Below are positions 1 through 64,000 of a DNA stretch of 64,000 bases, in pieces. How positions within the stretch are numbered: position 1 is the stretch's first letter; each line of letters opens with the position of its first letter. Source of the stretch: Ardenticatenales bacterium (GTDB lineage Bacteria; Chloroflexota; Anaerolineae; Promineifilales; Promineifilaceae). Made by a program: the position numbers and the translations under genes. The notes below the pieces were generated by a model that was given only the letters and a program-made list of their open reading frames with translations, had not been told where the DNA came from and searched no databases. The stretch is from contig JACKBL010000001.1 in NCBI GenBank assembly GCA_020634515.1, positions 145,268 to 209,267 of the forward strand. The letters run 5' to 3'.

Positions 1-2
1 GC

Positions 3-725
3 GGCAAACGCGCCGTTTGCGCCGGGCCGGGCAACCCCCCGGTCGTCGTGGATGAAACCGCGGATATTGAGCAGGCGGGGCGGGACATCGTCATTGGTGG
101 CTCCTTCGACAACAACATCGTCTGCACCACGGAAAAAGAAACACTCGCCGTGGATGCCATCTGCGACGACCTGATCCAGGCCATGACGCGCCACGGGGCG
201 GTGCGCCTCAATCGCTGGCAGTTTGACCGCCTCTGGCGCGCCGTCATCGTCACGGATCGCGGTCCGGGCAAGTACGCGGACATGAACAAGGCCTTCATTG
301 GCAAGAATGCCGCCGTGCTGCTGGCGGAAATCGGCATCAGCGCCGGCCCCGAAGTGCGCCAGATAGTGGCCGAAGTGGACAAAACCCATCCCGCCGTCTG
401 GTCAGAGCAGATGATGCCCATTATGCCCGTCGTGCGCGTCGCCAACGCGGATGAGGCCATTGATCTGGCCGTGGCCGCCGAACATGGCTTCCGCCACACG
501 GCCGTGATGCACTCGAAGAATCTGGACAACCTCAGCCGCATGGCGCGCGAGATCAATTGCAGCATTTTTGTGAAGAACGGGCCTTGCCTGGCGGGACTGG
601 GGTATGGGGGCGAAGGGTACTGCTCGTTTACGATTGCCAGCCCCACCGGCGAAGGGCTGACGGGGCCGCGCAGTTTTAGCCGCTTGCGCCGCTGTACGCT
701 GGTGGATTCTTTTCGGATCGTCTGA
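3..725 (+). CDS. Acylating aldehyde dehydrogenase of BMC type (PduP/EutE-like), C-terminal part; the 5' end lies upstream of the window
   Basis: Frame is open from the window start. Translation ...GNPPVVVDETADIEQAGRDIVIGGSFDNNIVCTTEKE...MMPIMPVVRVANADEAI...CSIFVKNGPCLAGLGYGGEGYCSFTIASPTGEGLT parallels the C-terminal region of PduP/EutE CoA-acylating aldehyde dehydrogenases. It is followed directly by BMC shell genes. Confidence 0.85.
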   Translation, partial: GKRAVCAGPGNPPVVVDETADIEQAGRDIVIGGSFDNNIVCTTEKETLAVDAICDDLIQAMTRHGAVRLNRWQFDRLWRAVIVTDRGPGKYADMNKAFIGKNAAVLLAEIGISAGPEVRQIVAEVDKTHPAVWSEQMMPIMPVVRVANADEAIDLAVAAEHGFRHTAVMHSKNLDNLSRMAREINCSIFVKNGPCLAGLGYGGEGYCSFTIASPTGEGLTGPRSFSRLRRCTLVDSFRIV

Positions 726-731
726 CGTTTT

Positions 732-1316
732 ATGGATTTTCCCGCCCTGGCTCTTCTGGAGTTTAGTAGTATTGCTGCCGGCATTGCCGCTGGTGATGCG
801 ATGGTCAAACATGCGCCCGTGGCCGCCATCCAGACGGGAACCGTGCAGCCCGGCCATTACCTCGTGCTGGTGACGGGGGATGTGGCTTCCGTGGAGGAGG
901 CAGTGAAGGCAGGGCAAGAAATGGGGCGGGAGACGCTGCGGGACCAGGTGTTTTTGCCCAATGTGCATCCCGACGTGGTGCGGGCGCTGGGTGGGCAACG
1001 CCAGGTGCCGGCAGGGGATGCGTTGGGGATTGTGGAAACGGTGGCGGTAGCGGCGGCGATTGGGGCGGGAGATGCCGGCATCAAAGGCGCCGAAGTTGAC
1101 CTCATTCAAATCCGCCTGGCCGATGGTCTTGGCGGCAAAGGCCTCGTCTTCTTCACCGGCCTCGTCTCCGACGTAGAAGCCGCCGTGGAGATCGCCGCCA
1201 CCGCCGCCCAACCACACCTGCTGCGCCAGGTCGTCATCTCCCAACTCCACCCCGACATGCGCCCCAACGTCCATCTCGGCCGCTTCGGCGGCCATTTCGA
1301 CTGGAACCAGGCCTGA
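732..1316 (+). CDS. BMC shell protein with tandem BMC domains (BMC-T)
   Basis: Two Pfam00936-like BMC domains: ALALLEFSSIAAGIAAGDAMVKHAPV... and ALGIVETVAVAAAIGAGDAGIKGAEV.... It sits 7 nt after the aldehyde dehydrogenase stop. Confidence 0.8.
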   Translation: MDFPALALLEFSSIAAGIAAGDAMVKHAPVAAIQTGTVQPGHYLVLVTGDVASVEEAVKAGQEMGRETLRDQVFLPNVHPDVVRALGGQRQVPAGDALGIVETVAVAAAIGAGDAGIKGAEVDLIQIRLADGLGGKGLVFFTGLVSDVEAAVEIAATAAQPHLLRQVVISQLHPDMRPNVHLGRFGGHFDWNQA

Positions 1317-1318
1317 CT

Positions 1319-1594
1319 ATGCAACTCGCGCGCGTCATTGGAACCGTGGTCGCCACGCAGCAGTACGACGGGCTGCGCGGCATCAAATTCCTCATCGTTC
1401 AACCCCTCAACAAACAGCGCCAGCCCACGGGCGAGCCGGTGGTGGCCGCCGACGCCACCGCCCAGGCCGGCCCCGACGAACTTGTCTTTATCGTCGGCAG
1501 CCGCGAAGCCGCCCAGGCCCTGCCCATCACCTTCGTCCCCGTGGACCACGCCATCGTGGGCATCGTGGACGATGTCATGTTGGCGCAACGGTAG
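1319..1594 (+). CDS. BMC vertex protein (BMC-P, EutN/CcmL/PduN family)
   Basis: 91 aa. MQLARVIGTVVATQQYDG..KFLIVQPL is the typical EutN/CcmL N-terminus. It follows BMC-T with a 2-nt gap. Confidence 0.85.
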   Translation: MQLARVIGTVVATQQYDGLRGIKFLIVQPLNKQRQPTGEPVVAADATAQAGPDELVFIVGSREAAQALPITFVPVDHAIVGIVDDVMLAQR

Positions 1595-1624
1595 GGGGCG
1601 GAAGGCGGAAACCAGTTTTCAGAT

Positions 1625-1760
1625 TGGTTCATTCTCCCGGAATGGTAATACTAAAGCTCTCTGGAGATTGGACCAATTCCACGTGCTCAATGGCCATTTT
1701 CACCGGAAAAAATTGGTCCAATCTGGCTTAGCAATTACCGGGAATGAACCAATCTTCGGG
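1625..1760. repeat. Family A dispersed repeat (CCAGATTGGACCAATT core, two inverted copies)
   Basis: ctctggagattggaccaattcc ... aaaattggtccaatctggcttagc. The same ~45-110 bp element recurs at 5768, 13436, 33905, 39790 and 57885. Its core ATTGGaCCAAT is itself a 5-1-5 palindrome. Confidence 0.6.
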
Positions 1761-1768
1761 GAAAAGCG

Positions 1769-2896
1769 ATGTACCAACCCGCCTTGTTTGAAGATTTCGC
1801 GCCGGATATACCTACCGAGGGTATCAAGTATGCTGGATCGAAATTGAAACTCATCCCACATATTCTGCAACTTGCCAGGCAGGTTGAAGCCAGAACCTTA
1901 CTAGATGCGTTTTCAGGAACAACACGTGTTTCGCAGGCATTCGCAAAACTTGGGTACCAGGTTGTTTGCAATGACATCGCTGTCTGGTCCGAAATGTTTG
2001 GCTATGCCTACTTATGCAGCAAAAAAAAGCCCGAGGATTACCAGCCGTTGATTGATCATTTGAATGCGGTGGCTCCCATTGATGGATGGTTTACACAGCA
2101 CTATGGGGGTTTTGCGAATGGCGGGCGTGCTTTGCAGCAAGACGGGCTGAAGAAACCCTGGCAAATTCATAATACACGGAAACTCGATGGTATTCGACAA
2201 GAAATAGAGGCGCTTAACCTTGATGTTATAGACAAAGCAGTTGCACTTTCCAGCTTGATGTTGGCGCTAGATCAGGTGGACAATACGCTCGGGCATTTTG
2301 TATCCTATCTCCGGGATTGGTCTCCGCGTTCGTATAACAACTTGCTGCTCAAAGTGCCGGCAATTTTCTCAACGCCTTGCGAACACCAAGTCTTTCGCAA
2401 AGATGTATTCGAGTTGCTGCCGTATATTGCCGTGGATATTGCCTATCTTGACCCACCCTATGGTTCAAATAATGACAAAATGCCTCCTTCACGGGTGCGT
2501 TACGCTTCGTATTACCATATTTGGACAAGTGTATGTCTGTTTGATGAGCCGGAATTGTTCGGAAAAGCGAAGCGGCGGAAAGACTCCTCTGACAAAGTTT
2601 CTGCGTCTATCTTCGAGGAATTCCGTCAGGACGAGCAAGGAAAATACATTGCGGTCAGCGCAATCGAAAGACTCATTCGTCATATCCAGGCACGCTGGAT
2701 AATCCTGTCGTATAGTTCGGGAGGACGGGCTACTGCTGAAGAGCTTAATAATGTCATTTCCCGTAATGGCAAACTGCTTCAAGTCCTGGAAATTGATTAC
2801 AAAAGCAACGTCATGACCGGTATGAAATGGACACATGAGTGGCTACGAGATATTGAAACCCCTAACCGCGAGTTTTTGTTCCTCATAGAAAAATAG
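1769..2896 (+). CDS. N6-adenine DNA methyltransferase, Dam/D12 class (alpha-type), in a low-GC islet
   Basis: 375 aa. N-terminal IKYAGSKLKLIP and LLDAFSGTTRVSQAF (motif I variant), then the YLDPPYGSNND DPPY motif, in the order typical of Dam/M.EcoRV-like MTases. Local GC is about 45% against about 62% for the window. Confidence 0.85.
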   Translation: MYQPALFEDFAPDIPTEGIKYAGSKLKLIPHILQLARQVEARTLLDAFSGTTRVSQAFAKLGYQVVCNDIAVWSEMFGYAYLCSKKKPEDYQPLIDHLNAVAPIDGWFTQHYGGFANGGRALQQDGLKKPWQIHNTRKLDGIRQEIEALNLDVIDKAVALSSLMLALDQVDNTLGHFVSYLRDWSPRSYNNLLLKVPAIFSTPCEHQVFRKDVFELLPYIAVDIAYLDPPYGSNNDKMPPSRVRYASYYHIWTSVCLFDEPELFGKAKRRKDSSDKVSASIFEEFRQDEQGKYIAVSAIERLIRHIQARWIILSYSSGGRATAEELNNVISRNGKLLQVLEIDYKSNVMTGMKWTHEWLRDIETPNREFLFLIEK

Positions 2897-3034
2897 CCAT
2901 TCCTCCCACATTTTGAATAATGTTGCGCGGCGAGTATTTGAATCCAATGGGGGTTAAATATGAGTAGAGTTGGAAAGGAGACGAAGAAATATAGTGAGCA
3001 GCCACCACAATCCATATAAGGACCTCGAGTCTGG

Positions 3035-3138
3035 CGAAATCCACATATGGTGATCGGAGTCGAGGCTTTAGCCGGGTCAAACCCCATATGTGGGCCGGCT
3101 GAAGCCTCCACTCCCAAAAACGCCAGAGTCCAGTAAGG
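3035..3138. repeat. Family C MITE-like element (~100 bp, CTGGCG...CGCCAG termini)
   Basis: ctggcgaaatccacatatggtgatcggagtcgaggctttagccgggtcaaaccccatatgtgggccggctgaagcctccactcccaaaaacgccag. Near-identical copies occur at 46313-46412 (inverted) and 62950-63068. The internal inverted repeat is ggagtcgaggctttagccgg/ccggctgaagcctccactcc. Confidence 0.7.
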
Positions 3139-3599
3139 ACTTCACTAACCGCCTTAAATTGTTGATTAGCAAGCACCCCGATCTCATCGTAACGACCCTC
3201 AGTAACATCTTTACAATGCGTTTCATAGGCAACAAAACGCACGGCGATTTACATGTTGGAAAAGAGTTATATCGGGCAAAATCACAAGAAGAGGACGTGA
3301 CATTTTCAACGAACTTACAGAAGCCAAGTTTCCGCTTAGTAACCGCCCGTGTAACTACTAACGGTTATTTGGTCAAATCTGCGCTTTAATTGTGTTCATC
3401 TCCTCAATCAGGCACGAAGTGTTAACGGGTTACGGAAGGAAATCATCTTTCAATTGAAGTGTACTACTATCATGTCAAGGGTATTTTGATGGGAAACCAT
3501 GGGTCAATTCGCTGAATTGACCGGACAAGACAGCGTCTTGTCCTACGGCGCGTTTCCATCGTTTTATGCTTGACGGCACACTACTTTGAGTGGAGAAGA

Positions 3600-3866
3600 A
3601 TGTACATTGGCGAAGTGACAGGCACGGTGGTGGCGACGATTAAGCATGAGGCCTTTTTTGGGCGCAAGCTGTTACTGGTGGACCGCCTGGGGCTGGATGG
3701 ACAGCCCACGGGGGAGTATGATATTTGCGTGGATGTGGTGCAGGCGGGGGTGGGGGATCGCGTTTTGGTGCTGGATGAGGGGAATGGCGCGCGCCAGATT
3801 TTGGGGCGCAAGGTTGCGCCCGTGCGCGCCGTGATCGTGGGGGTGGTGGACGCGGTTGATCTGTAG
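3600..3866 (+). CDS. BMC vertex protein (BMC-P, EutN/CcmL/PduN family), second copy
   Basis: MYIGEVTGTVVATIKHEAFFGRKLLLVDRL...VRAVIVGVVDAVDL. ATG at 3600 is preceded by GGAGAAG. The longer track ORF from 3570 lacks an RBS. Confidence 0.8.
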   Translation: MYIGEVTGTVVATIKHEAFFGRKLLLVDRLGLDGQPTGEYDICVDVVQAGVGDRVLVLDEGNGARQILGRKVAPVRAVIVGVVDAVDL

Positions 3867-3941
3867 GCGGGAAAAACCGGAAAAACCGGGTTTTTTGAAA
3901 CCGGGAAAAACCGGGTTTTTTGGAAAAACCCGGTTTTTGGG
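3867..3941. terminator. Bidirectional terminator-like palindromic cluster (AAAAACCGGGTTTTT / AAAAACCCGGTTTTT units)
   Basis: Three mutually complementary units lie between convergent genes (BMC-P ends 3866, mutase ends 3942). A related pair occurs at 55905-56000. Confidence 0.6.
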
Positions 3942-5594
3942 TTACTGATTGGGCCGGTATTCTCCCCACAGGTCGCGTAGGGTGTGGCAGATTTCGCCCA
4001 GGGTGACGTTGTTTTCCACGCAGGCGAGGAAGTGGGGCATCAGGTTTTGGTCGGATTCGGCGGCGGCGCGCAGGTCGGCGCGGAGGGCGGTGACGCGCTC
4101 CTGGTCGCGGCTGGCGCGCAACTGGGCCAGACGCGCCCGCTGTTCGGCTTCCACGGCGGGGTCGATGCGCAGGATTTGTGGCGTGTGCGTTTCCGCTTCC
4201 ACGAATTCATTGACGCCGACGACGATTTCTTGCCGGCATTCCATATCCCGCTGAAACTGATAAGCCGCGTCTTCGATTTCGTGATGGGCGTAGCCGGACT
4301 CAATCGCCGTTAGCATCCCTCCCATCTCGTCAATGTCGCGCAAATACGCCGCCGCCCGATTCTCCAACTCATCCGTGAGATATTCAATGAAATAAGAACC
4401 GGCCAGTGGGTCCACCGTGTCGGCGGCGCCGCTTTCGTTGGCGATGATCTGCTGCGTGCGCAGGGCCACGCGCACCGCCTGCTCCGTGGGCAACCCCAGG
4501 GCCTCATCCATGCTGTTGGTGTGCAGGCTTTGCGTGCCGCCCAGAACGGCGGCCAGCGCCTGCGTGGTGACGCGGACGATGTTGTTTTCCGGCTGCTGCG
4601 CCGTGAGCGTGCTGCCGGCCGTTTGCGTGTGGAAGCGTAACTGCCAGCTTTTGGGATTTTTGGCCCCAAAGCGGTGGCGCATGATTTTGGCCCAGAGGCG
4701 GCGGGCGGCGCGGAACTTGGCGACTTCCTCCAGGAAGTTGTTGTGGACGTTGAAGAAGAAGGAAATCTGGTCGGCGAAGTCATCCACATCCAGGCCGGCA
4801 TCGAGGGCGGCCTGCACGTAGGCGATGCCGTCGCCGAGGGTGAAGGCGACCTCTTGCGCGGCGGTGCTGCCGGCTTCGCGGATGTGGTAGCCGGAGACGG
4901 AAATGGTGTTCCAGCGGGGGACTTCGCGGGCGCAGTAGTCGAAGATGTCGGTGATCAGGCGCATGGAGGGGCGCGGGGGGAAGATGTAGGTTCCGCGCGC
5001 CAGGTACTCCTTGAGGATGTCGTTTTGGATGGTGCCGCGTAGTTTGGTGAAGGGGACGCCTTGTTGCCGCGCCACGGCCAGGACCATGGCCAGGAGAATG
5101 CCGGCAGGCGCGTTAATCGTCATGCTAATGCTCACCCTGTCCAGGGGAATGCCGTCCAGCAGCGTACACATGTCCTGCAAGCTGGAAATGCTCACGCCCA
5201 CTTTGCCCACTTCCCCCATGGCCATGGGGTCGTCGGCGTCGTAGCCGATTTGCGTGGGCAGGTCGAAAGCGACGGAGAGGCCCATCTGGCCGCGGCTGAG
5301 GAGGTATTTGTAGCGTTCGTTGGATTCGGCGGCGGTGCCGAAGCCGGCATACTGGCGCATGGTCCAGAATCGCCCGCGGTACATGGTGGGTTGGACGCCG
5401 CGGGTGAAGGGGTATTCACCGGGAAAGCCAAGTTTGTCGGCGTAGTCGGGGTCGGGGTCGGGGGGGAGGTAAAGGCGGTTGACGGAAATGCCGGCACGTG
5501 TCTCAAACGACTCTTTCCGCTCAGGGAAACGCCGTAACACCGGCTGCAAAGTTTCCTGCTCCCACTGCTGTTTCTGCTCTTCTAACGTCATCAT
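3942..5594 (-). CDS. Methylmalonyl-CoA mutase, catalytic (N-terminal/large) subunit without B12-binding domain
   Basis: Long match to the MCM catalytic domain, e.g. [61 protein letters not shown]. Start taken at MMTLEEQ (ATG 5594) with an AAGGA RBS. The track ORF extends to 5732. Confidence 0.9.
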
Positions 5595-5767
5595 CTTATC
5601 CTTCAGGTGCGTTGGCGCCGTGGCGCGCCCGGCGCGAAGAACGCACGGCGCAAGAATTATCGAGGCTATTGTAGTAGAGAGTGGGAAAATGAGGCAACGC
5701 CAAATGCCACGCCCCCGCCTGACAAACGTCACGCACCGGGAATAAGTTCAGTCCCAATGGAAAGTAA

Positions 5768-5832
5768 CCCTAACCGCCAGGTCAAATTGGTCCAATCTCC
5801 AGAGCGCGTTAGTAGTTACAAGTAACCGCTGC
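5768..5832. repeat. Family A repeat (half copy)
   Basis: aaattggtccaatctccagagcgcgttagtagttacaagtaaccgctgcc. Confidence 0.5.
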
Positions 5833-5859
5833 CATGCCGTGTACTCTAATCCTCTCAAA

Positions 5860-5880
5860 TGTCATGGGAAAATCATGACA
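5860..5880. promoter_or_regulatory. Perfect 7-7-7 palindrome TGTCATG-N7-CATGACA upstream of the cytochrome gene (candidate operator)
   Basis: tgtcatgggaaaatcatgaca lies about 130 nt upstream of the 6012 start, in a divergent intergenic region. Confidence 0.35.
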
Positions 5881-6011
5881 TCCGTCAGTTGCACAGCCAT
5901 TCCTCATCCTTTACGGTGCGAGAATATGGGAAATGTGCTTTCCACCGTTGTCCCCCCGTCAAGTTATTTCTCCTGCTCGTTTGAACCGGGCGCTAGCTGG
6001 GAGGTCCCCTC

Positions 6012-8831
6012 ATGAGTGCGAAGAAAGCCTTTGTCTTCTTGTTGTTGTTACTCGGCCTGACTGCCACGGCTGTGACCTATGCCTGGGAGCCGGTTCCCGT
6101 AAGCGAAGATCCCCTGGTTCGTATGCCAGGCACGCAGCCGGAACAGAACGTGTATCTGCCAAATTCAGACCAATGCTACAATTGTCATGGTGATTACGAT
6201 CCGGTCGTCGAACCGTGGCGCAATTGGTCAGGTTCGATGATGGCGCAAGCCTTGCGCGACTTTTTGTTTTGGCCTGCTACCACCGTCGCGGCGCAAGACG
6301 CCGTGTGGGCTGTGGGCGGACCTAATGCCACGGACATTTGCCTGCGCTGCCACACGCCAATTGGATGGCTGGGCGGACGGTCCGATCCTACTAACGGGTC
6401 GCTGTTGAGCGACGCGGATTTCGATGCTGTGCAATGCACATTTTGCCATCGGATGTACGATCCGTTTTTTGATACGACTTATGCCGGCACTCGTGAAGGC
6501 GATGACTGGTCCGGCTATTGGGATGAAACCGACGCCAGCGACATGCCATCCAGCGCCGCGGCATGGGAAACCTATCTCCAGGATAGCGTGGAAGCAGCCC
6601 ACATCACCCTGTTCAACGGACAATCATTTTTTGTCAACAACCAGCCGCCGGCCGGCTACATCGAAAATGGCGGCGGACAGTACTTTGTTAGCGATCAGAA
6701 CTTGAGACGCGCCTCGTTTGCTGATGCCGAGGCCAATCATGGTATGCTTTACAGTCGTTATCACAAGAGCAAGTACTTTTGCAGCACCTGCCACGATGTC
6801 TCCAATCCAGTTCTGCTCAACCTCAACGCCAACCCACAAGAGCCGTTGCCTAGCGAAACAGTGCCCGCTTACAGCTACTATCACGTGGAACGCACCTTCT
6901 CTGAGTTCATGCTTTCCGCTTATGGGCAGGCGGGGGGCGCGCCAGGTGTGGGGCCGTTTGCGCCGGAAATCTTCGATACGTCGCATCCCGGCGATGTCAT
7001 TGCCTCTTGTCAGGATTGCCACCTGCGGGACATGCCCGGCAAGGGGGCTGACAAGAATGGCGCTGTCTTACGCCCGGTAGAAAGTGTTGAGCACCCACAG
7101 AGTGGCGTTCCTCAGCACGACCTGACGGGTGGCAATATGTGGGTGCCAGCCATATTGGCCAGCACAGTGCCCGGTTCACCCAATTACGACAGCGTCAATG
7201 ATGCTTTGCTCAATCAGGGGCCAGAATTACTGACGCTTGATCTGAATGCCGGCCTGGGGTTAGACCCGGATGCATTGTTGGCCGGTGTAGCGCGCGCGCA
7301 GCAAAATCTGCACGATGCTGCCGGCATCACGGACTTCCTTTATGAGCCGGGGAGTGGCGAGGTTTCATTCCGGCTGCAAAATCAAACCGGCCACAAACTG
7401 TTGTCCGGCTTTCCCGAAGGTCGCCGCATGTTCGTGAACATCAGGGCCTATGTCGGCGAAGCGTTGCTTTGGGAAGTCAACCCCTATGATGAAACCGTGG
7501 GGACATTGAAGGGTTTACCGCCGGCCTATTCACCGGATAGCCCGCCCCTGGCGGAACATGAGTTTTACGTAGATGCGTTGGTCTACGAAGTTCATCTGTC
7601 CAGTGACCTTACGGGGGAAGAAAAGACGTTCCACGTGGCTTTGAGTACACACCGCGACAAAGATAATCGTATTCCGCCGCGCGGCTTTCTGATTGATGAG
7701 GCTGCCGCGCGGCTGGTGGATCCGGCATGGATGGGTTCCTCGGCGCCGGATTACTTCACGGCGGCGGAATATGCGGGTGGATATGACGCCGTTACCTTGA
7801 GTGACTATGGCATCGCCTTGCCTGGAGCAGACCGGGTGGAGGTTTACCTCTACTACCAGACAACCAGCCGCGAGTACGTGACGTTCTTGCGCGACGAGAT
7901 CAACGGGACGGGTAATCTAACGTTGTGGAACCCGCCTCCTTCTGGGGAACCGGAAGCATACATTGCGCAGACAGACCCCTTCTTCGCACAATTGGCTGCC
8001 TGGGGAGACACGGTCTGGCAATTATGGGAGCATAATCGGGACTTGCCGGGCGCCGCGCCTGTGTTCATGGTGGGTGCGTCCTGGCAACTCGTTCAAGATG
8101 ATGGCTATGCCGTGCAATATGATGGTTGGCGCGGCGGCGAAGACGCGGACGCATTTGGTGGCGGTTTCCGCGCGGCGGATGCTGCCGGTCAATGGATTGT
8201 CTATCGCGCAACGCAACCATCCAACTACGTGACTTTGCTCGTCTGCCGCGGGCCTGATCAAGGATTGGCCTACCCGCTGATTGACGGGCAGTTCCAGGGG
8301 ATATTGGATCTGTATGCGCCAACTGCCGGTTGTCAGGAGGCGGTGACTTACACCGGATTAACGCCAACGCCGCACACGGTTGTGGTGCTGGCTTCTGGCC
8401 TGGGCAATCCCCATGCGACGGGCAGTGAGGTGCGTCTGGATGGCTTTGGGAGCGGGGGGGGAGTGGTAGATGACGACAGTCCGGCTGTGATCTACGGTTC
8501 CTGGAGCGGCATGGAATTGCCTCAGGCGAGCGGCGGTACGCTGCGGATGGCCACGCGGGCGAATGCCGGCATTACATTTAATGTCACCGGCGATCGCGTC
8601 GTCTGGTTATCGGCGTTTTGTCCTGTTTGCGGCGAAGCAGCGCTGTACGTGGATGACGTCTACCAGGCGACGGTAGATACATACAGTCCAACCTGGCTAT
8701 TCCAGCAGTCGGTTGTCGTCGCGGACTTGCCGCCGGGCGCACACAGTATCGAAATTCGGGCGACGGGCACCAAGAATCCTGCTTCCGCCGGCACGCTCGT
8801 CGTCTTTGACGGTTTCGCGTCGGTCCCCTAA
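6012..8831 (+). CDS. Secreted multi-haem c-type cytochrome (5 CXXCH) with a large C-terminal domain of unknown function
   Basis: Signal peptide MSAKKAFVFLLLLLGLTATAVTYA. Haem-binding motifs CYNCH, CLRCH, CTFCH, CSTCH and CQDCH all fall in the first ~360 aa. The remaining ~580 aa have no recognisable motifs. Confidence 0.8.
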   Translation: MSAKKAFVFLLLLLGLTATAVTYAWEPVPVSEDPLVRMPGTQPEQNVYLPNSDQCYNCHGDYDPVVEPWRNWSGSMMAQALRDFLFWPATTVAAQDAVWAVGGPNATDICLRCHTPIGWLGGRSDPTNGSLLSDADFDAVQCTFCHRMYDPFFDTTYAGTREGDDWSGYWDETDASDMPSSAAAWETYLQDSVEAAHITLFNGQSFFVNNQPPAGYIENGGGQYFVSDQNLRRASFADAEANHGMLYSRYHKSKYFCSTCHDVSNPVLLNLNANPQEPLPSETVPAYSYYHVERTFSEFMLSAYGQAGGAPGVGPFAPEIFDTSHPGDVIASCQDCHLRDMPGKGADKNGAVLRPVESVEHPQSGVPQHDLTGGNMWVPAILASTVPGSPNYDSVNDALLNQGPELLTLDLNAGLGLDPDALLAGVARAQQNLHDAAGITDFLYEPGSGEVSFRLQNQTGHKLLSGFPEGRRMFVNIRAYVGEALLWEVNPYDETVGTLKGLPPAYSPDSPPLAEHEFYVDALVYEVHLSSDLTGEEKTFHVALSTHRDKDNRIPPRGFLIDEAAARLVDPAWMGSSAPDYFTAAEYAGGYDAVTLSDYGIALPGADRVEVYLYYQTTSREYVTFLRDEINGTGNLTLWNPPPSGEPEAYIAQTDPFFAQLAAWGDTVWQLWEHNRDLPGAAPVFMVGASWQLVQDDGYAVQYDGWRGGEDADAFGGGFRAADAAGQWIVYRATQPSNYVTLLVCRGPDQGLAYPLIDGQFQGILDLYAPTAGCQEAVTYTGLTPTPHTVVVLASGLGNPHATGSEVRLDGFGSGGGVVDDDSPAVIYGSWSGMELPQASGGTLRMATRANAGITFNVTGDRVVWLSAFCPVCGEAALYVDDVYQATVDTYSPTWLFQQSVVVADLPPGAHSIEIRATGTKNPASAGTLVVFDGFASVP

Positions 8832-8836
8832 CGCGC

Positions 8837-10738
8837 TCAAGGCCCCTGGTTATTGTCGAACGCCGCGGTCAATTCCAACCAGCGTTCGAGAGCGGTTTCT
8901 AGTTCCGCTTCGATGCCGGCATATTTCCCGGCCAGTTGCGTCAATTGCTGATAGTCACTGCCGCTGGCGTTGATGGCCGCTTGCAGCCGCGCTTGCTCCG
9001 CTTCCAGGGTGGCGATGCGTTCTTCCAGGGCGGCCAGTTCCTGTCTTTCCTTCCACGTGGGGCCGGTTTTGCCGGCATTTTCCGTCCTGGAGCGCGTCGG
9101 TGTTTCCCCCCTGACGGGCGCAGGTTCCGGGGGGAGCGTGCCGGCAGCGCGGGCGCGTTGATACGCGGCAAAAGGAGCGGGATAGCGCGTACTCATCCCC
9201 CCATCGGCGAACGTTGCCAGGAAATCCACCGTGCGATCCAGGAAATAACGATCGTGGCTGACCACAATGAGGCAGCCCTGGAAGTTGTCCAAAAACTGCT
9301 CCAGCACTTGCAACGTCTGAATGTCCAGATCGTTCGTTGGTTCGTCCAGCAGCAGGACATTGGGACGCCGAGCCAACACGCCTAACAGATACAGCCGCCG
9401 CTTTTCACCGCCGCTGAGGGCATCAATGATGGCCCGCTGCTGCGGACGGGGAAAGAGGAACCAGTCCAGCATTTGCGCCGCTTCCACGCGCTCCCCATCG
9501 TTGGTCTGGATAAGGGGGGCTACTTCGTTGATGTAATCAATGACGCGGAGATCACGGGGGAGGTGGCGGCTGTGCTGATCGTAGTAGCCGATACGCACCG
9601 TTTCGCCCCAGTCCAGCACGCCGCCGTCCGGGGCGATTTCGCCCGCGAGGATGTCCAGGAAGGTGCTTTTGCCGGCACCATTCGGCCCAATCAAGCCAAT
9701 GCGATCCCCAGGGACCAACTCAAAATCCACATCCGCGAACAGGCACAAATCCGCAAACGATTTGCGTAGGCCGTGGGCTTGCAGCACCTTTTTGCCCAGC
9801 CGTCGCCCACCCAAAGCCATCGCCACACGCTGTTCGCCCGCGTCGTAGTCGAGGCGTTGCAGCTCCTCGATACGCTGCTTGCGCGCTTTCTGCTTGGTGC
9901 TGCGCGCCTGCGCCCCCCGCCGCAGCCATTCCAATTCGCGCCGCAACTGCGCCTGCCGCTTCTCTTCCTGGGTGGTGAGCGTCTCGTGCCGCAGTTGGTG
10001 TAGTTCCAGGTATCTGCTGTAGTTGCCCGGATAGTTGATGAGTTCGCGGCGGTCGATCTCCACGATGCGGTTGGCGACGCGGTCGAGGAAGTAGCGGTCG
10101 TGCGTGACCATGAGGAGGGCGGCGTTCATGTCGCGTAGGAAGCCTTCCAGCCAGTCAATGGTGTCCGCGTCGATGTGGTTGGTGGGTTCGTCCAGGAGCA
10201 GCAGGTCGCCGGGATCAATGAGGACCTGTGCCAGGGCCACGCGCTTGCGCTGGCCGCCGCTGAGCGTGCCCAGGCGGGCGTCGAATTCGGTGATGCCCAG
10301 GCGGGTGAGGATGGCCTTGGCGCTGGCTTCCGCTTCCCAGCCGCGCAGGCGGGTCATTTCGTCGCCGAGGTGGGCCAGGCGGGATTGCAGGTCGGCGTCC
10401 AGGGGGGTTTGCTGGAGGGCGCGGCTGGCCTGCTCGTATTGGCGCAGGACGCGAATGTGGGGGATGTCGCTGGCGAAGAGGGTTTCCAGGACGGTGAGGC
10501 TGTCGTCGAGGGGTGGGTCCTGGGACAGGTAGCGCACGCGCACCCCGCCCCAGACGGTGATGCTACCCTGGTTGGGGGATTCAATGCCGGCAATCAAGCG
10601 CAGCAGTGTCGTCTTTCCACTTCCATTGATGCCAATCAACCCAATCCGGTCACCGCTGTTGATGAGCAGGCCGGCCTGTTGCAGCAGCACTCGTTCGCTG
10701 TATTGGTGTGTGATTTCGGTGAGCGTGACCAGATTCAC
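8837..10738 (-). CDS. ABC-F family ATPase (duplicated ABC ATPase, Uup/YbiT-like) with C-terminal coiled coil
   Basis: Two Walker A sites (GINGSGKTT, GPNGAGKST), ABC signatures LSGGQRKR and LSGGEKRR, and the inter-domain linker typical of ABC-F proteins. Confidence 0.9.
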   Translation of the reverse strand: MNLVTLTEITHQYSERVLLQQAGLLINSGDRIGLIGINGSGKTTLLRLIAGIESPNQGSITVWGGVRVRYLSQDPPLDDSLTVLETLFASDIPHIRVLRQYEQASRALQQTPLDADLQSRLAHLGDEMTRLRGWEAEASAKAILTRLGITEFDARLGTLSGGQRKRVALAQVLIDPGDLLLLDEPTNHIDADTIDWLEGFLRDMNAALLMVTHDRYFLDRVANRIVEIDRRELINYPGNYSRYLELHQLRHETLTTQEEKRQAQLRRELEWLRRGAQARSTKQKARKQRIEELQRLDYDAGEQRVAMALGGRRLGKKVLQAHGLRKSFADLCLFADVDFELVPGDRIGLIGPNGAGKSTFLDILAGEIAPDGGVLDWGETVRIGYYDQHSRHLPRDLRVIDYINEVAPLIQTNDGERVEAAQMLDWFLFPRPQQRAIIDALSGGEKRRLYLLGVLARRPNVLLLDEPTNDLDIQTLQVLEQFLDNFQGCLIVVSHDRYFLDRTVDFLATFADGGMSTRYPAPFAAYQRARAAGTLPPEPAPVRGETPTRSRTENAGKTGPTWKERQELAALEERIATLEAEQARLQAAINASGSDYQQLTQLAGKYAGIEAELETALERWLELTAAFDNNQGP

Positions 10739-10744
10739 AGGTGG

Positions 10745-10960
10745 TAACGACCTCGTGAAACCTTCCCGGAAGCTCGTGGCTCAAGCCACTTCGCGTTAAA
10801 ACAGCTTCCGGGAAGGTGGTTGTGAAACCTTCCCGGAAGCTCGGACTCAAGCCATTTCGCGTTAAAACAGCTTCCGGGAAGGTGGTTGTGAAACCTTCCC
10901 GGAAGCTCGGACTCAAGCCATTTCGCGTTAAAGCAGCTTCCGGGAAGGTGGTGGCGCGTG
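10745..10960. repeat. Family B hairpin repeat, 3 tandem units of ~72 bp (CTTCCCGGAAGC ... GCTTCCGGGAAGG)
   Basis: gaaaccttcccggaagctcg..actcaagcca.ttcgcgttaaaacagcttccgggaaggtggttgt repeated three times. Each unit is an imperfect hairpin. Confidence 0.7.
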
Positions 10961-10961
10961 T

Positions 10962-12149
10962 TTACGGCAACTGCCCCGTAACAAAGCGGCGGGCGGTTTC
11001 GGCGAGGACGGCAGCACCAACGGGAATGACGCTCTCGTCGATGTCGAAAACGTCCGTATGGTGATGGCGGACGACTCCATCCGGTGTGGCTGCGCCGAGC
11101 ATGAACATGGCGCCTTGGGCGGCCTGGGCCATATAGGCGAAATCTTCCGCGCCCATGCCAAATTCCATGTCCGTTACGTCGTCTTCGCCGACCAGATCAA
11201 GGGCTGTCTGGCGCATCCAGTCGTTGACTTGAGGCGCGTTGTAGAGGGCGGGGTAGCCTTTGTTAATTTTTAACTCGTAGGCCCCCCCCATGAGGGTGCT
11301 GAGGCGGAGGGCGTTTTCTACTTCCGCCCAGAGCTTTTGGCGCACATCGTCGTGGTGGGAGCGGATGGTGCCTTCGAGCAGGACTTCGTTGGGGATGACG
11401 TTGGTGGTGGAGCCGCCTTCGATGTGGCCGAGGCTGACGACGCAGGGGCGCAGGGGGTTGATGAGGCGGGAGGGGATGGCGTAGAGTGCCGGCAAAATCG
11501 ACCCCAACATATGAATCGGATCAGAACCATTGTGCGGGTAAGCGCCATGCCCTCCATCGCCGCGCACCCAGGCGCGGAACGAATCAACCGCGGCCAGGCT
11601 GTACTCATCGTGGAAGAAACAGAGGCCGGCAGGCCGATCCGAGGCCACATGCAGGGCAATCACCGCGTCCAATCCGTCCAGGGCATCATCGGCGATCATG
11701 GCTGTGGCTCCGCTGACGCCATCCTCGTCGAACGCTTCTTCGGACGGTTGAAAGAGAAAGCGCACCGTGCCCCGCCACTTATCCATCTCCTCCGCCTGGC
11801 TTTGTTTGAGCAAATGGGCCACGCCCAGCAAAATGGCCGTGTGGGCGTCGTGGCCGCAGGCGTGCATCACGCCGGCATTTTGGGACGAATAGGGTCGGCC
11901 CGTTTTTTCCAAAATGGGCAGGGCATCCATGTCCGCGCGAATGCCAATAACAGGCCCGTCGCCGCTGCCGATTTCCGCGACCACGCCAGTGCGGCCCACA
12001 CCGGTGCGCGGCTGCAAACCAATTTCGCGCAGGGTGTCCGCCACCAGGGCGGCGGTGCGGAACTCCTGAAAGCTCAGCTCAGGGTGTTGATGAATGTCGC
12101 GGCGAATACGGATCAGTTCGCCGGCTATGCGTTGTGCTTTCTCTAGCAT
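10962..12149 (-). CDS. M20D-family amidohydrolase (N-acyl-amino acid amidohydrolase / hippurate hydrolase-like)
   Basis: DIHQHPELSFQEFRTAALVADTL...MHACGHDAHTAILLGVAHLL signature. Start at MLEKAQRI (ATG 12149, GGAGA RBS). The track ORF extends to 12299. Confidence 0.85.
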   Translation of the reverse strand: MLEKAQRIAGELIRIRRDIHQHPELSFQEFRTAALVADTLREIGLQPRTGVGRTGVVAEIGSGDGPVIGIRADMDALPILEKTGRPYSSQNAGVMHACGHDAHTAILLGVAHLLKQSQAEEMDKWRGTVRFLFQPSEEAFDEDGVSGATAMIADDALDGLDAVIALHVASDRPAGLCFFHDEYSLAAVDSFRAWVRGDGGHGAYPHNGSDPIHMLGSILPALYAIPSRLINPLRPCVVSLGHIEGGSTTNVIPNEVLLEGTIRSHHDDVRQKLWAEVENALRLSTLMGGAYELKINKGYPALYNAPQVNDWMRQTALDLVGEDDVTDMEFGMGAEDFAYMAQAAQGAMFMLGAATPDGVVRHHHTDVFDIDESVIPVGAAVLAETARRFVTGQLP

Positions 12150-12252
12150 ATCGTCATTCTCCAGGGAATTGGGTGTGGGATGAACAAAAACACGCGCACC
12201 GCCGCCCGTTCCGGGTGGGGGAAGCGATGCGCGTTTATGACGGATGGGGGCG

Positions 12253-12873
12253 TCAGGTAGGGACGAAGAGGGCAGCAGCGGAGATGTCCAGCCCGGCAAA
12301 GTTGGCGAAGGTGAGGTCGTCGAAGGGCAGGTTGTATTCTGTTTGCAGGCGCAGCATGATCACGAGGTAGTTTTCCAGGATGCGCTTTTCCCAATCAAGC
12401 CCCAGGTCCGCGGCCAGGGGTTTGAGGGCGGCTTCTTCTCCTTCCAGCTCCACGAAGTTGCCAAAGGGCATTTCGTCGAGGACGATCTCCACGCCATGAC
12501 TGATAAAGGTTTCGCGGTATTTTTCGTATATCTGGCGGGGGAAGAAGCCGAGGCGCTGCAAGATGAGGGAGGTGGTGGGCAGGTCGCTGATTTCGATTTC
12601 TAGTTCTTCGCGGATTTTGGCTTCGGAGGAGATGGCCTGAGGGGGGATGCCTTTGTAAGTGAGGCGAGCGCGGCTGTCCTGGCGCAGGCGCAGCAGGCGT
12701 CCGTGGCGGGCGAGGCCGTCCCAGGGGTTGTCAAAGCGGATGTTGTGTTCGTAGATGCGGGGGCGGTGTGGGTGAATGCCGGCATCTATCAAACGCGCGC
12801 GAAATGCCGGCAAATCCCGCAGCAGAAATTTGACCTCCACCTCCAGATGATGGGGGCTTTCGACCATACTCAA
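12253..12873 (-). CDS. CYTH-domain protein (class IV adenylyl cyclase / triphosphatase fold)
   Basis: N-terminal EVEVKFLL with the ExExK signature of CYTH. Overlaps the upstream BCCP gene by 4 nt, indicating operon coupling. Confidence 0.7.
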   Translation of the reverse strand: MSMVESPHHLEVEVKFLLRDLPAFRARLIDAGIHPHRPRIYEHNIRFDNPWDGLARHGRLLRLRQDSRARLTYKGIPPQAISSEAKIREELEIEISDLPTTSLILQRLGFFPRQIYEKYRETFISHGVEIVLDEMPFGNFVELEGEEAALKPLAADLGLDWEKRILENYLVIMLRLQTEYNLPFDDLTFANFAGLDISAAALFVPT

Positions 12874-13391
12874 TCCTCTTGCGCCTCATCGGGATCACCC
12901 ACGACCACCAACGGCTGGTCTTTTTCCACGCTCATCCCGTTTTCCACAAAAACCCGCTTCACCTTTCCGGCGCGCGGCGACTTCAACTCATTCTCCATTT
13001 TCATCGACTCCAGGATAATCACGGCGGCCCCTTTCTGCACCGTGTCTCCCACGGCCACAGGCACGCGCACAATGATCCCCGGCATGGGAGACTTCACCGT
13101 CATTTCCCCTTTGACGCCGCCCGTCTTTCCCTGCACCTGATTCAACAACAACAGCCGTTCATCCTGCACCTGGACCGAATACAATTCACCCCGGATGAGA
13201 ACCTCCCAGGCCTCTTCTCGTTGTTCAATAGCCGCCTCCACGGAATGGTTATTCACCAACAACGATAACAGACCCCCTTCGCCCAACGTCTGAAAGTCAA
13301 TCTGGTACGGTTCCCCGTCGATAATGAGGCGGTCTGCCTGTTCCACTTCAATGTTGAAAGTCTTATCGCCAACTATCGTTACGTATTTCAT
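12870..13391 (-). CDS. Biotin carboxyl carrier-like protein (biotinyl domain, ESMKMENEL) of acyl-CoA carboxylase
   Basis: C-terminal GDTVQKGAAVIILESMKMENELKSPRAGKV biotin attachment motif. Start chosen at MKYVTIV (ATG 13391). The gene lies next to accC and pccB. Confidence 0.75.
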   Translation of the reverse strand: MKYVTIVGDKTFNIEVEQADRLIIDGEPYQIDFQTLGEGGLLSLLVNNHSVEAAIEQREEAWEVLIRGELYSVQVQDERLLLLNQVQGKTGGVKGEMTVKSPMPGIIVRVPVAVGDTVQKGAAVIILESMKMENELKSPRAGKVKRVFVENGMSVEKDQPLVVVGDPDEAQED

Positions 13392-13435
13392 CGATTCAAT
13401 GCTCGCGTGTTGAGAATCTGATAGCCTGCCTTCTT

Positions 13436-13482
13436 CAGCAACTGCTAAGCCAGATTGGACCAATTTTCAGAGAGCGGCAGTA
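13436..13482. repeat. Family A repeat (compact copy)
   Basis: caactgctaagccagattggaccaattttcagagagcggcagtagttg. Confidence 0.5.
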
Positions 13483-13542
13483 GTTGCCTGCTTCGGACCT
13501 TCCTGGAAGCCTTGTCCGCTTCCAGAAAGATGAATATCGGCA

Positions 13543-15066
13543 CTAGTAGCGGCGCAATTGCTGCATACGCCCCTGTAGCTTCCATTGGTTCGTACTGCTG
13601 CCATTATGTGCCACCACCTGGCTCGCTTGCTGACCCTGCTGGTGCGCCATCAGCGTCGCCACGATGGCCGCTTCCAGATGTTTGTCCGCCTCCCGATCGT
13701 CCATGCTGAAGCGCTCTTCCACAAAGCGGGTGTCAAATGTGCCAAAGAGGAAGCGGTGGCTGTCCATCATGTGCTGATGGAAGGGGATGTTGGTCTTGAC
13801 GCCCATGATGCGATACTCCTCCAGCGCCCGCCGCATCCGCAAAATGGCGTCGCCGCGTGATTCGCCATAGCAGATCAATTTGCTGATCATGGAGTCGTAG
13901 TAGGGTGTGACATGGTAGCCGGGGAACACGCCGGTGTCAATGCGCACGCCAGGCCCGGTAGGCAGGCGACTGGTGGTGATAGTGCCCGTGGAGGGGAGGA
14001 AGTTGTTGTACGGGTCCTCGGCGTTAATGCGGCACTCAATGGCCCAGCCGCGCATTTTCACATCTTCTTGCGTCAGGCGCAGGCGACGTCCACGAGCGAT
14101 ACGCAGCATTTCCTGCACGATATCCACACCGGTGACGAGTTCGGTGATGGGGTGTTCAACTTGCAAGCGGGTGTTCATTTCCAGGAAATAGAAGTTGCGT
14201 TCTTTATCGACGAGGAATTCGACCGTGCCGGCATTCACATACCCCACCGATTTCGCCGCCGCCACTGCCACTGCCCCCATCCGCTGCCGCAAATCCTCAT
14301 TCACAAAGACCGATGGCGACTCTTCAATTAACTTCTGATGCCGCCGTTGCAGCGAACACTCCCGTTCGCCCAGATGAATCACGTTGCCGTGCATGTCCGC
14401 CAACACCTGGAACTCGATATGGCGGCCCTCCATGATCATCTTTTCCACGTAAATGCGTCCATCGCCAAAGGCCGCTTCCGCCTCCCGCCGCGCCGCCCCC
14501 AGCGCTGCCGGCAAATCCTCCATGTTGTACACCGGGCGCATCCCCTTGCCCCCGCCGCCCGCCGCCGCCTTCACCAAAACAGGCAGACCAATCTCCCGAA
14601 CCGCTTCCACCAGTTCGTCATCCGTCAGCCCCGGCTTCGTTCCCGGCACCACGGGCACGCCCGCCGCCGTCACCGTCGCCCGCGCCACTTGCTTATCCCC
14701 CATCATGGCGATAGCCTTCGGCGGCGGACCCACAAACACCAGTCCCGCATCCAGGCAAGCCTGCGCAAACTCCGCTCGTTCCGCCAGGAACCCGTAGCCC
14801 GGATGGATCGCCTGCGCCCCACTGCGGCGGGCCACATCCAGCAGCTTTTCAATGACCAGGTAACTCTCACGCGCCGGCGGAGGGCCGATGTGGTAAGCCT
14901 CGTCCGCGTGGCGCACGTGTGGCGCGTTGCGGTCCGCATCCGAATACACCGCAACCGTCTCAATGCCCAACTCGTGGCAGCCGCGTACAATGCGCATGGC
15001 GATCTCGCCGCGATTGGCGATCAGCAGTTTGTTAAATCTTTTGGGGTTTAGCGTGTCTGCTAACAT
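13543..15066 (-). CDS. accC: Biotin carboxylase (AccC / acyl-CoA carboxylase alpha N-domain)
   Basis: MLADTLNPKRFNKLLIANRGEIAMRIVR... ATP-grasp fold throughout. ATG 15066 has a GGAAGAAG RBS. Confidence 0.9.
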   Translation of the reverse strand: MLADTLNPKRFNKLLIANRGEIAMRIVRGCHELGIETVAVYSDADRNAPHVRHADEAYHIGPPPARESYLVIEKLLDVARRSGAQAIHPGYGFLAERAEFAQACLDAGLVFVGPPPKAIAMMGDKQVARATVTAAGVPVVPGTKPGLTDDELVEAVREIGLPVLVKAAAGGGGKGMRPVYNMEDLPAALGAARREAEAAFGDGRIYVEKMIMEGRHIEFQVLADMHGNVIHLGERECSLQRRHQKLIEESPSVFVNEDLRQRMGAVAVAAAKSVGYVNAGTVEFLVDKERNFYFLEMNTRLQVEHPITELVTGVDIVQEMLRIARGRRLRLTQEDVKMRGWAIECRINAEDPYNNFLPSTGTITTSRLPTGPGVRIDTGVFPGYHVTPYYDSMISKLICYGESRGDAILRMRRALEEYRIMGVKTNIPFHQHMMDSHRFLFGTFDTRFVEERFSMDDREADKHLEAAIVATLMAHQQGQQASQVVAHNGSSTNQWKLQGRMQQLRRY

Positions 15067-15088
15067 AACTTCTTCTTCCGGCTCAAGC

Positions 15089-16636
15089 CTACAAGGGGAT
15101 GTTGCCATGCTTCTTTGGCGGATTGCTGTCCCGCTTATTCTGCAACATATTCAGCGCGTTAATCAGGCGGGGGCGCGTCTCGCTTGGCTCAATGACATCA
15201 TCCACGAAACCGCGCTTGGCCGCTGTGTACGGGTCGGCAAAACGATCACGATAATCCTGCACCAGTTCCGCCTTGCGCGCCACGGGGTCTTCCGCGCTTT
15301 CCAATTCGCGGCGGAAAATAATGTTCACCGCGCCATCTGGTCCCATCACGGCAATTTCCGCCGTGGGCCAGGCCAGATTGAGGTCGGCACGGATATGCTT
15401 GCTGTTCATCACGCAGTACGCGCCGCCATAAGCCTTGCGCGTGACCACTGTGATCTTGGGCACAGTGGCTTCGCAGAAGGCGTACAGCAGTTTGGCCCCG
15501 CTGCGAATAATGCCGCCGTGTTCCTGGTTCACCCCAGGCATGAAGCCGGGCACGTCCTCAAACACGATCAAGGGGATGTTGAATGCGTCGCAAAAGCGCA
15601 CAAACCGGGCCGCTTTCTCGCTGGCATTGATGTCCAGCACGCCTGCCAGGACCATGGGCTGATTGGCAATGATGCCCACGCTGAAGCCGCCGAGACGGGC
15701 AAAACCGACCACGACGTTCGGCGCAAAATGCTCGTGGATTTCGTAGAAGACGCCATCATCCACAATCAGGTTGATCACGTCTTTGATGTCGTATGGCTTG
15801 TTCGGGTTGTCGGGCACGAGCGTGTCCAGCGCCGCTTCCGTGCGTAGCGCGTCATCCTTTGTGGGCTTAAAGGGCGGGTCTTCGGCGTTGTTTGCCGGCA
15901 AATAACTGAGCAGTTCGCGTATTTTGATCAGGCACTCCGCTTCCGATTCCGCGGCCATGTGGGCCACGCCGCTGGTCTCGTTGTGCGTCATGGCGCCACC
16001 CAGCGTCTCAAAGGTCACGTCTTCTCCCGTGACGGCCTTCACCACGTTCGGACCGGTAACGAACATGTAACTGCTGTTTTTGACCATGAAAATGTAGTCG
16101 GTGAGCGCGGGGGAATAGACGGCGCCACCGGCGCAGGGTCCCATGATGGCGCTTATCTGGGGAATGACGCCGGAGGCCAGGGTATTGCGCAGGAAGATGT
16201 CCGCATAGCCACCCAGGCTAACGACGCCTTCCTGGATGCGCGCGCCACCAGAGTCGTTGATGCCGATGAGGGGGGCGCCATTACGCATGGCCATTTCCAT
16301 GATTTTGCAGACTTTTTCCGCGTGTACTTCGCTGAGGCTGCCCCCAAAGACGGTGAAGTCCTGACTGAAGACGTAAACGGGTCGCCCGTCAATGGTTCCC
16401 CAACCGGTGACAACGCTATCGCCAGGGATTTGCTGGTCGTCCATGCCAAAATTGCGCTCGCGATGGACAACAAACATGTCGATTTCGTGGAATGAGCCGC
16501 GATCCAGCAGGATGTCTATTCGCTCGTGCGCGGTCATTTTCCCTGCTTTGCGATGGCGCTCAATGCGATCCGCCCCGCCGCCTTGTGTGGATTCGATACG
16601 CATCTGGCGTAGTTGCTCGATCTTCTTGTTTGCCAT
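15089..16636 (-). CDS. pccB: Propionyl-CoA carboxylase beta chain / methylmalonyl-CoA carboxyltransferase (carboxyltransferase subunit)
   Basis: 515 aa. ...[33 protein letters not shown]...[13 protein letters not shown]... is the typical PccB/AccD5 family sequence. Confidence 0.9.
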
Positions 16637-17120
16637 ACGTTCCTCTTCAATAAAAGGCAGGCTTCCAGCCGGGCTTGAAATGGGCGGCCCGGGGATCTGC
16701 TGCCGGCATTTTAGTTAAACGAGAGTTGAGCGGGCTTTCATGGTCAAAACCGCGAAACGGACAGCCATCTTTGGGCAAAGTCACCCAACGTGACCCGCGC
16801 ACAAAGCAATCACTGCGTCACCCCAACACCCGATCTGCTACTGGTACAACATTTTAAGGAAACCACGCCAGTTGTCGCTCAGCGCGCGGCCAGGAATTAC
16901 AACACCTCCCCACCCACCCATGAGAGCATCAACACTCACCCCACGGCGGAATGTACCCTTGCTCACCTGCGCCACTGGGGCAGGTGCGATGCACTACGGG
17001 CACACCACGTTCCTACTGCTTCCAGGGGTGACACTATTCGCGTGAACCTGCCAGGTTTCCTCGGTAGACATTCCCCTGCGCGGGAGAAATCCGGCAGGCT
17101 TTTAGCGAGGGACCAAAGAG

Positions 17121-17558
17121 CTACCACGGAGTTTTGTTCGTCACGCGCCAGAAATGGGCCGTGGCGCGGCGGTTCAGTAGCCAGTAGGCAAGCAAGCTGG
17201 CGCTTGCGTAGAATACCAACTGCGCCAGCCATCCATTTTTGGCCGCCGGTGACGCCACAAAGAAGACAACCAATCCTAATTGATAAGCGCCATAAAGCAG
17301 AATAACCGGCGGGATTGCGCGGCGGACAACAGGGCGTCGCCGCCACAGTAGAAACGCTTGCGCCGCAAACACAACGGTCCAAACAACTGACCCAATCAGA
17401 CGAGCCGTGGGAGAAAGCGTTGCGCCTGCCGTCACGAGCAACAGGCTCTGTCGGGCCAGACTGATTGCGCGCCAGATGTTGCCGCAACCAAACAGAACCA
17501 TTCCCCAGACGACCATTGTGATGCTGCGCGGGGTATGCGACATTGTTAAGTCTACCAT
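17121..17558 (-). CDS. Hypothetical integral membrane protein
   Basis: Start at MVDLTMSHTP. Four predicted hydrophobic helices (e.g. ITMVVWGMVLFGCGNIW, VVWTVVFAAQAFLLW, LGLVVFFVASPAA). No homology recognised. Confidence 0.45.
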   Translation of the reverse strand: MVDLTMSHTPRSITMVVWGMVLFGCGNIWRAISLARQSLLLVTAGATLSPTARLIGSVVWTVVFAAQAFLLWRRRPVVRRAIPPVILLYGAYQLGLVVFFVASPAAKNGWLAQLVFYASASLLAYWLLNRRATAHFWRVTNKTPW

Positions 17559-17620
17559 AGGTTGCTGAATTATATGCCAACGCGGCGGTCCGGTAAAGAA
17601 GGAAAGAATGACTATTCTGC

Positions 17621-19519
17621 TTATGTTGAGTGTACGCGCAACCGGTGCGAGATTTTCGTCACGGGGGGACATTCCCACGCTTCCGGGGCTGTTTCGCGGC
17701 GCAAATCTTTCAGACGGGGCAAAATGCCGCAGGCAAAACATTGGTCGCGGCAGTCGATGCGCGTTTCTCCTTCGTGGCTCATCAGGTAATCCTGCGTCAG
17801 AAAGCGGCGCGTCACTGCCACGTCGATGTGTTCCCAGGGGAAAACCTCGTCAATGCGCCGTTTGCGGTGGGTGTAGAAGGCCCTATCCAGCCCTTCGGCG
17901 GCAAAAGCGGTTTCCCACGCTTCCCGATTGAAGCGGTCCATCCAGGCGTCGAAGACGGCGCCATTGCGCCATGCCCGTTCGACGGCTGCCGCCACGCGGC
18001 GGTCGCCCCGGCTGAGATACCCTTCAAACAGCGATTCTTGCGGGTCGTTCCAGCGCAGTCGCAGGCCGGTTTCACGCATTTCGCGCCGCAGCAGCGCGAG
18101 TTTGGCCTCAATTTGGTCCAGGGTGTCCATCGGCTCCCACTGGAAAGGGGTGTGGGGCTTGGGAATGAAAGTGCTGACACCTACGTTGAGGCTGGCTTTG
18201 CGCCCGTGGATTTTGCGCCCTTCGGCGAGGACGGCTTTGCAGAGGTCAACGATGGCCTGCACGTCTTCCAACGTTTCGTGCGGATGGCCGATCATGAAGT
18301 AGAGTTTGATGGTGCGCCAGTCGCGGCGGTAGATTTCGCGGGCCGTTTCCAGCAGTTCCTCGTGGGTGACGTATTTGTTGATGATGTTGCGCATACGTTC
18401 GGTGGCGGCTTCGGGGGCCAGGGTGAAGCCGCCGCGTTTGCTGTCGCCGAGGTTGTCCATCAACCGGGTGGAGACGGTTTCGATGCGCAGGGAGGGGAGG
18501 GAGATGTTTAGCCCCAGGTGGCCGAAGCGCTCGTTGATGCGTTCGGTGAGTTCAAGGACGTGGGTGTAGTCGCTGGAGGAGAGGGAGAGGAGGGCGACTT
18601 CTTCGTAACCGGTTTTTTCCAGGATGATTTCCATGGCGTCGAGGATTTCGTCTACGGGGCGTTCACGCACGGGTCGGGTGATCATGCCGGCATGACAAAA
18701 ACGACACCCCCTGGTACAACCACGCATAATCTCAATGGGCGCCCGGTTGTGGACCGTTTCAATAAACGGCACAATAAAATCCGTCACCGGCGGCGGCATC
18801 ACGGGCACAATCGTCTTCAGCACGCGCGGGGGCGCTTCGGGGACCGTGGGCGTGATGCGCGCAATCGTGCCATCTTCATGATAGGCCACATCGTAAAAAC
18901 GGGGGACGTAGCAGCCTTCAATGCCGGCAATATGCCGCAATTGCGTCTCCCGATCCAGGTGGCGCGCCGCCCGCATCGTGGCGATCAGGCGCAAAATCGC
19001 TTCCTCCCCTTCGCCAATCACAAACACGTCAACAAACGGAGCCATCGGCTCCGGATTGTAGCAGGCGTGTCCGCCGGCAATCACCAATGGATACGACTCA
19101 TCCCGCTCCGATGCACGCACGGGCATCCCCGCCAAATCCATCAGGTTTAGCGCATTCGTGAAAAGCTGCTCATACGGCAGGCTGATCGCCAGCATGTCGA
19201 ATTCACGGATGGCGTGCTTTGTCTCCAGCGAGAACAACGGCAGATGCGTCTCGCGCATGATCGCTTCCATGTCCACCCAGGGCGAATAGACCCGCTCCGC
19301 CAGCAGGTTGCGGTGCTTGTTCACGATGTCGTACAGAATCATCAGCCCCAGGTTGGACATGCCCAGGTCATAAATGTCAGGAAAGGCCAGGGCGACTTTG
19401 TAGTCAACGTTCAGCCAATCCTTCACCACCTGGTTGTACTCGCCGCCCGTGTACCGCCCGGGCTTTACAACCCGTGGCAGGATGCGTTCCAGGGCAAGTT
19501 CGATCTGTTCTGGCGTCAT
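17621..19519 (-). CDS. B12-binding radical SAM protein (TIGR03960-like, fused DUF2344-like C-terminus)
   Basis: N-terminal B12-binding region (YKVALAFPDIYDLGMSNLGL...VIAGGHACYNPEP), a radical SAM cluster motif region (MRGCTRGCRFCHAGM), and a long C-terminal extension. Confidence 0.85.
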   Translation of the reverse strand: MTPEQIELALERILPRVVKPGRYTGGEYNQVVKDWLNVDYKVALAFPDIYDLGMSNLGLMILYDIVNKHRNLLAERVYSPWVDMEAIMRETHLPLFSLETKHAIREFDMLAISLPYEQLFTNALNLMDLAGMPVRASERDESYPLVIAGGHACYNPEPMAPFVDVFVIGEGEEAILRLIATMRAARHLDRETQLRHIAGIEGCYVPRFYDVAYHEDGTIARITPTVPEAPPRVLKTIVPVMPPPVTDFIVPFIETVHNRAPIEIMRGCTRGCRFCHAGMITRPVRERPVDEILDAMEIILEKTGYEEVALLSLSSSDYTHVLELTERINERFGHLGLNISLPSLRIETVSTRLMDNLGDSKRGGFTLAPEAATERMRNIINKYVTHEELLETAREIYRRDWRTIKLYFMIGHPHETLEDVQAIVDLCKAVLAEGRKIHGRKASLNVGVSTFIPKPHTPFQWEPMDTLDQIEAKLALLRREMRETGLRLRWNDPQESLFEGYLSRGDRRVAAAVERAWRNGAVFDAWMDRFNREAWETAFAAEGLDRAFYTHRKRRIDEVFPWEHIDVAVTRRFLTQDYLMSHEGETRIDCRDQCFACGILPRLKDLRRETAPEAWECPPVTKISHRLRVHST

Positions 19520-19539
19520 AAGGACGTCTCCTATGAAAA

Positions 19540-19607
19540 TAATCTTCCCGGAAGCTCATGCACGGATGATAGCCCTGGGGAGCAGCTTCCGGGAAGATGT
19601 TGTCATT
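19540..19607. repeat. Family B hairpin repeat (single unit)
   Basis: aatcttcccggaagctcatgcacggatgatagccctggggagcagcttccgggaagatg. Confidence 0.55.
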
Positions 19608-19710
19608 GATGGTGGTGCGCCGCCGCGCATGAAGTCTCCTGGCCGGTGGCCGTGCGCGCTTGCCTGGATTATAGCGCAAGCAGGCGCGGACGCGAGCAGG
19701 CGAGACTTTC

Positions 19711-19740
19711 AGCCCATTGCTAGATTTGTTAGAAAATTTA
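19711..19740 (+). promoter_or_regulatory. Candidate sigma70-type promoter for the kinase gene (TTGCTA-N17-TATAAT)
   Basis: cattgctagatttgttagaaaatttataataattc is an unusually AT-rich patch in a GC-rich intergenic region, about 100 nt upstream of the kinase start. Confidence 0.4.
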
Positions 19741-19867
19741 TAATAATTCAACCGTGACCAGTCATTTTCTCAAACAAGCCCTGCCAGGTTTTGCTTGTGG
19801 ATAGGGTTGGTTCTTAAGGAAACCAGGCGGACCTACGTGATTAGTGACACTTTGCCGGCATAATATC

Positions 19868-21790
19868 ATGGGTGGATTGACAACCAGGCAACTGAAGAGC
19901 AGGTTATTGGAGCGACGGACGCGACAGGGGCGTCACAGTCAGCTTAAACCCGGAGACGTACTGCAAGAACGCTACGAGATCATTGGCGTGCTCGGCGTGG
20001 GCGGATTTAGCTCCGTTTATAAGGCGCGAGACATGCGCTTCGCCAATGTCACCCGTCTTTGCGCCATCAAGGAGATGGTCAACCTGACCACGGACCCCCA
20101 CCTGCGCGAAATCACCATCAAATCCTTTGAGCGCGAGGCAAGCATCCTGGCAACGTTGGAACATCCCGCCATCCCGGACGTATACGACTATTTTACGGAA
20201 GGGGAGCGCAGCTATCTGGTGTTGGAGTTCATCCGCGGTAAGGATTTAGACGCGATCCTGGCGGAATCGGAGCAACCGCTGGACCAGGATACCGTGCTGA
20301 AGTGGGCATGGCAGATTGGTGAAGTGCTGACCTACCTGCACGGGCACAAACCGCGGCCGGTCGTTTTCCGAGACTTGAAACCCTCCAACCTGATGTTGGA
20401 TGTGCATGACCGCATCCACATAATTGATTTTAACATCGCCAAAGTGTTCCAGCAGGATGAAAAGCACACCATGATGGGCACGGAGGGGTATTCACCGCCG
20501 GAGCAGTATCGCGGTGAGTCCAGCCCGGCGGGAGACGTTTATGCGTTGGGGGCGACACTGCATCATTTGCTCACAAAGCAGGATCCGCGCATGGAGGTGC
20601 CGTTTTCGTTTAGCGAGCGGCCGATTCGGGCGCTCAACCTGACGGTGACGGAGCCGTTTGAGGCGATTATTATGCGCTGCCTTTCGTATAACGTGGAGGA
20701 CCGGTTCGCGGATGCGATGGCGGTGCAGTCGGCTCTGGCGGGGTTGATGGAGCCGCGGACGAGGCCACAGGGCACGGCGGACAGCCTGGCGACGCCGGTG
20801 AAGCGGGTGGAGGGGGAGGAAATGCCGGCATCCGCCATCCGTCCCCTCTGGCAGTTCAAATGCGAAGACGAAATTCGCGGCACGCCTCTGGTAGCCGACA
20901 ATCTCGTACTGGTGGGGGCCTATGACAACAACCTGTATGCCCTGTCGCTTGATGATGGCTCATTTGCCTGGAAGTTCCCCACCTCGGATGGCATTGCCGG
21001 CATGCCTGCCGCCTACCGCGACACGGTGTTCATTGGCTCCGCGGACAAAAATCTCTACTGCCTGCAACTCGCCAGCGGGCGCGTCCACTGGCAGTTTACC
21101 GCCAATGGTCCCATCTACTCCTCCCCCACCGCGCGGTTTGAACACGTCTTTTTTGGTTCCGACGACCATCACCTCTACGCCGTGAACGTGAGCAGCGGGC
21201 GCGCCGCCTGGAAATTCGATTCCCAGGGCGCGGTGCGCTCTTCCCCTCACGTCAGCGACGAGTACATCTACTACGGCACGGAAGCGGGGACGGTATACAG
21301 TCTGGACCTTGCCGGCAAAATCCGCTGGCAGTTTCAGGCCAAAAGAGCCGTCACTTCCACACCCTGTCTCGCCGAGGAAATGGTCTTTGTCGGTTCCCTC
21401 GACCACACCATCTACGCCCTGGATGCCAGCTCCGGCTGGCCTATCTGGCGCTTCCGCACTACCCGCCCTATTATCTCTTCTCCGGTCGTCCACGATGGCG
21501 TCCTCTACGTCGGCTCCGCCGATGGGCATCTCTACGCCATTGACATCTACTCCGGACGCAAGCTGTGGGCTTTCAAGACGGAAGGCCAGGTCGCATCTTC
21601 CCCGGCCATTTGGAATGATGCGGTCTATTTCGGCGCCACGGATGGTTGCGTTTACTGCTTGACCCTGAAAAAAGGCGCACTGCGCTGGCAGTTTGAAACA
21701 GGCGGCTACGTCATCTCTTCGCCGCGGATCGCTGCCGGCATTCTCTACATCGGCTCCACGGATCACCATCTCTATGCGCTGCCCGTTTGA
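19868..21790 (+). CDS. Ser/Thr protein kinase with C-terminal PQQ-repeat beta-propeller
   Basis: Hanks kinase motifs (VYKARDM, HRDLKPSN..., DFNIAKV, GTEGYSPPE). C-terminal repeats of PQQ type (NLYALSLDDGSFAWKF..., HLYAV..., TVYSLDL...). Start uncertain: ATG 19868 or GTG 19844. Confidence 0.85.
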   Translation: MGGLTTRQLKSRLLERRTRQGRHSQLKPGDVLQERYEIIGVLGVGGFSSVYKARDMRFANVTRLCAIKEMVNLTTDPHLREITIKSFEREASILATLEHPAIPDVYDYFTEGERSYLVLEFIRGKDLDAILAESEQPLDQDTVLKWAWQIGEVLTYLHGHKPRPVVFRDLKPSNLMLDVHDRIHIIDFNIAKVFQQDEKHTMMGTEGYSPPEQYRGESSPAGDVYALGATLHHLLTKQDPRMEVPFSFSERPIRALNLTVTEPFEAIIMRCLSYNVEDRFADAMAVQSALAGLMEPRTRPQGTADSLATPVKRVEGEEMPASAIRPLWQFKCEDEIRGTPLVADNLVLVGAYDNNLYALSLDDGSFAWKFPTSDGIAGMPAAYRDTVFIGSADKNLYCLQLASGRVHWQFTANGPIYSSPTARFEHVFFGSDDHHLYAVNVSSGRAAWKFDSQGAVRSSPHVSDEYIYYGTEAGTVYSLDLAGKIRWQFQAKRAVTSTPCLAEEMVFVGSLDHTIYALDASSGWPIWRFRTTRPIISSPVVHDGVLYVGSADGHLYAIDIYSGRKLWAFKTEGQVASSPAIWNDAVYFGATDGCVYCLTLKKGALRWQFETGGYVISSPRIAAGILYIGSTDHHLYALPV

Positions 21791-21854
21791 ACCGCCCATC
21801 CGGGCGTCGCGGCGGAAAGGCAGTATCGTGCGCAATATCATCAACAGGCTTTTC

Positions 21855-22844
21855 ATGGGTAACAAAAAATATACAGAAGAAGACGCCGCTGGCGTCGATC
21901 CCTTGCCAACGCCCGGCGTCAGCGACGGCGCCGCGGACACCGTGCCCGCTGCCGCCGGGCCAATGCCGGCAGCAGATGAGCAAACCATTTCCGCGCCCCT
22001 GCCTGCCCTGCCAGAAGAACTCCCCGCCACCACCCCCCTGGCCGCGCCACCGCCGTCCCGCGCCCCCCGCATCCACGCCGTGCAACGCTGCCATGTCGGC
22101 GCGGTGCGACCCCGCAACGAAGACTCCGCCCTCACCTTCGTCGGCGAAACAGGCGGCCAATCTCCCTTGCTCCCTTTTTCCATGTACATCGTCGCCGATG
22201 GTATGGGCGGCCATTTCGCCGGACACGACGCCAGTCGCCGTGTCTCCCGCCTCGTGGCCGCGCACCTGATGCAACAAATCTATCTGCCCCTGTTGCGCGA
22301 AAAGGACGGCGTTAACCAGAAACCGGTGCAGGAAATCATGCTGGAAGCGGTGCAGGCGGCCAACCGGGAAATTCACAATCCCGACCCGTTCAAGGAAACG
22401 GGCACGACCCTGACGGCAGCCGTGATCCTGGGGCGGCGTCTCTACCTGGCGCACGTCGGCGACAGCCGCGCCTACTTGCTGCGCGACCGCGCATTGAAAC
22501 TGCTGACGACGGATCATTCCTACGTCCAGCGGCTGCAAGATGCGGGGCAGTTGACGCCGGAAGAGGCGGCCACGCATCCGCAACGCAACGTGCTTTACCG
22601 GGCCGTTGGTCAGGGGGGGGAACTGGAAGTGGATGTGTCTACCTCGGCGCTGCCGGCATCTGGGCAGTTGTTGCTGTGCAGCGACGGCCTGTGGGGGCTT
22701 GTCGCCGAAGACGTCATCACGGACGTCCTGGAAGACGCGGCCCTTTCGCCAGACGCTAAAGTGGACCGACTCGTGGAATTGGCGCTGCGCGGTGGTGGGC
22801 ACGACAACATTACGGCCATTCTCGTCTCTTTCTCGCTTGCCTGA
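21855..22844 (+). CDS. PP2C-family Ser/Thr protein phosphatase
   Basis: YIVADGMGGHFAGHDASR...LAHVGDSRAYLLRD...LLCSDGLWG...GGHDNITAILV PP2C motifs. Start uncertain: ATG 21855 or GTG 21829. It overlaps or abuts the kinase 3' end. Confidence 0.85.
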   Translation: MGNKKYTEEDAAGVDPLPTPGVSDGAADTVPAAAGPMPAADEQTISAPLPALPEELPATTPLAAPPPSRAPRIHAVQRCHVGAVRPRNEDSALTFVGETGGQSPLLPFSMYIVADGMGGHFAGHDASRRVSRLVAAHLMQQIYLPLLREKDGVNQKPVQEIMLEAVQAANREIHNPDPFKETGTTLTAAVILGRRLYLAHVGDSRAYLLRDRALKLLTTDHSYVQRLQDAGQLTPEEAATHPQRNVLYRAVGQGGELEVDVSTSALPASGQLLLCSDGLWGLVAEDVITDVLEDAALSPDAKVDRLVELALRGGGHDNITAILVSFSLA

Positions 22845-22921
22845 CCGGTTCGCCGTGTCGGCGGTTCTCGTGTGCCCCAGGTCGTGGGCAAAACGGTTAC
22901 TATTTGTGGAGACAACGCACC

Positions 22922-23341
22922 ATGCGCTACCAGTATACATTTACACGATTGTTGGTAGAGGACTTTAGGGCGTGCTACTTGTTTTATCGGGACGTTCTCG
23001 GTTTCCAGCCCTCATTTGGCACGGAAAACGACGGCTACGCGGATTTTGATACAGGAGGCGTGACGATTGCTTTGTTTGACCGGCGCGAGATGAGCGAAAC
23101 GGTGGGTACATCTCACCTCCCACCCCAGGCAGCGGCGCAGGATGGGGTCTGCCTGGTGTTTGCGGTGGAGGATGTGGCGGCGGCATGCCGGCATTTACAA
23201 GCACACAACATCCCCCTCGTCACCCCCATGACGGATCACCCGGATTGGGGTATCCGCACCGCCCATTTCCGCGATCCCGATGGAAATCTGATAGAGATTA
23301 ATTGTTCGCTGGAGATTGAACCAGGTTCGCACGCTCAATGA
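22922..23341 (+). CDS. Glyoxalase/bleomycin-resistance (VOC) family protein
   Basis: ~140 aa. ...VEDFRACYLFYRDVLGF...HFRDPDGNLIEI... has typical VOC-fold signatures. Confidence 0.7.
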   Translation: MRYQYTFTRLLVEDFRACYLFYRDVLGFQPSFGTENDGYADFDTGGVTIALFDRREMSETVGTSHLPPQAAAQDGVCLVFAVEDVAAACRHLQAHNIPLVTPMTDHPDWGIRTAHFRDPDGNLIEINCSLEIEPGSHAQ

Positions 23342-23460
23342 CCATAGTAACCGTCCGAAACTAACTTCACACTTTTTACGGACGGTTACTGCCCCACTAT
23401 CCATGATAGCCGCCATCATGGATAGCCGCTGTCCGCCCATTTCCGCTAACTTAATTGCGG
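23342..23460. repeat. Family D repeat (~110 bp, GTAACCGTCCG...CGGACGGTTAC and TTAATTGCGGACAGCCA elements)
   Basis: Shares about 85% identity with 43690-43800. Contains two internal hairpins. Confidence 0.55.
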
Positions 23461-23490
23461 ACAGCCACGTACGCCCGCATTAAAAAGAAG

Positions 23491-24735
23491 ATGCTAAATT
23501 TCACGATTCAAGCCAGCCGCGAGACACTCAGCGCCCAAGAGTCGGCCCAGCTCCTCTATCTTCTCATTGAGGTCAGTGCGCCCGAACATTATCGCCTCTC
23601 GCACCTGCCGCTCAATGTGGGCCTCGTCATCGATCGTTCCACCTCCATGCAGGGTGATCGGCTGGAGCGCGTCAAAGCCGCGGCAGCGCTGCTGGTGGAA
23701 AAGCTCTCCGCCGCCGACGTACTCTCCGTCGTTGCCTTCAGTGATCGGGCGGAAGTGGTACTGCCCGCCAGCCACGTGCGCAACAAAGCGCCCGTGCTAT
23801 CACGCCTGCGCACCATTGTTGCCTTCGGTGGCACGGAGATTTACCAGGGTTTGAACGCCTGCGTCAAGGAAATGCGCAAGGCTGACCTCGACCATCACCT
23901 GAATCACATCATCCTCCTCACGGATGGTCAGACATACGGGGATGAAAACGCCTGCCTGCAATTAGCCCAGCAAGCCGCCGCCAGCCACATCGGCATCAGC
24001 GGCTTTGGCATCGGCTCCGAGTGGAACGACCAGTTTCTCGACCGCCTCGTTGCCCCCTCCGGCGGTCAATGTGCCTACATCGACACGCCCGATCAGATTG
24101 TCACCCTTTTGCAGCAGCGCATACAAAGCCTGGGCAAAGTGTACGCACACAACTTCCGGCTGAAAGCGGACCAGTTTCCCGCCGGCGTGCGAATACAATA
24201 TGGCTTGAAATTCAAGCCATTTGCCCAACCGCTGCCCGACAACCCGCAGCAAGACCTCAATCTGGGATCTGTAGAAGCGCGTACGCCGCTGGTTTTTGTG
24301 CTTGAGTTGATGATCGAATCGCAAAGCGGACCAAGACTGGAGATCCCCCTCACATTTGTGGCCGACATCCCGGCGGAAATGGCCGTCAATCAACCGTTCC
24401 ACCAGAAGTTGGCATTGCCCGTCGGTGGACAGAAAGCGGACGTATTTCCTCCGGACGCCGTCGTGGAAGCGGTGCGCGTGCTCAACCTGTATCGCCTGAA
24501 TGAAACCGCCTGGCACGAGATTGAAGCCGGCCAGTTGCAAACGGCCGTCACGCGCATGCGGCGACTGACGACGCGGCTGCTGGAATCCGGTTTTACGCAG
24601 ATGGCGACGCAGGCGCAGATAGAAACGGAGCGGCTGTCTACCATGGGCACGCTCTCTTTGGAAGGGCGCAAGCGGCTGAAGTTTGGCACGCGCGCCCTGC
24701 TCACGAAAACGTTGATGTTGAATGACGATGATTAA
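23491..24735 (+). CDS. von Willebrand factor type A (vWA) domain protein
   Basis: MIDAS motif VIDRSTSM (DxSxS), ...LLTDGQTYGD.... Start at MLNFTIQ (ATG 23491). Confidence 0.8.
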   Translation: MLNFTIQASRETLSAQESAQLLYLLIEVSAPEHYRLSHLPLNVGLVIDRSTSMQGDRLERVKAAAALLVEKLSAADVLSVVAFSDRAEVVLPASHVRNKAPVLSRLRTIVAFGGTEIYQGLNACVKEMRKADLDHHLNHIILLTDGQTYGDENACLQLAQQAAASHIGISGFGIGSEWNDQFLDRLVAPSGGQCAYIDTPDQIVTLLQQRIQSLGKVYAHNFRLKADQFPAGVRIQYGLKFKPFAQPLPDNPQQDLNLGSVEARTPLVFVLELMIESQSGPRLEIPLTFVADIPAEMAVNQPFHQKLALPVGGQKADVFPPDAVVEAVRVLNLYRLNETAWHEIEAGQLQTAVTRMRRLTTRLLESGFTQMATQAQIETERLSTMGTLSLEGRKRLKFGTRALLTKTLMLNDDD

Positions 24736-25231
24736 GTGTCAGGATTGTGGCGTGGCGCAACATACGGGTGCGCTGTTTTGCGGCGAGTGTGGCGCGTCGC
24801 TGTTCAATCCGGTGCAGCAGAGCACCGGGGTGCTTCCCTTTACCCAAGAACTGGGGCAACCACCGCCATCGCTGGCCGGACAGTCGCTGGAACCCTCAGC
24901 CCTGCCGATGACGATAACTTTTTTTATCCCCAGCAGTGGGCGGCGTGTGACGCTCTCCAATGTGTATGAGGTGGAGGTAGGGCGCAAAGATGAAGTCATG
25001 GGCATTACGCCGGGATTAGACCTGACGGTGGATGATGGGGCGCAGTCTGGCGTCTCGCGGCTGCACGCCAGGATTTTGCTGACGACGCAGGGAGCGGTGT
25101 TGTCGGATTTGAACAGCACCAATGGGACGTTGCTGAACAACTTCCGCCTGCGGGCGGAAGAGCCGTATCTGTTGCAGTCGGGGGATGAAGTGCGTTTTGG
25201 ACATTTGCTGGCGCACGTTTTCATTAATTGA
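24722..25231 (+). CDS. FHA-domain protein with N-terminal zinc ribbon
   Basis: CQDCGV...CGECG zinc ribbon, then an FHA core (EVGRKDEV...GVSRLHARILLTTQGAVLSDLNSTNGTLLN...LQSGDEVRFG). Overlaps the vWA gene by 14 nt. Confidence 0.8.
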   Translation: MTMIKCQDCGVAQHTGALFCGECGASLFNPVQQSTGVLPFTQELGQPPPSLAGQSLEPSALPMTITFFIPSSGRRVTLSNVYEVEVGRKDEVMGITPGLDLTVDDGAQSGVSRLHARILLTTQGAVLSDLNSTNGTLLNNFRLRAEEPYLLQSGDEVRFGHLLAHVFIN

Positions 25232-25321
25232 CGGCTGTCTCTTTGGTGGTTGGCCGCTCTTTATCAGCCGGTCACGGTTTGGTTATTTGCCGGAAAATGC
25301 CGGCATTGATAGGATACCCTC

Positions 25322-25564
25322 ATGAGTATTGCTGTACTCGTTCATATTGTAAACGAAGAACCCATTGCCGCGGACCTGGAAGAAATGCCCGACGTGCGCG
25401 CGCAGTACATTGCGCTGCGCAACCCCCGCCGCCGCGATGGCAAAGACTTGCATTACCTGGAAGAAGAGGTCGCCACTATGCTCATTCCCTGGCATCGGAT
25501 CAATTTTGTGCAGGTAATGCCGGCAGCAGGCGCTGAAGAAATCATCGGCTTTGTCCGCGAATAA
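25322..25564 (+). CDS. Small hypothetical protein (80 aa) translationally coupled to a response regulator
   Basis: AGGATA RBS. Its stop lies 2 nt before the regulator ATG. No family recognised. Confidence 0.5.
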
Positions 25565-25566
25565 TC

Positions 25567-26313
25567 ATGGTTGAACAAATCCCCGAATCCCTGGAACCCA
25601 CCGTTCCCCGCCTCATCCTCGTCGTTGACGACGAACGACGCATGATCCGCTTCATCCGCATGAACCTGGAACTGGAAGGCTACCAGGTCATCGAAGCCAG
25701 CAACGGCCTGGAAGCCCTGGAACAAACCCGCCAACACGTCCCCGACCTGATCATCATGGACGTGATGATGCCCGAACTAGATGGCTTTGAAACCCTCCGC
25801 CTCCTGCGCGAAATCTCCACCGTCCCCGTCATTCTCCTCACCGTCAAAGAAGACGAAGAAGACCGCATCCACGGTCTGGAACTCGGCGCCGACGATTACG
25901 TGACCAAGCCATTCAGCCCGCGCGAGCTGAACAGCCGCGTCAACGCCGTCCTGCGTCGCGCCAGTTGGCCCGCGCCGCCGCCGCGCACCGTCCTGCGCAT
26001 AGACGACCGCCTCTCCGTGGACTTCAACCGGCACCAGGTCATCGTCGCCGGCGAACGTATTGACCTCCGCCCCACGGAATATCGCCTCCTCAGCCACCTG
26101 ATCCAGAATGCGGGCTGGGTTGTCCCCCACGAAACGCTCCTGCAAAAAGTGTGGGGGTACGAATACCGCGATGAAACCCACTATCTGCGCCTGTACATCA
26201 ACTACCTGCGCAAAAAAATCGAAGAAGACCCCGCCAACCCCGGCTATATCCTTACCGAACGCGGTACCGGCTACCGCTTCGTGGATTACAAGAAAGGATT
26301 ACTCGCGGATTGA
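25567..26313 (+). CDS. OmpR/PhoB-family response regulator (REC + winged-helix)
   Basis: LILVVDDE...[14 protein letters not shown]...[28 protein letters not shown]-terminal ...[13 protein letters not shown]...GYRFV. Confidence 0.9.
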
Positions 26314-26424
26314 TTCTCCCCAACAACCGACTATCCACAACCCCCAAATCCGCCCACAATTCACCACCCACTGATTTTAAACCCGGGTAGCCGCTCCCTC
26401 GCCCACGAAATTTCCACAAACACT

Positions 26425-26455
26425 TGTGCCGCAGCGCGTCATGGGTGTAAAATAG
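26425..26455 (+). promoter_or_regulatory. Candidate promoter for rel (TTGTGC-N17-TAAAAT)
   Basis: cacttgtgccgcagcgcgtcatgggtgtaaaatagcc about 110 nt upstream of the rel start. Confidence 0.35.
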
Positions 26456-26564
26456 CCGTTCATGGAATAATCCGGCGCAAGTCGCAGACGTGTGACCTTT
26501 CTCGCACGTTGTCGGACGTATGTATCGCGCCTGAGCAAACGCACCAAAGCGGTGAGGCATTTTC

Positions 26565-28880
26565 ATGCTACCTCATCTTGTACTTGACCACCCGCCCGAA
26601 AATGGCGCCGCAACGGAGAAGAGGCTTTTGACCATCCCCGCGGATGGCAAACAGTTCTTCGACCTCGTGGATTCCTATCTCAACCTCACCGACCGAGAAA
26701 TCGTGCGACGCGGGTTTGCTTTGGCGCGCCAGGAGCATGGTGACGCCAAACGCAAATCGGGTGAACTTTTCTTTACCCACCCCCTCACCGTTGCCTACTA
26801 CCTGGCCGACTTTCGCCTGGATGCTTCTGCTCTCGTCGCCGCTCTTCTGCACGACGTGGCCGAAGACACCCGTGTTAGCGTAGAAGAAATCGAAGCGGCG
26901 TTTGGTCCCGAAGTCAGTCGCCTCGTAGACGGCGTCACCAAATTGAAAGACGTGACCGCCGGCGTATTCCAGGGCGAAGCCGCCCGCGGCAGAGACCTCA
27001 CCAACCAGCAGGTTCAGGAAGCCAGCCTGCATAAGCTGTTCGACCACACCACCGCCGACGTGCGCGTCGTGCTGATCAAAATCTTCGACCGCCTGCACAA
27101 TATGCGCACCATTCGCGCCATGCCGCCACACAAACAGCGGCAAAAAGCGGAGGAGACCCTCGCCGTTTATGCGCCCATGGCCAATCGTCTGGGCATGTGG
27201 CATGTCAAAAACGAGCTGGAATCGCTCTCCTTGCAGGTGCTAGACAACAGCGCCCATGCCCAGATTGCCCGCCGTCTGGAGCATCTAGCACGCGCGCATC
27301 AGGCAATCTTCCCCGAAATCGTGGGGCAGATTATGGAACGCCTGGTGGAAAAGCAGATGCCTGTGTTGGATGTTGTCTACAGCCCGCGCCAGGTTTATTC
27401 CATTTATCGCGATCTGAAAGCGAATAGAGGCAGCTACGAGGATATTGACAACGCCCTGCGCCTTGTCGTTCTACTGGACAACGATCTCGACTGTTACACG
27501 GCTATGGGCTGCCTGCACCAGATGTGGCCTCCCGTGCCGCATCAGTTTGATGATTACGTGGCCGTGCCGCGCGAAAACCTCTACCGCTCCCTGCACACAA
27601 CCGTTGTACACGAAAGCGGGCAGCACCTGAAAATCAGGCTGCGTACCATCGAAATGGACAAGACCTCGGAAATTGGCGTACTGGCCCGCTGGCTATACAA
27701 AGGCTCTCCGCTGTGGTCCGCCAGTTCGTCCCGCCGTGTGGATGCTTTCCTGGACAATATCAAGGAAAATATCAATCTGGAGCCGCACGATCTCGGTTTT
27801 GGCGTGCAGGGCGTGGTGGACAATGTGCTGCAAGACCAGATTCGCGTCTACACGCCGCAAGGGGAATTGAAAGAACTGAGCAAGGGAGCCACGCCCGTTG
27901 ATTTTGCCTATGCCATTCACACGGAAGTGGGTAATCAGACCTATGCCGCCTACGTGGACGGAAAGCCGTTCCCCCTCAATCGCTCCCTGCCCAATGGCGC
28001 GCAGGTGCGGATTGAAATGAAGCGGGGGCAGGGGGCGCAGCGAATGTGGCTGGATGAGGATTTGGGTTACGTGACGACCAGCCGCGCCAAGGCACGCATC
28101 AGGCGCTCGTTCCGTCGTCTGCCGGCAACGGCCGTCATGGTCGAAGGAAAGCGGCTGCTCAACGAAGAGCTAAAGATGCTGGGCTTCCAAACAATGCCGC
28201 ACGAACAGGCGGCTCAGTTGATGGGCCTGCCTACGCCAGAAACACTCTACCGAGACCTGGGGCGGGCGGAAATGCTGCCGACAGATCTAGCGACGCGCGT
28301 AGCGGAAGCGATGTGGGATGTATGGCCTTCCATGCGCGTGGGCAGTGAGGTCGTGAGAAGCAATGGCGATAGCTACCGCATTGCCCATGCGGATGGGCAT
28401 GAGTTGCGCCTGTGCCGCGCCTGCCGCCCGGAGCCGGGGACGCGCATCATGGGGTATTTGCGTGTCGATGGGCGGGTGACAGTGCATCGTGTGAGTTGCG
28501 TCAAACTGCCGGGCGATCCGCGCGGCGCGCGCACGCTGAAGTTGAACTGGGCGGACGCTTCCGCCTGCGATGTGCGCGTGGTGGCGATGGAAGTTGATGC
28601 CCATGACCGCATGGGGCTGCTGAACGAAATCACTGACCTGATGCTGGCGGAACAGATCAACATTGAGTATTTTGCGATGCCCCACGAGGGGCGAATGCGG
28701 CATCTGGTTTTTGAAGTGGCGTTGAGCAGCCCGCGTCTGCTGGTGCGCATTTTGCACCAGGTGTTGGCGCTGGCAAACGTGACGGCGGTGCGCTGTCTGA
28801 TTAACGAGAAGCCGTTATATGCGTATGGACCCAATGGGGAGGAGAATGGGGAGGAGGGCTTTCGCGCTGACGTGATCTGA
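26565..28880 (+). CDS. rel: Bifunctional (p)ppGpp synthetase/hydrolase, RelA/SpoT family
   Basis: HD hydrolase domain (FTHPLTVAYYLADF...ALLHDVAEDT), synthetase domain (...RSLHTTVVHESGQHLKIRLRTIEMD), TGS and C-terminal ACT-like region; 771 aa. Confidence 0.9.
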   Translation: MLPHLVLDHPPENGAATEKRLLTIPADGKQFFDLVDSYLNLTDREIVRRGFALARQEHGDAKRKSGELFFTHPLTVAYYLADFRLDASALVAALLHDVAEDTRVSVEEIEAAFGPEVSRLVDGVTKLKDVTAGVFQGEAARGRDLTNQQVQEASLHKLFDHTTADVRVVLIKIFDRLHNMRTIRAMPPHKQRQKAEETLAVYAPMANRLGMWHVKNELESLSLQVLDNSAHAQIARRLEHLARAHQAIFPEIVGQIMERLVEKQMPVLDVVYSPRQVYSIYRDLKANRGSYEDIDNALRLVVLLDNDLDCYTAMGCLHQMWPPVPHQFDDYVAVPRENLYRSLHTTVVHESGQHLKIRLRTIEMDKTSEIGVLARWLYKGSPLWSASSSRRVDAFLDNIKENINLEPHDLGFGVQGVVDNVLQDQIRVYTPQGELKELSKGATPVDFAYAIHTEVGNQTYAAYVDGKPFPLNRSLPNGAQVRIEMKRGQGAQRMWLDEDLGYVTTSRAKARIRRSFRRLPATAVMVEGKRLLNEELKMLGFQTMPHEQAAQLMGLPTPETLYRDLGRAEMLPTDLATRVAEAMWDVWPSMRVGSEVVRSNGDSYRIAHADGHELRLCRACRPEPGTRIMGYLRVDGRVTVHRVSCVKLPGDPRGARTLKLNWADASACDVRVVAMEVDAHDRMGLLNEITDLMLAEQINIEYFAMPHEGRMRHLVFEVALSSPRLLVRILHQVLALANVTAVRCLINEKPLYAYGPNGEENGEEGFRADVI

Positions 28881-28894
28881 GGTAAAACAGCGGC

Positions 28895-31027
28895 ATGAAT
28901 TTACAAACTGTCGCTGCCCAAACGAATGTCCGTTTATTTCAAGTAGAAGCGGCGGTGGGGTTGCTGGATGCCGGCAATACCCTCCCCTTCATCGCCCGTT
29001 ATCGTAAAGAAGCCACCGGCGGCCTGGACGACGAACAACTGCGCCAGATCAGCCGCTTGCTGGACAGCCTGCGCGCCCTGGAAAAACGACGCCAGACCAT
29101 CCTGGACAGCATCACCGCCCAGGGACAGATCACCCCCGAACTGGCGCGCCAGCTACACGCCGCCACCACCCTCACCGAACTGGAAGACCTCTACCAGCCG
29201 TACAAGCCGAAGCGACGCACGCGCGCGACCGTGGCCCGCGAGCAGGGCCTGCAGCCCCTCGCCGACCTTATCCTGGCGCAGCCCCGTTCGCAAGAGAGCC
29301 TGGACAGGCTGGCGGCTCCCTTTTTGAACGAAACGATCGCCACCGCGGATGAGGCTTGGGCGGGCGCGCGCGACATTGTGGCGGAGGCGATTGGCGATCA
29401 CGCCGGCGTGCGCCAGCAGGCGCGGGAGAAGGCGCTGCGTTGGGGCAGTCTCGGCAGCAGTGTGTCACCTCAGGCCGCCGACGAGAAACAGGTTTTCCAG
29501 ATTTATTATGACTTTCAGGTTTCGCTGAGCCGCCTGCGTCCGCATCAGGTGTTGGCGCTCAATCGTGGCGAGCGGGAAAAGGTGCTGCGCGTGCGCATTG
29601 ATGTGCCGGAACGGGATTGGCGCGGCGCGCTTGATGCCCATTTTCGTCCACATCCCCGTTCTCCGCTGGCGGAGCAGCTTGCACTGGCCGCCGAGGATGC
29701 CGCGAAACGTTTGTTGTTGCCGGCAATTGAACGAGACATCCGCCGCACCCTCACCGAACAAGCCGAAGCCCACGCCATCCACGTCTTTGCCGTCAACCTG
29801 CGCAAATTGCTCATGCAACCTCCCCTGGCCGGGCAAACCGTCATGGGCATTGACCCCGGCTACCGCACCGGCTGCAAAGCGGCTATCGTGGACCCCACGG
29901 GCAAGGTGCTGGAGACGACCACCATCTATCCTCACCCGCCCCAGCGGCAGCAGGAGGTCGCCGCCAGAACGGTCGCCCATCTGGCACGCCGGCACGACGT
30001 CACCCTTTTTGCCATCGGCAATGGCACAGCTTCCCGCGAAACGGAGCAGTTGGTGGCGGATCTGATCCAGGGGGGACAGGTGGGGGAGGCGCAGTACCTG
30101 ATGGTGAACGAGGCGGGAGCCAGCGTCTACAGCGCCAGCGAACTGGCGCGCGCAGAGCTGCCGGAAATGGACGTGAGTATGCGTGGGGCGGTGTCCATTG
30201 CCCGCCGCGTGCAAGACCCCCTGGCGGAATTGGTTAAGATTGAGCCACGCGCCATTGGCATTGGTCTCTATCAGCATGATGTGAATCAGAAGCAGTTGGC
30301 GGAGGCGCTGGATGGGGTGGTGGAGAGTGTGGTGAATCAGGTGGGGGTGGATGTGAACACGGCTTCTCCCGCGCTGCTGCGGTATGTTGCCGGCATTGGT
30401 CCGAAACTGGCGCAAAAGATTGTGATGCATCGGGATGAGCAGGGTCCTTTCGTCGGCCGGGAGGAACTGACCCAGGTATCCGGCCTGGGACCAAAGGCGT
30501 TTGAGCAGGCGGCGGGCTTTTTGCGCGTGCGCCAGGGGGATAATCCGCTGGATGCCAGCGCCATCCACCCGGAGAGTTATGCGTTGGCGGCGGGGGTGTT
30601 GGCGCGGGTGGGCTTGACGCCGACGGCGTCACTGGCGGAGCGGGAAGCGGCGCTGGCGGGATGGCAGGAGCGGTCTCAGGTTGGGGTGTTGGCGGAGGAG
30701 TTAAATGCCGGCATTCCCACCCTCACCGACATCCTGGAACAACTGATCCGCCCGGGCCGCGACCCCCGCGCCGACCTGCCCGCCCCCCTGCTGCGCCGCG
30801 ACGTCCTCTCCCTGGAAGATTTGCGCCAGGGCATGCGGCTGCAAGGCACCGTGCGCAACGTCGTGGACTTTGGCGCATTCGTCGATATTGGCGTCAAACA
30901 AGATGGCCTGCTGCACCGCGGTCAGTGGCCGCGCCGCGAGCCACCCGGCGTCGGCGACATCATTGACGTCACCATCCTACAAGTGGAAATCGAACGCGGG
31001 CGCATCAGCCTCGGCTGGGCCGATTGA
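28895..31027 (+). CDS. tex: Transcription accessory protein Tex (YqgF/HhH/S1 domains)
   Basis: 710 aa. C-terminal S1 domain (GMRLQGTVRNVVDFGAFVDIGVKQDGLLH). Overall layout typical of Tex. Confidence 0.9.
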   Translation: MNLQTVAAQTNVRLFQVEAAVGLLDAGNTLPFIARYRKEATGGLDDEQLRQISRLLDSLRALEKRRQTILDSITAQGQITPELARQLHAATTLTELEDLYQPYKPKRRTRATVAREQGLQPLADLILAQPRSQESLDRLAAPFLNETIATADEAWAGARDIVAEAIGDHAGVRQQAREKALRWGSLGSSVSPQAADEKQVFQIYYDFQVSLSRLRPHQVLALNRGEREKVLRVRIDVPERDWRGALDAHFRPHPRSPLAEQLALAAEDAAKRLLLPAIERDIRRTLTEQAEAHAIHVFAVNLRKLLMQPPLAGQTVMGIDPGYRTGCKAAIVDPTGKVLETTTIYPHPPQRQQEVAARTVAHLARRHDVTLFAIGNGTASRETEQLVADLIQGGQVGEAQYLMVNEAGASVYSASELARAELPEMDVSMRGAVSIARRVQDPLAELVKIEPRAIGIGLYQHDVNQKQLAEALDGVVESVVNQVGVDVNTASPALLRYVAGIGPKLAQKIVMHRDEQGPFVGREELTQVSGLGPKAFEQAAGFLRVRQGDNPLDASAIHPESYALAAGVLARVGLTPTASLAEREAALAGWQERSQVGVLAEELNAGIPTLTDILEQLIRPGRDPRADLPAPLLRRDVLSLEDLRQGMRLQGTVRNVVDFGAFVDIGVKQDGLLHRGQWPRREPPGVGDIIDVTILQVEIERGRISLGWAD

Positions 31028-31097
31028 CCCGGCAAGGAAACGGAAAGGCGCGGTGCACTTGCCAGAAATGCGCCGCGCCTGATCGTGATGGAGCCAA

Positions 31098-32903
31098 CTA
31101 GCCCGCTTCGTGCCCGTTAGTTTCCGGGGCGAGCGACTTGCCCGCGGCCTGCTGCTGAATGAACATGCCCAACAAGGCATCCATCATCCCCGCGCCACCG
31201 CTGCCGCCACTGACGGCCACATCCGGCACAATCCGCACCTGGCGGTCGCCGACCACCTGCATCAGTTGCAACAAAGTGTACCCCTGCGCGCCCAGCGCCT
31301 GCACGCCGGCCTGGTATGCCTGCGCCCGCGCATTACCGATAGTGCGCACCGCTTCCGCTTCGCCCAGCGCCTGCAAGCGGGTGGCTTCTGCCTCACCCTG
31401 CGCCTGCTTGATGCGTGCCTGGCTTTGCAGATCGGCAATCGTCACGCCCTGCTCCGAACTCACCATGTCCCGCTGAATGTCGGCCATGGCCGTTTCCCGC
31501 ACCAGCGACTGCCGCTGCGCCTGCGCCTCGCGCTGCACTTCATACGTCTTGCGCTGCTCCTCGGCGATCTTGCGGTCCGTCTGCGTCAACATCAACTCCG
31601 CCGGCGGCGTGATGTCGCCGATCAGGGTGTCAATGGCTTGCACATCATAGGCGCGGATCGCGTCCCGAATGTGCTTGGCCGCCTCTACCTGCCGCTGGCT
31701 GCGGGCGCTGAGGAAGTCCAGCACCGTGTACTCCTGCGCAGAGTTGCGGAAGTAGTTGCCCACAATGGGCTGCAAAACGTGATCGACCAGGTTCTGCACG
31801 GAACCCACGCGGGAGATGACCTTGGGCGCATCCGGCGCGCCAATGTGGATGATCTGGGCCACATCCAGGTTGAAGGCGAAGCCGTCCTTGGAGCGTACCG
31901 TAATCGGCGATAGCTTGGCGTCATAGGCGTGCGCCTCCGTGCGCGAGGCCCAGTTGAGGACGATGTTGGTGGTGGGGACCAGTTCCACACGCATGACGCG
32001 CGTGTTGAGCGGGTGCTTGCCCGGATAGAGGGGCGTGATCCAGACGCCCTTGTGCCCCGGATCGACCAGATTGCCATGCTTGAAGGATTCGCCGCTGACG
32101 TCCAGGTGTTCCTTGCCCACGAAGGAGATGACGATGCCCACGTGACCGATGGGGATTTCCGTCATGGGGGCCTGCTCTACTTGCACAAACCAGGGGTTCA
32201 AGTTCCAGGAGCCGGAGAGGAGTACCTGTTCCTGCAAGCCACGCCGCCCGCCTTTGTCGAGGAAGGCTTGCGCGTCCTGGAAGTTGTTGTGGTCGTAGAT
32301 GATGGGGCCGGCGATCTCGCCTTCTTCGATGGGTTCGCCGTCCATGGTGGTGACGATGCCCACGCGGTCGGGATGCACTTCGTAGACGAGAAGCTGCCGC
32401 GGGTCCATACCGTAGGCTTCGGCGGTGGCGGCGGTGATGACGGTGAAGAGGGCTGTGTTGATGCGGTAGGTTCCGGCGGTGAGAAGGCCTAATTGTCGCC
32501 CTTTTTCGCCGCCGTTCTGCAAAAAGGCGCGGGCGTCCTGGAAGTTGCCACAGGGCACATTTTTGCCCAAAATGCGCTGCGGGGGAATGGCTGCGCCGTC
32601 GGCAGCGATGACCAGACCAATTTGCCCGGCGGGGACGATGATGACGGGCTGTTTGACGACGCGGAACATCCAGGGGAAGTAGCCGAAGTGCCAGCCAGGG
32701 GGGAGGGTGTTCGCCTGGTAGCCGGCTTCCCGATTCAGGGCGACGAGCTGGCCTGCCGGCAAACCACGGCCAAATTTACGAATGACGATGCCGACTTCGT
32801 CTTCTTTGACGACGACCAGACCGACGATCTGTTTCACGAAGACGAGCGCGGCGAGTAGGAGGACGAATAGAAAAGCGAGCCAGGGGAGCAGAGAGCTAAA
32901 CAT
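31098..32903 (-). CDS. Flotillin-like SPFH/Band-7 domain membrane protein
   Basis: N-terminal TM helix, SPFH domain, and a long C-terminal EA/Q-rich coiled-coil region (…AEEQRKTYEVQREAQAQRQ…GEAEATRLQALGEAEAV…). Confidence 0.85.
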   Translation of the reverse strand: MFSSLLPWLAFLFVLLLAALVFVKQIVGLVVVKEDEVGIVIRKFGRGLPAGQLVALNREAGYQANTLPPGWHFGYFPWMFRVVKQPVIIVPAGQIGLVIAADGAAIPPQRILGKNVPCGNFQDARAFLQNGGEKGRQLGLLTAGTYRINTALFTVITAATAEAYGMDPRQLLVYEVHPDRVGIVTTMDGEPIEEGEIAGPIIYDHNNFQDAQAFLDKGGRRGLQEQVLLSGSWNLNPWFVQVEQAPMTEIPIGHVGIVISFVGKEHLDVSGESFKHGNLVDPGHKGVWITPLYPGKHPLNTRVMRVELVPTTNIVLNWASRTEAHAYDAKLSPITVRSKDGFAFNLDVAQIIHIGAPDAPKVISRVGSVQNLVDHVLQPIVGNYFRNSAQEYTVLDFLSARSQRQVEAAKHIRDAIRAYDVQAIDTLIGDITPPAELMLTQTDRKIAEEQRKTYEVQREAQAQRQSLVRETAMADIQRDMVSSEQGVTIADLQSQARIKQAQGEAEATRLQALGEAEAVRTIGNARAQAYQAGVQALGAQGYTLLQLMQVVGDRQVRIVPDVAVSGGSGGAGMMDALLGMFIQQQAAGKSLAPETNGHEAG

Positions 32904-33213
32904 GGGTTTTCCTTGCCAAAGAGAGATGACGCGGCAAAGCGCGGCGCACCCGGGGATGGATGCCGTGCCGGCATTTCACGCCAACAAAGCAGCATACGAC
33001 AAATTGCGAGTAAGGATGGGGGAACAGACAGCCAACCGGCTTATGGGGGGGAATAAATGGGGAACATGACCAACCACCTCCTGGCGCGACAACAACGATC
33101 ACCGACTGCCGCCAATCAGTCATTTCAGGCGATCTGACCAGAAAATACGCGGAAATATTACAAAATTTCCGCTCTCGTGTCAATATATGGGGGGAGCGTG
33201 GTAGCGGGCGTCC

Positions 33214-33894
33214 CTATGTTGAGATGGTGTGTGGCTTGCTCTCTCTTACTTCCCACAAATCATCATGCTTATCTGAGAACCAAAGCTCGACGTACTTCAA
33301 ACGCAGTTCGGTTGGTTCATCATTTCCGGTTACTGTTGAATACGAGTAGTGAATAACCGGTAGATTGAAGTCTGTTCTACAATGCCTAACCTGGTGATGT
33401 AACCTTGCCACATCTCCCATAGTGGTTGTGTTGGGGCAAATGCAGATGAACATACCTGTATACTTCAATTCAGCAAGCAACAATCTGGCAAAGTCATGAT
33501 AGCGTGGCTGTACTTCGTTAAACTGGCGTATTTGGTGTCCATCACACGCGACGGATAAAGGGGGTCCAAAGAAAATGGCATCATCCTCAATGAAGTTACG
33601 CAACAGGCCTTTATCCAGGGCATCTCCACAATAACACGCAATCCCCTGTTTCCGATTTGCGGCCACAATACTTGCTTCGATGTCCAGTCCTCGATAAGTC
33701 TGCATATTCAGATATTTTGAGTACGCTTGAAACTGCCTTGTGCAATCACCACAGCAGATTTCCGCAATTGTATTTACGGAGGGAACCAATTCCCTCAATA
33801 GAGAAACCCTTTGAAGGATCGTCTGGGAATTTGTACGAGCGAAAGATTTTCTATTTAGATCAGGCGTTTGATACATCCCATTCAACTCACTCAT
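33214..33894 (-). CDS. Hypothetical protein in a low-GC islet, possibly a class I SAM-methyltransferase-like fold
   Basis: Local GC about 46%. Weak MTase-like motif order: EICCGDC (motif I-like), YRGLDIEASIVAANRK, CYCGDALD, AIFFGPPLS (DPPY-like position). A Family A repeat sits immediately upstream of its start. Confidence 0.5.
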   Translation of the reverse strand: MSELNGMYQTPDLNRKSFARTNSQTILQRVSLLRELVPSVNTIAEICCGDCTRQFQAYSKYLNMQTYRGLDIEASIVAANRKQGIACYCGDALDKGLLRNFIEDDAIFFGPPLSVACDGHQIRQFNEVQPRYHDFARLLLAELKYTGMFICICPNTTTMGDVARLHHQVRHCRTDFNLPVIHYSYSTVTGNDEPTELRLKYVELWFSDKHDDLWEVRESKPHTIST

Positions 33895-33904
33895 GAGGCA
33901 GTAT

Positions 33905-33992
33905 TTTATCTTGTTGAGTAACTGCTAGGCCAGATTGGACCAATTTCACCAGAGAAAATTGGTCCAATCTCCAGAGAGCGTTAGTAGTTCCG
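33905..33992. repeat. Family A repeat (full copy, two inverted ATTGGaCCAAT cores)
   Basis: gtaactgctaggccagattggaccaatttcaccagagaaaattggtccaatctccagagagcgttagtagttcc. Confidence 0.6.
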
Positions 33993-34054
33993 CGAAACGA
34001 AGAGTTCTACCCCGCTCGCATAGTTCACTTCAGTCTACCCGGAACGTTTTCTCG

Positions 34055-34612
34055 TTATGTGCTCAATTGCTTCATGGGGATGATCAATAACGCCTGAATG
34101 TAATCCGCCATCTCCTCTTTCGAGCAAATCATCCCCGATTCCAACCACCAGCGCATGAGGCTGATCATCGTCGAGGCGAAGTGATGCGCCATCAACTCAT
34201 CTGGAATACGAGGGCAATGAAATGTTTGCCGACCATCTTCCAGGCCAATGGCTACCGCGGCACTCAGCAGATGATCGGACGCGGGGCTGTTCAGGAGCGT
34301 CATGAACAATTCCGCATGTGTTTCAATGTATGTTAAGACGGTCATCGTGTTTTGTTGTGTTGCTCTTTCATCGGATGGCGGCAGCAGCAACGACTGCACC
34401 CTACCGAGGATGTCGTCAACAAGCGACTGCAACAGCGCCTCTCTATTCTCATAATGGCGAAAAAACGTCTTGTACCCAACCTGTGCTTCACGAGTAATAT
34501 CACGAATGGTGATCTCATGATAAGGTTGACTATTCGCCAGCGCGATCAGCGATTCTTGTAGAAGGCGGCGTGTTCGTTGTACGCGTAGATCATTTTCATT
34601 CATCACTTTCAT
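34055..34612 (-). CDS. TetR-family transcriptional regulator
   Basis: N-terminal HTH ...SLIALANSQPYHEITIRDITREAQVGYKTFFRHYENRE.... Start at MKVMNEN (ATG 34612, AGAGAG RBS). Confidence 0.85.
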   Translation of the reverse strand: MKVMNENDLRVQRTRRLLQESLIALANSQPYHEITIRDITREAQVGYKTFFRHYENREALLQSLVDDILGRVQSLLLPPSDERATQQNTMTVLTYIETHAELFMTLLNSPASDHLLSAAVAIGLEDGRQTFHCPRIPDELMAHHFASTMISLMRWWLESGMICSKEEMADYIQALLIIPMKQLST

Positions 34613-34725
34613 TATACACTCTCTTGACCCCAAATGGTACTTATGATACATTGTGGGCTACAATTAAGACCCATCAAAGGTCTTAAGGAATCCCATAGGT
34701 CACAAAAATCAAGAGGAAAAGAAGG

Positions 34726-35472
34726 ATGCGCCGTTTAAGAAACAGAACCGTTGTTATTGCTTTGTTGGTGGTTTTGCTCGTTCTGATGGGTTGTGACAAC
34801 AATGACACGCCCGCGGTTTCAGATGGAGGGGGCAGCCACACGGCAAGCAGTAATGGGCATCGGCCTGAAATCGATATGCCCAGCCCCATCGAACTCGACC
34901 CAAGCAGAGGGCAAGAGATTGGTTCGGTATTTGAAGCCTTTCTCACGCCTCATCAAGAAGGAGGGGAGGAAGAGGATACCCCCGAAACGGTTCCCGACAT
35001 CTTCAAATCGACTCAGCCATCCGTCCTCCGCGACGAGCGCCCATCCCGTGGTCACGGCGTTCTCTCTTTTACCAAAGACTTGAGCAGAGCATATGTTCAC
35101 ATCGCTATCGAAAATGTCAATCCCGAGGACATTGTGATGTTCCATATCCATTGCGGCAAGCCGGGACAGTTGGGGCCGATTCTCATCAATTTTGCCCTGG
35201 CGGGGAATATCAATGAGTATTGGGCTGACAATGTTCTGACTTTAGAATTGACCAATAAGGATATTGAGGCGGTTACGGAACATGCCACAGGTGTCGTGGG
35301 GGCGCTGACGGATGGATGCCCCATTGTTCCGACGCTGCCGACGGACAAGGTGAAGACGATTGCCGGCATGGAGATGATAGCGCGAGAAGGGGAGCTTTAC
35401 TTTAACTTGCACACTGCCGCACAAACATTTTTTGGCGATATTCGGGGACAGTTGCAGCAAGTAGGGGATTAG
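34726..35472 (+). CDS. CHRD-domain lipoprotein
   Basis: Signal peptide plus lipobox (VLLVLMGC). CHRD-like core ...AYVHIAIENVNPEDIVMFHIHCGKPGQLGPILINF...ELYFNLHTAAQ. Confidence 0.7.
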   Translation: MRRLRNRTVVIALLVVLLVLMGCDNNDTPAVSDGGGSHTASSNGHRPEIDMPSPIELDPSRGQEIGSVFEAFLTPHQEGGEEEDTPETVPDIFKSTQPSVLRDERPSRGHGVLSFTKDLSRAYVHIAIENVNPEDIVMFHIHCGKPGQLGPILINFALAGNINEYWADNVLTLELTNKDIEAVTEHATGVVGALTDGCPIVPTLPTDKVKTIAGMEMIAREGELYFNLHTAAQTFFGDIRGQLQQVGD

Positions 35473-35684
35473 GGCGTTGCAAACCTGGCTGCAAGCAAAA
35501 TCGAGCATACCGTTTAGGCCGCATCCGTATTTTAGATTGGAAATGACGAATGCGCTGGAAGGGGTCTTGCTTGTCGGATAGTCCCAAGTTGATTTTGCAC
35601 GAACCCTGCGGACTGGCGCTACAATTCATAGCGGTGTCTGACGGATATTGACTTTTACGCTGCGGCGCGCCGGGAGTTGCGTGG

Positions 35685-37271
35685 TCAGGTTGGCAGGTTG
35701 TACCGTTGCCGGCATAACTGGCGATAAGCGGCTTCTTCTTGTTCCCAGCGGTCGTCGTCCCAGCCAAGTTCCGGTTGGGCGATGGCCCGAATCTCGTGGA
35801 GGCAGTCGAGGCCACCGCGCGGCAGCAGCAGTCCCAGACGCACACGCCGCAGCAGCAGATCTTCCAGGTGGACGACGCCTTCGGCGCGGGCGGCCCAACG
35901 CAGTTCGGCCCAGAGGTTGATGCTGTCGGCGATGAAGGTGAGTTCATGGGGGGCGGCGGCGGCGAGTAATGCCGGCATATCCCGACCATATCGCCCCGCC
36001 AATCGCAACTTCATCCCCGGCTGCAAACCATCCGCCAACGACCCTGGATCGGCGGGTTCATCCAGCACGCGGTCCCGCTCCCGAAACGCCGGTTTGCCCG
36101 GCAGTTCCCGCCGCACCTGGTTCAGGGCATCATGCGCCATCACGCGGAAGGTGGTCAGCTTGCCGCCGGCCACGGTGAGCAACCCATCTTCGCGCCAGAG
36201 AACGTGTTCGCGGGATTCTTTGGAGGGGTCCGCTTTGCCGGTGTCGATGACGGGACGAATGCCGGCAAACGTACTCACGACATCCTCCTCCGCCAACGCC
36301 AATGCCGGGAACGCAGCCGTCAGCCCCGTAAACAAATAATCCATCTCCGCGCTGCTCATACCCGGATCGTGCAGATTGGGCGCATCGTGGTCCACGTCCG
36401 TCGTGCCAAACAACGTTACCCCTTCCCAGGGAATGGCAAACACGGGGCGCTGGTCCGTGGGATGAGCGAAACTGATCGCGCGCGTCAACGGAAACCGCCG
36501 CGCGGAGAAAACCAGGTGGCTGCCGCGCAGTTGGCGCAACCGTTCGTCGCCGCCAATTTGCCGCCGCAGTCCATCCGCCCAGGCCCCCGTGGCATTGATC
36601 ACCACGTGGGCCTGCACTTCCGCGTCACGCCCGCCGCCCGCCGGCGACGCATCGCGCAACCTCACGCCACAAACCTGCCCATCCCGCCGCCGCGGCAGCC
36701 CCGTCACCGGCGCGTAGTTGAGGGCGACGCCCCCATCCGCCACGCCTTCACGAATAACGCGCAGCACCAGGCGCGCATCATCCGTTTGCGCGTCGAAATA
36801 GCGGAAGCCGCCCGCCAGATTCTCCGTGGTCAGATGAGGGGCCAGATGCAGAATGCCCTCGTTATCATACCGTTTGTGTCCCCATTTCAGCCCCAGCAGG
36901 TCATAGATAGCCAACCCTGCGCCAAACATCCACGGCGGCACTTTGTCACCGTGGAAGTGGACGTAGAGGAAGCCCAAAGGCTGCACCAGACCCCGTCCTT
37001 CCTCCAGCAGCCGTTCTCGCTCCCCCACGGATTCCACCGTGACCCTGAGCTGCGCGTTTTTCAGGTAGCGCAGGCCACCATGCACCAGTTTGGAAGAGCG
37101 GCTGGAGGTGCCGCAGGCAAAGTCCCGCGCCTCCACCAGCAGCACGCGCAGTCCCGCGCGCGCCGCCTCGCGGAAAATACCCGCGCCCGTAATCCCGCCA
37201 CCGATGACGACCACATCCCACGGATGCGCTAATTGCGCCCAAACTGTGTCACGCCAATCCCCGCTCCACAT
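35685..37271 (-). CDS. FAD-dependent glycerol-3-phosphate dehydrogenase (GlpD/GlpA family)
   Basis: DVVVIGGGITGAGIFREAARAGLRVLLVEARDFACGTSSRSSKLVHGGLRYL is the N-terminal signature of G3P dehydrogenases. Confidence 0.85.
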   Translation of the reverse strand: MWSGDWRDTVWAQLAHPWDVVVIGGGITGAGIFREAARAGLRVLLVEARDFACGTSSRSSKLVHGGLRYLKNAQLRVTVESVGERERLLEEGRGLVQPLGFLYVHFHGDKVPPWMFGAGLAIYDLLGLKWGHKRYDNEGILHLAPHLTTENLAGGFRYFDAQTDDARLVLRVIREGVADGGVALNYAPVTGLPRRRDGQVCGVRLRDASPAGGGRDAEVQAHVVINATGAWADGLRRQIGGDERLRQLRGSHLVFSARRFPLTRAISFAHPTDQRPVFAIPWEGVTLFGTTDVDHDAPNLHDPGMSSAEMDYLFTGLTAAFPALALAEEDVVSTFAGIRPVIDTGKADPSKESREHVLWREDGLLTVAGGKLTTFRVMAHDALNQVRRELPGKPAFRERDRVLDEPADPGSLADGLQPGMKLRLAGRYGRDMPALLAAAAPHELTFIADSINLWAELRWAARAEGVVHLEDLLLRRVRLGLLLPRGGLDCLHEIRAIAQPELGWDDDRWEQEEAAYRQLCRQRYNLPT

Positions 37272-37284
37272 AATCTTTTCCCTT

Positions 37285-37335
37285 CTGCCCCAGCTTTCGT
37301 GGAAGCTCGATACACCTTCCGGGAAGGTGTGCGTT
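37285..37335. repeat. Family B hairpin repeat (short copy)
   Basis: cgtggaagctcgatacaccttccgggaaggtgtgcg. Confidence 0.45.
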
Positions 37336-37337
37336 AC

Positions 37338-38945
37338 CTATATTTCCTCCGCGTCCGCCAGCAGTTTGCCCGGATTCATCATGCCCTCCGGGTCGAAGAG
37401 GCGGCGCACATTTTCCAGAACGCTCATGCCCAGGGGGCCTTTTTCTGCCGGCAAATACGGCGCATGATCCATTCCCACCCCATGTTGATGGCTGATCGTG
37501 CCCTGGTGGGCCACGATCTCCTGACTGGCTCGCCGCTTCATTTCGTGCCAATGCCCCAACGTCCGCGCCGGATCGGCATTACGGCGGAAAAGATAGGTGA
37601 CATAAATACTGGCCCCATCGTTGTAGACGTGCGAGAGGTGCGCGAAAACCAGCACCTGTTCTTCCGCGTCCGCGCTGGCGGCGGCGATGGCCGATTTAAG
37701 CGCGGCGGCGGTGTCCATGACGGCGGACCAGGGTACGGCCGTCTCCAGAGTGTCCACGGCGTAGCCATGCTCCCACAGGGTATTACGCAAATAGGGGTTG
37801 CGGAAGCGGCTGTGTTCCCAGATTTTGCCGATGGTCTGGCCCGTGGGCAGGCCGCCGTGCTGCCGGATGAGGCTGTTGGCGCGGCGCAGCGCGGCGGCGG
37901 TGAGGCGGCTGTCTCCGGTGACGCCGTAGAGGAGGAGGCAGCGTTCGTCGCCGTAGCTGAGCAAGTTGAGGCCGCGGTCCGCCCATTGCAGAAGCTGCTC
38001 TTTGCCCGACAGCGTGAGGGTGACTTCTGTCTCTTGCGCGTCGCTGAGGCGGAGCATGGAGAGGGGGACTTTGGCCTGCACGATGTCTCGCACGGCGGCC
38101 ACGCCTGTTTCCCAATCGCGGAAGAAAGCGGCGTGGAAGCTCTCGGTCTGGGGCAGTGGGCGAATGCGTACGGTCACATCGGTGATGATGCCCAGGCGGC
38201 CCTCGCTGCCGAGGATGAGGTGGCGCAAATCGGGTCCGGCGGCGCTGGCGGGCAGGGGATGGATGTCCAGAGGCCCGACAGGGGTTTCCAGGTGCGCGCC
38301 GGCGAATAACTCTTCGATGCGCCCGTAGTAGTAGGATTGCTGCCCGCTGGAGCGGGTGGCGACCCAGCCGCCGAGGGAGGCGTATTCAAACGATTGCGGG
38401 AAGTGGCCGAGGGTGTAGCCACGGGCGTGCAGGGCGGCTTCCAGGTCGGGGCCGAGGATGCCCGCGCCGAAGGTTGCCAGTCGGCTTTCTTCGTCCAGTT
38501 CCCGCAGGGCGTTGAGGCGGGAGAGGTTGATGGTGAGGATGGGCACGTCGCTGGGCAGGGGGTTAATGTGCCCGACGACGCTGGTTCCGCCGCCGTAGGG
38601 GATGAGGTTGATGTGGTGTTCCTGGGCAAAGGTGAGTAGGGCGCGCACGTCTTCGCGGCTGGTGGGGTAGGCGACGCCGTCGGGGAAGGCGTCGATGTAG
38701 CCGGAGCGAAAGGCGATCCAGTCGGGCAGGCTTTGGCCGCGGGCGTGGCGGGCGCGCTCGGCGGGGTCGGTGGTGATGAGGGGGTGCGCGGGCAGGCGCG
38801 TGGGGGGCACGCGGGCGACGACGTCGGTGAATGCGGCGTCGGGGTAGGGTGTGCCGGGGCCGATTTTTTGGGCGAGATAGGTGGCGGCGGATGCCGGCAT
38901 TTCCATTACAACCATCTCATCTCCCCAACCATTCCATCGTTTCAT
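37338..38945 (-). CDS. FAD-linked oxidase, alkyldihydroxyacetonephosphate synthase-like (AGPS/GlcD superfamily)
   Basis: N-terminal MKRWNGWGD (WNGWG motif typical of AGPS-like proteins). PCMH-type FAD-binding domain (EDVRALLTFAQEHHINLIPYGGGTSVVGH). GGGAGGG RBS. Confidence 0.8.
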   Translation of the reverse strand: MKRWNGWGDEMVVMEMPASAATYLAQKIGPGTPYPDAAFTDVVARVPPTRLPAHPLITTDPAERARHARGQSLPDWIAFRSGYIDAFPDGVAYPTSREDVRALLTFAQEHHINLIPYGGGTSVVGHINPLPSDVPILTINLSRLNALRELDEESRLATFGAGILGPDLEAALHARGYTLGHFPQSFEYASLGGWVATRSSGQQSYYYGRIEELFAGAHLETPVGPLDIHPLPASAAGPDLRHLILGSEGRLGIITDVTVRIRPLPQTESFHAAFFRDWETGVAAVRDIVQAKVPLSMLRLSDAQETEVTLTLSGKEQLLQWADRGLNLLSYGDERCLLLYGVTGDSRLTAAALRRANSLIRQHGGLPTGQTIGKIWEHSRFRNPYLRNTLWEHGYAVDTLETAVPWSAVMDTAAALKSAIAAASADAEEQVLVFAHLSHVYNDGASIYVTYLFRRNADPARTLGHWHEMKRRASQEIVAHQGTISHQHGVGMDHAPYLPAEKGPLGMSVLENVRRLFDPEGMMNPGKLLADAEEI

Positions 38946-39664
38946 CTTTTCCCTCCCGTGGGCGGAAGCGCCGCGCTATACATGGCCCGACGCCAAAGTT
39001 GCAAACTCTCGGTGACGGCTGCGGTGGTGTACTGTTCCGCGGCGGCGGCGTCGCCGGCCTGGGCCGCGGTCAGCAGTCTGGCATAGTAGGCGCGAGAGCT
39101 TTCGCGGGATGCCGGCAAACTAAAATACACCACGGCCATCTGTTGATATAACTCGCCAAACCCATTCAAAATGAGCGTAAAAATTGGGTTGCCCGACAAA
39201 ATCGTTAAGCGGCGGTGCAGTTCCCAGTCCGCCTTTGCCAGATAGTCGGGTGTGTCCGTCAGGTTGGCATAGTCCGCCAGCAGCGCGCACACAGCGGCGG
39301 CGCGCCGCGCCACGGCCAGGCGCGCATAGGTGGGGGCCAGCAGTTGGCGCACTTGCAGCAGATTGGGCACGAAATCGGCGGGCGCGTGTTCCGGGTGGCG
39401 CGCCAACCCTTCCAGGACGCCCAGGTTGCCCTCTTCCCAGTAGTTGCGTACGCGCGTGGAGCGGCCATGCTGAATGTCGATCCAGCCATCCCGCGCCAAT
39501 CGCTGCAACGCTTCACGCAAGGTGGGGCGGGTGACGCCCAACTGCGCGGCAAGATCGCGTTCTGAGGGCAAACTGCTATTCATCTGGAATTCGCCCGTGA
39601 GAATCGCGGCGATCAGGCGGGATTCGGCGACTTCCGTCGGTCGTTGTATTGGTTGCCAATTCAT
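38942..39664 (-). CDS. GntR-family transcriptional regulator (FadR/FCD subfamily)
   Basis: wHTH: LPSERDLAAQLGVTRPTLREALQRLARDGWIDIQHGRSTRV. Alpha-helical C-terminal domain. ATGA overlap with the downstream oxidase. Confidence 0.85.
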   Translation of the reverse strand: MNWQPIQRPTEVAESRLIAAILTGEFQMNSSLPSERDLAAQLGVTRPTLREALQRLARDGWIDIQHGRSTRVRNYWEEGNLGVLEGLARHPEHAPADFVPNLLQVRQLLAPTYARLAVARRAAAVCALLADYANLTDTPDYLAKADWELHRRLTILSGNPIFTLILNGFGELYQQMAVVYFSLPASRESSRAYYARLLTAAQAGDAAAAEQYTTAAVTESLQLWRRAMYSAALPPTGGKR

Positions 39665-39789
39665 ATAACACCATCTTCTGGTAAGAGGTCTGACCAGTTG
39701 GTGGCAGTATAAACGATTATGGTGTTTTTGTCTAGGGGAAAAACCTTCCAGGAAGCTACTTGAACTTTAAGAAATAGCGTAACTACGCG

Positions 39790-39835
39790 CTTTTTGAAAA
39801 TTGGTCCAATCTGGCTTAGCCGTTATGAAATAACT
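39790..39835. repeat. Family A repeat (half copy)
   Basis: gaaaattggtccaatctggcttagccgttatgaaataacttcgg. Confidence 0.5.
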
Positions 39836-39870
39836 TCGGTAATCACGTCGGGCGGTTTAAGCAAGACCAA

Positions 39871-39897
39871 CCCCCTTCCCCCGCGGGGGGAAGGGGG
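39871..39897 (-). terminator. Strong GC hairpin (CCCCCTTCCCCCGC/GCGGGGGGAAGGGGG) downstream of dedA
   Basis: Perfect 13-bp stem with no loop mismatch, about 130 nt past the stop of the 40029-40673 minus-strand gene. Confidence 0.6.
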
Positions 39898-40028
39898 CTA
39901 TTTCGAGAGGGTGGGAGGCGCGGAGCGCCCCTCGTACATTATTACCCCTTCCCTAGAGACAGGAGCAGCGTGTGTGCGATTACCCGTTTGTTTTCAAAAA
40001 TCAACCAGCATCCGGGCAGGGTGAAGCG

Positions 40029-40673
40029 TTACGCATGTTCCGCGCCGGTGCGGGCTTTGACGGCTTCGTAAACGACGGGGACGAGTGAGATGAGGATGAT
40101 GGCCATGATCACCAGGCTAAAGTTGTCGCGTACAATGGGCAGGTTGCCAAAGAAATAGCCGGTCAGGGTGAAAAGAAGGACCCAGGTGATGCCGCCGACG
40201 ATGTTGAAGGCGAGGAAGCGCCCGTAGTGCATGGCTCCGACGCCGGCGACGAAGGGGGCAAAGGTGCGAATGATGGGGACGAAACGGGCCAGGACCACGG
40301 CCTTGCCGCCGTGTTTTTCATAAAACAGGCGCGTGCGCTCCAGGTATTCCGGTTTGAGGAAACGGACCGTGCCGCTGAAGGCGCGAATGCCAATGTAATG
40401 GCCGATTTGGTAGTTTACGCTGTCGCCGATGATGGCCGCGGCGATGAGGAGAAGGATGAGCCAGGTGATGTGCAGGGAGCCGAGGGCGGCAAATGCGCCT
40501 GCCGCGAACAGGAGTGAGTCCCCGGGCAAGAAGGGGGTGACGACCAGACCTGTTTCCATGAAAACGATGCCGAAGAGGATGAGGTAGGTCCAGGTGCCGT
40601 AGTCGCTGATGATCACGCTCAGGTGTTTGTCGATGTGCAAGATGAATTCGATAACGGTTTGGATGATTTCCAT
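40029..40673 (-). CDS. DedA-family membrane protein (SNARE-associated/VTT domain)
   Basis: ...LVVTPFLPGDSLLFAAGAFAALG...GHYIGIRAF...GGKAVVLARFVPIIRTFAPFVAGVGAMHYGRF... Confidence 0.85.
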   Translation of the reverse strand: MEIIQTVIEFILHIDKHLSVIISDYGTWTYLILFGIVFMETGLVVTPFLPGDSLLFAAGAFAALGSLHITWLILLLIAAAIIGDSVNYQIGHYIGIRAFSGTVRFLKPEYLERTRLFYEKHGGKAVVLARFVPIIRTFAPFVAGVGAMHYGRFLAFNIVGGITWVLLFTLTGYFFGNLPIVRDNFSLVIMAIILISLVPVVYEAVKARTGAEHA

Positions 40674-40772
40674 AAGTGTTTTACCTCGGACGTAGGGTGG
40701 ACAACAAGGGCGGAATTATACCCTACTTTTTTCGGGGGTGACTGCGTTTTGCCCACGGCTGGTGGGCGTTTT

Positions 40773-41270
40773 TTAGACGTTGGGGTGTGGTTTGGCGGGG
40801 ATGGCCTGGTTTTCGATCTGGTGTTTGAGGCAGGTGAAGAAGGATAGGCTTTGTTTTTGGATGATGGGATGGAGGAGGTGAGGGGGAATGCCGGCATAAT
40901 TTCCCCACAAATGTACGTCCATACGCCATTGCATCCTGGTTACGCCCGCGGTCCCATTCACCAAATGCATCCGATTGTGCGCCACGATTTGATGTTCCGC
41001 GCCCTGGATGGCCGTTGGTGGCCCCACCGCCACGCGCACTTGCAGTGCTGCTTGCCACGGCGCGGTCCGGTCCAACCAGGCACCTTCCGCCGCGCACGGC
41101 AGGCGCACCTGCCCCACGGGCACGATCAACGTTGCCAGAAAACGACCTGGCTCTACCACGTCTAGCGACTCCAATCCCGCCACGCACCCCCCCATGGCCC
41201 GGGCATCGGTAATGAACTGCCATACCACATCCGGCGTTGCCCGAATGTTCACATCAATCTCGAAGCGCAT
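40773..41270 (-). CDS. SRPBCC-superfamily protein, CoxG-like
   Basis: MRFEIDVNIRATPDVVWQFITDARAMGGCVAGLESLDVVEPGRFLATLIVPVGQVRL resembles the CO-dehydrogenase subunit G fold. Start at ATG 41270; the track ORF runs to 41333. Confidence 0.65.
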   Translation of the reverse strand: MRFEIDVNIRATPDVVWQFITDARAMGGCVAGLESLDVVEPGRFLATLIVPVGQVRLPCAAEGAWLDRTAPWQAALQVRVAVGPPTAIQGAEHQIVAHNRMHLVNGTAGVTRMQWRMDVHLWGNYAGIPPHLLHPIIQKQSLSFFTCLKHQIENQAIPAKPHPNV

Positions 41271-41820
41271 GCCCGTTTCGCTGCGCCTCCTGCCAGGCGG
41301 GAAAGGCGGCAATTGACCGTTCGATAAAGCCATCTACGATTTCGCGCAGTCGCCATTGGGTGATATTTTGCGCGATACCCTCGACCATGACTGCCGGCAT
41401 AAATCGCAATCCCTTGGGACGAGGAAGATTGGCGAGCAGTTCAAATGTGTACTCAATTATCGTCCGCCGTGCCCCGTCAGGAACGAATACCGACTCGCTG
41501 GCATAATATCCCTGAACCTGGGAGGAATTGAAAGATGCCTTGGCCTTGACGGGCGTGAACCCATCAACCGGCACCACACGAATAACGCCCTCATCCTCGG
41601 ACACAACCATCTGCACGTCACAAACAATCGTGATTTCGTAAGCCCCCATTTCCGTTGCGCTGTAGATCATACGAAATTTTTCGTCGCCTAGCGGTTCGTG
41701 CATATTGATGTGTGGGAGAAAATCTACAAGTCGGGTGAGGTCACGATAGAAATTGATCGCCGTCTGGATGTCGGCGGGAAAGGTAAAAGTGCGGCTGTTC
41801 GACCCCGCAATCTTCATCAT
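41254..41820 (-). CDS. Hypothetical protein (SRPBCC/START-like?), translationally coupled to phaR
   Basis: Its ATG overlaps the phaR stop (ATGA). No firm family assignment. Confidence 0.55.
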   Translation of the reverse strand: MMKIAGSNSRTFTFPADIQTAINFYRDLTRLVDFLPHINMHEPLGDEKFRMIYSATEMGAYEITIVCDVQMVVSEDEGVIRVVPVDGFTPVKAKASFNSSQVQGYYASESVFVPDGARRTIIEYTFELLANLPRPKGLRFMPAVMVEGIAQNITQWRLREIVDGFIERSIAAFPAWQEAQRNGHALRD

Positions 41821-42401
41821 AGCGACTGCTCTCTCTCCTCGTCTTCGTTGGGGATGACCAGTTGATTCAAGTGCTCCAATTTGCTTGTGAGCACATCAAG
41901 CTGGCCTGCCAGGCTGGCAATATCTTGCTGCGTGGGCAATCCACGCATTCTTAGCAGTTCCTCCAGGCGCTCCTCCGTTGCGGGAAAGTCGGGCAGGCGG
42001 CGTGTTTGCGCCAGCAATTTGTCGCGCAGCCGGCGTCCCTCCTCTTCCGCCAACTCCCCCTTCTTGATCAACGCCTGAATGCGGCGCTCAATTTCATCAT
42101 CCACCTGGCGAATCAGGTCCAACGGCGCGGCCAGGGCGCTGCGCAATGAACTCAATCGATCTCCCCCCGCCTTCACCAGTCCCGTCAATACGGACTGGGG
42201 CAGGAAGCCGCTTTTCTTTTTTTCTTGCTCAAAAATGATTTGGGTGAGCGTGAGCGTTGTCAGGTCTTCCCCCGTGCTGTGATCCATGACCTGAACTTCC
42301 TGACCATCACGGATCAATTCGGCAATACCATCCAGAGTAATGTACTTCTTGGCCTCTGTGTCATACAGTTTGCGATTCGGGTAACGCTTGATGATGGCCA
42401 T
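41817..42401 (-). CDS. phaR: Polyhydroxyalkanoate synthesis repressor PhaR
   Basis: MAIIKRYPNRKLYDTEAKKYITLDGIAELIRDGQEVQVMDHSTGEDLTTLTLTQIIFEQE is the conserved PhaR N-terminal DNA-binding region. GGAGGG RBS before ATG 42401. Confidence 0.8.
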   Translation of the reverse strand: MAIIKRYPNRKLYDTEAKKYITLDGIAELIRDGQEVQVMDHSTGEDLTTLTLTQIIFEQEKKKSGFLPQSVLTGLVKAGGDRLSSLRSALAAPLDLIRQVDDEIERRIQALIKKGELAEEEGRRLRDKLLAQTRRLPDFPATEERLEELLRMRGLPTQQDIASLAGQLDVLTSKLEHLNQLVIPNEDEEREQSL

Positions 42402-42809
42402 TATTCCCTCCGTAGCGGACAATGGTCTGCAAATCAGTGTGCGGGGCATGAATGTGGTCAGGTTCTCGCTGGGGGCCGGCAAACGCACACATCTGTTCCT
42501 GCCCGTGCATTGCGCTGCGGTTATTGCGGACGTGCGACCTGTTGCGTTAATGCCGGCATCAGGTTCACGGAAGTTATTATAGCCGAGCCAGACAACTTCG
42601 CCATCTGCCCATCAAGACTCGTCGTAAGACTCCTGGGCTATACCCTGCCCGATAGAGTACGCCCACGCCATCCTGATACAAAAAAGGGAGATGGGGTTGC
42701 CATCTCCCTGACTGCCGCCTTCCCCAAAAGCTGTTTCGCGCTTCCGGGAAGGCTTGTTGAGGAACTTTTGCCGGCCTTGACACGGCTCAAGCCCCGCGCC
42801 GGTGCCCAA

Positions 42810-43223
42810 TCAGGCAGTTGTCTTTCTCAGTTCGTCTACCTTTCGGTTGAGGGCATTGACTCGCGTCGTCAACTCCTTGATGTCCTCGCGCGTGGGCACG
42901 TTCATGCGTGTCAGCAACTCTTCCAGCCGTTTGTCCAGCTCAGCTTCGGCTTTATCCGTCGCCTCCCGCGCCTGGCTCTTACGCTGTTTCATCAGGTCGT
43001 CCAGCATTTTGCGCCCGTCTTTCTCCAGCGACTCGCCCCGCTCAACCAGTTTGTTAAAAAACTCCACAAGCCAATCTTGCGACTCATCCAGGGTGTCCTG
43101 CCCCCAAGAAATGAATCCCAGGCCCGCTAGCACCATTTTGCGGGTGCTGCTGACAACCATATTTTCTTTTTCTTCCACAACTTCGATCATTTGTGGCTTT
43201 GCGCCGTTTGTCTTTGTCATCAT
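42810..43223 (-). CDS. Phasin-family PHA granule-associated protein
   Basis: ...VLAGLGFISWGQDTLDESQDWLVEFFNKLVERGE... helical phasin signature. GGAGG RBS before ATG 43223. Confidence 0.75.
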   Translation of the reverse strand: MMTKTNGAKPQMIEVVEEKENMVVSSTRKMVLAGLGFISWGQDTLDESQDWLVEFFNKLVERGESLEKDGRKMLDDLMKQRKSQAREATDKAEAELDKRLEELLTRMNVPTREDIKELTTRVNALNRKVDELRKTTA

Positions 43224-43287
43224 TATTACCTCCAGGATAGCGATGCGATTGATCGCGTAAGGGTGCATCCGTCAATGGATTTAGGCC

Positions 43288-43332
43288 AATCCAGGAAAAT
43301 ATCGATCCGGAAAAGGCGCGATTTTCTGGATT
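43288..43332. promoter_or_regulatory. 12-bp inverted repeat AATCCAGGAAAAT-N20-ATTTTCTGGATT upstream of the phasin gene (candidate PhaR operator)
   Basis: Sits 65-110 nt upstream of the phasin start in a locally AT-richer patch. phaR is encoded immediately downstream. Confidence 0.4.
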
Positions 43333-43689
43333 GGCTTGAGGCTTTTTCGGTATGGAATAGGATCATTCAAATTCCGAACAAGCCTTAGATCGACCGATGC
43401 GCCGGATGGGTCCTTGTCCCTGGCAGAGTCCAGTGTCGAGCCTGAACCAGCCCTGATTGTCGTTTTCAAGTCCGCGACCACCGATAGTGGACAGCCTTTC
43501 TTCAGTTGTCACGCGGCGCAACAAGAGCTTATGACGCACCGCGTTATGAGCAATATAACATGCCCGGCGAAAGAAGTCAATAGACGATGCGGTATCTCTT
43601 TAGGAGCGGAAATTAAAGAAGCTGGCCATGTCATTTCCTTACCGTTCCTTCAAACTGACGAGGCAATTCCGTACTTTATTTCATCGTCA

Positions 43690-43800
43690 GTCCTTAGTAA
43701 CCGCCCAAAAGTAACTTCACGCTTTTTACGGACGGTTACTGACAAGCTGTCCGCACATTTCCGCTAATTTAATTGCGGACAGCCACTTAGCAGTTACGAG
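43690..43800. repeat. Family D repeat (second copy)
   Basis: tagtaaccgcccaaaagtaacttcacgctttttacggacggttactgac...gtccgcacatttccgctaatttaattgcggacagccac. Confidence 0.55.
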
Positions 43801-43814
43801 AATTTGCTCATGTA

Positions 43815-43905
43815 CCAACAAACCTTCCCGGAAGCTCGATTTCAAGCCCCCAGCGTCTCGTCATTGAAGTCCTTGCGCGGCCAGACAGCTTCTGGGAAGG
43901 TGGTC
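43815..43905. repeat. Family B hairpin repeat (single unit)
   Basis: aaaccttcccggaagctcgatttcaagcccccagcgtctcgtcattgaagtccttgcgcggccagacagcttctgggaaggtggtcgtgaacc. Confidence 0.55.
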
Positions 43906-43915
43906 GTGAACCGTT

Positions 43916-43944
43916 TTGACAACCATCAGCCGCCCCGCTAAACT
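43916..43944 (+). promoter_or_regulatory. Candidate promoter for the tungstate transporter operon (TTGACA-N17-TAAACT)
   Basis: gttttgacaaccatcagccgccccgctaaact about 60 nt upstream of the tupA start, which has an AAGGAGA RBS. Confidence 0.4.
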
Positions 43945-44002
43945 ACCCCCCGTTTCACCAACATTGGAAAGACCCGCATCCACCAACTAAAGGAGAAAAT
44001 CC

Positions 44003-44860
44003 ATGCACCGCCTGGTTCGTATTTGTGTTTTGTTCCTTTTCGTTTTCCTGCTAGCAGCCTGTGGGCAGCCCGATCCACAGGTGCTGCGGCTGGCGACGAC
44101 GACGAGTACGGATGATTCGGGTTTGCTGGGGGCGATATTGCCGGCATTTGAATCCGAATATAACGCGCGCGTGGATGTGGTCGCCGTGGGCACGGGACAA
44201 GCATTGGCGCTAGGAGAAGCGGGTGACGCGGACGTGCTGCTGGTCCATGCCCGCGCCCGCGAAGACAAGTTCCTGGCTGATGGGCACGGAACGGCTCGCT
44301 TTGATGTAATGTACAACGATTTTGTGTTGGTCGGGCCGGCGGATGATCCTGCCGGCATTCAAGGTGAAACCCTGGCCGCCGCCGCCCTTGCCCACATCGC
44401 CGCCGCCCAGGCCCCCTTTGCCTCACGCGGTGATGACAGCGGAACCCATATTAAAGAGATCAGTTTGTGGATGAATGCCGGCATCACCCCCGACCCCAAC
44501 GCCGACTGGTACGCCTCCCTCGGCCAGGGCATGGGAGCAACCCTCACCTACGCCAACGAAGTCGGCGCGTACACCCTCACGGACCGAGGCACGTTCCTGT
44601 CGCAGCAAGCCAATCTGCCCAACCTGGTCGTTATGGTCGGCGGCACGCAAATTGCCGGCAACGCCGACCCCGCCCTCCTCAACCCCTACGGCGTCCTCCT
44701 CGTCAACCCCGACAAAGGCGGCATCAACGAAGCGCTGGCCAAAGATTTCGCCGATTGGCTCACCTCCGTGGAAACGCAGCAAATCATCGCCGACTTTGGC
44801 GTAGACAAATTCGGGCAGCCCCTTTTCTACCCTGACTCACAACCGTGGCGCAACCGTTAG
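44003..44860 (+). CDS. tupA: Tungstate/molybdate-type ABC transporter substrate-binding lipoprotein (TupA/WtpA-like)
   Basis: Lipoprotein signal (LLAAC). LRLATTTSTDDSGLLGAILPAFESEYNARVDVVAVGTGQALALGEAGDADVLLVHARAREDKFL matches the TupA-family PBP. Confidence 0.8.
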   Translation: MHRLVRICVLFLFVFLLAACGQPDPQVLRLATTTSTDDSGLLGAILPAFESEYNARVDVVAVGTGQALALGEAGDADVLLVHARAREDKFLADGHGTARFDVMYNDFVLVGPADDPAGIQGETLAAAALAHIAAAQAPFASRGDDSGTHIKEISLWMNAGITPDPNADWYASLGQGMGATLTYANEVGAYTLTDRGTFLSQQANLPNLVVMVGGTQIAGNADPALLNPYGVLLVNPDKGGINEALAKDFADWLTSVETQQIIADFGVDKFGQPLFYPDSQPWRNR

Positions 44861-44884
44861 CCACGCACATTTCCGGCTTTTGAC

Positions 44885-45586
44885 ATGGATACTCTGCTGC
44901 GCGCCTTCCAGGAAGCCCTGCGCCTCCTCCTTTCCGGCGATCCGGCACTCTTCGCCGTCCTCCTCCTCACCTTGCGCGTCACGGGAACGGCCTTGCTTTT
45001 TGCCCTGCTTTTCGGACTGCCCCTGGGCACGATCCTGGGGCTAAGCCCGCGCATCCCCGCCCTGGGCCTGTTGCAACCCCTCATCTACACAGGCATGGGG
45101 CTGCCCCCCGTGGTCGTGGGCCTGTTCGTCTACCTGCTGCTCTCCAATCAAGGCGTGCTGGGCGGGTTGGACTGGTTGTTTACGCCGGCGGCCATGATCA
45201 TGGCGCAAACCATCCTTGCCCTGCCCCTGGTCGTGGGGCTGACGATGACGGCGCTCCAGGGGGTGGATATGGAGTTGCGCTTGCAGATTGTGTCGCTGGG
45301 TGCGACGCGCTGGCAATTGGCGCGGGCCGTGCTGCATGAAGCCCGCATGGGCGTGTTGGCGGCGGTCCTGGCGGCCTTCGGCGGCATCATCTCCGAAGTG
45401 GGCGCGGTAATGCTGGTCGGCGGCAACATCGCCGGTCGCACGCGCGTGTTGACCACGGCTATCGTGCTGGAGACGCGCAAAGGGGATTTCGCCCTGGCGC
45501 TGGCGCTGGGCATTATCTTGCTGTCGTTGGCGTTTTGCGCCAACCTGGCGCTTTTTCATTTACAGTGGTGGGGGAAGGGGCGATGA
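44885..45586 (+). CDS. tupB: ABC transporter permease (TupB-like)
   Basis: Multi-TM permease directly following the binding protein and overlapping the ATPase gene by 4 nt. Confidence 0.8.
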   Translation: MDTLLRAFQEALRLLLSGDPALFAVLLLTLRVTGTALLFALLFGLPLGTILGLSPRIPALGLLQPLIYTGMGLPPVVVGLFVYLLLSNQGVLGGLDWLFTPAAMIMAQTILALPLVVGLTMTALQGVDMELRLQIVSLGATRWQLARAVLHEARMGVLAAVLAAFGGIISEVGAVMLVGGNIAGRTRVLTTAIVLETRKGDFALALALGIILLSLAFCANLALFHLQWWGKGR

Positions 45587-46308
45587 GCCAGCCTCTTTAC
45601 GCGCTGGCGGACGTGCGGCAGCAGTACGATGGTCGCCAGGTGCTGCGCATTGACCGCCTCACCGTGGCGCGCGGCGAAATCCTGGCGGTGATTGGTCCCA
45701 GCGGGGCGGGCAAGAGTACGCTGCTGCGGCTGCTCAATTTTCTGGAACCCCCCGCCGCCGGCGAGATCTGCTATGAGAACAGGCCGGTTTCCTGGCCGCC
45801 GCCGTTGTCCTTGCGCCGCCAGGTGACGACGGTTTTTCAGCGTCCGGGGTTGCTCAGTCGCAGCGTTGCCGGCAATATCGCCTACGGACTCTCTTTGCGT
45901 GGACAAAAACTGCCCCAGGCGGAACAGGATCGCTGGTTAGAACGACTGGGACTGCAACACCTGGCGCGCCAGCACGCGCGCCGCCTCTCCGCCGGGGAAG
46001 CGCAGCGGGTGGCACTGGCGCGGGCGCTGGTGATGCAGCCGCGCGTGCTGCTGCTGGATGAACCGACCGCCAATCTGGACCCGTACAACGTGGGTCTGAT
46101 TGAAACGATTGTGCGCGAGGAGAATGCCGCGCGCGGCATCACCGTGGTCCTGGTGACGCACAACATCTTTCAGGCGCGGCGCGTGGCGCACCGCACGGCG
46201 CTGCTGCTGCGGGGAGAAGTGGTCGAGGTGGGGGAAACGTCGGCTTTTTTCGCGCGCCCGACACAGGCGCAAACCGCCGCCTTTCTGCGCGGCGATCTGG
46301 TGTATTGA
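45583..46308 (+). CDS. tupC: ABC transporter ATP-binding protein (TupC-like)
   Basis: Walker [10 protein letters not shown], signature LSAGEAQRV, Walker B LLLDEP. Start at MSQPLYA (ATG 45583, GGAAGGGG RBS). Confidence 0.85.
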
Positions 46309-46312
46309 AAGG

Positions 46313-46412
46313 CGGGACTCTGGCGTTTTTGCAGTGGAGGCTTCAGCCGGTCCACACATGGCGGTTGACCCGGCTAAAGCCTCGACTCCGTTCACCCTAT
46401 GTGGAATTCGCC
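46313..46412. repeat. Family C MITE-like element (inverted copy)
   Basis: ctggcgtttttgcagtggaggcttcagccggtccacacatggcggttgacccggctaaagcctcgactccgttcaccctatgtggaattcgccag. Confidence 0.7.
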
Positions 46413-46466
46413 AGACTCAAGTTAAAAGGGTCCAATCTTCTCGATTGGACCCTTCTTCAGGGGAAA

Positions 46467-47510
46467 TCAAAGCATCTGGTCCATGATTTGCGTCAGAGCG
46501 GACGCGGGTGGACGCAGTTTGTCGTCGGGGAGCAGGGCCAGCGGGTGCGTGTTCAATTCGCTCACTTCCGCGAATGAGGGGCGGCTGTCATCAAAGTAAA
46601 CCAGGCCCGTGATGAATTCGCGGTTCTGCTCCGCTTGATAAAGGCGGGCCAGCGCCCGCGCCCGGTCGGTGGGATCGTAGTCCGCTTCCAATTTGCGCAG
46701 GACGATCATGGAGCCGTCATGGAGGGCGATCTCTTTGGCTTCGCCTGGGGCGTAGTCGTCGATCATGATCTCTTCCTGCCGGGGCACGAAGTCCAGTTCA
46801 TGGAGTTGGATTTCATGCTCTTTGCCGTAGCTGTAGCTCTTGGTGGATTCGTCGTGGTTGTTGAAGGTGACGCAAGGGCTGATGATGTCCAGCACGGCGG
46901 TGCCGCGATGGTTCAGGGCGGCACTGAGGAGGGCGCGCACCTGTTTGGGATCGCCGGAGAAGGAGCGGGCGACGAAGCCACAACCGGCCTGGATGGCTTC
47001 GGCGCAGAGATCGATGGGGGGGTAGGGGTTTGTGCCGGCATATTTCAAAGTCTGACCCTGATCCGCCGTCGCCGAAAACTGCCCCTTCGTCAACCCATAC
47101 ACCCCGTTGTTCTCCACAATGTACACCAGGCGCACATTGCGGCGGCACAAATGCTTAAACTGCCCCATGCCGATGCTGCCCGTGTCCCCGTCGCCGCTGA
47201 CGCCGATGCCGCGTAGCGTATGGTTTGCCAGTAAAGCCCCCGTTGCCACTGACGGCATGCGCCCGTGCAGCGCGTTGAAACCATGCGACATGCCCAGGAA
47301 ATAAGCGGGCGACTTGCTGGAACAGCCAATGCCGCTCAACTTAACGATCTCATTCTGGCGCAGGTTCAACTCATACGCCACAGCCGTGATCTGGCTGGCA
47401 ATGGAATCATGCCCACAGCCCGCGCACAGAGTAGAAGGACGCCCCTTATAATCCGCCTGGGTCAACCCCAAAAGATTCGTTCTTGCCCCCCGTTGTGTTT
47501 GCGTCGCCAT
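46467..47510 (-). CDS. korB: 2-oxoacid:ferredoxin oxidoreductase, beta (TPP-binding) subunit
   Basis: ...TLCAGCGHDSIASQI...GIGCSSKSPAYF...GDGDTGSIGMGQFKH...NNGVYGLTKGQ... Start at MATQTQ (ATG 47510, AAGGAG RBS). Overlaps the alpha stop (TAATG). Confidence 0.85.
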   Translation of the reverse strand: MATQTQRGARTNLLGLTQADYKGRPSTLCAGCGHDSIASQITAVAYELNLRQNEIVKLSGIGCSSKSPAYFLGMSHGFNALHGRMPSVATGALLANHTLRGIGVSGDGDTGSIGMGQFKHLCRRNVRLVYIVENNGVYGLTKGQFSATADQGQTLKYAGTNPYPPIDLCAEAIQAGCGFVARSFSGDPKQVRALLSAALNHRGTAVLDIISPCVTFNNHDESTKSYSYGKEHEIQLHELDFVPRQEEIMIDDYAPGEAKEIALHDGSMIVLRKLEADYDPTDRARALARLYQAEQNREFITGLVYFDDSRPSFAEVSELNTHPLALLPDDKLRPPASALTQIMDQML

Positions 47511-49339
47511 TATGCTTGCTCCTTTTCCTGTATGGCTTCCACCACCCAACGCGCCGTCAAAGGCATTCCATCCAGATGCGCCAATGACACCAGTTTTGTG
47601 GCCATGTCCGGCATTTCCGTCGTCAGAATATTGTGCATTTGTCCATCGCGGTTTAGCTCTACCACGTAGACACGTTCATGCCGCGCCACGAAATCGCGCA
47701 CATCCCCATTGATGGGCAGTGCCCGCAGGCGCATGAAGCTCGTGGGTACGCCCGCCGCCGCCAGTCGGTCGCGGGCTTCGTCAATGGCGTACATGGTTGT
47801 GCCATAGCCGATAATGCCAATCTCCGCGCCTTCTGTTGTATCCGTTATGGGCGCGGGCACAAGCGTGCGCGCCGTATCGAATTTATGCGCCAGGCGGGCC
47901 ATATTGGCCTGCCAATGGTCGGGCCGTTCACTGTAAACGGCGGCATCATTATGTCCCGTGCCGCGGGTGAAGTACGCCGCCAGTGGGTTTTCATTGCCCG
48001 GCAGGGTGCGGTAGGCAATGCCATCCCCATCCAGGTCCCGATAGCGGGCAAATCCGTTCGCCGCCACCTCTTCCGCGCTCAAAACCTTGCCCCGCTTAAT
48101 CGGCTCGGTGGGATAGGCGAACGGCTCGGTCATCCAGTTGTTCATGCCCAGGTCCAGGTCGCTCAGGACCATCACCAGCGTTTGCAATTCGTCCGCCAGG
48201 TTCAGCGCCGTGGTGCCAAACTCAAAGCATTCGCCGACGCTGGCGGGCAGCAGCAACACGTTCTTGGTGTCGCCGTGCCCCAGGTAGTAGGCAAACAGGG
48301 TGTCGCACTGGCCGGTGCGCGTGGGCAACCCCGTGCTGGGGCCGACGCGCTGGATGTCCCAGATAACGGCGGGGATTTCGGCGAAGTAGGAGAGGCCGGC
48401 GAACTCGGCCATGAGCGAAATGCCCGGCCCGGAGGTGGCCGTCATGGCGCGCGCGCCGGCCCAACCGCCGCCAATGACCATGCCAATGGCCGCCAGTTCG
48501 TCTTCCGCCTGGATGACGACGAAGTTGTTTTCGCCTGTTTCCGGGTTGCGTCGCAGCCGGGGCAGGTAGTCGTTGAGGCTGTCCACAAGGCTGGTGGAGG
48601 GCGTGATGGGGTACCAGGCGACCAGGGAGACGCCGCCGAAGACCGCGCCCAGCGCCGCCGCTTCGTTGCCCGTGATCAGAATCTGGCCTGCCGTGGCATC
48701 CATCGGTTCGACACGATAGGGGTCTTGCTTTCGCAGATTTTCCACGGACCAGTCATAGGCCAGGCGCACGATCTGCATGTTGCTATCCACCAACTTCTGC
48801 CGCCGCCCAAAGAGATAGCCCAACGCTTCTTCGATTCTGTCCAGTTCAATACCCAGCAGGAAGGAAACCGCGCCCACGTACACCATGTTTGCCATGTAGT
48901 CGCGGATGCGCCCGCGCACGCCGGCGGCGCGCAGGAACTGGTTCACGGGGATGCCATACATGGTCACGTCGTCTCGCTGAGGAGGATTGCGCCAGTCGGC
49001 GTTGTAGATGCATACGCTGTGTGCCGGCATTTCCTGCAAATCCTGCAACGCCGTCACCTCATTGAAAGCTACCAAAATCTCCGACGTTTCCCGTCGTGCC
49101 ACATACCCCTTGTCGCTCACGCGAATCTGATACCAGGTCGGCAGTCCCTGGATATTAGACGGGAAGATATTCTTCCCATTCACGGGAATGCCCATTTTGA
49201 ACAAGGCGCGCAGCAGCGTCAGATTAGATGTCTGGCTCCCTGTTCCATTCGTCGTGGCAACGTTTATGGCGAAGTCATTTACAATAGACCTCTCCATGGC
49301 TGCCGATTCAGTTGGCGCTGTCCGCGCTTCATTGAGCAT
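47510..49339 (-). CDS. korA: 2-oxoacid:ferredoxin oxidoreductase, alpha subunit (fused gamma+alpha domains)
   Basis: 609 aa. ...SIVNDFAINVATTNGTGSQTSNL...WYPITPSTSL...[14 protein letters not shown]... AAGGAG RBS before ATG 49339. Confidence 0.85.
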   Translation of the reverse strand: MLNEARTAPTESAAMERSIVNDFAINVATTNGTGSQTSNLTLLRALFKMGIPVNGKNIFPSNIQGLPTWYQIRVSDKGYVARRETSEILVAFNEVTALQDLQEMPAHSVCIYNADWRNPPQRDDVTMYGIPVNQFLRAAGVRGRIRDYMANMVYVGAVSFLLGIELDRIEEALGYLFGRRQKLVDSNMQIVRLAYDWSVENLRKQDPYRVEPMDATAGQILITGNEAAALGAVFGGVSLVAWYPITPSTSLVDSLNDYLPRLRRNPETGENNFVVIQAEDELAAIGMVIGGGWAGARAMTATSGPGISLMAEFAGLSYFAEIPAVIWDIQRVGPSTGLPTRTGQCDTLFAYYLGHGDTKNVLLLPASVGECFEFGTTALNLADELQTLVMVLSDLDLGMNNWMTEPFAYPTEPIKRGKVLSAEEVAANGFARYRDLDGDGIAYRTLPGNENPLAAYFTRGTGHNDAAVYSERPDHWQANMARLAHKFDTARTLVPAPITDTTEGAEIGIIGYGTTMYAIDEARDRLAAAGVPTSFMRLRALPINGDVRDFVARHERVYVVELNRDGQMHNILTTEMPDMATKLVSLAHLDGMPLTARWVVEAIQEKEQA

Positions 49340-49426
49340 ATATACTCCTTTGGTAAATCATACGTAACTGCTAACCCTCTCGGGGGCTGAGCTTATCGAC
49401 GTAAACCCTACAGGTCCCCAAGACCT

Positions 49427-50971
49427 TTAGGGTTTGGTCCGAGACCCCAGATTTAGTTTCCCTTTCAAATAGTGGACCACATCGCGGAAGGAAATGATGC
49501 CGATGGGATGCCGGCGCTCGTCCACAATGGGGAGATGCCGGAAACCATGATCGGACATCAAGTGTATCGCCTCAGCGATAGGGGCGTTGTTCATCAACGT
49601 GTATGGATTGCGCGTCATGTAATCGTCTACATGCGCTTTGCTCAGGTCTTCTACCTGCCCCGCAACACGCATCAAGATGTCATACTCCGTGAGAATGCCC
49701 GACAGAACGCCGCTGTCATCCGTGACCACCACGCAGCCAATCCGGTGCGTGTTCATCATCTGCACCGCATTTGCCACCGACGTCCCCGCTTGCACCATAA
49801 TGGGCTGCTTGGGCGAAAGATTCGCCAATACATCCGTCGCCAACCACGCTTCCTCCGCTGTTGGCTCCGGTCGCTCCTGGTCCAATTCGTCCACGTAAGC
49901 TTCGTCCAGGTTGCCGGCTAATTGTCCCTGGATGCTCGGTTCAATAGTCGCGTGTTCGTCCACCGTCCAGGAATCGGCGGCGCGATACAGTTTGTCCAGG
50001 TCGCCCACGCCGCGCTGCGCCGTGGCCGTCTCAATTTGCTGGCGCAGACCTTCGCCATAGGTGGTCTTGTGGACGCGACGAATAACGCCCAGGGGTACGG
50101 GGAATTCGGGATGTTCCATGCTGCCCAGGATATAGGCCAGTTCTTTGGAGGTCTCGTCGTGAACCAGCAAGTCCGCTTCCGTAAAGCCGTTGCCCAATTC
50201 CACCACTTTCGGGCGGAAACCCTCAAGGATAATGCCTTTGTCCCGGTTCTTGCCAAATACCAGCGGCTTCCCATGTTCCAGGTAGATCAGATGGTCGTCG
50301 CGCACTTTGCGATCCGTCCATCCTTCCCACTCCGTCGGGTTGAAGATGACGCAGTTTTGATAAATCTCGACAAAGGACGAGCCTCGATGCAGGGCGGCTT
50401 CCAGCAGCGTATCTCCCAGGTGTGCGGTGTGCGCGTCCAGCGTGCGGGCGACAAACGTAGCTTCCGAAGCCAGCGCCAGGGCAATCGGGTTGATGGGCTG
50501 CTCAATGGCCCCCATGGGAGAGGACTTGGTTTTGGCTCCCTGGCGGGACGTGGGCGAGTATTGCCCTTTGGTGAGGCCGTAGATGCGGTTGTTGAAGAGG
50601 AGGATGTTCAGATTGATGTTGCGCCGCAGCGCGTGAATCAGGTGGTTGCCGCCAATGGAGAGGCCATCGCCGTCGCCGGTGATCACGAAAACGCGCAGAT
50701 CAGGATTGCTGATCGCCAGGCCGGTTGCCAGCGTGGGCGCGCGCCCGTGGATGCTGTGGATGCCGTAGGTATTCATGTAATACGGGAAGCGGCTGGAGCA
50801 GCCAATTCCGGAAATGAAGACGATGTTTTCTCGCGGGACGTTTAATTCCGGCAGCACCTTTTGTACCTGCGCCAGAATCGAATAGTCCCCACACCCGGGA
50901 CACCAGCGAACTTCCTGGTCGGAGACGAAATCTTTGCGCGAAAGGTTGAGGGGAATTGCTTGTGTGGTCAT
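49427..50971 (-). CDS. 2-oxoacid:ferredoxin oxidoreductase beta subunit fused to a C-terminal tandem CBS pair
   Basis: Residues 1-~340 are a complete beta subunit (WCPGCGDYSIL...GIGCSSRFPYY...GDGDGLSIGGNHLIH...NNRIYGLTKGQ). Residues ~385-514 carry two CBS motifs (...VQMMNTHRIGCVVVTDDSGVLSGILTEYDILMRV... and ...AIHLMSDHGFRHLPIVDERRHPIGIISFRDVV...). Confidence 0.85.
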   Translation of the reverse strand: MTTQAIPLNLSRKDFVSDQEVRWCPGCGDYSILAQVQKVLPELNVPRENIVFISGIGCSSRFPYYMNTYGIHSIHGRAPTLATGLAISNPDLRVFVITGDGDGLSIGGNHLIHALRRNINLNILLFNNRIYGLTKGQYSPTSRQGAKTKSSPMGAIEQPINPIALALASEATFVARTLDAHTAHLGDTLLEAALHRGSSFVEIYQNCVIFNPTEWEGWTDRKVRDDHLIYLEHGKPLVFGKNRDKGIILEGFRPKVVELGNGFTEADLLVHDETSKELAYILGSMEHPEFPVPLGVIRRVHKTTYGEGLRQQIETATAQRGVGDLDKLYRAADSWTVDEHATIEPSIQGQLAGNLDEAYVDELDQERPEPTAEEAWLATDVLANLSPKQPIMVQAGTSVANAVQMMNTHRIGCVVVTDDSGVLSGILTEYDILMRVAGQVEDLSKAHVDDYMTRNPYTLMNNAPIAEAIHLMSDHGFRHLPIVDERRHPIGIISFRDVVHYLKGKLNLGSRTKP

Positions 50972-50998
50972 GTCAGGACTCCATCTTGCGGATGATCG

Positions 50999-52852
50999 CT
51001 AGCTCAATATCTCGTCAATGCGGGCGCTGATCTCGCTCACGGTGAAGGGGCGGGCGTGCAGTTTGGGCAGCGACTGCACGTCCATCAGGAAACGTCCGCG
51101 CAACAAGAAGGCCAGTTGACCTGCGTTGAGTTCCGGCACGACGACGGTGTCGTAGCGGCTGAGGACGGCGCGCAGGTTGCGCGGGAAGGGGTTAATGAAG
51201 CGCAGGTGGGCGTGGGCGACGGATTGGCCGCGCTTTTGCGCCTGGCGTATGGCGGAGCGCACCGCGCCGTAAGTGCCGCCCCAGCTCAGAAACAACAATT
51301 TGCCCTGGCGCGGTCCAAACACCTCCAGCGGCGGAACGAAGTCCGCCAGGCGTTCCACTTTGGCGGCGCGTTCCGTGATCATTTGCTCATGGTGACGCGG
51401 GTCGTAGGAGACGTTGCCCGTTTGTGGCGCTTTGCTCAGGCCACCCAGGCGGTGTTCCAACCCCTCCGTGCCGGGCAGCGCCCAGGGGCGGGCCAATGTT
51501 TCAGGGTCGCGTTGGTAGGGCAGGAAGGGGGCGTCGCCGTTGCCGCGTCCCGCCGGATGGGTGACGGGGATTTCGGGGATGCCGGCAGCGTCCGGGATGC
51601 GCCACGGTTCAGAGCTGTTCGCCAGGAAGCCTTCGGAGAGGATAACGACGGGGGACATGGCGCGCACGGCCATGCGTGCCGCCCAGATGGCGATGTCGAA
51701 GCAGTCGGCGGGGCTTTGCGGGGCGACGATGGGGATGGGGCTTTCGCCATTGCGGCCAAACATCGCTTGCAGCAGATCGGCCTGCTCCGTTTTGGTGGGC
51801 AGGCCGGTGCTGGGGCCGCCGCGCTGCACGTTAATGATGATCATGGGCAGTTCCAGCATCATCGCCAGGTTCATGGCTTCGCTCTTGAGGGCGATGCCGG
51901 GGCCGCTGGTGGCGGTGACGGAGAGCGCGCCGCCAAAGGCCGCGCCAATGATGGACCCCATGGCGGCGATTTCGTCTTCCGCCTGGAAGGTGCGCACGTC
52001 GAAGTGGCGCAGCGGGGCGAGGGCGTGCAGGATGTCGCTGGCGGGCGTGATGGGGTAGCCGCCATAGAAGAGGGGCTTGCCCATTTTGCGCGCGGCGGTG
52101 ACGAGTCCCAGGCTGATGGCTTCGTTACCGGTGACTTTGCGATAGGTTCCTGCCGGCAAAGTCGCGGGCCGTACCTGGTATCTCTGACGGAAAATCTCCG
52201 TGTTCTCGCCAAAATAGTAGCCCATGCGCAGCGCCTTCAGATTCCCTTCCAGGATTTCCGGGCGTCCCGAGAATTTCTTGCGTAGCCAGGATTCCGTTGT
52301 CCCCAGTCGGCGATCAAACATCCAGAAGGTGAGGCCGAGCGCGAAGAAGTTTTGGCTGCGGTCCTTTTCTTTTGAGGACAAGCCTTCAATATCCTTCAAT
52401 GCTTCGCGGTTCAGGGATGTCAGCGGCACGGTGAGCAGGCGATAGCCTTTGAGGGAGCCGTCTTCGAGCGGGTTGGTTTCATACCCCGCCTTGCGTAAAT
52501 TTTGTTGCGTGAAGGCATCCGTGTTGACCACGATTGTGCCGCCTCTAATCAGTTCCGGTAGATTTTTCTTTAGTGCGGCGGGGTTCATGGCGATGAGGAT
52601 GGCGGGGGCGTCGCCGGGTGTGAGAATATCGGTGCTGGCAAATTGGACTTGAAAGCCGCTGACGCCGGGCAAAGTGCCGGCAGGCGCGCGAATCTCGGCG
52701 GGGAAGTCCGGCATGGTGCTCACGTCATTGCCAAAGACGGCGGACGTATTCGTAAACTGGGTTCCGGTTAGCTGCATACCATCACCGGAGTCTCCCGCAA
52801 AGCGAATCACGATAGATTCGACCTGTTCCAAAATCGGTGTGGAATCACTCAT
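50999..52852 (-). CDS. 2-oxoacid:ferredoxin oxidoreductase, alpha subunit (second paralogue)
   Basis: 617 aa. ...[19 protein letters not shown]...[12 protein letters not shown]...[16 protein letters not shown]... It is a paralogue of 47510-49339. Confidence 0.85.
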
Positions 52853-52921
52853 TGTGGTTTGTCTCCATGAAAAGGACGAATGACGAAAAGCGCGTATCGC
52901 TGCGTCGCGCGCGCGGCGTGA

Positions 52922-53386
52922 TCAGCCGCCTTCCGGCGTGCTGGCGACCAGGTCGGGCGCGGGCGGGCGGTTGAGGACGACGGTCGGGTAGCGCGCCGCC
53001 AGATAGTCGAGAATGCACTTGTGCGTCATATTGCCCACAATTTTGCCCGTGACATCGACGACGGGCAGGTTACGAATGCCCTTGCGGTCCATGAGCCAGA
53101 GCGCATCGGCGGCGGGGAAATCGGGCGTGACGGTGATCGGGTCAGGCGTCATGATGCTGGTCACGAGCTGGTGCAGGTTGTCGCCGCCGATGACCTTGCG
53201 CAAGATGTCTCGCTCCGTCACGATGCCTACGAGTTTGTTTGCGGACAGGACGAGGCATGTGTGATGATGTTCGGCGCGCATGCCGGCAATAGCCGCGCCT
53301 ATTGTGGTATCGCTGGTGACGCGGCTGAAATCCGTTAGATTGAGATGTTGCACTTGTTCGGTTTGGAGTTCTTCGCGGAGGGTCAT
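52922..53386 (-). CDS. Stand-alone CBS-pair protein
   Basis: 154 aa with two CBS motifs (...HHTCLVLSANKLVGIVTERDILRKV... and ...GIRNLPVVDVTGKIVGNMTHKCILDYL...). Overlaps the downstream GntR gene by 4 nt. Confidence 0.8.
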   Translation of the reverse strand: MTLREELQTEQVQHLNLTDFSRVTSDTTIGAAIAGMRAEHHHTCLVLSANKLVGIVTERDILRKVIGGDNLHQLVTSIMTPDPITVTPDFPAADALWLMDRKGIRNLPVVDVTGKIVGNMTHKCILDYLAARYPTVVLNRPPAPDLVASTPEGG

Positions 53387-54093
53387 GGTGTTTCCTGGGT
53401 GGGGGAATGGGGTGTTGTTACGACGGGGGGGAGAGACAAGGTGGGAAGGAGTTTGAAGTGGGCAACCAATAGTTCCAGGCCCTCGTCAAAATCGTCGCGG
53501 CACAATGCATCCACAATGCGCTCGTGATAGTCCCATACGCGCAACCAGTAGCCGTAGTCCGCCAGCCGCGTCAGTTCGCTGGCTTCGTAGGCTTCCCAAT
53601 AGGCATTGAGGATGCCGCGCACAAATGGGTTTTCGAGATGGGTGAAGATGGTCATGTGCAGGTCGCGGTGTTCTCGATTGGGCACATGGACGGGTTCGCC
53701 GCGCAGTTTGCTCCAGGCGTTGTCGATGATGGCGCGTAACTGTGTTTTGTCGGCGGGTGTGAGTTTGACGACGGCTTCCGGCCACATGGCGGCTTCCAGG
53801 GTCTGGCGCAGTTGGCTGAACTGCATGAAACTGGCTTCGCCCGTGGCCATGCTGTAGAGGAGGCTGGGGAGAACTGCCGGCATAAAATCAAACGGTTCAC
53901 GCTTCATGCCCACCCGCGGGCGAATCGAAATAAGCCCCAAATGGCGCGCGAACTCAAGCTGCTCGCGCAGTTTCCCTACGCTCACGCCCATTTCCGCGCC
54001 AATATCCGCCAACGTAGGTAGCGTTTCCCCGTTGGTGGCCGGGTGTTCCGCCAGGTATCTGAGAAAGTCGGGTTTGAGTTTGCTTAGCTGCAT
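53383..54093 (-). CDS. GntR-family transcriptional regulator with FCD-type C-terminal domain
   Basis: wHTH: LPTLADIGAEMGVSVGKLREQLEFARHLGLISIRPRVG. Alpha-helical C-terminal domain. Confidence 0.75.
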   Translation of the reverse strand: MQLSKLKPDFLRYLAEHPATNGETLPTLADIGAEMGVSVGKLREQLEFARHLGLISIRPRVGMKREPFDFMPAVLPSLLYSMATGEASFMQFSQLRQTLEAAMWPEAVVKLTPADKTQLRAIIDNAWSKLRGEPVHVPNREHRDLHMTIFTHLENPFVRGILNAYWEAYEASELTRLADYGYWLRVWDYHERIVDALCRDDFDEGLELLVAHFKLLPTLSLPPVVTTPHSPTQETP

Positions 54094-54450
54094 ACGCGCG
54101 TTTTAGTTCCCCCAAAGATTGGTTCATTCTTTGAGCCTGCCGAAGGCAATATGGGCACGGGCTTCGAAAAGATCAACCCACGAATGGGTTAGCGGCCGCA
54201 TTTATCCGATAAATCCGATTTATCCACAAGGAATGTAGTATATCAAGGTTTTCTAGGGTGGGCAATGGAAAAATAGGCGTTTAGTGGGTTCGTTACTGTT
54301 CCGCCGTACCTGTACCAACAAACCTACCCGGAAGGCAACGACCTGGCCCGTTGCTTGAGCTTGCCGAAGGCCATGTGGGCGTCAACAGGGGCTTTGACAA
54401 GGGCTTTGGCAAGCGCGGCCCACGGGCGGGCTAGCTGCCACCATGTGGGT

Positions 54451-55059
54451 CTAATAATAGCGTGCAACCTCCGCCGGCGGGCGACGGGTTTTGCGTTTGC
54501 TTTCGGCGGGGAAACCCAGCGTAATCAGGCCCTGCGGCTGCCAGTCGTCCGGCAGGTCCAGCGCCAGGCGCACCACATCCGGGCAGAAAAGAGGCGCGCA
54601 CATCCAGCACGCCCCCAACCCGAGGGCGTGCGCCGCCAGCAGCAGATTTTGCCCGGCCATGGCCGTGCTTTGCACGGCCATCACCCATTCATGCCGGCGG
54701 CGCGCTTCGTCAGGATAATTGTCCATATCCACGAGGCTGAGGCAAAGGAGGATGAGGGCGGGGGCAGCGGTGATGCGTTCGTAGGAGCGACCGGCGTCCT
54801 GCTCAATGATGGCGGGGGGCACGCCATCGGCGGCCAGGTCGGCGCGCAGCCGCTGGCCCATGGCCGCGGCCAGTTTCTGCTTGATGGCGTCGTTTTGGAT
54901 GACGGCGAAGCGCCACGGCTGGCGGTTGTGCGCGGAGGGGGCCCAGATGCCGGCATTAAGCAGTTGGTCCAGCAGCGATGGGGGCAGTGGCTCCGGGCGA
55001 TAGCGGCGGATGGAACGGCGCTCGCGCAGCCAGTTTACGGGATCGGCGGGAGGGGGCAT
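54451..55059 (-). CDS. Nitroreductase-family protein
   Basis: ...RRSIRRYRPEPLPPSLLDQLLNAGIWAPSAHNRQPWRFAVI... Start uncertain: ATG 55059 or ATG 55134. Confidence 0.75.
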   Translation of the reverse strand: MPPPADPVNWLRERRSIRRYRPEPLPPSLLDQLLNAGIWAPSAHNRQPWRFAVIQNDAIKQKLAAAMGQRLRADLAADGVPPAIIEQDAGRSYERITAAPALILLCLSLVDMDNYPDEARRRHEWVMAVQSTAMAGQNLLLAAHALGLGACWMCAPLFCPDVVRLALDLPDDWQPQGLITLGFPAESKRKTRRPPAEVARYY

Positions 55060-55069
55060 GGCGTGACTA

Positions 55070-55894
55070 TTAGGGGGTGCGGGGTTGCCGGCAAATAAAG
55101 ACGCCGGACAATTTGCTGACGTGGAACGCGCCATGTTCGGCGATGTGTTGCCGCAGTATTTGCGTCAGGGTTGCAACCAGGTCATCCCAGGTGACGCCTG
55201 ACGGCAGCATCTGTTCAATTCGTGCGCGTGTCGTTGCCAGGTAGTCAATGACGGGCTGGGGTTGGGGGAAGACGAAGGCGGCGTGCAGATCAAACCGTTC
55301 GACGTGGGCGAAATGGCGTACCAAAGCAGGCGTACCGTTTTCCAGGCCAAAGGCGTTGCCGGCATTTTGCCAGATCGTTTGCGGTCCTGTTCCCCCCAGA
55401 CGCCGGATGGCGTCCTGGCGCAGGTGATTCAATTCAGCCATGGATTGAGCGCTGTTGGTGACGGCCAACAGGCAGCCAGTGGGCCGCAGGACGCGGGCGA
55501 TTTCCGCCAGGGCGGCGCCGCGGTCGGGGACATGATAGAGCATGTGGTTGGCGAGGACCACGTCGAAGGCGTGGCCGGCGAGCGGGAGGCGTTGCGCGTC
55601 CAGATTAACGCGGTCGGGGGGCGGGGCCGGCAGTCCGCGGAGCATCCCCAGCGAGAGGTCGGCGGCGATGTAGTGGCCGCACCGCTGCCGTGCCGCCGCG
55701 ACGTAGCCGCCAGAGCCGCAGCCCACATCGATGACGCGCTCCGTGCCGTGCCAGGGGATTTTGTCTAGGACCCAGGCGGTGAAGTCTACCTGGGGCACGG
55801 TGTACAGGGCGTGCGTGCGAATGCGGACGTTGAGGTTTTCGTCGTTTTGGTATTGTTGTTTGACGTAGGCGACGTCGTCGCTGCGAATGGTCAT
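55070..55894 (-). CDS. Class I SAM-dependent methyltransferase (Methyltransf_11/25-like)
   Basis: ...RVIDVGCGSGGYVAAA... (motif I), ...FDVVLANHMLYHVPD..., ...VLRPTGCLLAV... Start at MTIRSDD (ATG 55894, AGGAG RBS). Confidence 0.8.
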   Translation of the reverse strand: MTIRSDDVAYVKQQYQNDENLNVRIRTHALYTVPQVDFTAWVLDKIPWHGTERVIDVGCGSGGYVAAARQRCGHYIAADLSLGMLRGLPAPPPDRVNLDAQRLPLAGHAFDVVLANHMLYHVPDRGAALAEIARVLRPTGCLLAVTNSAQSMAELNHLRQDAIRRLGGTGPQTIWQNAGNAFGLENGTPALVRHFAHVERFDLHAAFVFPQPQPVIDYLATTRARIEQMLPSGVTWDDLVATLTQILRQHIAEHGAFHVSKLSGVFICRQPRTP

Positions 55895-55904
55895 GGGTAC
55901 TCCT

Positions 55905-56000
55905 GGAAAATGCCGAAAGGCCAAAAACCGGGTTTTTACACATGAACCACTCTGGTAATTTCGGCCGGACACTCGAAAAACCCGGTTTTTTCAGTGAACT
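55905..56000. terminator. Long hairpin made of complementary AAAAACCGGGTTTTT / AAAAACCCGGTTTTT units (same family as 3867-3941)
   Basis: The units sit about 45 nt apart, between the GNAT stop and the methyltransferase start on the minus strand. Confidence 0.45.
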
Positions 56001-56545
56001 CACGAATCAATAACCAGCAAACGTTCCAATATGATACCCGTTTTGCCCGTCTGTGGCAGTCGGATTTCCCGGCTGATAGTGAAACCCAACCGCTGGTAAA
56101 GGGCCAGGGCGCGGACATTATCCGGCATCACGCCAATCTCCAGGAGAGGCCGGCGCATGTGGCGGGCGATGTTCGTGAGGACGGCGATCAGAGCCGTGCC
56201 GATGCCCTGGTCGCGGTAGGCTGGGGCAACCAACAGATCGGCGATTTCGGCGGCGTTGGCATAAATCTGAAGCTGACCACGCCCTACGATAGCCTCCTGA
56301 ACCGTGGCGATGAGAGGGAAGCAGCGCCCCCGGGTATAAGCGGCGAGCGCGCGGAGGCACGCTTCGTCGAAAGCGCGAAAAGGGTGGTCGGGATAGCAGG
56401 CGGCGTGCAAGGGACGGATGTCGGCGGGCCGCAGGGGGCGGATGATCAGCCTGGGGGGGGCAGGAGGCGGGGGCGTAAGGAGAAACGGGGGCAACGATTC
56501 CTCCGCGTTTTTTGGGCGTCGCGGATCATCCGTTGATGGGGCCAT
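56000..56545 (-). CDS. GNAT-family N-acetyltransferase
   Basis: ...LLVAPAYRDQGIGTALIAVLTNIARHMRRPLLEIGVMPDNVRALALYQRLGF... acetyl-CoA binding motif (Q/RxxGxG/A). Confidence 0.8.
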   Translation of the reverse strand: MAPSTDDPRRPKNAEESLPPFLLTPPPPAPPRLIIRPLRPADIRPLHAACYPDHPFRAFDEACLRALAAYTRGRCFPLIATVQEAIVGRGQLQIYANAAEIADLLVAPAYRDQGIGTALIAVLTNIARHMRRPLLEIGVMPDNVRALALYQRLGFTISREIRLPQTGKTGIILERLLVIDS

Positions 56546-57326
56546 GATGGTTTGTGCCGGGCAGGTGCAGCAGCGGCAGACTGGCGGCGATGCGCTCCGG
56601 GGTTGAAAGTTCTAGCGTGAGGATAGGGGGCGGGGTTATCTGGCGAAAGAGTGGCAGCACCTCTCGATAATTAATCACGCCGTTGTCCAGAGACCAGTGC
56701 AGGTCAATGTGGCCGTCGTGGTTATTCAGATGGCAACTGTAGAGCCAGGGGGAGAGCGCGGATACCCAGTCCGTCAGTGGTACGTGGGAGAAGAGGGTAG
56801 CATGGGAGACGTCAAGGCAGGCGCGCACGTATGGGTTGTCCACTTCGCGCAGGATGTCCGTGAGCAGGGAGGGTTCATCTTCCCACAGATTTTCCATTAC
56901 CACGGTGATGCCATAGTGGGCGGCGCGCTGGCCTAGCTTGCGCCAGAAGGCGACCTGCCGCTGGTGCCAGCCGGGACGGTAGTTGGGGAACCGCAGCAGG
57001 CCCATATAGTTCAGGTGAAAGACGACGGAAGACGCGCCCAATTCGGCGGCGATAAACAGGTTTTGCAGATACCGTTTGCGCGTGAGGGCGACGATGTCCG
57101 GGTCGAGGCTGCCGCTGACCATATCATAGAACGCGCCGTGGAGACCCAGACCGCCGGTGAATCCCGCCAGAATTTGCTGATGTTCACGCAAGACGGTGCG
57201 CCAGTCGCCGGCGAGGATGTCCGGTTCGGCGAAGGCGTATAGCTCTAGTCCGCAGCCGAGTTCTTCGGCCCAATGGCGGTAGGTGCGCGTTTGATGACGG
57301 TCGGTGGCAAAATAGACTTTATCCAC
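56526..57326 (-). CDS. Sugar phosphate isomerase/epimerase (xylose isomerase-like TIM barrel)
   Basis: ...AAELGASSVVFHLNYM...HYGITVVMENLWEDEP...ACLDVSHATL... Overlaps the GNAT gene by 20 nt. Confidence 0.8.
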   Translation of the reverse strand: MDKVYFATDRHQTRTYRHWAEELGCGLELYAFAEPDILAGDWRTVLREHQQILAGFTGGLGLHGAFYDMVSGSLDPDIVALTRKRYLQNLFIAAELGASSVVFHLNYMGLLRFPNYRPGWHQRQVAFWRKLGQRAAHYGITVVMENLWEDEPSLLTDILREVDNPYVRACLDVSHATLFSHVPLTDWVSALSPWLYSCHLNNHDGHIDLHWSLDNGVINYREVLPLFRQITPPPILTLELSTPERIAASLPLLHLPGTNHHGPING

Positions 57327-57687
57327 GTTGATCCTGGTTCCCCCGCGATTCCCAGCCCAGCGTTTTGCCTGTGGCTGGCGTGATGTTGGATGCCAGCCGC
57401 GAATATGGTCAATCTCGGTAGAGCCAGTTTATTGGGCACGAATGACCGAATTGGGCCAGCGTTCGCGCGGCTGTGGTCATTCGGGTCCGCTTTGCGTCAG
57501 GGCGTGGGGTGGTGTCACACATTATGCTGCCCACAACCAAATGGGTGAAACTCATGCCGGATTTTGCGTCTAATGAGATTGGTGATCGAATGGCGCAAGT
57601 CTACTCGCGCCGACGGAGTCCGTCAATAAACAATGGGAACTCAGTACTAGGCATGGGACATCATGGCGCGCCGGGCACTCGCAGACG

Positions 57688-57716
57688 AAAAAGCCCTGCG
57701 ATGCGCAGGGCTTTTT
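57688..57716. terminator. Rho-independent terminator (AAAAAGCCCTGCG-atg-CGCAGGGCTTTTT), bidirectional
   Basis: Perfect 8-bp GC stem flanked by A-run and T-run, in a 680-bp non-coding region. Confidence 0.6.
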
Positions 57717-57884
57717 CAGGGGGACAGATAAAAAGGAGGAATGTAAATTGAGTGTCAATATTAGCCAGCCTGCTCTTTGTGCGTCCAGACCGGCACCATA
57801 GGGAGAACGTGACCTTAGTATAGGCCGTTGTGCCGGCATCCTCAAGAAAGTCTGATACAATCTGTGTGTAAAATGGTTTACAGA

Positions 57885-57995
57885 AAGTAATTGCCAGGCC
57901 AGATTGGACCAATTCTCTCTGGTGAAAATGGTCATGGAGCGCGCGAAATTGGTCCAATCTCCAGAGAGCGTTAGTCGTTACGACAGAAATACGAG
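57885..57995. repeat. Family A repeat (full copy)
   Basis: gccaggccagattggaccaattctctctggtgaaaatggtcatggagcgcgcgaaattggtccaatctccagagagcgttagtcgttacgac. Confidence 0.6.
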
Positions 57996-58011
57996 TCGGT
58001 AGCAGCCAACA

Positions 58012-58839
58012 ATGGAAACACGCTGTCCCAATTGTCAACAACCTTTGCTCTCCGGCGATACTGCCTGCTGGCAGTGTGGCTGGCAACTGGCGGAACCCGT
58101 TCCCGCGGCGGCGGATGCGACGGTGCTGTCGGCCCCGCCCGCGCGCGCCCAGGTTCCCGCGCTTTGGATTTACGCTGCTTTGACCGCTTTCCTCGTGATT
58201 ATGGCCGGCATTTTGCTGCATCAACTCGGAAAACAACCGTTGGTGCAGGTGTCCGCCGGGGGGCGAATGCCGGCAGACTGGCAGCGGGTGACCACGTATG
58301 GGCGCACGCTCACGCTGGACCTGCCGCCGGGATGGACGTGGCTGGACCAGGAAGATCCATCGCAGGCGGATGCTTTTGCCGCTTTGCTGGCGCGGCGGCA
58401 GGGGTTGCTGTCGTTGACCTATCCCCTGGGGCGGCAAGACCCGAATGCGGCGCTCATATTCGCCGCCGCGCCCGCCGCCGTCATTGATCTGGCGGCGGAG
58501 CCGGTGACGCTGGTGGTGATTCGCAGCCCTGTTTTGAGCCGGTTGTCGGCGGAGGCGGCGCTGGCGACGGTGGCGGAGGCGGATGTGGAACTGGTAGACG
58601 GGCGGCAGGTTCCCAATTACGATAAAACGCATACCAGTTTTTTGCTGGAGATGGATGTGGCCGGCGTAGGGCGAGTAAGATGCCGGCAACAATTCTTCCA
58701 CGACGAACCGGACAGCCTGCTCCTGGCTGTCTGTGGCCACCCGCAACAATTCCGCTTTTACGCCCAACAAGTGGAGGAAATCCTCGCCACCGTCCAGCGA
58801 CTACACCCCCAGGCATTCCATCATCGCCCACCCAGTTGA
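58012..58839 (+). CDS. Hypothetical membrane-anchored protein with N-terminal zinc ribbon
   Basis: CPNCQQ...CWQCGW zinc ribbon, one TM helix (LWIYAALTAFLVIMAGILL), and a ~200-aa Ala-rich extracytoplasmic domain. Confidence 0.6.
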   Translation: METRCPNCQQPLLSGDTACWQCGWQLAEPVPAAADATVLSAPPARAQVPALWIYAALTAFLVIMAGILLHQLGKQPLVQVSAGGRMPADWQRVTTYGRTLTLDLPPGWTWLDQEDPSQADAFAALLARRQGLLSLTYPLGRQDPNAALIFAAAPAAVIDLAAEPVTLVVIRSPVLSRLSAEAALATVAEADVELVDGRQVPNYDKTHTSFLLEMDVAGVGRVRCRQQFFHDEPDSLLLAVCGHPQQFRFYAQQVEEILATVQRLHPQAFHHRPPS

Positions 58840-58874
58840 AAGGTTCACGATGGGTAAGACTACACAGCCTATGC

Positions 58875-58985
58875 GTACATGGTCCAACAAACCTTCCCGG
58901 AAGCTCAATGTCAGGCTAAAAGCGTCTCAAAATGCAGCGGCATTTCGCATGGAAACAGCTTTCGGAAAGATGGGAGTGAGCCGTC
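58875..58985. repeat. Family B hairpin repeat (degenerate copy)
   Basis: caaaccttcccggaagctcaatgtcaggctaaaagcgtctc...aaacagctttcggaaagatggg. Confidence 0.5.
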
Positions 58986-59114
58986 CCACGATGGCATGGC
59001 ATTGGGCATGGCACGAAACCCTGTTTTATCCGCATTTCCGCGTCTTTCTGGCTTCCTTTCCCCAGGTCCATACCCGGCTTGACGCACTCCTGTCCACTCA
59101 GTACAATCCCCCCT

Positions 59115-60086
59115 ATGTCGCAAGAACCTGATGGGCTTAATTTCAATTATGGTGGCCAGGCCGTGATCGAAGGCGTCATGATGCGCGGTTCGCAGGCGCT
59201 GGCCGTTTCCGTACGCAATCCTCATGGCGAGATAGTCACCCACGTCGAACCTTTGAACCAGGCCATCTATGGCAGCAAGATGGCGCGCCTCCCCTTTGCG
59301 CGTGGTCTGACCCTGTTGTGGGATGCGCTGGGGCTGGGCATTAAGGCGCTCATGTTTTCGGCGGAAGTGGCCGTGCCCGAAGAAGAAAAAGCGGACCCGC
59401 AAGGCAAGGCGTTTGAAGGGCCGGTGCAGGTCGGAACGGTCGCCATCTCCCTCGCTTTTGCCATCGGGCTGTTTTTCGTCTTGCCCGTTTTCCTGGCGAG
59501 CCTCATTGAGGGCTGGCTGCATTTGCGCGAGTCGCAGGTTGTCAGCAACCTGATTGAAGGGGGCATCCGCCTGTTAATCCTGGTGGGCTACATCTGGAGC
59601 ATAGGCCTGCTGCCGGACATTCGCCGTTTGTATGGGTATCATGGGGCGGAGCATAAAACGATTAACGCTTATGAGGCAGGCGCGGCGCTCACGCCGGAGT
59701 CTGTGGCCCGTTTTCCGCTGGAGCATCCGCGCTGTGGTACGGCTTTTTTGTTGACGGTGGTGATCGTTTCCATTCTTTTGTACAGTTTTTTCCCGCCGTT
59801 GAACCTGGCGCTGCGTATTGTCTCGCGCCTGTTGTTGCTGCCTGTGGTTGCCGGCATTGCTTACGAGATCATCCGTTTCTCCGCCAAACATCTTGATAAC
59901 GTCTTCATTCGCATCATCATAAAGCCCAACCTGGCTTTGCAGCGGCTGACCACTCGTGAACCAGACCAGACCATGTTGGAAGTCGCCATCACCGCCTTTC
60001 AACAGATGATGGCCCGTGAAAGCGGGACTGTTTACGCAGAACCCGCGCTCGTGCTCGCGGAAACATCAGACGCAACCCCTCGTTAG
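59115..60086 (+). CDS. DUF1385-family membrane protein (YqhQ-like)
   Basis: N-terminal NYGGQAVIEGVMMRG signature of DUF1385, followed by multiple TM helices. Start at MSQEPDG (ATG 59115). Confidence 0.8.
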   Translation: MSQEPDGLNFNYGGQAVIEGVMMRGSQALAVSVRNPHGEIVTHVEPLNQAIYGSKMARLPFARGLTLLWDALGLGIKALMFSAEVAVPEEEKADPQGKAFEGPVQVGTVAISLAFAIGLFFVLPVFLASLIEGWLHLRESQVVSNLIEGGIRLLILVGYIWSIGLLPDIRRLYGYHGAEHKTINAYEAGAALTPESVARFPLEHPRCGTAFLLTVVIVSILLYSFFPPLNLALRIVSRLLLLPVVAGIAYEIIRFSAKHLDNVFIRIIIKPNLALQRLTTREPDQTMLEVAITAFQQMMARESGTVYAEPALVLAETSDATPR

Positions 60087-60382
60087 AATTCATATACCGC
60101 CGGCGCGCCACCCTGCCCCAGAGATGCGGGCAATCTCTCCGCTTTGGTTTCTTGCCCGACTGCGCAGCTTCGCGCAACCGCCGATTTGCGCGTTTCCCGC
60201 GCCGATTGGTCTACCAGTGGCGCGCTGACTCCGCCAGTGTTCGCTGCATGCCGTATCGCAGCTTGACGCGCACCCGCTCGCCGGGGGTGTGCTTACTATC
60301 CCCGTCACCATATCGGAGATGCGTCGGGCATCCCGGCATGGCAATGTGGGCGATCAGGTCCTGCTGAGGTGAAAGGAACAGT

Positions 60383-61024
60383 ATGTCCAGGGGTGAAAAG
60401 CATAATCAGACCGGGTTACAATTTTACGGTGATTGGGAATTGGAGAAAGCGGTAGCCGCTTTTCGTAAAGCGACGGCTGCTGAACCGGATAATCCCGAAT
60501 ATCACCTCAATCTGGCGCGCGCGTTTGCCCGTTCCAGCAGCTTCGACGAGGCGATTCAGGCATTGGGCGAGTACCTGCGCACGGAGACGGACGCCCAACT
60601 CGCCAGCCGCTACGAACGCCTGTTTTCCTCGGCGCTGGATGACGTGGAAAGCGCCCTCATTGAGGGCATGCGCCGGTTGGAGTTATCCATTCAGTACACC
60701 GGCAAGGCGATCCAGATGTGGTTGGAGTATCGCATCACGATTGGGCGGCGGCCGTTGCGCGTGACGAAGCCAGAGTTGTGGGCGGCGGCGCTGGCCTACA
60801 CGATTGTGAAGGTGAATTTCCTGCAACTTAAACTGGGCGCGGTGGCGGCGGCCTTTTCCGTCAGCGAGCGGTCGCTAAAGGAACGGTTTGGTGAACTGGT
60901 GCAGGCTTTGGATTTAATGCCGGCAGATTACCGTTACTTCGTGGGTGATCAAAACCCGCTGGACAAACTCGTAGAAGCGGCGCAGATCATGGAAGAACTG
61001 GACCAGCGCTTCATGGAAGACTGA
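60383..61024 (+). CDS. Hypothetical protein with TPR-like N-terminal helical repeats
   Basis: LQFYGDWELEKAVAAFRKATAAEPDNPEYHLNLARAFARSSSFDEAIQAL is a TPR-like motif. No other family assignment. Confidence 0.55.
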   Translation: MSRGEKHNQTGLQFYGDWELEKAVAAFRKATAAEPDNPEYHLNLARAFARSSSFDEAIQALGEYLRTETDAQLASRYERLFSSALDDVESALIEGMRRLELSIQYTGKAIQMWLEYRITIGRRPLRVTKPELWAAALAYTIVKVNFLQLKLGAVAAAFSVSERSLKERFGELVQALDLMPADYRYFVGDQNPLDKLVEAAQIMEELDQRFMED

Positions 61025-61029
61025 GGAAT

Positions 61030-61435
61030 AATGAGAACATCTTCCCGGAAGCTGTTACCCAGGACTATCGTCTGTGACGAAGCTTCCGGGAAGATCATTG
61101 AGAACATCTTCCCGGAAGCTGTTACCCAGGACTATCGTCTGTGACGAAGCTTCCGGGAAGATCATTGAGAACATCTTCCCGGAAGCTATTACCCAGGACT
61201 ATCATCAGTGATGAAGCTTCCGGGAAGATCATTGAGAACATCTTCCGGAAGATTAGGACTATCATCAGTGACGAAGCTTCCGGGAAGATCATTGAGAACA
61301 TCTTCCCGGAAGCTGTTACCCAGGACTATCGTCTGTGACGAAGCTTCCGGGAAGATCATTGAGAACATCTTCCCGGAAGCTGTTACCCAGGACTATCATC
61401 TGTGATGAAGCTTCCGGGAAGATCTTTTACAGAGG
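61030..61435. repeat. Tandem array of 6 x ~66-bp Family B hairpin units (not CRISPR: no spacers)
   Basis: Unit attgagaacatcttcccggaagctgttacccaggactatcgtctgtgacgaagcttccgggaagatc repeated six times with point variants and one internal deletion in unit 4. Confidence 0.8.
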
Positions 61436-61563
61436 AGTCACCACGCCACTGCGCGACACCACCAACAAACGAAAATAGCGCGGTTGACAGGCGGCGCTTC
61501 TCCCAACTGTCAACTGACCACTACCCACTGTCAACTGACCACCATTTACAAAGGAGTCACTCA

Positions 61564-62505
61564 ATGTTAAACAAAATTGCACTTTATGGCGCGGGCAACG
61601 TCGGCGCTACAACGGGCCACTGGCTGGCGAACAAGGAAGTCGGCGACATCGTCATGTTCGACATTTTTGGGCAGGTGGCTGCCGGCAAAGCCCTCGACCT
61701 CTACGAAGCAGGACCGGCCATCGGCTTTGATTCCCGCATCACCGGCAGCAGCGACGTAAGCATCATCGAAGGCGCGGACGTGGTCGTCGTCACCGCCGGC
61801 GTGCCGCGCAAGAAGGACCCCGTCACCGGCAAATTCCCCAGCCGCGATGAACTGGTGAAGATCAACCAGGACGTGATGACGGTCGTCTCCGAAAACATCA
61901 AGAAGTACGCCCCGGACAGTATCGTTATCGTTGTCACCAACCCACTGGACGCCATGTGCCACGTGATCAAGGAGATCACCGGCTTCCCGCGCGAACGCAT
62001 CATCGGCCAGGCGGGGGCGCTGGATACGGCGCGCTACAAGACCTTCATTGCCATGGAACTGGGCGTGAGCGTGGAAGATGTACACGGCATCGTCCTCGGC
62101 GGGCACGGGGACACGATGGTTCCGCTGCCCCGACATACGTCGGTCGCCGGCATTCCCGTCACCGAACTCATCTCCCCGGAAAAACTGGACGCCATCATCC
62201 AACGCACCGCCAAAGGGGGCGGCGAAATCGTCGGCCTGCTCGGCTACAGCGGCTACTACGCCCCCGCCGCCGGCGCCGCCATCATGGTCGAATCCATCCT
62301 CAAAGACAAAAAGCGCGTCATCCCCTCCGCCATCTACACCCAGGGCGAATACGGCTACCATGACCTCTTCATCGGTCTGCCCGCCGTTCTCGGTCGCCGG
62401 GGCGTGGAACACATCATCGAAATGGACCTGAACGAAACGGAACGCGCCATGCTCGACCACTCCGCCGAAGCGGTCCGCTCGGTCGTGCAAGTGTTAGGCT
62501 ATTAG
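61564..62505 (+). CDS. mdh: Malate dehydrogenase, LDH-like family
   Basis: MLNKIALYGAGNVGATTGHWLA...VVVTAGVPRKK...IVVTNPLDAM...LGGHGDTMVPL... The substrate-specificity Arg (GVPRK) indicates MDH. Very similar to Chloroflexus MDH. AAAGGAG RBS before the ATG. Confidence 0.9.
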   Translation: MLNKIALYGAGNVGATTGHWLANKEVGDIVMFDIFGQVAAGKALDLYEAGPAIGFDSRITGSSDVSIIEGADVVVVTAGVPRKKDPVTGKFPSRDELVKINQDVMTVVSENIKKYAPDSIVIVVTNPLDAMCHVIKEITGFPRERIIGQAGALDTARYKTFIAMELGVSVEDVHGIVLGGHGDTMVPLPRHTSVAGIPVTELISPEKLDAIIQRTAKGGGEIVGLLGYSGYYAPAAGAAIMVESILKDKKRVIPSAIYTQGEYGYHDLFIGLPAVLGRRGVEHIIEMDLNETERAMLDHSAEAVRSVVQVLGY

Positions 62506-62566
62506 GCGTTTGCAAGGTATGAGAGGCAAGCGAGTCTTGCCCCTCATACCTCATACCTCATCAAAG

Positions 62567-62920
62567 ATGTCTACTTCGCATCAGGAAATGCCGATTTTTA
62601 CGCGCACTTTTGATTTCCTGACCTGGCTGTTGCCGCAAACGAATCACTTCCCGCGCGCCCATCGGCACACGTTTACACAGCGACTGTTGGAGGCCGCATT
62701 TGATCTGCGAGAACGACTCGAAGAAGCAAATTGGCAGCAGGGCAACGCCCGGCTGCAAAAACTGCAGGAAGCAGATGAAGCCTTATCCAAAGTGCGGCTG
62801 TATCTGCGTCTGGCATATCGCTGGAAGTGGCTCACGCCAGGCCAATACGAACATGCGGCAGCGATGATGACGGAAATCGGGCGCTTACTTGGCGGATGGA
62901 AAAAGAAAACTGGCAGGTAA
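62567..62920 (+). CDS. avd: DGR accessory variability determinant (Avd; four-helix-bundle protein)
   Basis: ...FDFLTWLLPQTNHFPRAHRHTFTQRLLEAAFDLRERLEEA...MTEIGRLLGGWKKKTGR parallels Bordetella phage bAvd (…EVGRILGSWIARVNRKG). It lies upstream of the TR and a DGR-type RT. Start uncertain: ATG 62567 or 62588. Confidence 0.75.
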   Translation: MSTSHQEMPIFTRTFDFLTWLLPQTNHFPRAHRHTFTQRLLEAAFDLRERLEEANWQQGNARLQKLQEADEALSKVRLYLRLAYRWKWLTPGQYEHAAAMMTEIGRLLGGWKKKTGR

Positions 62921-62949
62921 CGGCGTCACTTCACCATACATTATTGATC

Positions 62950-63068
62950 AGGAGCTGGAGTCTGGCGAAAACCACATATGGTGGTCGGAGTCGAGACTTT
63001 AGCCGGATCAAACCGCCATATGTGGGCCGGCTGAAGCCTCCACTCCAAAAACGCCAGTGTCCAGTCAG
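62950..63068. repeat. Family C MITE-like element (third copy) inserted between avd and the DGR template repeat
   Basis: ctggcgaaaaccacatatggtggtcggagtcgagactttagccggatcaaaccgccatatgtgggccggctgaagcctccactccaaaaacgccag. Confidence 0.7.
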
Positions 63069-63089
63069 GAAGTGCAACCTCCAGCCGCT

Positions 63090-63260
63090 CACACCGGCTG
63101 ATGTTGGGGGCAAAACCCATAACGGCTGCTCCGCCCGCAACAGGAACGACCCGCACAACAACTTCAACGACAACAACGGGTTTCGGGTGGCAGTTTCCAC
63201 ACTTCTCCTGCAGGTTGTGTCCCAACCGGAATTGCCTGGCGGGTACGCCTTCCGGGCCGA
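63090..63260 (+). other. Candidate DGR template repeat (TR), AAC-rich, CLec-type
   Basis: ggctgctccgcccgcaacaggaacgacccgcacaacaacttcaacgacaacaacgggtttcgggtggca... In frame it reads GCSARNRNDPHNNFNDNNGFRVAV, the signature of CLec-fold DGR variable regions (…RSANRNRNNPDNRNNNIGFRC…). Boundaries are approximate because no VR is available for alignment. Confidence 0.6.
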
Positions 63261-63389
63261 GGTGAGAAATGGCGGGGTTTTGTCCTGGCCGCGCCCAAAG
63301 CGTCAGCCGCGGGCCGGGCAAATAACAACGGGCCGCGTCTCCCCGGTTCGTCCCTGAGACGCGGCCACTTTTCACAAACCGTGTTGGCT

Positions 63390-63535
63390 CTGCAGAATTT
63401 AAGCGGGAGTGGAGGCTTTAGCAGAATTTAAGCGGGAGTAGAGGCTTTAGCAGAATTTAAGCGGGAGTGGAGGCTTTAGCCGGAACGGTTGCAGAATTTA
63501 AGCGGGAGTGGAGGCTTTAGCCGGAACGGTTGCGA
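63390..63535. repeat. Tandem ~30-bp repeats (GCAGAATTTAAGCGGGAGTGGAGGCTTTAG x4, last two with an 11-bp insert)
   Basis: Direct repeats lie between the TR and the RT start. The GGAGGCTTTAGCCGG core matches the Family C MITE core. Confidence 0.75.
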
Positions 63536-63595
63536 CAGAATCTCCTCTCCGCCCCCCTATCAGGAGATGACCCCACGAGTTCCCCCAAAGCCACC

Positions 63596-64000
63596 TTGTT
63601 TCACGCCCTCTGTAGTTGGGATAACTTGCTCCAGGCTTACCAGCAGGCCAGTCGCCGCAAACGGGGGCGGGGCGATGTGGCCGCCTTTGAATATCGCCTG
63701 GAAGACAACCTGCACGACTTGCAGCAAGAGCTGCGCGCTCGCACTTACACTCCGGGCCGCTACAACAGCTTTTTCATCCACGAACCGAAGCGGCGGCTGA
63801 TCAGCGCGGCGCCGTTTCGGGACCGTGTGGTGCATCACGCCTTGTGTAACGTTATCGAACCGATTTTTGAGCGCGCGTTCATCTACGATTCTTACGCCAA
63901 CCGTGTGGGCAAGGGCACGCACCGCGCCCTGGACCGGGCGCAGCAGTTTGCCCGCCGTTTCCCCTACGTGCTGCAATGCGACTTGCGCCAGTTCTTTCCC
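63596..64000 (+). CDS. DGR-type reverse transcriptase, N-terminal ~135 aa (3' truncated by window end)
   Basis: Frame 2, open to the window end: ...SWDNLLQAYQQASRRKRGRGDVAAFEYRLEDNLHDLQQELRARTYTPGRYNSFFIHEPKRRLISAAPFRDRVVHHALCNVIEPIFERAFIYDSYANRVGKGTHRAL... is collinear with Bordetella phage Brt (WENLLDAY...KRR...[31 protein letters not shown]...YTYACRPDKGTHAGV). No ATG/GTG in frame after the upstream stop at 63518; TTG 63596 or TTG 63530 are the possible starts. The overlapping track ORF 63489-63800 is in another frame and is rejected. Confidence 0.85.
   Translation, partial: MFHALCSWDNLLQAYQQASRRKRGRGDVAAFEYRLEDNLHDLQQELRARTYTPGRYNSFFIHEPKRRLISAAPFRDRVVHHALCNVIEPIFERAFIYDSYANRVGKGTHRALDRAQQFARRFPYVLQCDLRQFFP

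Follow-up and report, generated by a model that had tools for sequence, protein, structure and literature searches.

The exact 8-base palindrome TGCCGGCA occurs 72 times (about 1.1 per kb) in the 64-kb stretch of DNA analysed here (the window), and behaves like a HIP1-type element with a new sequence in a Promineifilaceae-like clade of Chloroflexota. It has been spread by point substitution, and not by repeat insertion, through the genome of this small clade, and it is imposed via synonymous codon choice, which shows a drive acting at the DNA level. An unexpected result was that GC and AT skew both invert at each copy. This flip in strand composition points to the sites as starts of a DNA repair or recombination reaction. 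The data, all drawn from metagenome assemblies, comprised the window of about 64 kb and some 50 kb of sequence from relatives.

Abundance and placement of the palindrome

Dinucleotide-preserving shuffles of the window gave 3.4 +/- 1.8 copies of TGCCGGCA, with a maximum of 8, and Markov models predicted 2.5 (order 2), 4.65 (order 3) and 7.75 (order 4), all far below the 72 observed. When all 8-mers of the window were ranked, TGCCGGCA came first; the next palindrome by frequency, CGCCGGCG, had 17 copies versus about 15 expected. The 10-mer ATGCCGGCAT was found in 15 exact copies versus 0.16 expected from such shuffles, none of which contained more than one. The preliminary description had put these numbers at about 14 copies of the 10-mer and more than 45 of the 8-mer, and the full counts bear out both excesses.

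The sites are located within predicted genes in 67 cases (32 in + strand genes and 35 in - strand genes) and between genes in the remaining five, in agreement with the earlier statement that the motif occurs in coding regions of both orientations and in intergenic DNA. They are carried by 36 different and unrelated genes, which rules out a single repeated gene family as the source of the enrichment. All three codon phases are used, namely nnT GCC GGC Ann (phase I below), nTG CCG GCA (phase II) and TGC CGG CAn (phase III). In the following description, each position is an exact TGCCGGCA match, and "full" indicates that the copy is part of ATGCCGGCAT.

In the first part of the window, CDS 732-1316(+) bears copies at 776..783 (I), 1006..1013 (II) and 1073..1080 (I, full), and the acquired D12 methyltransferase gene 1769-2896(+) bears one at 2355..2362 (II). 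They are followed by 4231..4238 (III), 5099..5106 (I) and 5489..5496 (I) in CDS 3942-5732(-), by 6482..6489 (I), 7319..7326 (I) and 8564..8571 (I, full) in CDS 6012-8831(+), and by five phase I copies in CDS 8837-10738(-), at 8914..8921 (full), 9070..9077, 9139..9146, 9670..9677 and 10585..10592. CDS 10962-12299(-) contains 11487..11494 (II), CDS 12253-12873(-) contains 12777..12784 (I, full) and 12805..12812 (II), CDS 13543-15108(-) contains 14226..14233 (I) and 14506..14513 (II), and CDS 15089-16636(-) contains 15893..15900 (II). The copy at 16701..16708 is intergenic. CDS 17621-19519(-) carries 18685..18692 (I, full) and 18922..18929 (I), while CDS 19844-21790(+) carries 19853..19860 (III), 20823..20830 (II, full), 20995..21002 (I), 21310..21317 (I) and 21733..21740 (I). 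Two phase II copies, 21964..21971 and 22651..22658, are found in CDS 21774-22844(+), one at 23186..23193 (III, full) in CDS 22904-23341(+), and one at 25298..25305 (full) is intergenic. The position of the copy at 25518..25525 (II), in CDS 25322-25564(+), is common to the relatives L207 and L209.

The RelA/SpoT gene 26565-28880(+) has a copy at 28120..28127 (II), and the Tex gene 28895-31027(+) has four, at 28969..28976 (I), 29718..29725 (II), 30388..30395 (I) and 30706..30713 (I, full). Further downstream are 32754..32761 (II) in CDS 31098-32903(-), the intergenic 32966..32973, and 35361..35368 (I) in CDS 34726-35472(+). CDS 35685-37271(-) bears 35707..35714 (III), 35970..35977 (II, full) and 36260..36267 (I); CDS 37338-38945(-) bears 37446..37453 (II) and 38892..38899 (II, full). 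Single copies occur at 39110..39117 (II) in CDS 38942-39664(-), 40889..40896 (I, full) in CDS 40773-41333(-), 41392..41399 (II) in CDS 41254-41820(-) and, between genes, at 42551..42558 (full). CDS 44003-44860(+) carries 44139..44146 (II), 44350..44357 (I), 44476..44483 (I, full) and 44653..44660 (I).

The remaining copies are 45867..45874 (I) in CDS 45535-46308(+), 47033..47040 (I) in CDS 46467-47549(-), 49022..49029 (II) in CDS 47510-49339(-), then 51580..51587 (I), 52151..52158 (II) and 52675..52682 (I) in CDS 50999-52852(-), 53281..53288 (I) in CDS 52922-53386(-), 53875..53882 (II) in CDS 53383-54093(-), 54948..54955 (I, full) and 55086..55093 (I) in CDS 54451-55134(-), 55357..55364 (I) in CDS 55070-55972(-), and the intergenic 57831..57838. 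CDS 58012-58839(+) contains 58268..58275 (II) and 58681..58688 (III), CDS 59079-60086(+) contains 59849..59856 (I), CDS 60383-61024(+) contains 60918..60925 (II), and CDS 61402-62505(+) contains 61680..61687 (I).

Among the 110 peptide contexts able to encode TGCCGGCA, 68 (62%) do so versus 5.0 (5%) expected, even at the cost of the rare alanine codon GCA (9%). The compatible peptides are themselves about 2-fold enriched, with 42 [LMV]PA versus 21.9 expected, 68 AG[IMTNKSR] versus 44.1 and 6 CR[HQ] versus 0.9. The palindrome is often extended to (A)ATGCCGGCAT(T), and the information content drops to about 0 past +/-2 nt, with no longer repeat in the flanks. No hairpin was detected at the sites (mirror complementarity of 0.271 versus 0.265 in the control). 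The spacing is more even than random, as the largest gap is 2.6 kb, where random placement gives a median of 4.1 kb (P 0.005), and the CV is 0.785 (P 0.02). One-off variants of the transition type are depleted (10 versus 27.8 expected).

TGCCGGCA is also the top 8-mer in two relatives with 79-80% Tex identity, where its densities are 19 per 22 kb and 10 per 12 kb, and it is absent from a relative with 71% identity and from 80 more distant loci. Its positions are conserved between species in 8/17 and 5/12 cases (P 7e-4 and 0.013), 4-5 times more than those of control 8-mers (about 10-13%), against a background of only about 51% identity at fourfold sites.

Strand composition between sites

The skew forms a sawtooth over all 71 inter-site intervals (776..61687), in which the + strand is C/A-rich immediately after each site and G/T-rich immediately before the next. 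The 25 nt leading up to a site have a GC3 skew of +0.54, and the 25 nt that follow it one of -0.39. When the intervals were divided into deciles, GC3 skew rose from -0.24 in the first to +0.42 in the last, and AT3 skew went from +0.18 to -0.30. The inversion has a permutation z of 8-10 (8.4-9.8) and is present in both halves of the window, and a logistic fit with one parameter gave a dlnL of 274 over 12,461 GC3 positions. Genes of either strand show the same pattern, which is much weaker at the first and second codon positions. It requires the exact 8-mer (one-mismatch variants, z 0.1), is strongest at the 10-mer ATGCCGGCAT, and has a length scale of about 20 nt plus 300-800 nt. It was replicated in the relatives L207 (z 4.0-4.7) and L209 (z 2.1).

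Polarised synonymous substitutions of the C>T and A>G types, taken together, were more frequent on the strand whose 3' end is toward the nearer site (0.143 per base) than on the opposite strand (0.106; P 2.5e-5), in a parsimony analysis that is near saturation and not independent of the equilibrium composition. C<->G transversions are likewise asymmetric relative to the sites.

Possible origin of the sawtooth

The preliminary description had listed a restriction-modification bias, a repair-linked bias and a nucleoid-protein site as possible causes. The sawtooth favours repair or recombination over both a passive nucleoid-protein site and a restriction target, and suggests 5'->3' strand removal from the sites, via nick-directed repair or Chi-like resection. 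Cytosine and adenine deaminate much faster in single-stranded DNA, and the polarity proposed here is based on this property. One DNA strand would be opened at each copy of TGCCGGCA, and tens to several hundred nucleotides of the strand that leads 5'->3' away from the site would be removed; the complementary strand, with its 3' end toward the site, would stay single-stranded until copied. Its exposed bases would deaminate (C>T, A>G), leaving over evolutionary time a G+T excess 5' of every site on each strand, seen as the sawtooth between sites. Since the site is palindromic, either strand could be opened, and the flanks would be mirror images. Simple deamination offers no explanation for the asymmetry of the C<->G transversions.

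The most likely reaction would be a nick-directed long-patch excision repair of the mismatch type, with the palindrome as strand-entry signal, probably after its methylation as in Elhai's proposal for HIP elements. Selection to keep every base close enough to an entry site, and a repair-driven ratchet converting near-cognate sequences to TGCCGGCA, would together account for the density of about 1 per kb, for the even and conserved placement of the sites and for the shortage of one-off variants. Chi-like resection and 3'-first uptake of single strands predict the same polarity, and the sequence data fit them equally well. Against nick-directed repair stands the lack of a sawtooth in E. coli at GATC (434 sites, z -1.8) and at the Vsr site CCWGG (z -2.1), so the model requires a strand choice set by geometry. 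We know of no organism in which such a choice is documented, and GATC is, to our knowledge, the only proven nick-directed mismatch-repair site. The explanation as a whole, a HIP-class palindrome with strand opening and removal from the sites and repair entry, is tentatively preferred, at somewhat less than even odds.

No partner enzyme for TGCCGGCA (methyltransferase or nickase) was found. The only DNA methyltransferase of the window, D12 (1769-2896(+)), is a mobile, acquired gene and does not occur together with the motif.

Comparison with known systems

The HIP class has been described in cyanobacteria (Elhai 2015, PMC4390886; Xu 2018, PMC5861425), and a role as repair entry site, probably after methylation, was proposed for it (Elhai 2015, PMC4390886). 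The HIP1-type behaviour suggested in the preliminary description was supported by the exactness and density of the palindromic octamer, its dispersal through unrelated genes in every frame via synonymous codon choice, the conservation of its sites between species and their even spacing. As that description had supposed, no earlier report of this palindrome was found in the literature searched. HIP1 on cyanobacterial plasmids shows a skew signal of the same sign, but only a weak one. Among published motifs, the nearest is the rCCGGy "alternative HIP" of Oscillatoria PCC 10802, whose top 8-mer, CACCGGCA, has the half-site CCGGCA in common with TGCCGGCA.

Abundance, placement and coding effect of the palindrome

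The 8-base palindrome TGCCGGCA is the commonest of all 8-mers in the window. It occurs in 72 exact copies in 64 kb (1.1 per kb), compared with 3.4 ± 1.8 expected from 100 shuffles, none of which gave more than 8. Markov models predict 2.5 (order 2), 4.65 (order 3) and 7.75 (order 4) copies, and the observed count exceeds the expected one 15- to 28-fold with shuffles or Markov orders 2-3. The 10-mer extension ATGCCGGCAT is present in 15 exact copies, while dinucleotide-preserving shuffles give 0.16. The second palindrome by count in the window, CGCCGGCG, has 17 copies, which is its expectation. The preliminary description had reported about 14 perfect 10-mers and more than 45 8-mers; both figures were slightly low and the observation was correct. 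In the comparison with third-order Markov chains proposed there, the count within the window lies far above expectation. The analysis covered about 64 kb of the source genome, 7.8 kb upstream of it and about 47 kb from two relatives, all of them metagenome assemblies.

In the window, 54 genes were called by a codon-usage model, cross-checked against database gene calls on the same DNA and annotated with Pfam. The gene content is that of an ordinary chromosome, including RelA/SpoT, Tex, methylmalonyl-CoA mutase, acyl-CoA carboxylase, 2-oxoacid:ferredoxin oxidoreductases and a microcompartment operon, among others; no Rfam families or tRNAs were found in the window. Sixty-seven of the 72 sites (93%) are genic and are spread over 36 different genes, with 32 in + strand genes and 35 in - strand genes, and the other five are intergenic. 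The occurrence in coding regions of both orientations and in intergenic DNA had thus been rightly described, and no single gene family, the alternative raised at that time, lies behind the enrichment, the 36 genes being unrelated. The genic sites are read as nnT GCC GGC Ann (38 sites), nTG CCG GCA (24 sites) and TGC CGG CAn (5 sites).

Alignment of the 72 sites shows an A/T preference at two positions on each side, roughly (A)A-TGCCGGCA-T(T), with an information content of about 0 beyond ±2 nt. The mirror-image complementarity of the flanks is 0.271, compared with 0.265 in shifted controls. Since there is neither flank information nor mirror complementarity, the sites are not the cores of a longer repeat or hairpin. 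A dispersed repeat of the REP/BIME/MITE type was rejected because most sites are genic and lack flank conservation and extended complementarity, and a restriction-modification target was rejected because TGCCGGCA is enriched, not avoided. The spacing of the sites is more even than random (CV 0.785, P = 0.02): the largest gap measures 2,602 nt, while random placement has a median of 4,069 (P = 0.005), and gaps shorter than 200 nt number 8, with 14.4 expected.

The palindrome is imposed at the DNA level. Among 110 peptide contexts compatible with the motif, 68 (62%) encode TGCCGGCA, compared with 5.0 expected from the genes' own codon usage. The protein sequence itself is bent toward TGCCGGCA: in comparison with shuffled proteins, [LMV]PA peptides number 42 (21.9 expected), AG[IMTNKSR] peptides 68 (44.1) and CR[HQ] peptides 6 (0.9), and control peptides with permuted order show no enrichment in the window proteins. 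One-off variants, i.e. 8-mers one mismatch away from the motif, are depleted in the window when they differ by a transition (10 versus 27.8 expected; 7 versus 16.5 for T>C at position 1) and are near expectation when they differ by a transversion (38 versus 49).

An artefact of codon usage, of a common peptide motif, of a repeated gene family or of a dispersed repeat could be suspected here, as Ala and Gly are preferentially encoded by GCC and GGC in the window genes (49% and 54%) and Ala-Gly is a frequent dipeptide. However, codon usage accounts for 5 of the 68 contexts, and the second reading frame is built on the rare codon GCA, which makes up 9% of the alanine codons. The sites are spread over 36 unrelated genes of either strand and occupy three frames, with flanks devoid of similarity; Markov orders 3-4 give just 5-8 copies; and the motif is missing in relatives of similar GC content and codon usage. 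The Markov, flank, gene-spread and codon results already refute the artefact, which is left with practically no probability.

Strand asymmetry around the sites

On the + strand, the DNA is G-rich 5' of each site and C-rich 3' of it. GC skew is +0.32 over the 10 nt preceding the site and -0.19 over the mirrored 10 nt on its other side, and a contrast between the flanks persists to 200-300 nt from the site. This flank statistic is 9 SD off random positions, and nothing is seen at other GC-rich palindromes. At third codon positions, GC skew (GC3) reaches +0.54 over the 25 nt that precede the site and -0.39 over the 25 nt that follow it. The effect is far weaker at codon positions 1 and 2 and identical in + and - strand genes; a transcription-linked skew was rejected because genes of both strands show the same pattern. 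The AT skew shifts too, T exceeding A before the site and A exceeding T after it.

Between consecutive sites, the GC3 skew follows a climb that was called monotonic, with decile values of -0.24, -0.10, -0.13, -0.06, +0.01, +0.14, +0.19, +0.27, +0.33 and +0.42, and the AT3 skew goes from +0.18 down to -0.30. The resulting sawtooth, inverted at each site, still rises by 0.277 after the 15 nt beside each site are dropped (z 8.4, 200 random placements), and the step is found in both halves of the window (z 8.0 and 5.3). It is largest at full 10-mers and is missing at one-mismatch variants (z 0.1), so that the exact 8-mer is required. For 12,461 G/C third positions, a one-parameter logistic model gave a lnL gain of 274. 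The decay is fitted by a single exponential with a lambda of 300-600 nt, and best overall by two exponentials of about 20 nt and about 800 nt. The sawtooth was replicated in L207 (z 4.0-4.7), a Promineifilaceae relative sharing the motif, and more weakly in L209, the second motif-sharing relative (sawtooth z 1.1, step z 2.1). None was found in L210/L211, from a relative with 71% Tex identity. Priming of Okazaki fragments at the motif was also rejected: according to our own derivation, the lagging template would be exposed longest just after the priming site, which would make the sawtooth fall on either replichore; the one found here rises. Literature searches on HIP1 and GC skew, and on a motif of this kind in Chloroflexota, gave nothing relevant, and the HIP1 papers of Elhai 2015 (PMC4390886) and Xu 2018 (PMC5861425) do not mention skew.

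Substitutions were polarised by three-species parsimony at synonymous third positions of eight genes, and the half-interval before a site was compared with that after it. With divergence near saturation and rates that restate composition at compositional equilibrium, the rates per base before and after the site were 0.132 and 0.102 for C>T (P 0.03), 0.247 and 0.147 for A>G (P 0.0017), 0.155 and 0.231 for T>C (P 0.004), and 0.056 and 0.034 for C>G (P 0.014). When C>T and A>G are pooled, the rate is 0.143 on the strand with its 3' end toward the nearer site and 0.106 on the other strand (OR 1.41, P 2.5e-5). This analysis shows an ongoing process and the substitution types by which it is carried, and is not an independent proof. 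C>T and A>G are deamination changes that build up on single-stranded DNA, as on the heavy strand of vertebrate mtDNA. Strain-level SNPs, with 3-24 differences per contig, were too few for polarising mutations.

Distribution among relatives and the methyltransferase island

The Tex protein encoded in the window is identical to that of GCA_020432705.1 (labelled Anaerolineales bacterium) and of several ENA assemblies. The nearest named relative of the host is Ca. Promineifilaceae, which belongs to Chloroflexota, Ardenticatenia according to the NCBI taxonomy. TGCCGGCA is the top 8-mer in two assemblies with 79-80% Tex identity, GCA_054683925.1 (Ca. Promineifilaceae bacterium; 19 copies in 22 kb) and GCA_964507675.1 (10 copies in 12 kb). 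The next relative (71% Tex identity) has 2 copies in 22 kb, and 80 loci of GTDB species representatives, mostly Chloroflexota with Tex identity of 67% or less, have 0-1 copies per 10 kb, compared with 11.3 in the window. Being present in two close relatives and missing in remoter ones, the element marks a narrow clade. The 22 kb of L210/L211 are full of CCGG/GGCC words (GCCGGC 108, CGGCCG 137, CCGGCCGG 30) at 4-12 times their first-order expectation, yet these are accounted for by a third-order Markov model (108 GCCGGC versus 123 predicted). CCGGCCGG was accordingly rejected as a separate iterated palindrome and put down to low-order composition bias, as Markov-3 fits its counts and the sawtooth is absent.

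In codon alignments of 8-11 orthologous genes, sites are found at the identical position in 8 of 17 cases in L207 and 5 of 12 in L209. The corresponding share is 13% among the remaining 8-mers and about 10% among those matched for phase and GC content (P = 7e-4 and 0.013), an excess of 4-5-fold for TGCCGGCA over the controls, and fourfold-degenerate positions are just 50-52% identical in the same comparisons. Where a site is not shared, the partner mostly differs at 2-5 positions. Local synteny between L207 and the window is otherwise kept, except that L207 carries an AAA-ATPase-like and PDDEXK_9 gene after Tex (12134-13687, - strand) where the window has a Band-7 gene.

Mild enrichments were observed in two unrelated lineages, L043 (Ca. 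Coneutiohabitans thermophilus; 7 TGCCGGCA in 22 kb, together with ten CGCCGGCA) and L031 (a KSB1 MAG; 6 in 22 kb), and no skew step was found at TGCCGGCA in either of them (z -0.2 and 0.5). A metagenome scan for paired 10-mers gave mostly chance pairs among the matches listed, and a viral scan for phages mimicking the motif gave just unrelated local clusters and tandem coding repeats. Among the viral contigs, a low-GC IMG/VR family (about 40% GC) has 7-8 TGCCGGCA within about 3-4 kb, where almost none are expected (L235 3174-6394, L256 5877-9097 and L244 515-3735), including a triplet spaced by 22-24 nt; these clusters may be operator or packaging sites. Another viral contig, L236 (5.4 kb, 61% GC), bears 12 dispersed TGCCGGCA with a different flank signature (TGCCGGCAC).

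The METHYLTRANSFERASE lead concerns an ORF at 1769-2896 (+ strand), which encodes an intact D12-class adenine DNA methyltransferase with the motifs DAFSGTT and DPPY, the only DNA methyltransferase found in the window. It lies in an island (1595-3569) of 46% GC inserted between two EutN genes of the microcompartment operon, whose GC content is 62-64%. The island also holds a remnant at 3135-3332 (+ strand), a truncated partner ORF whose intact form has 282 aa and no Pfam match. Homologues of the methyltransferase, 70-78% identical, are found in archaea, CPR bacteria, Acidobacteria, Proteobacteria and Chloroflexota. On three unrelated contigs (L222, L223 and L224), the 282-aa ORF always precedes and overlaps the methyltransferase gene in an intact cassette, which suggests a mobile two-gene restriction-modification system. 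These contigs have 1, 1 and 0 TGCCGGCA per 21 kb, and a role of the window methyltransferase as partner enzyme is thus not supported. Judged from its sequence, the island is most probably a decaying imported restriction-modification cassette and not the partner of the palindrome. It is the sole restriction-modification-like cassette in the window and appears unrelated to the motif.

Other assemblies break at the D12 gene: locus L217 stops within it, and apart from that the exact protein appears only on contigs no longer than 1.4 kb, so that the island may be variable among strains. The microcompartment locus (window 1-3866 and L217 5613-9441) comprises an aldehyde dehydrogenase, BMC-domain shell proteins, EutN/CcmL vertex proteins and a CsoS1D-like shell protein, and is adjoined by DeoC and RpiB genes. 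At the other end of the window, the region 62510-62920 (+ strand) encodes a bAvd-like protein (PF22296, E 3e-19), the accessory variability determinant of diversity-generating retroelements (DGR), and is followed by an ORF without Pfam match that runs off the window end (63530-64000, + strand). A DGR may start there.

Candidate mechanisms and comparison with known systems

From polarity and length scale alone, the simplest reading would be that, on both sides of each palindrome, the strand pointing its 3' end at the site is repeatedly single-stranded. The exposed strand would be what is left once its complement has been removed 5' to 3' from the site, and tracts reaching from the site to a variable end hundreds of nucleotides away would generate a near-linear sawtooth. 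Three processes would share this polarity, namely nick-directed long-patch excision repair, Chi-like resection by RecBCD/AddAB, and 3'-first entry of transforming single strands. Nick-directed long-patch repair, with the palindrome as entry point and with the added requirement that geometry sets the choice of strand, would rank first among them, because the very large skew fits a pathway handling most mismatches, because the density of one site per kb and the even spacing would be accounted for, and because a ratchet that removes one-off variants would be supplied. Nick-directed mismatch repair at HIPs is a hypothetical proposal of Elhai 2015 (PMC4390886). As a tentative generalisation, HIP-type palindromes (TGCCGGCA and cyanobacterial HIP1) could be the strand-entry signals of an uncharacterised, MutH-independent repair or recombination pathway in which removal always proceeds 5' to 3' outward and tract geometry is recorded as a genome-wide sawtooth. 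If so, this pathway would handle enough mismatches or lesions to print its tract geometry genome-wide, the Chloroflexota clade would offer its clearest natural read-out, and the 30-year-old question of HIP1 would receive a direct, testable mechanism.

The pattern could also be due to a palindromic Chi-like signal, at which a RecBCD/AddAB-type helicase-nuclease arriving from either side would switch and spare the 3'-ended strand. A long-lived 3' single-stranded tail 5' of the site would then gather deamination damage or, alternatively, be favoured by biased gene conversion between genome copies. This would predict the exact polarity, with an excess of G+T and of C>T/A>G on the strand with its 3' end at the site, and a length scale of hundreds of nucleotides. 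The strict need for an exact 8-mer is typical of Chi recognition, and Chi sites themselves rank among the most strongly over-represented octamers of their genomes. Chi-like stimulation of recombination by HIP1 was reported by Kamoku & Nielsen 2024. However, a 15-20-fold enrichment with rewritten protein sequence is beyond anything known for Chi, no skew step was found at Chi in 100 kb of E. coli, though with 23 sites only, and double-strand-break repair would need to be so frequent that it dominates synonymous sites (GC3 skew up to 0.5). Moreover, no Chi sequence known to us is a palindrome; they are asymmetric and are co-oriented with replication. A Chi-like signal is therefore considered rather doubtful. 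We consider it quite improbable that TGCCGGCA is a DNA uptake sequence for natural transformation, as lately proposed for HIP1, spread and kept by molecular drive, with single strands entering 3'-first from motif-defined ends and carrying the damage signature. Its frequency of about 1 per kb, its genic location in all frames and the peptide distortion are like those of Neisseria DUS and Haemophilus USS, it is confined to a narrow clade, and HIP1 raises transformation efficiency and correlates in abundance with the uptake machinery. Known uptake sequences, on the other hand, are not palindromic, an uptake bias alone predicts no sawtooth of strand composition, fragment ends would need to fall at the motif, and transformation would need a frequency sufficient to produce GC3 skews of 0.4-0.5.

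Methyltransferase-linked biased repair, of the Vsr type or according to Elhai's ratchet, could turn near-cognates into TGCCGGCA and leave the palindrome as a functionless by-product. The depletion of transition one-off variants speaks for it, GCCGGC is a known m5C methyltransferase target, rCCGGy is over-represented in the DmtD-carrying Oscillatoria PCC 10802, and alternative HIPs have been argued to be possible epiphenomena (Elhai 2015, PMC4390886). However, very-short-patch tracts (<20 nt) cannot yield a skew gradient of 300-800 nt, and CCWGG of E. coli, the model Vsr site, has no gradient. The even spacing, the lack of long gaps and the 4-5-fold excess of positional conservation point to coverage being important, although they could be mimicked by a saturating ratchet. 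Such a by-product is unlikely; if its ratchet acted via long-patch repair nicked at the site, it would merge with nick-directed long-patch repair, the preferred reading, and differ only on selection for density. A binding site for a nucleoid-associated or chromosome-organising protein, without strand processing, would suit an exact palindrome recognised by a dimer and sites that are evenly spaced and conserved in position, and such a role was argued for HIP1 from its periodicity (Xu 2018, PMC5861425). It appears very improbable, as a passive binder leaves unexplained a pattern that is strand-asymmetric, synonymous, independent of orientation and hundreds of nucleotides long.

The function of HIPs has been a question since the first description of HIP1 in the 1990s, and the evidence for the current proposals (mismatch-repair signal, nucleoid organiser, Chi-like site and uptake sequence) is indirect. 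That an independent instance of another sequence exists outside the cyanobacteria shows that the phenomenon is no cyanobacterial peculiarity. It comes with a strong and highly specific footprint, in which both strand composition and the spectrum of substitutions are inverted at each exact copy, over hundreds of nucleotides. This footprint, which cannot be left by a passive binding site, fixes the polarity of the underlying reaction; the HIP hypotheses thus become separable with existing data, namely whole genomes, methylomes and polarised SNPs, and with simple experiments. In such genomes, the distance to the nearest palindrome sets a large share of synonymous-site composition, which bears on codon-usage models, skew-based origin prediction and the detection of horizontal transfer.

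The preliminary description had likened TGCCGGCA to HIP1, and a hyper-abundant, exact, dispersed and conserved palindrome acting at the DNA level is indeed what was found. Like HIP1, it is an exact palindromic octamer that lies within genes in every frame and often extends to a palindromic 10-mer, its sites are conserved above control octamers, and it is neither an RNA nor a peptide motif. The density of HIP1 in cyanobacteria is roughly 0.3-2.7 per kb (Elhai 2015, PMC4390886; Xu 2018, PMC5861425). HIP1 is GCGATCGC, with a CGATCG/GATC core, while TGCCGGCA has a GCCGGC core and belongs to Chloroflexota. One-off variants of HIP1 (HIP1*) are abundant and conserved, especially at positions 1 and 8, whereas those of TGCCGGCA are at or below expectation, and HIP1 is accompanied by the cognate orphan methyltransferases DmtA and DmtC. 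The element is thus a member of the HIP class in the sense of Elhai 2015, and not HIP1 proper. In Picosynechococcus PCC 7002, HIP1 on plasmid pAQ7 (287 sites; L212, L214-L216) shows a sawtooth of the same sign, with a rise of 0.078 (z 5.4, margins excluded) and a step of z 3.3, and pAQ6 (L261-L262) gives z 1.6. None is detectable on pANL (L218; z 0.6-1.8) or pSYSM (L213; about 0). Pooled over 509 plasmid sites, the HIP1 step has t 3.5, compared with |t| of at most 1.8 for 11 control palindromes. The sawtooth at TGCCGGCA is about 3-7 times stronger. No report of the weak HIP1 sawtooth was found in the HIP1 literature searched, and the parallel, drawn from plasmids alone, is suggestive but weak.

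By its sequence, the nearest published relative of the element appears to be the alternative HIP rCCGGy of Oscillatoria PCC 10802. It has the same CCGG core and includes GCCGGC, and its top 8-mer CACCGGCA and extension tGCCGGTg/cACCGGCa have the half-site TGCCGG/CCGGCA in common with TGCCGGCA. It has been tied to a DmtD-type m5C methylase and to hypothetical nick-directed mismatch repair (Elhai 2015, PMC4390886). However, rCCGGy is a degenerate hexamer, mostly in the non-palindromic forms ACCGGC/GCCGGT and extended in 33% of cases, while TGCCGGCA is a sharp, fully palindromic octamer in a host of another phylum.

The DUS of Neisseria and the USS of Pasteurellaceae are asymmetric 9-12-mers preferred by the competence machinery, and occur as short exact words about once per kb, in genes and on both strands, with codon and peptide distortion and within a narrow lineage. 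To our knowledge, they are not palindromes, their orientation matters, and no motif-anchored skew sawtooth has been described for them. TGCCGGCA shares with them the frequency of about 1 per kb, the genic location, the peptide distortion and the narrow lineage, but is palindromic. Chi is an exact-match octamer, modestly enriched, that marks where the preservation of a 3'-ended single strand begins. Its over-representation is shared by TGCCGGCA, and this preservation of the 3' strand is the polarity that would apply at TGCCGGCA, which, unlike the asymmetric and replication-co-oriented Chi, is its own reverse complement and has no orientation.

The GATC/MutH and CCWGG/Dcm-Vsr systems of E. coli also use palindromic methylation sites at which a repair nick is made, and the HIP model of Elhai 2015 (PMC4390886) was built by analogy with them. 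Their sites differ in having 4-5 bp and a frequency near chance, and MutH chooses the strand by hemimethylation, not by geometry. No positive sawtooth was found at GATC (434 sites, z -1.8) or CCWGG (306 sites, z -2.1) in E. coli. In vertebrate mtDNA, C>T and A>G accumulate on the single-stranded strand according to exposure time and give near-linear gradients. The same pair of substitutions carries the asymmetry at TGCCGGCA, but mtDNA has one gradient per genome, set from replication origins, where the present DNA has about a thousand short, palindrome-anchored gradients per Mb.

Follow-up and report, generated by a model that had tools for sequence, protein, structure and literature searches.

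A low-GC island between two pentamer genes

In the 64-kb stretch of Ardenticatenales bacterium DNA that we analyzed (the window), bacterial microcompartment (BMC) genes near the left end are split by an inserted low-GC island of 2,005 bp at positions 1595 to 3599. The flanking genes include an aldehyde dehydrogenase fragment and, to the left of the island, a host gene for a tandem-domain shell protein (BMC-T; 732 to 1316, plus strand), which matched PF00936 in two stretches (E = 7.5e-35) and has orthologs of 59 to 72% identity in related genomes. The last host gene before the island is BMC-P1 (1319 to 1594, plus strand), which encodes an EutN/CcmL pentamer protein (PF03319, E = 4.2e-26), and the first host gene past the island is BMC-P2 (3600 to 3866, plus strand), an intact second EutN/CcmL pentamer gene (PF03319, E = 1.2e-24). 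Orthologs of BMC-P1 in the closest genomes were 72 to 88% identical and directly adjoined by BMC-P2, the orthologs of which were 74 to 84% identical.

A preliminary description of this DNA had reported a low-GC segment of about 2 kb after position 1594 in a run of these BMC genes, and our analysis agrees on both points. The GC content of 1595 to 3599 is 0.462, compared to 0.640 for positions 1 to 1594 and 0.604 for positions 3600 to 6000, making the island the lowest-GC 2-kb stretch in the window. The synteny comparison that the preliminary description had proposed likewise favored an insertion. In ten related Chloroflexota genomes, BMC-P1 and BMC-P2 are separated by only 0 to 54 nt and the island is absent from that junction, and neither of the two island genes described below (M and R) was present in any of the 45 listed related BMC loci. 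Furthermore, the GC3 of M is 0.48 versus 0.73 to 0.80 in neighboring genes. Its composition is atypical and relatives lack it at this site, which identifies the islet as an insertion between BMC-P1 and BMC-P2 gained by horizontal transfer. We did not detect an integrase, a tRNA target, or flanking direct repeats: a tRNA scan of positions 1 to 10000 was empty, no integrase-like ORF was found among the ORFs near the island, no phage genes were found near it, and no direct repeats were found to flank it.

Repeats flank or lie within the segment and one contig (L189) breaks at the MITE described below, observations that might favor an ancestral arrangement or an assembly chimera. This reading was refuted by the adjacent BMC-P1 and BMC-P2 genes of the ten relatives, by the GC3 of M, and by the recurrence of identical junctions when several samples were assembled independently (a 167-kb contig is among the results), and we give it essentially no credence. 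The same island structure was found in these independent assemblies at 99.1 to 99.97% identity. All contigs encoding a BMC-T, BMC-P1, or BMC-P2 protein identical to that of the window have this island structure, and neither a pre-insertion allele nor an allele with an intact R was found among these contigs of the species. A single contig was more divergent (L017; 93.6% nucleotide identity), and it stops short of the junction between the pentamer genes.

An intact D12-class adenine methyltransferase gene

The first gene of the island, M (1769 to 2896, plus strand), is intact and encodes a 375-amino-acid alpha-type D12-class N6-adenine DNA methyltransferase. M matched PF02086 (MethyltransfD12) over residues 21 to 276 (E = 1.2e-21; 78.1 bits against a cutoff of 22) and the PADLOC model MTase_II PDLC03342 over model positions 10 to 381 of 383 (E = 7.9e-164). 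The motifs DAFSGTT (residues 46 to 52) and DPPY (residues 228 to 231) occupy columns that are invariant across 11 homologs, the nearest homologs being 78% identical, and M retains every other column that is invariant among these 11 family members. Motif I, which binds SAM, thus precedes the catalytic motif IV (DPPY) in the protein, as in the alpha arrangement. M would be expected to carry out SAM-dependent N6-adenine methylation at a specific site.

These matches confirm the D12-class assignment and the DPPY motif reported previously. The accompanying label of a Dam-class enzyme is correct at the level of Pfam (PF02086) but not for the Dam subfamily, since M scored only 14.2 bits against NCBIfam TIGR00571 (Dam, GATC methylases), for which the cutoff is 114.85. 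PDB sequence searches with M, one of them with a profile, were also empty, with no match to Dam, DpnM, or T4Dam. By these comparisons, M is not a Dam (GATC) ortholog.

A recognizable endonuclease pseudogene next to the methyltransferase gene

The partner of M could be recognized from its relatives in other genomes. At all 11 context loci and at 54 of 80 metagenome loci, M is immediately preceded on its own strand by a 282-amino-acid ORF, R, with the stop and start codons of the two genes overlapping or abutting. R matched the PADLOC model REase_II PDLC03568 with an E value of 5e-132. The order R then M was found in all 67 complete pairs examined outside this locus, down to 49% R identity. As in orthodox Type II restriction-modification (RM) systems, the relatives' R and M match PDLC03568 and PDLC03342 at full length and form two genes on one strand. 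Other shared traits are a host-independent GC content (47 to 49% for the cassette wherever found, with a host GC of 55 to 58% there) and a patchy distribution across phyla. The locus in the window differs from such systems in having only a pseudogene of R codons 1 to 95 with four lesions and in the order M then R.

R had no match by sequence in Pfam, NCBIfam, or PDB, and none in a plasmid collection. A first structure prediction, made from a shallow alignment in which full-length rows were at least 78% identical, gave a pLDDT of 50 and was discarded; a later prediction used a diverse alignment from a representative search, which fixed this problem. Full-length R showed structural similarity to solved restriction endonucleases (REases) with the PD-(D/E)XK fold. 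The R columns invariant across 27 to 100% identity include E48, D80, S95, and K97. A putative catalytic signature would consist of the invariant D80 and S95-L-K97, with E48 and a near-invariant E203, as an S-x-K variant. R would be a 282-amino-acid endonuclease with the PD-(D/E)XK fold, belonging by structure to the lineage of ThaI, NaeI, SwaI, and EcoRV, and would cut the site of M when unmethylated. Its identity to the structures of these enzymes is only 9 to 12%, and its motif is S-x-K in place of (D/E)-x-K; the catalytic assignment is a putative one.

In the window, a 97-nt spacer (2897 to 2993, plus strand) separates the M stop codon from the start of an R remnant. This spacer did not match sequences flanking other cassettes and contains one weak sigma-70-like match (2894 to 2921; score of 9/12). 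Codons 1 to 10 of R (2994 to 3023, plus strand) begin with GTG and read MSSHHNPYKD, similar to the R start in relatives L115 and L116 (ATGAGCAGCCACGATCC..., encoding MSSHDPYKD), and codons 11 to 95 occupy 3141 to 3340 on the same strand. In tblastn with full-length R against the whole 64-kb window, the only match was 3135 to 3332 (E = 8e-27), and blastn and nhmmer within 1400 to 3800 recovered only R nucleotides 20 to 137 and 194 to 285. The PADLOC model PDLC03568 matched the peptide with the MITE removed (E = 1.7e-27) and the raw ORF (E = 1.1e-22), in two stretches each. The raw ORF, at 3090 to 3389, is a chimera of MITE and REase sequence that matches a Type II REase model, at odds with the earlier statement that only repeat-derived pseudo-ORFs follow the methyltransferase gene; the tblastn remnant lies in the very stretch described as repeat derived. 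The preliminary description had also sought an REase only downstream of M, whereas R is upstream in the 67 complete pairs.

Four disabling lesions have accumulated in R within 350 bp, and only codons 1 to 95 of 282 remain. A 110-nt MITE is inserted at codon 10, an in-frame deletion of 57 bp near 3250/3251 removed amino acids 47 to 65, including the invariant E48, and a 1-nt deletion near 3301 causes a frameshift. Homology stops at 3340, with all sequence beyond codon 95 absent, including the invariant K97 and the C-terminal two-thirds of the protein. E48, K97, and E203 are all deleted from this copy. These findings demonstrate that the R gene is dead and that 2994 to 3340 is a recognizable REase pseudogene.

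The 110-nt element at codon 10 (3024 to 3133) is the Family C MITE of the preliminary description, whose presence we verified. Its terminal inverted repeats, CTCGAGTCTGGCG and CGCCAGAGTCCAG, match at 11 of 13 positions, and a target-site duplication of 7 bp (TAAGGAC), with both copies identical, borders it at 3017 to 3023 and 3134 to 3140. Two further copies in the window (near 62955 to 63064 and 46315 to 46421) carry duplications of their own (TCAGGA and CCTTTyAA). The element folds as a hairpin of -56.3 kcal/mol (z = -5.2) and has no coding capacity, and together with the inverted repeats, the duplication, and the several copies, this identifies Family C as a MITE. The disruption resembles known gene inactivation by MITEs and IS elements in involving a multicopy, noncoding 110-nt unit with terminal inverted repeats and a 7-bp duplication.

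No further R sequence was found in 3341 to 3599 by blastn or nhmmer. This tail of the island (GC of 0.444) remains unassigned, with no match to a repeat or RNA family, and an Rfam scan of the islet was empty. It has no ORF of at least 40 amino acids except a longer reading of BMC-P2 that starts with TTG at 3570, in its last 30 nt, and it holds a hairpin (GGTCAATTC-gct-GAATTGACC) as well as the BMC-P2 ribosome-binding site. A Family D repeat fragment had been proposed for the island, but we could not confirm it, as we found no other match to 3333 to 3599 in the window at an E value of 0.01 or less; only 3481 to 3511 resembles another repeat, part of Family A, at 65%.

The R remnant also decides between the two origins offered in the preliminary description, an orphan methyltransferase or an RM system with a decayed REase. 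The second stands. A primary orphan methyltransferase that came in by itself, perhaps from a phage, and served anti-restriction or regulation would be in line with the absence of an intact REase and with the existence of solitary members of the M family, but it was refuted by the cognate REase remnant at 2994 to 3340, 97 nt downstream of M on the same strand and with the same low GC content, and the lack of nearby phage genes, integrase, and tRNA also argues against it. We consider a primary orphan scarcely credible.

Probable decay of the cassette to a solitary methyltransferase

The locus contains a Type II methyltransferase but no intact adjacent cognate REase, and the 64-kb neighborhood holds no functional cognate REase and no other R homolog. 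The RM system might still be active if a functional endonuclease were encoded elsewhere in the genome, as our search covered 64 kb of it and split or duplicated RM genes exist. We regard such an endonuclease acting in trans as very improbable, since tblastn found nothing in the window beyond the local remnant, R abuts M in every complete pair elsewhere, and no other copy occurred on the exact-match contigs recovered for the species.

In other genomes, no R was found at 20 of the 55 loci with at least 900 nt of sequence upstream of M, and one locus (L168) keeps only R amino acids 219 to 282. As judged from these loci, R loss recurs in the M/R family, and solitary M-family copies persist elsewhere in conserved housekeeping contexts. 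The locus analyzed here is very probably an acquired two-gene Type II RM cassette in which R has been destroyed and M is intact, leaving at most a solitary m6A methyltransferase; because R is dead and M intact, we describe it as a degenerate RM cassette. In this reading, the cassette entered the normally 0- to 54-nt spacer between two BMC pentamer genes with coupled translation, in an Ardenticatenaceae/Promineifilaceae-like Chloroflexota host, and R was wrecked by a host MITE that transposed into codon 10, by the 57-bp and 1-nt deletions, and by the loss beyond codon 95. Since an active R would kill a host that lost M first, we infer that loss of R rather than of M was the tolerated route of decay.

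The order M then R at this locus conflicts with the order R then M of the family, and a simple history of insertion and then decay leaves the reversal unexplained. The cassette may have arrived via an intermediate, either circular or a head-to-tail tandem, that opened inside R; it would then have been disarmed on arrival, and the host would have gained methylation and never faced restriction or postsegregational killing. This origin seems doubtful to us. It lacks positive support because no R 3' end was found upstream of M, where the usual order R then M would place it: tblastn, blastn, and nhmmer --max with the whole R detected none in 1595 to 1768, nor did an HMM of 42 distinct R tails.

Upstream of M is instead a host dispersed palindromic repeat (1644 to 1741, plus strand), the Family A repeat correctly placed on the left of the segment by the preliminary description, with five other copies in the window (57887 to 57975, 33917 to 33998, 5777 to 5826, 13437 to 13494, and 39788 to 39825). 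It ends 27 nt upstream of the M start codon and forms a hairpin of -30.6 kcal/mol (z = -2.5) between BMC-P1 and M. In two islets, Family A sits 22 to 27 nt ahead of low-GC genes, which prompted us to consider it as a promoter cassette, but we dropped this idea, as the other copies lie between codirectional genes with no consistent relation to gene starts. A scan for promoters and terminators yielded no more sites than shuffled sequence and no convincing promoter upstream of M. The most plausible source of M transcription would be read-through from the BMC operon, which has the same orientation, and we infer that M is probably still expressed and active.

The M ORF is free of frameshifts and stops in all eight independent assemblies, and its dN/dS relative to the L008 homolog is 0.048. 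Polymorphism within the population consists of five nonsynonymous and four synonymous changes in M, compared to 5 and 20 for the neighboring host genes pooled. This ratio hints at relaxed constraint in M, although the numbers are small and the five amino acid changes are all conservative (I/V, S/N, and L/M). The polymorphism ratio, the lack of a convincing promoter, and the stable hairpin between the BMC operon and M would each suit an alternative in which the whole cassette is a relic, with M also silent or inactive, decaying more slowly than R, and without a current function. Against this, the 375-codon ORF has remained intact with all family-invariant residues in each of the eight assemblies while R gathered its four lesions, the amino acid polymorphisms are conservative, and solitary M-family copies persist elsewhere. 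A relic of this kind appears unlikely to us.

Many orphan methyltransferases derive from decayed RM systems, as was reportedly described by Seshasayee et al. in 2012 and Oliveira et al. in 2014. The degenerate cassette reaches the same end state as orphans formed by REase loss, in which M is intact but no functional cognate R is left. Lineage-specific orphan methyltransferases are a recognized category (PMC12707154). Unlike conserved regulatory orphans such as Dam and CcrM, M resides in unameliorated foreign DNA with the wreck of R still attached. The locus is a clean but ordinary case of orphan methylase origin, in which both the phenomenon and the family are already known, and it leaves current understanding of RM biology unchanged. 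Its value is as a well-resolved snapshot of the passage from an RM system to an orphan methylase, with each R lesion readable and M untouched. For annotation, we recommend recording 2994 to 3340 as an REase pseudogene and the methyltransferase as solitary. Methylomes of activated-sludge Chloroflexota may show an extra m6A motif from the enzyme family of M.

For the host, the island shows that a tightly coupled BMC shell operon tolerates 2 kb of foreign DNA between its two pentamer genes. We also observed an unrelated second insertion, of 3.2 kb, at the same BMC-P1-BMC-P2 junction in another Ardenticatenaceae genome, which suggests that this junction is permissive.

Insertion between two microcompartment shell genes

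Positions 1595-3599 (2005 bp) form the 2-kb stretch with the lowest GC content in the 64-kb window, at 46.2% relative to 64.0% in the left flank and 60.4% in the right flank. The left flank holds the 3' portion of an aldehyde dehydrogenase gene, a tandem-domain microcompartment (BMC) shell gene (BMC-T; 732-1316), and an EutN/CcmL pentamer gene (BMC-P1; 1319-1594). The right flank starts with another pentamer gene (BMC-P2; 3600-3866), followed by a convergent methylmalonyl-CoA mutase gene. The preliminary description of a low-GC islet splitting a BMC locus, with pentamer genes on both sides, was thus accurate. We compared the region with 80 loci from GTDB species representatives encoding relatives of the BMC-T protein, the nearest of which came from MAGs assigned to Ardenticatenaceae and Candidatus Promineifilaceae, where BMC-T is 67-72% and the aldehyde dehydrogenase 86-88% identical. 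The listed 45 closest loci have BMC-P1 next to BMC-P2 wherever both are present, and none of them contains relatives of the island's methyltransferase gene (M) or of its partner restriction endonuclease gene (R). The spacer between the pentamer genes is 0-54 nt in ten of the closest genomes, often 0-7 nt, implying translational coupling, versus 2005 nt in the window. GC at third codon positions was 0.48 for M compared to 0.73-0.80 for neighboring host genes. Synteny with related genomes therefore bore out the interruption, and the island is an insertion between BMC-P1 and BMC-P2.

An assembly artifact as the source of the insertion was ruled out by matching junctions in independent metagenome assemblies. 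At 99.1-99.97% identity to the window, contigs from several of these, one of them 167 kb long, share its junctions, the 703-nt stretch from M to BMC-P2, and a MITE within that stretch. We found no insertion-free allele among contigs matching the window's population. One metagenome scaffold (L189 1895-2695; ERZ28655585 scaffold_20528) agrees with the window as far as the MITE's right end (3133), past which its sequence is unrelated. A chimera assembled across the MITE repeat is the most likely explanation, and MAGs of this organism call for caution on this account.

Other insertions were observed at shell-gene junctions. An uncultured Ardenticatenaceae locus (L029; CAZPEJ010000129.1) carries a different 3.17-kb insertion (3695-6867) at the identical BMC-P1/BMC-P2 junction, containing small membrane ORFs and a 671-aa minus-strand CHAT/caspase-like protein, whose Pfam CHAT match (E 2e-4) is under the cutoff. 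At the BMC-T/BMC-P1 junction, about 5 kb is inserted in one related locus (L056) and about 1.4 kb in two others (L051 and L053). Foreign DNA appears to be tolerated at these shell-gene junctions.

The methyltransferase and its partner endonuclease

M (1769-2896, plus strand) encodes a 375-aa D12-class N6-adenine methyltransferase (Pfam PF02086, 78 bits versus a cutoff of 22) in which DAFSGTT (motif I) precedes DPPY (motif IV), the alpha arrangement. The D12 class and DPPY motif noted previously were retained in our analysis; Dam orthology was not, as TIGR00571 scored 14 bits versus a cutoff of 115, and solved Dam-type structures gave no sequence match to M. M matches the PADLOC model MTase_II PDLC03342 (E 7.9e-164), and the full-length protein keeps all columns invariant among 11 diverse homologs. 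Its dN/dS relative to the nearest relative is 0.048, an average over a long history due to saturation of synonymous sites. Across eight assemblies of the population, M has no frameshifts or stops and nine variable sites, four synonymous and five conservative nonsynonymous, compared to 20 synonymous and five nonsynonymous sites in pooled neighboring host genes; this polymorphism hints at some relaxation of constraint, with counts too sparse to decide. Between BMC-P1 and M, we found no convincing promoter or plus-strand terminator, only a palindromic host repeat ending 27 nt before the M start codon. M would most plausibly be transcribed by read-through from the BMC operon, which has the same orientation.

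More than 6,800 M homologs were found, and the best matches (70-78% identical) occur in Chloroflexota, Acidobacteriota, Pseudomonadota, Patescibacteria, and one Methanomethylicaceae archaeon. In all 11 contexts fetched for three top homologs, a 282-aa ORF without a Pfam domain lies directly upstream on the same strand, with its stop codon overlapping the M start. Among 80 further metagenome loci, the partner ORF was directly upstream of M in 54, downstream in none, and not seen in 26. R likewise comes before M in two distant members from viral contigs, whose R is 49-60% identical. The GC content of the two-gene unit is 47-49%, irrespective of that of the host DNA (55-58%). Many cassettes in unrelated hosts (including L102, L140, L127, L121, and L143) have a GGCCCAAYA motif directly behind the M stop codon, within the next 15 nt, and a promoter-like box, TATAATCATTGTT, recurs in several of them some 30 nt ahead of R. 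Both may mark the ends of the mobile unit.

The partner of M is a restriction endonuclease. Full-length R matches the PADLOC Type II endonuclease model PDLC03568 (E 5e-132), with no match in Pfam, NCBIfam, and PDB sequence searches, and 273 relatives were recovered when 1.84 billion cluster representatives were searched exhaustively. A 36-sequence alignment (27-100% identity) revealed invariant G44, E48, G68, D80, S95, K97, Q105, T108, N212, Q215, R216, G217, and W219, and gave an AlphaFold2 model with pLDDT 93.5 and pTM 0.90 (a shallow alignment gave pLDDT 50). E48, D80, and S95-x-K97 appear to be positioned as expected for a predicted PD-(D/E)XK site of an S-x-K variant, and the predicted fold resembles known blunt-cutter-like PD-(D/E)XK enzymes.

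Decay and reversed order of the cassette

The preliminary description had reported only repeat-derived pseudo-ORFs and no evident endonuclease ORF downstream of M. However, ORF 3090-3389 matches the endonuclease model (E 1.1e-22), and full-length R, searched by tblastn against the entire 64 kb, gave one significant match, at 3135-3332 on the plus strand (E 8e-27). By blastn and nhmmer --max, R nt 20-137 align to 3133-3250 and nt 194-285 to 3250-3340, with no other R DNA in 1400-3800. The remnant (2994-3340, plus strand) has its start codon, GTG, at 2994 and opens with GTGAGCAGCCACCACAATCCATATAAGGAC (MSSHHNPYKD), where relatives have ATGAGCAGCCACGATCCTTACAAAGAT (MSSHDPYKD). A 110-nt MITE (3024-3133; inverted ends CTCGAGTCTGGCG and CGCCAGAGTCCAG) is inserted in it, with a perfect 7-bp duplication of the target site, TAAGGAC, on either side (3017-3023 and 3134-3140). 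Without the MITE and one duplication copy, the reading frame is restored (...PYKDFTNRLKLLISKHPDLIVTTLSNIFTMRFIGNKTHGDL), and the repaired peptide matches the endonuclease model with E 1.7e-27. An in-frame 57-bp deletion removed residues 47-65, including invariant E48, after which the remnant reads HVGKELYRAKSQEEDV; a 1-nt deletion near 3301 then shifts the frame. Homology ends at codon 95 (...FPLS); the last 187 codons are missing, K97 among them. The 259 nt from there to BMC-P2 (3341-3599) matched no R sequence, repeat, or RNA family. Residues 8-46 have one change in about 39 invariant or near-invariant positions, and this closeness of the retained parts to consensus suggests that inactivation was recent relative to divergence of the cassette family. 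Inactivation is nevertheless older than the sampled population.

Of the two alternatives raised previously, an orphan methyltransferase or a restriction-modification system with a decayed endonuclease, the pseudogene shows the second to be correct. We consider it highly probable that the island is a degenerate Type II cassette with M intact and R dead, leaving a putative solitary m6A methyltransferase. Loss of M under an active R is lethal and loss of R is harmless, so this direction of decay is as expected. Endonuclease loss is also recurrent in the family: R is missing in 20 of 55 M-family loci with enough upstream sequence, only residues 219-282 remain beside M in two (L168 and L171), and four metagenome loci (L149, L156, L161, and L162) have a solitary M between orotate phosphoribosyltransferase-like (upstream) and adenylosuccinate lyase-like (downstream) genes, a shared housekeeping context suggestive of stable solitary copies. 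Pseudogenes ordinarily arise by routes such as MITE insertion and deletion, and the birth of orphan methylases by R loss is well documented; it is established that many of them descend from decayed restriction-modification systems, as Seshasayee et al. (2012) and Oliveira et al. (2014) are reported to have shown. Lineage-specific orphan methylases are a recognized category (PMC12707154). With both protein families already modeled in PADLOC as Type II components, and with a known fold and known decay routes, the island is an instance of a known phenomenon and does not challenge current understanding. The anatomy of its decay is readable to an unusual degree, and two mild curiosities are the permissive BMC junction and the reversed order of the genes.

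In the window, M is followed after 97 nt by the R remnant, whereas R precedes M in each of the 67 complete pairs found elsewhere, mostly with overlapping stop and start codons. Similarity to other cassettes sets in precisely at the M start codon. Upstream of it, the 27 nt that separate M from the host repeat had no detectable similarity to R 3' ends, and with an HMM of 42 distinct R tails this site was not among the 25 best matches in the window. Three origins fit this arrangement: deletions in a circular intermediate or in a head-to-tail tandem (R-M-R-M), a permuted fragment that became integrated, or an unsampled variant with M before R. Because the R-then-M order is deeply conserved, a derived rearrangement is more likely than an old variant of the opposite order.

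Repeats and other loci in the window

The Family A and Family C repeats of the preliminary description are both real, and we found no confirmation of a Family D fragment in the islet. Family C, the MITE, has two other copies in the window, each with its own duplication. Family A, with five other copies, is a palindromic repeat that looks like a REP/BIME-type element; all copies are intergenic (1644-1741, 5777-5826, 13437-13494, 33917-33998, 39788-39825, and 57887-57975) and take short (~50 nt) or long (~90 nt) forms, both built from GTAACTACTAAcGC...AATTGGTCCAATCT...GCTTAGCAGTTAC palindromes. Another palindrome, AGCTTCCGGGAAG, is the core of tandem arrays with 66- to 67-nt units and of dispersed single copies (60994-61494 and 10780-10977; also 19528-19610, 43809-43929, and 58878-58928). 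A tandem repeat at 63392-63531 with 29- and 41-nt periods, GCAGAATTTAAGCGGGAGTGGAGGCTTTAGC(CGGAACGGTT), has the core GGAGGCTTTAGCCGG in common with the MITE, a copy of which lies about 320 nt away (~62955-63064). BMC-P2 and the methylmalonyl-CoA mutase gene converge on repeated AAAAACCGGGTTTTT hairpins (3873-3940; -35.5 kcal/mol, z -3.3), which probably act as a bidirectional terminator; a similar motif recurs at 55915-55992.

Adjoining the BMC/mutase region, a 939-aa protein (6012-8831) with several CxxCH heme-binding motifs and weak MtrC/MtrF-like and cytochrome c matches is a predicted large multiheme cytochrome. A second low-GC islet (~0.476; 32800-35400) contains a TetR regulator (34055-34651), a CHRD-domain protein (34726-35472), and an unannotated minus-strand 226-aa ORF (33214-33894) without a match in Pfam or PADLOC, in which the motifs CCGDC and FGPPL are similar to motifs I and IV of methyltransferases. 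The Family A copy at 33917-33998 ends 22 nt upstream of this ORF, matching the copy upstream of M in relative placement and orientation.

Follow-up and report, generated by a model that had tools for sequence, protein, structure and literature searches.

The minus strand of the window (the whole stretch of DNA that was analyzed, 64,000 nucleotides) carries, in this order, six genes, which encode a regulator of the FadR/GntR type, a stand-alone CBS-pair protein, KorA, a KorB with a fused CBS pair, and the alpha and beta subunits of a second, distantly related 2-oxoacid:ferredoxin oxidoreductase (OFOR). Sequence comparison indicates that the fused form is a derived version of a four-gene cassette, resulting from a true evolutionary fusion/fission pattern, and that this cassette is widespread and apparently undescribed. 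Allosteric control of the KorAB/OGOR-type enzyme by an adenosine-containing ligand is the most likely function predicted for its CBS modules.

Organization of the locus

Domain matches were obtained for all six ORFs, in agreement with the preliminary description, which had reported two OFOR alpha/beta pairs on one strand, preceded upstream by genes for a stand-alone CBS-pair protein and a GntR regulator. The first gene (53383-54093) encodes a FadR-subfamily GntR regulator, in which the FCD ligand domain scored 53.7 bits (E 3.5e-14; cut-off 24.3) and the GntR HTH 20.6 bits, under its cut-off of 27; its NCBI name is likewise "FadR family transcriptional regulator". The stop codon of this gene overlaps the start of the free CBS gene (ATGA), which is located at 52922-53386 and encodes a 154-aa protein with two PF00571 domains (E 2.7e-24, 85.7 bits). 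The first OFOR is encoded by korA (50999-52852), giving a 617-aa alpha subunit (alpha1) with POR, POR_N and PFOR_II matches and the domain order III-I-II, and by the fused korB (49427-50971), giving a 514-aa beta subunit (beta1) with TPP_enzyme_C and two CBS domains. The last two genes encode the subunits of the second, paralogous two-subunit OFOR: alpha2 (47510-49339, 609 aa, with YPITP) and beta2 (46467-47510, 347 aa counted from ATG, with TPP_enzyme_C and PFO_beta_C).

The first oxidoreductase

By its profile scores and motifs, the first enzyme of the locus is assigned to the two-subunit, single-[4Fe-4S] 2-oxoacid:ferredoxin oxidoreductases of the KorAB/OGOR type. The alpha1 subunit reached 624 bits on TIGR03710 (cut-off 483) and beta1 265 bits on TIGR02177 (cut-off 262). 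The YPITP motif is present in alpha1, and its Arg344 aligns with Arg344 of StOFOR1, the substrate-carboxylate Arg among the residues whose roles have been described in that enzyme (PMC5020499). Residues C24, C27, C58 and C207 of beta1 align with Cys12, Cys15, Cys46 and Cys197 of StOFOR2 beta, and the nearest solved relative of alpha1 is the alpha subunit of the Magnetococcus OGOR (6n2n_A, E 3e-65). The same alpha domains III-I-II are found in Magnetococcus marinus OGOR (PDB 6n2n), Sulfolobus tokodaii StOFOR1/2 (5b46-5b48) and Hydrogenobacter thermophilus KorAB, which also share the beta TPP site, one four-Cys [4Fe-4S] cluster, YPITP and Arg344. Like other two-subunit OFORs, they contain one cluster, located near the surface, and lack an internal ferredoxin domain (PMC5020499). 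However, the solved or characterized two-subunit OFORs have neither a CBS domain nor a CBS partner, unlike the window enzyme, whose beta subunit is ~170 aa longer owing to the linker and the Bateman module and whose operon encodes a second CBS protein. A PDB sequence search with alpha1 retrieved no entry also holding a CBS chain.

The likely substrate of the first OFOR is 2-oxoglutarate, on the basis of two residues and of family-level similarity. Like MmOGOR beta, beta1 has an Arg61 within CSSR; the position of StOFOR1 Asp468a is occupied by Leu in alpha1, as it is in MmOGOR and H. thermophilus KorA. No equivalog profile model reached its cut-off with the OFOR subunits, and both OFOR pairs of the locus are equidistant from MmOGOR.

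The KorB-CBS fusion

The fused beta subunit is composed of a KorB core, a linker and a Bateman module, all encoded on the minus strand. The core (aa 1-331, 49979..50971) matches the Pfam profile TPP_enzyme_C at residues 56-203 (E 2.6e-29), contains the TPP-binding GDGD...NN motif and four Cys for one [4Fe-4S] cluster, and is confidently modeled by AlphaFold2 for the most part, with low confidence at the N-terminus and around residues 131-160. The flexible acidic linker (aa 332-375, 49847..49978) is predicted by AlphaFold2 to be disordered, with pLDDT <50 over residues 332-355; it contains the conserved short motifs ADxWTV and LDEEYVDE and the conserved alignment columns D333, W335, G349 and Y359. 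In the alignment with zinc-ribbon proteins it takes the same position as the ribbon of the unfused relatives; the window linker contains no Cys motif and thus lacks the 4-Cys ribbon of the CBS + Zn-ribbon family (TA0289-like). The Bateman module, formed by CBS1 and CBS2 (aa 376-514, 49430..49846), gave two PF00571 matches at residues ~385-503 above the Pfam threshold (E 1.6e-27, 96 bits), which bears out the CBS pair earlier proposed at the C-terminus of the upstream beta subunit. Its pLDDT is about 83-94, and each of its two domains retains an intact ribose motif of the canonical form G-h-h-T/S-x-x-D (GILTEYD and GIISFRD).

In many phyla korB and the CBS gene are two genes with a short gap or overlap between them, so that the fusion might be suspected to stem from a frameshift, from misassembly of korB with the downstream CBS gene, or from a chance domain match. 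We regard such an artefact as hardly conceivable. The identical 514-aa protein is found in NCBI (MCA9940105.1 / MCB8950528.1) on 17 contigs from several sources. All of the 120 best-matching homologue clusters, with 64-74% identity and lengths of 501-535 aa, carry PF02775 and PF00571. Fused orthologues (about 505 aa), alike in length and architecture, make up at least 120 clusters; at the 50% identity level there are at least five fused clusters, and several fused clades are more divergent. The E-value of the fused CBS match (1.6e-27) and the conserved motifs of the linker also argue against an artefact. Because the ORF is continuous, the identical protein exists in NCBI and the best 120 clusters have the same architecture, both the failure of the CBS profiles and the frameshift that had been named as possible refutations are excluded in this lineage.

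The identical fused protein in NCBI comes from an Anaerolineales MAG. In public annotation the fused orthologues bear the automatic names "CBS domain-containing protein" or "korB", and the NCBI name of the fused beta subunit conceals its catalytic identity.

The free tail-type CBS protein

The free CBS protein consists of a Bateman module (~residues 10-132) and a C-terminal tail, RYPTVVLNRPPAPDLVASTPEGG (residues 132-154, nt 52925-52993, minus strand), which is conserved across phyla and terminates in E-G-G. Its pLDDT is 82-90 in the module and 50-57 over the last ~14 tail residues, so that the tail is predicted to be intrinsically unfolded. The CBS1 motif, GIVTERD, is intact and that of CBS2, GNMTHKC, is without the Asp, so one canonical and one degenerate ligand site are predicted. 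No conserved redox motif was seen in the tail-type protein. Of the 107 loci that could be assessed in a metagenome scan, 99 have korA immediately downstream; the scan was seeded with the tail motif only and is therefore an independent test from the CBS side. The protein belongs to a distinct family and is seen as an obligate partner and no bystander, being almost always encoded directly upstream of korA. None of 200 loci has the tail-type protein fused to KorA, as would be expected if its C-terminus has to be free. Some orthologues carry the JGI label "predicted transcriptional regulator".

Distribution of the cassette

Inspection of about 200 related loci in at least eight phyla gave as the usual gene order tail-type CBS, korA, korB and zinc-ribbon CBS. 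Ten of 80 genome loci have the fusion and 18 a separate downstream CBS gene. The two CBS genes occur together in 23 loci (and in L070, where both are upstream), are both absent from 35 and are discordant in three; a zinc-ribbon CBS gene follows korB in 17 of the 18 complete tail-motif loci. The unfused second CBS protein has a conserved N-terminal 4-Cys ribbon, whose matches to the Pfam families Zn_Ribbon_1 and DZR are under the gathering threshold and which was found only in unfused relatives and in L011. The comparisons indicate that the fused CBS module and the CBS proteins encoded separately after korB in other phyla are orthologues, that this second CBS protein became fused to KorB in Chloroflexota and a few other lineages, and that the zinc ribbon was lost in the Chloroflexota fused form. 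At least two independent fusions are apparent in the KorB tree.

The locus comparison revealed no other conserved neighbor gene besides the cassette members. In addition, sequence comparison yielded no KorA or KorB signature cleanly separating CBS-associated from CBS-free orthologues, and as a consequence no docking surface was identified. Some 50% of the closely related KorAB orthologues have no CBS partner at all, which suggests that the CBS modules are accessory. The fusion had been considered previously not to be a described architecture; this holds for the literature, in which our search found no description of a CBS (or Bateman) association with an OFOR. However, the architecture is not rare, since it is abundant in databases and present in several phyla. 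Two recognizable new CBS subfamilies, tail-type and ribbon-type, can be defined among proteins now annotated merely as "CBS domain-containing protein".

Proposed function

We consider it rather probable that the locus encodes a KorAB/OGOR-type OFOR with two dedicated Bateman modules that assemble, bind an adenosine-containing metabolite and tune the enzyme. The association of the CBS proteins with the oxidoreductase, and of the modules with each other, is suggested by gene order, co-occurrence and fusion. The gene anatomy, the fusion, its conservation, the joint occurrence of the two CBS genes and the intact motifs are observed; we infer complex formation, the kind of ligand and the regulatory effect. 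The two modules would probably come together on the (alpha-beta)2 enzyme to form a heteromeric disc of four CBS domains, the second being tethered to the KorB C-terminus through the flexible acidic linker of about 45 aa, and the tail, together with the linker or ribbon, would act as docking elements. Binding of the metabolite, for which AMP/ADP/ATP, CoA or succinyl-CoA, NAD(H) and SAM are candidates, would tune catalysis or the exchange of electrons with ferredoxin. The intact CBS motifs make direct control by AMP/ATP/SAM plausible; the modules may equally well sense CoA or succinyl-CoA, NAD(H) or redox state. CBS motifs do not tell ligands apart and some CBS pairs bind nothing.

Bateman modules are likewise appended to, or partners of, metabolic enzymes in IMPDH, CBS-pyrophosphatase, AMPK gamma, AcuB and plant CBSX, and the canonical ribose motifs are common to these CBS-regulated enzymes and the window modules. 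Both window modules matched many CBS-pair structures with a Foldseek probability of 1.0, including nucleotide-bound ones such as AcuB and IMPDH. Together they contain three canonical sites and one degenerate site, which is analogous to AMPK gamma, with four CBS domains and one degenerate site. However, a TPP/Fe-S OFOR would be a new target class for CBS control, and in contrast to IMPDH, AMPK gamma, AcuB and CBSX two distinct specialized families are involved, one with a C-terminal tail and the other with an N-terminal ribbon or a fusion. Thermoplasma TA0289 (PDB 1pvm/2qh1) and Pyrococcus 3ghd, which are among the sequence matches of the fused module, also combine a CBS pair with a 4-Cys ribbon. 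In those proteins the ribbon is C-terminal, whereas it is N-terminal in the KOR-associated proteins and absent from the window protein.

The CBS modules could instead be redox/oxygen-protection or assembly devices. In largely aerobic lineages they would cover or gate the [4Fe-4S] cluster or the ferredoxin site, which are exposed in this oxygen-sensitive enzyme, and the ribbon cysteines would be a redox switch, much like the disulfide-switch C-terminal extension of the Desulfovibrio africanus PFOR. The conserved 4-Cys ribbon of the unfused second CBS protein would suit this role, as would the presence of the cassette in Planctomycetota, Acidobacteriota and Chloroflexota, which include many aerobes. 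The single surface-near cluster of two-subunit OFORs, without an internal ferredoxin domain (PMC5020499), points the same way. However, the fused form of the window has lost the ribbon cysteines yet retains a CBS pair with intact ribose-binding motifs, and the tail-type protein has no conserved redox motif. Moreover, CBS pairs are best known as binders of adenosyl ligands, and a redox, protective or assembly role seems to us unlikely. We consider it very unlikely that the CBS proteins influence transcription instead of the enzyme, by sensing jointly with the FadR/GntR regulator. Transcription factors with CBS domains do exist, the Foldseek matches include CcpN, the JGI label cited above points to such a role, and the ATGA overlap translationally couples the regulator and free CBS genes in the window. 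However, the regulator is found in Chloroflexota loci only and the linkage of tail-type CBS to korA occurs without it in at least eight phyla; furthermore, both CBS proteins lack a DNA-binding domain and one of the modules is part of the enzyme's own KorB chain.

We propose tentatively, and with somewhat more doubt than belief, that the KorAB-type enzyme is a four-component holoenzyme in Planctomycetota, Acidobacteriota, Chloroflexota, Latescibacterota, Omnitrophota, Elusimicrobiota, Poribacteria and other phyla, in which a docked Bateman disc (tail-type plus ribbon or fused CBS) gates catalysis or ferredoxin electron transfer by energy charge, CoA/succinyl-CoA ratio or redox state. OFORs join central carbon metabolism to low-potential ferredoxin and in the reverse direction can fix CO2, and to our knowledge they are regarded as unregulated at the protein level. 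The broad conserved pairing of a KorAB-type enzyme with two specialized CBS proteins suggests that 2-oxoacid oxidation or CO2 fixation is controlled directly, at the post-translational level. If the holoenzyme exists, it would contain a dedicated allosteric regulator, the first for any OFOR, and represent a previously unrecognized point of control in the TCA or reverse-TCA branch of environmental bacteria that are abundant. The lineages carrying the cassette dominate soils, sediments and wastewater systems. The locus also provides a well-defined, testable case in which to study how Bateman modules communicate with an Fe-S/TPP enzyme.

The second oxidoreductase

The alpha2 subunit scored 527 bits on TIGR03710 (cut-off 483) and contains the motifs WYPITPSTS and QRVGPSTG. 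The beta2 gene overlaps that of alpha2 via TAATG, and its product scored 188 bits on TIGR02177, under the cut-off of 262, with the same TPP and Cys motifs as beta1 and a Lys at the position of StOFOR1 Lys49b; the profile search detected no CBS domain in it. The alpha subunits are 26% and the beta subunits 40% identical, values which identify the two pairs as old paralogues and not as products of a recent tandem duplication.

An alpha2 gene is kept downstream of the cassette in loci L001-L003. A stable RNA hairpin without a U-tract is predicted over the stop codon of the fused korB (49398..49439, minus strand; -21.5 kcal/mol, z -3.4); in L001 and L002 this position holds a canonical terminator made up of a hairpin and a T-run. 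The first and second OFORs probably belong to separate transcription units, the second following as a CBS-less paralogous unit.

The regulator and its candidate operator

Conservation of the regulator upstream of the cassette is confined to the Chloroflexota loci L001-L004. A sigma-70-like promoter candidate, TTGCCC-17-TATACT with a TG extension, was identified by consensus match upstream of its gene (54237..54265, minus strand), in a region where such sites are no more numerous than in shuffled sequence. Just downstream of it lie the overlapping perfect palindromes ATAAAT-CGG-ATTTAT and ATTTAT-CGG-ATAAAT (54200..54224), which may serve as operator for the FadR-type regulator. In L001-L004 a related element is located upstream of the regulator orthologue, behind a -10-like box, reading ATTTAT-N3-ATAAAT in L003 and L004 and, half-matching, ATTTATTGGATCATT in L001 and L002. 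The regulator would probably repress the operon via this conserved palindrome, as in pdhR-aceEF. A FadR-family regulator is likewise the lead gene of pdhR-aceEF-lpd operons, which encode a dehydrogenase complex instead of an OFOR. The known sequences of the FadR and PdhR boxes are unlike the candidate operator ATTTAT-N3-ATAAAT.

Gene organization

The preliminary description of the window recognized two korA/korB-like pairs, a free CBS gene and a GntR regulator, and scans against Pfam and NCBIfam confirmed these as six ORFs, all on the minus strand and with coordinates exactly as given there. They encode a GntR regulator of the FadR subfamily (53383-54093; FCD, E 3.5e-14), a free CBS-pair protein of 154 aa (52922-53386; two CBS domains, E 2.7e-24), the alpha subunit of a 2-oxoacid:ferredoxin oxidoreductase (OFOR) (alpha1, 50999-52852; POR, POR_N and PFOR_II, with TIGR03710 at 624 bits against a cut-off of 483), a beta subunit of 514 aa (beta1, 49427-50971; TPP_enzyme_C at residues 56-203 and two CBS domains at about 385-503, E 1.6e-27), and the subunits of a second OFOR, alpha2 (47510-49339) and beta2 (46467-47510), the latter with PFO_beta_C and no CBS domain. 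The spacing of the six genes was operon-like. The stop codon of the regulator overlaps the start codon of the free CBS gene (ATGA), gaps of 69, 27 and 87 nt separate free CBS from alpha1, alpha1 from beta1 and beta1 from alpha2, respectively, and a TAATG overlap joins alpha2 and beta2. An Rfam scan of the 45.5-55.5 kb interval gave no meaningful match. An ABC transporter (44003-46308, plus strand; PBP_like_2 binding protein, permease and ATPase) converges on the second OFOR and resembles tungstate, molybdate or phosphate-type uptake systems. Upstream of the operon, nitroreductase-family, SAM-methyltransferase and GNAT acetyltransferase genes were found (54451-56545, minus strand); the nitroreductase gene is also the upstream neighbour in two other Chloroflexota loci (L003 and L004), so that synteny is conserved.

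Features and substrate of the oxidoreductases

Judged by its sequence, the first OFOR looks functional. Beta1 carries the TPP motif GDGD...NN, and its residues C24, C27, C58 and C207 align with the cluster ligands Cys12, Cys15, Cys46 and Cys197 of the beta subunit of Sulfolobus tokodaii OFOR2 (StOFOR2). Alpha1 contains the YPITP motif, and its Arg344 aligns with Arg344 of the StOFOR1 alpha subunit, an essential residue for binding the substrate carboxylate (PMC5020499). Among solved structures, the nearest are those of the single-cluster (alpha-beta)2 enzymes StOFOR1, StOFOR2 and the 2-oxoglutarate enzyme of Magnetococcus marinus (MmOGOR, 6n2n). All the defining features looked for were present, and the enzyme belongs to the two-subunit OFOR family. 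Concerning the substrate, beta1 has Arg61 within CSSR, as in MmOGOR beta, and alpha1 has Leu at the position of StOFOR1 Asp468 (alpha subunit), as do MmOGOR and the KorA of H. thermophilus (PMC5020499). The resemblance of these two specificity-linked positions to 2-oxoglutarate enzymes is only suggestive. Beta2 has Lys at the position of Lys49 of the beta subunit, the same as the broad-specificity StOFORs. No equivalog model passed its cut-off, and both pairs were equally distant from MmOGOR. The first and second OFORs shared only 26% identity in alpha and 40% in beta; therefore, a recent tandem duplication was rejected and the two are old paralogues.

The fused beta subunit

The C-terminal CBS pair reported for beta1 proved to be a genuine fusion. 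The 120 best homologue clusters were all of 501-535 aa, 64-74% identical and with both PF02775 and PF00571, and came from Anaerolineales, Ardenticatenaceae, Caldilineaceae, Promineifilaceae/Leptofilum and other Chloroflexota. In addition, the exact window proteins were found at NCBI, where they lie on a 1.2-Mb contig of an Anaerolineales/Ardenticatenales MAG. A frameshift artefact as the origin of the fusion was rejected because of this identical protein and the 120 clusters of the same architecture. When representatives at 50% identity were searched exhaustively, at least five clusters with the full-length fusion emerged (P0121, P0123, P0124, P0125 and P0135), some of them only 47% identical to beta1. 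No other accessory domain was recurrent on long KorB homologues, most of which look like miscalled metagenome genes.

The AlphaFold2 model of beta1, built on an alignment of 48 sequences, was mostly confident in the KorB core, except for the N-terminus and the stretch around residues 131-160, where confidence was low. The Bateman module (CBS pair) reached pLDDT values of about 83-94 (residues 380-510), and the linker was below 50 at residues 332-355. This linker is not junk: D333, W335, G349 and Y359 do not vary in the Chloroflexota orthologues, and two motifs, ADxWTV and LDEEYVDE, are conserved.

The CBS modules qualify as true Bateman modules, and their dedicated association with an OFOR has no counterpart. 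No CBS chain was found in the solved OFOR entries, and a full-text literature search returned nothing relevant on CBS association with OFOR or KOR. The initial description was not aware of a described fusion of CBS to an OFOR beta subunit; many copies exist in public databases under generic names, so that the architecture has been catalogued and not interpreted. The automatic NCBI name of the fused subunit is only "CBS domain-containing protein" (MCA9940105.1), so a pathway reconstruction that relies on product names would overlook the beta subunit of this enzyme.

Two types of CBS proteins

By alignment, the CBS proteins were split into two types, tail and ribbon. The free CBS protein of the window belongs to the tail type, which ends in [YF]-P-x-x-V-x-N-x-P-P-x-P-(6-8 aa)-[RK]-[ED]-G-[AG]-COOH. 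This tail (52925-52993, minus strand) is strongly conserved, also in the upstream CBS genes of L001-L070, among the genome loci found with the fused protein, and of the metagenome loci L081-L200, with P134, P142 and G153 ranking among the best-conserved residues of the entire protein. The CBS1 motif G-I-[FV]-T-[ED]-R-D is retained, and CBS2 is usually devoid of the ribose-binding Asp, the window protein reading GNMTHKC. In the AlphaFold2 model the module was confident and the last 14 or so residues of the tail had a pLDDT of 50-57, a prediction of no structure in isolation, which would suit a segment that takes on order only once bound to a partner. A fold search with this model hit only generic CBS pairs and was uninformative on the class of ligand. 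No fusion of a tail-type CBS protein to KorA was found in 200 loci, though the two genes are neighbours in over 100 cases, suggesting that the free C-terminus matters.

The ribbon-type proteins are separate downstream proteins with both CBS motifs canonical and an N-terminal four-cysteine, zinc-ribbon-like motif, C-P-x-C-G-x-x-N-[IL]-x-G-x-[DE]-x-C-x-x-C, whose matches to Zn_Ribbon_1 and DZR were sub-threshold. The motif was present in the gene following korB in L009, L010, L017, L019, L020, L024, L026, L031-L033, L043, L046, L050, L051, L055, L058 and L080. Scores obtained with phmmer show orthology of the fused module to the ribbon type and not to the tail type. The fused betaproteobacterial protein (L011) keeps the ribbon inside its linker; in the Chloroflexota fusions it has been lost, and the acidic segment LDEEYVDE occupies its place.

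A cassette conserved across phyla

The KorAB-type enzyme is coupled to Bateman modules genetically and, in several lineages, covalently. Among 80 loci retrieved with the fused protein (one genome per species) and annotated using the window proteins, the recurring gene order was CBS gene, korA, korB, CBS gene. The downstream CBS is fused to KorB in Chloroflexota (L001-L007) and in one MAG each of Latescibacterota, a betaproteobacterium and Planctomycetota. It is a separate gene in 18 loci, within 150-330 nt of the end of the KorB core, the carriers being Pirellulales and other Planctomycetota, Vicinamibacterales and Pyrinomonadaceae (Acidobacteriota), Latescibacterota, Omnitrophota, Elusimicrobiota, Phycisphaerae and Filomicrobium. 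As the fused forms fell into at least two separate clades of a neighbour-joining KorB tree, the fusion arose more than once. The two CBS genes co-occurred strongly: both were found in 23 loci (plus one with both upstream), neither in 35 close orthologous korAB loci, and only 3 were discordant. Beyond the four cassette genes, no other conserved neighbour, such as a ferredoxin or succinyl-CoA synthetase, was identified. A column-by-column comparison of KorA and KorB between CBS-associated and CBS-free orthologues gave no clean docking signature, its sole outcome being a weak, small loop insertion at about KorA residues 436-440. In a Poribacteria locus (L070, 6843-7957) the CBS genes do not flank korAB but both precede korA, an alternative order of the same four-part set. 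The korA-korB gap is about 600-1200 nt in L037, L038, L040, L044, L050 and other Pyrinomonadaceae loci, and spacing is tight elsewhere.

The two Bateman modules are distinct, specialised and nearly exclusive to this enzyme. As an independent check that started from the CBS proteins, metagenomes were scanned with nothing but a degenerate DNA pattern for the tail F-P-x-x-V-Y-N-L-P-P-x-P; 120 loci were obtained, 113 of the matches being at the C-terminus of a CBS ORF. In 107 loci the sequence extended 450 nt or more downstream, and 99 of these had a korA homologue directly downstream. A complete korB and enough flank were present in 18 loci, and in 17 of them a ribbon-type CBS gene followed korB.

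Possible role of the Bateman modules

The earlier interpretation, which proposed nucleotide control of the enzyme through its CBS pair, was partly supported and is here substantially extended to a conserved cassette with two specialised CBS families. Both modules would bind the enzyme and probably each other too, and the three canonical and one degenerate site across them recall AMPK gamma. They may sense an adenosine-containing ligand and tune catalysis or the coupling to ferredoxin. Being adenosine derivatives and, at the same time, substrate and product of the enzyme, CoA and succinyl-CoA are as plausible as AMP, ATP or SAM.

The main rival to ligand sensing is a redox or oxygen-protection role, with which the cysteines of the ribbon and the aerobic lifestyle of many carriers agree; however, the window form has no ribbon cysteines and yet its ligand motifs are intact. 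The CBS proteins could also act purely at the transcriptional level beside the FadR regulator, but this is unlikely since that regulator is restricted to the Chloroflexota loci and a DNA-binding domain is missing from both CBS proteins.

Transcriptional signals

At 54200-54265 (minus strand), a candidate promoter-like site upstream of the regulator gene is followed by the overlapping perfect palindromes ATAAAT-CGG-ATTTAT and ATTTAT-CGG-ATAAAT (54200-54224). A related element, preceded by a -10-like box, lies upstream of the regulator gene in the four orthologous Chloroflexota loci; L003 and L004 have it as the palindrome ATTTAT-N3-ATAAAT, L001 and L002 as the half-matching ATTTATTGGATCATT. The palindromes are a good candidate for, and probably constitute, the operator of the FadR-type regulator, in a layout of regulator, promoter and palindrome that parallels the one generally known for pdhR-aceEF-lpd. 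Additionally, a stable hairpin without a U-tract (49398-49439, minus strand; -21.5 kcal/mol, z -3.4) lies over the stop codon of korB~CBS, and a canonical hairpin plus T-run terminator occupies the same intergenic spot in L001 (about 11558-11610) and L002 (about 11558-11605). Consequently, the second OFOR probably forms a separate, or attenuated, transcription unit.
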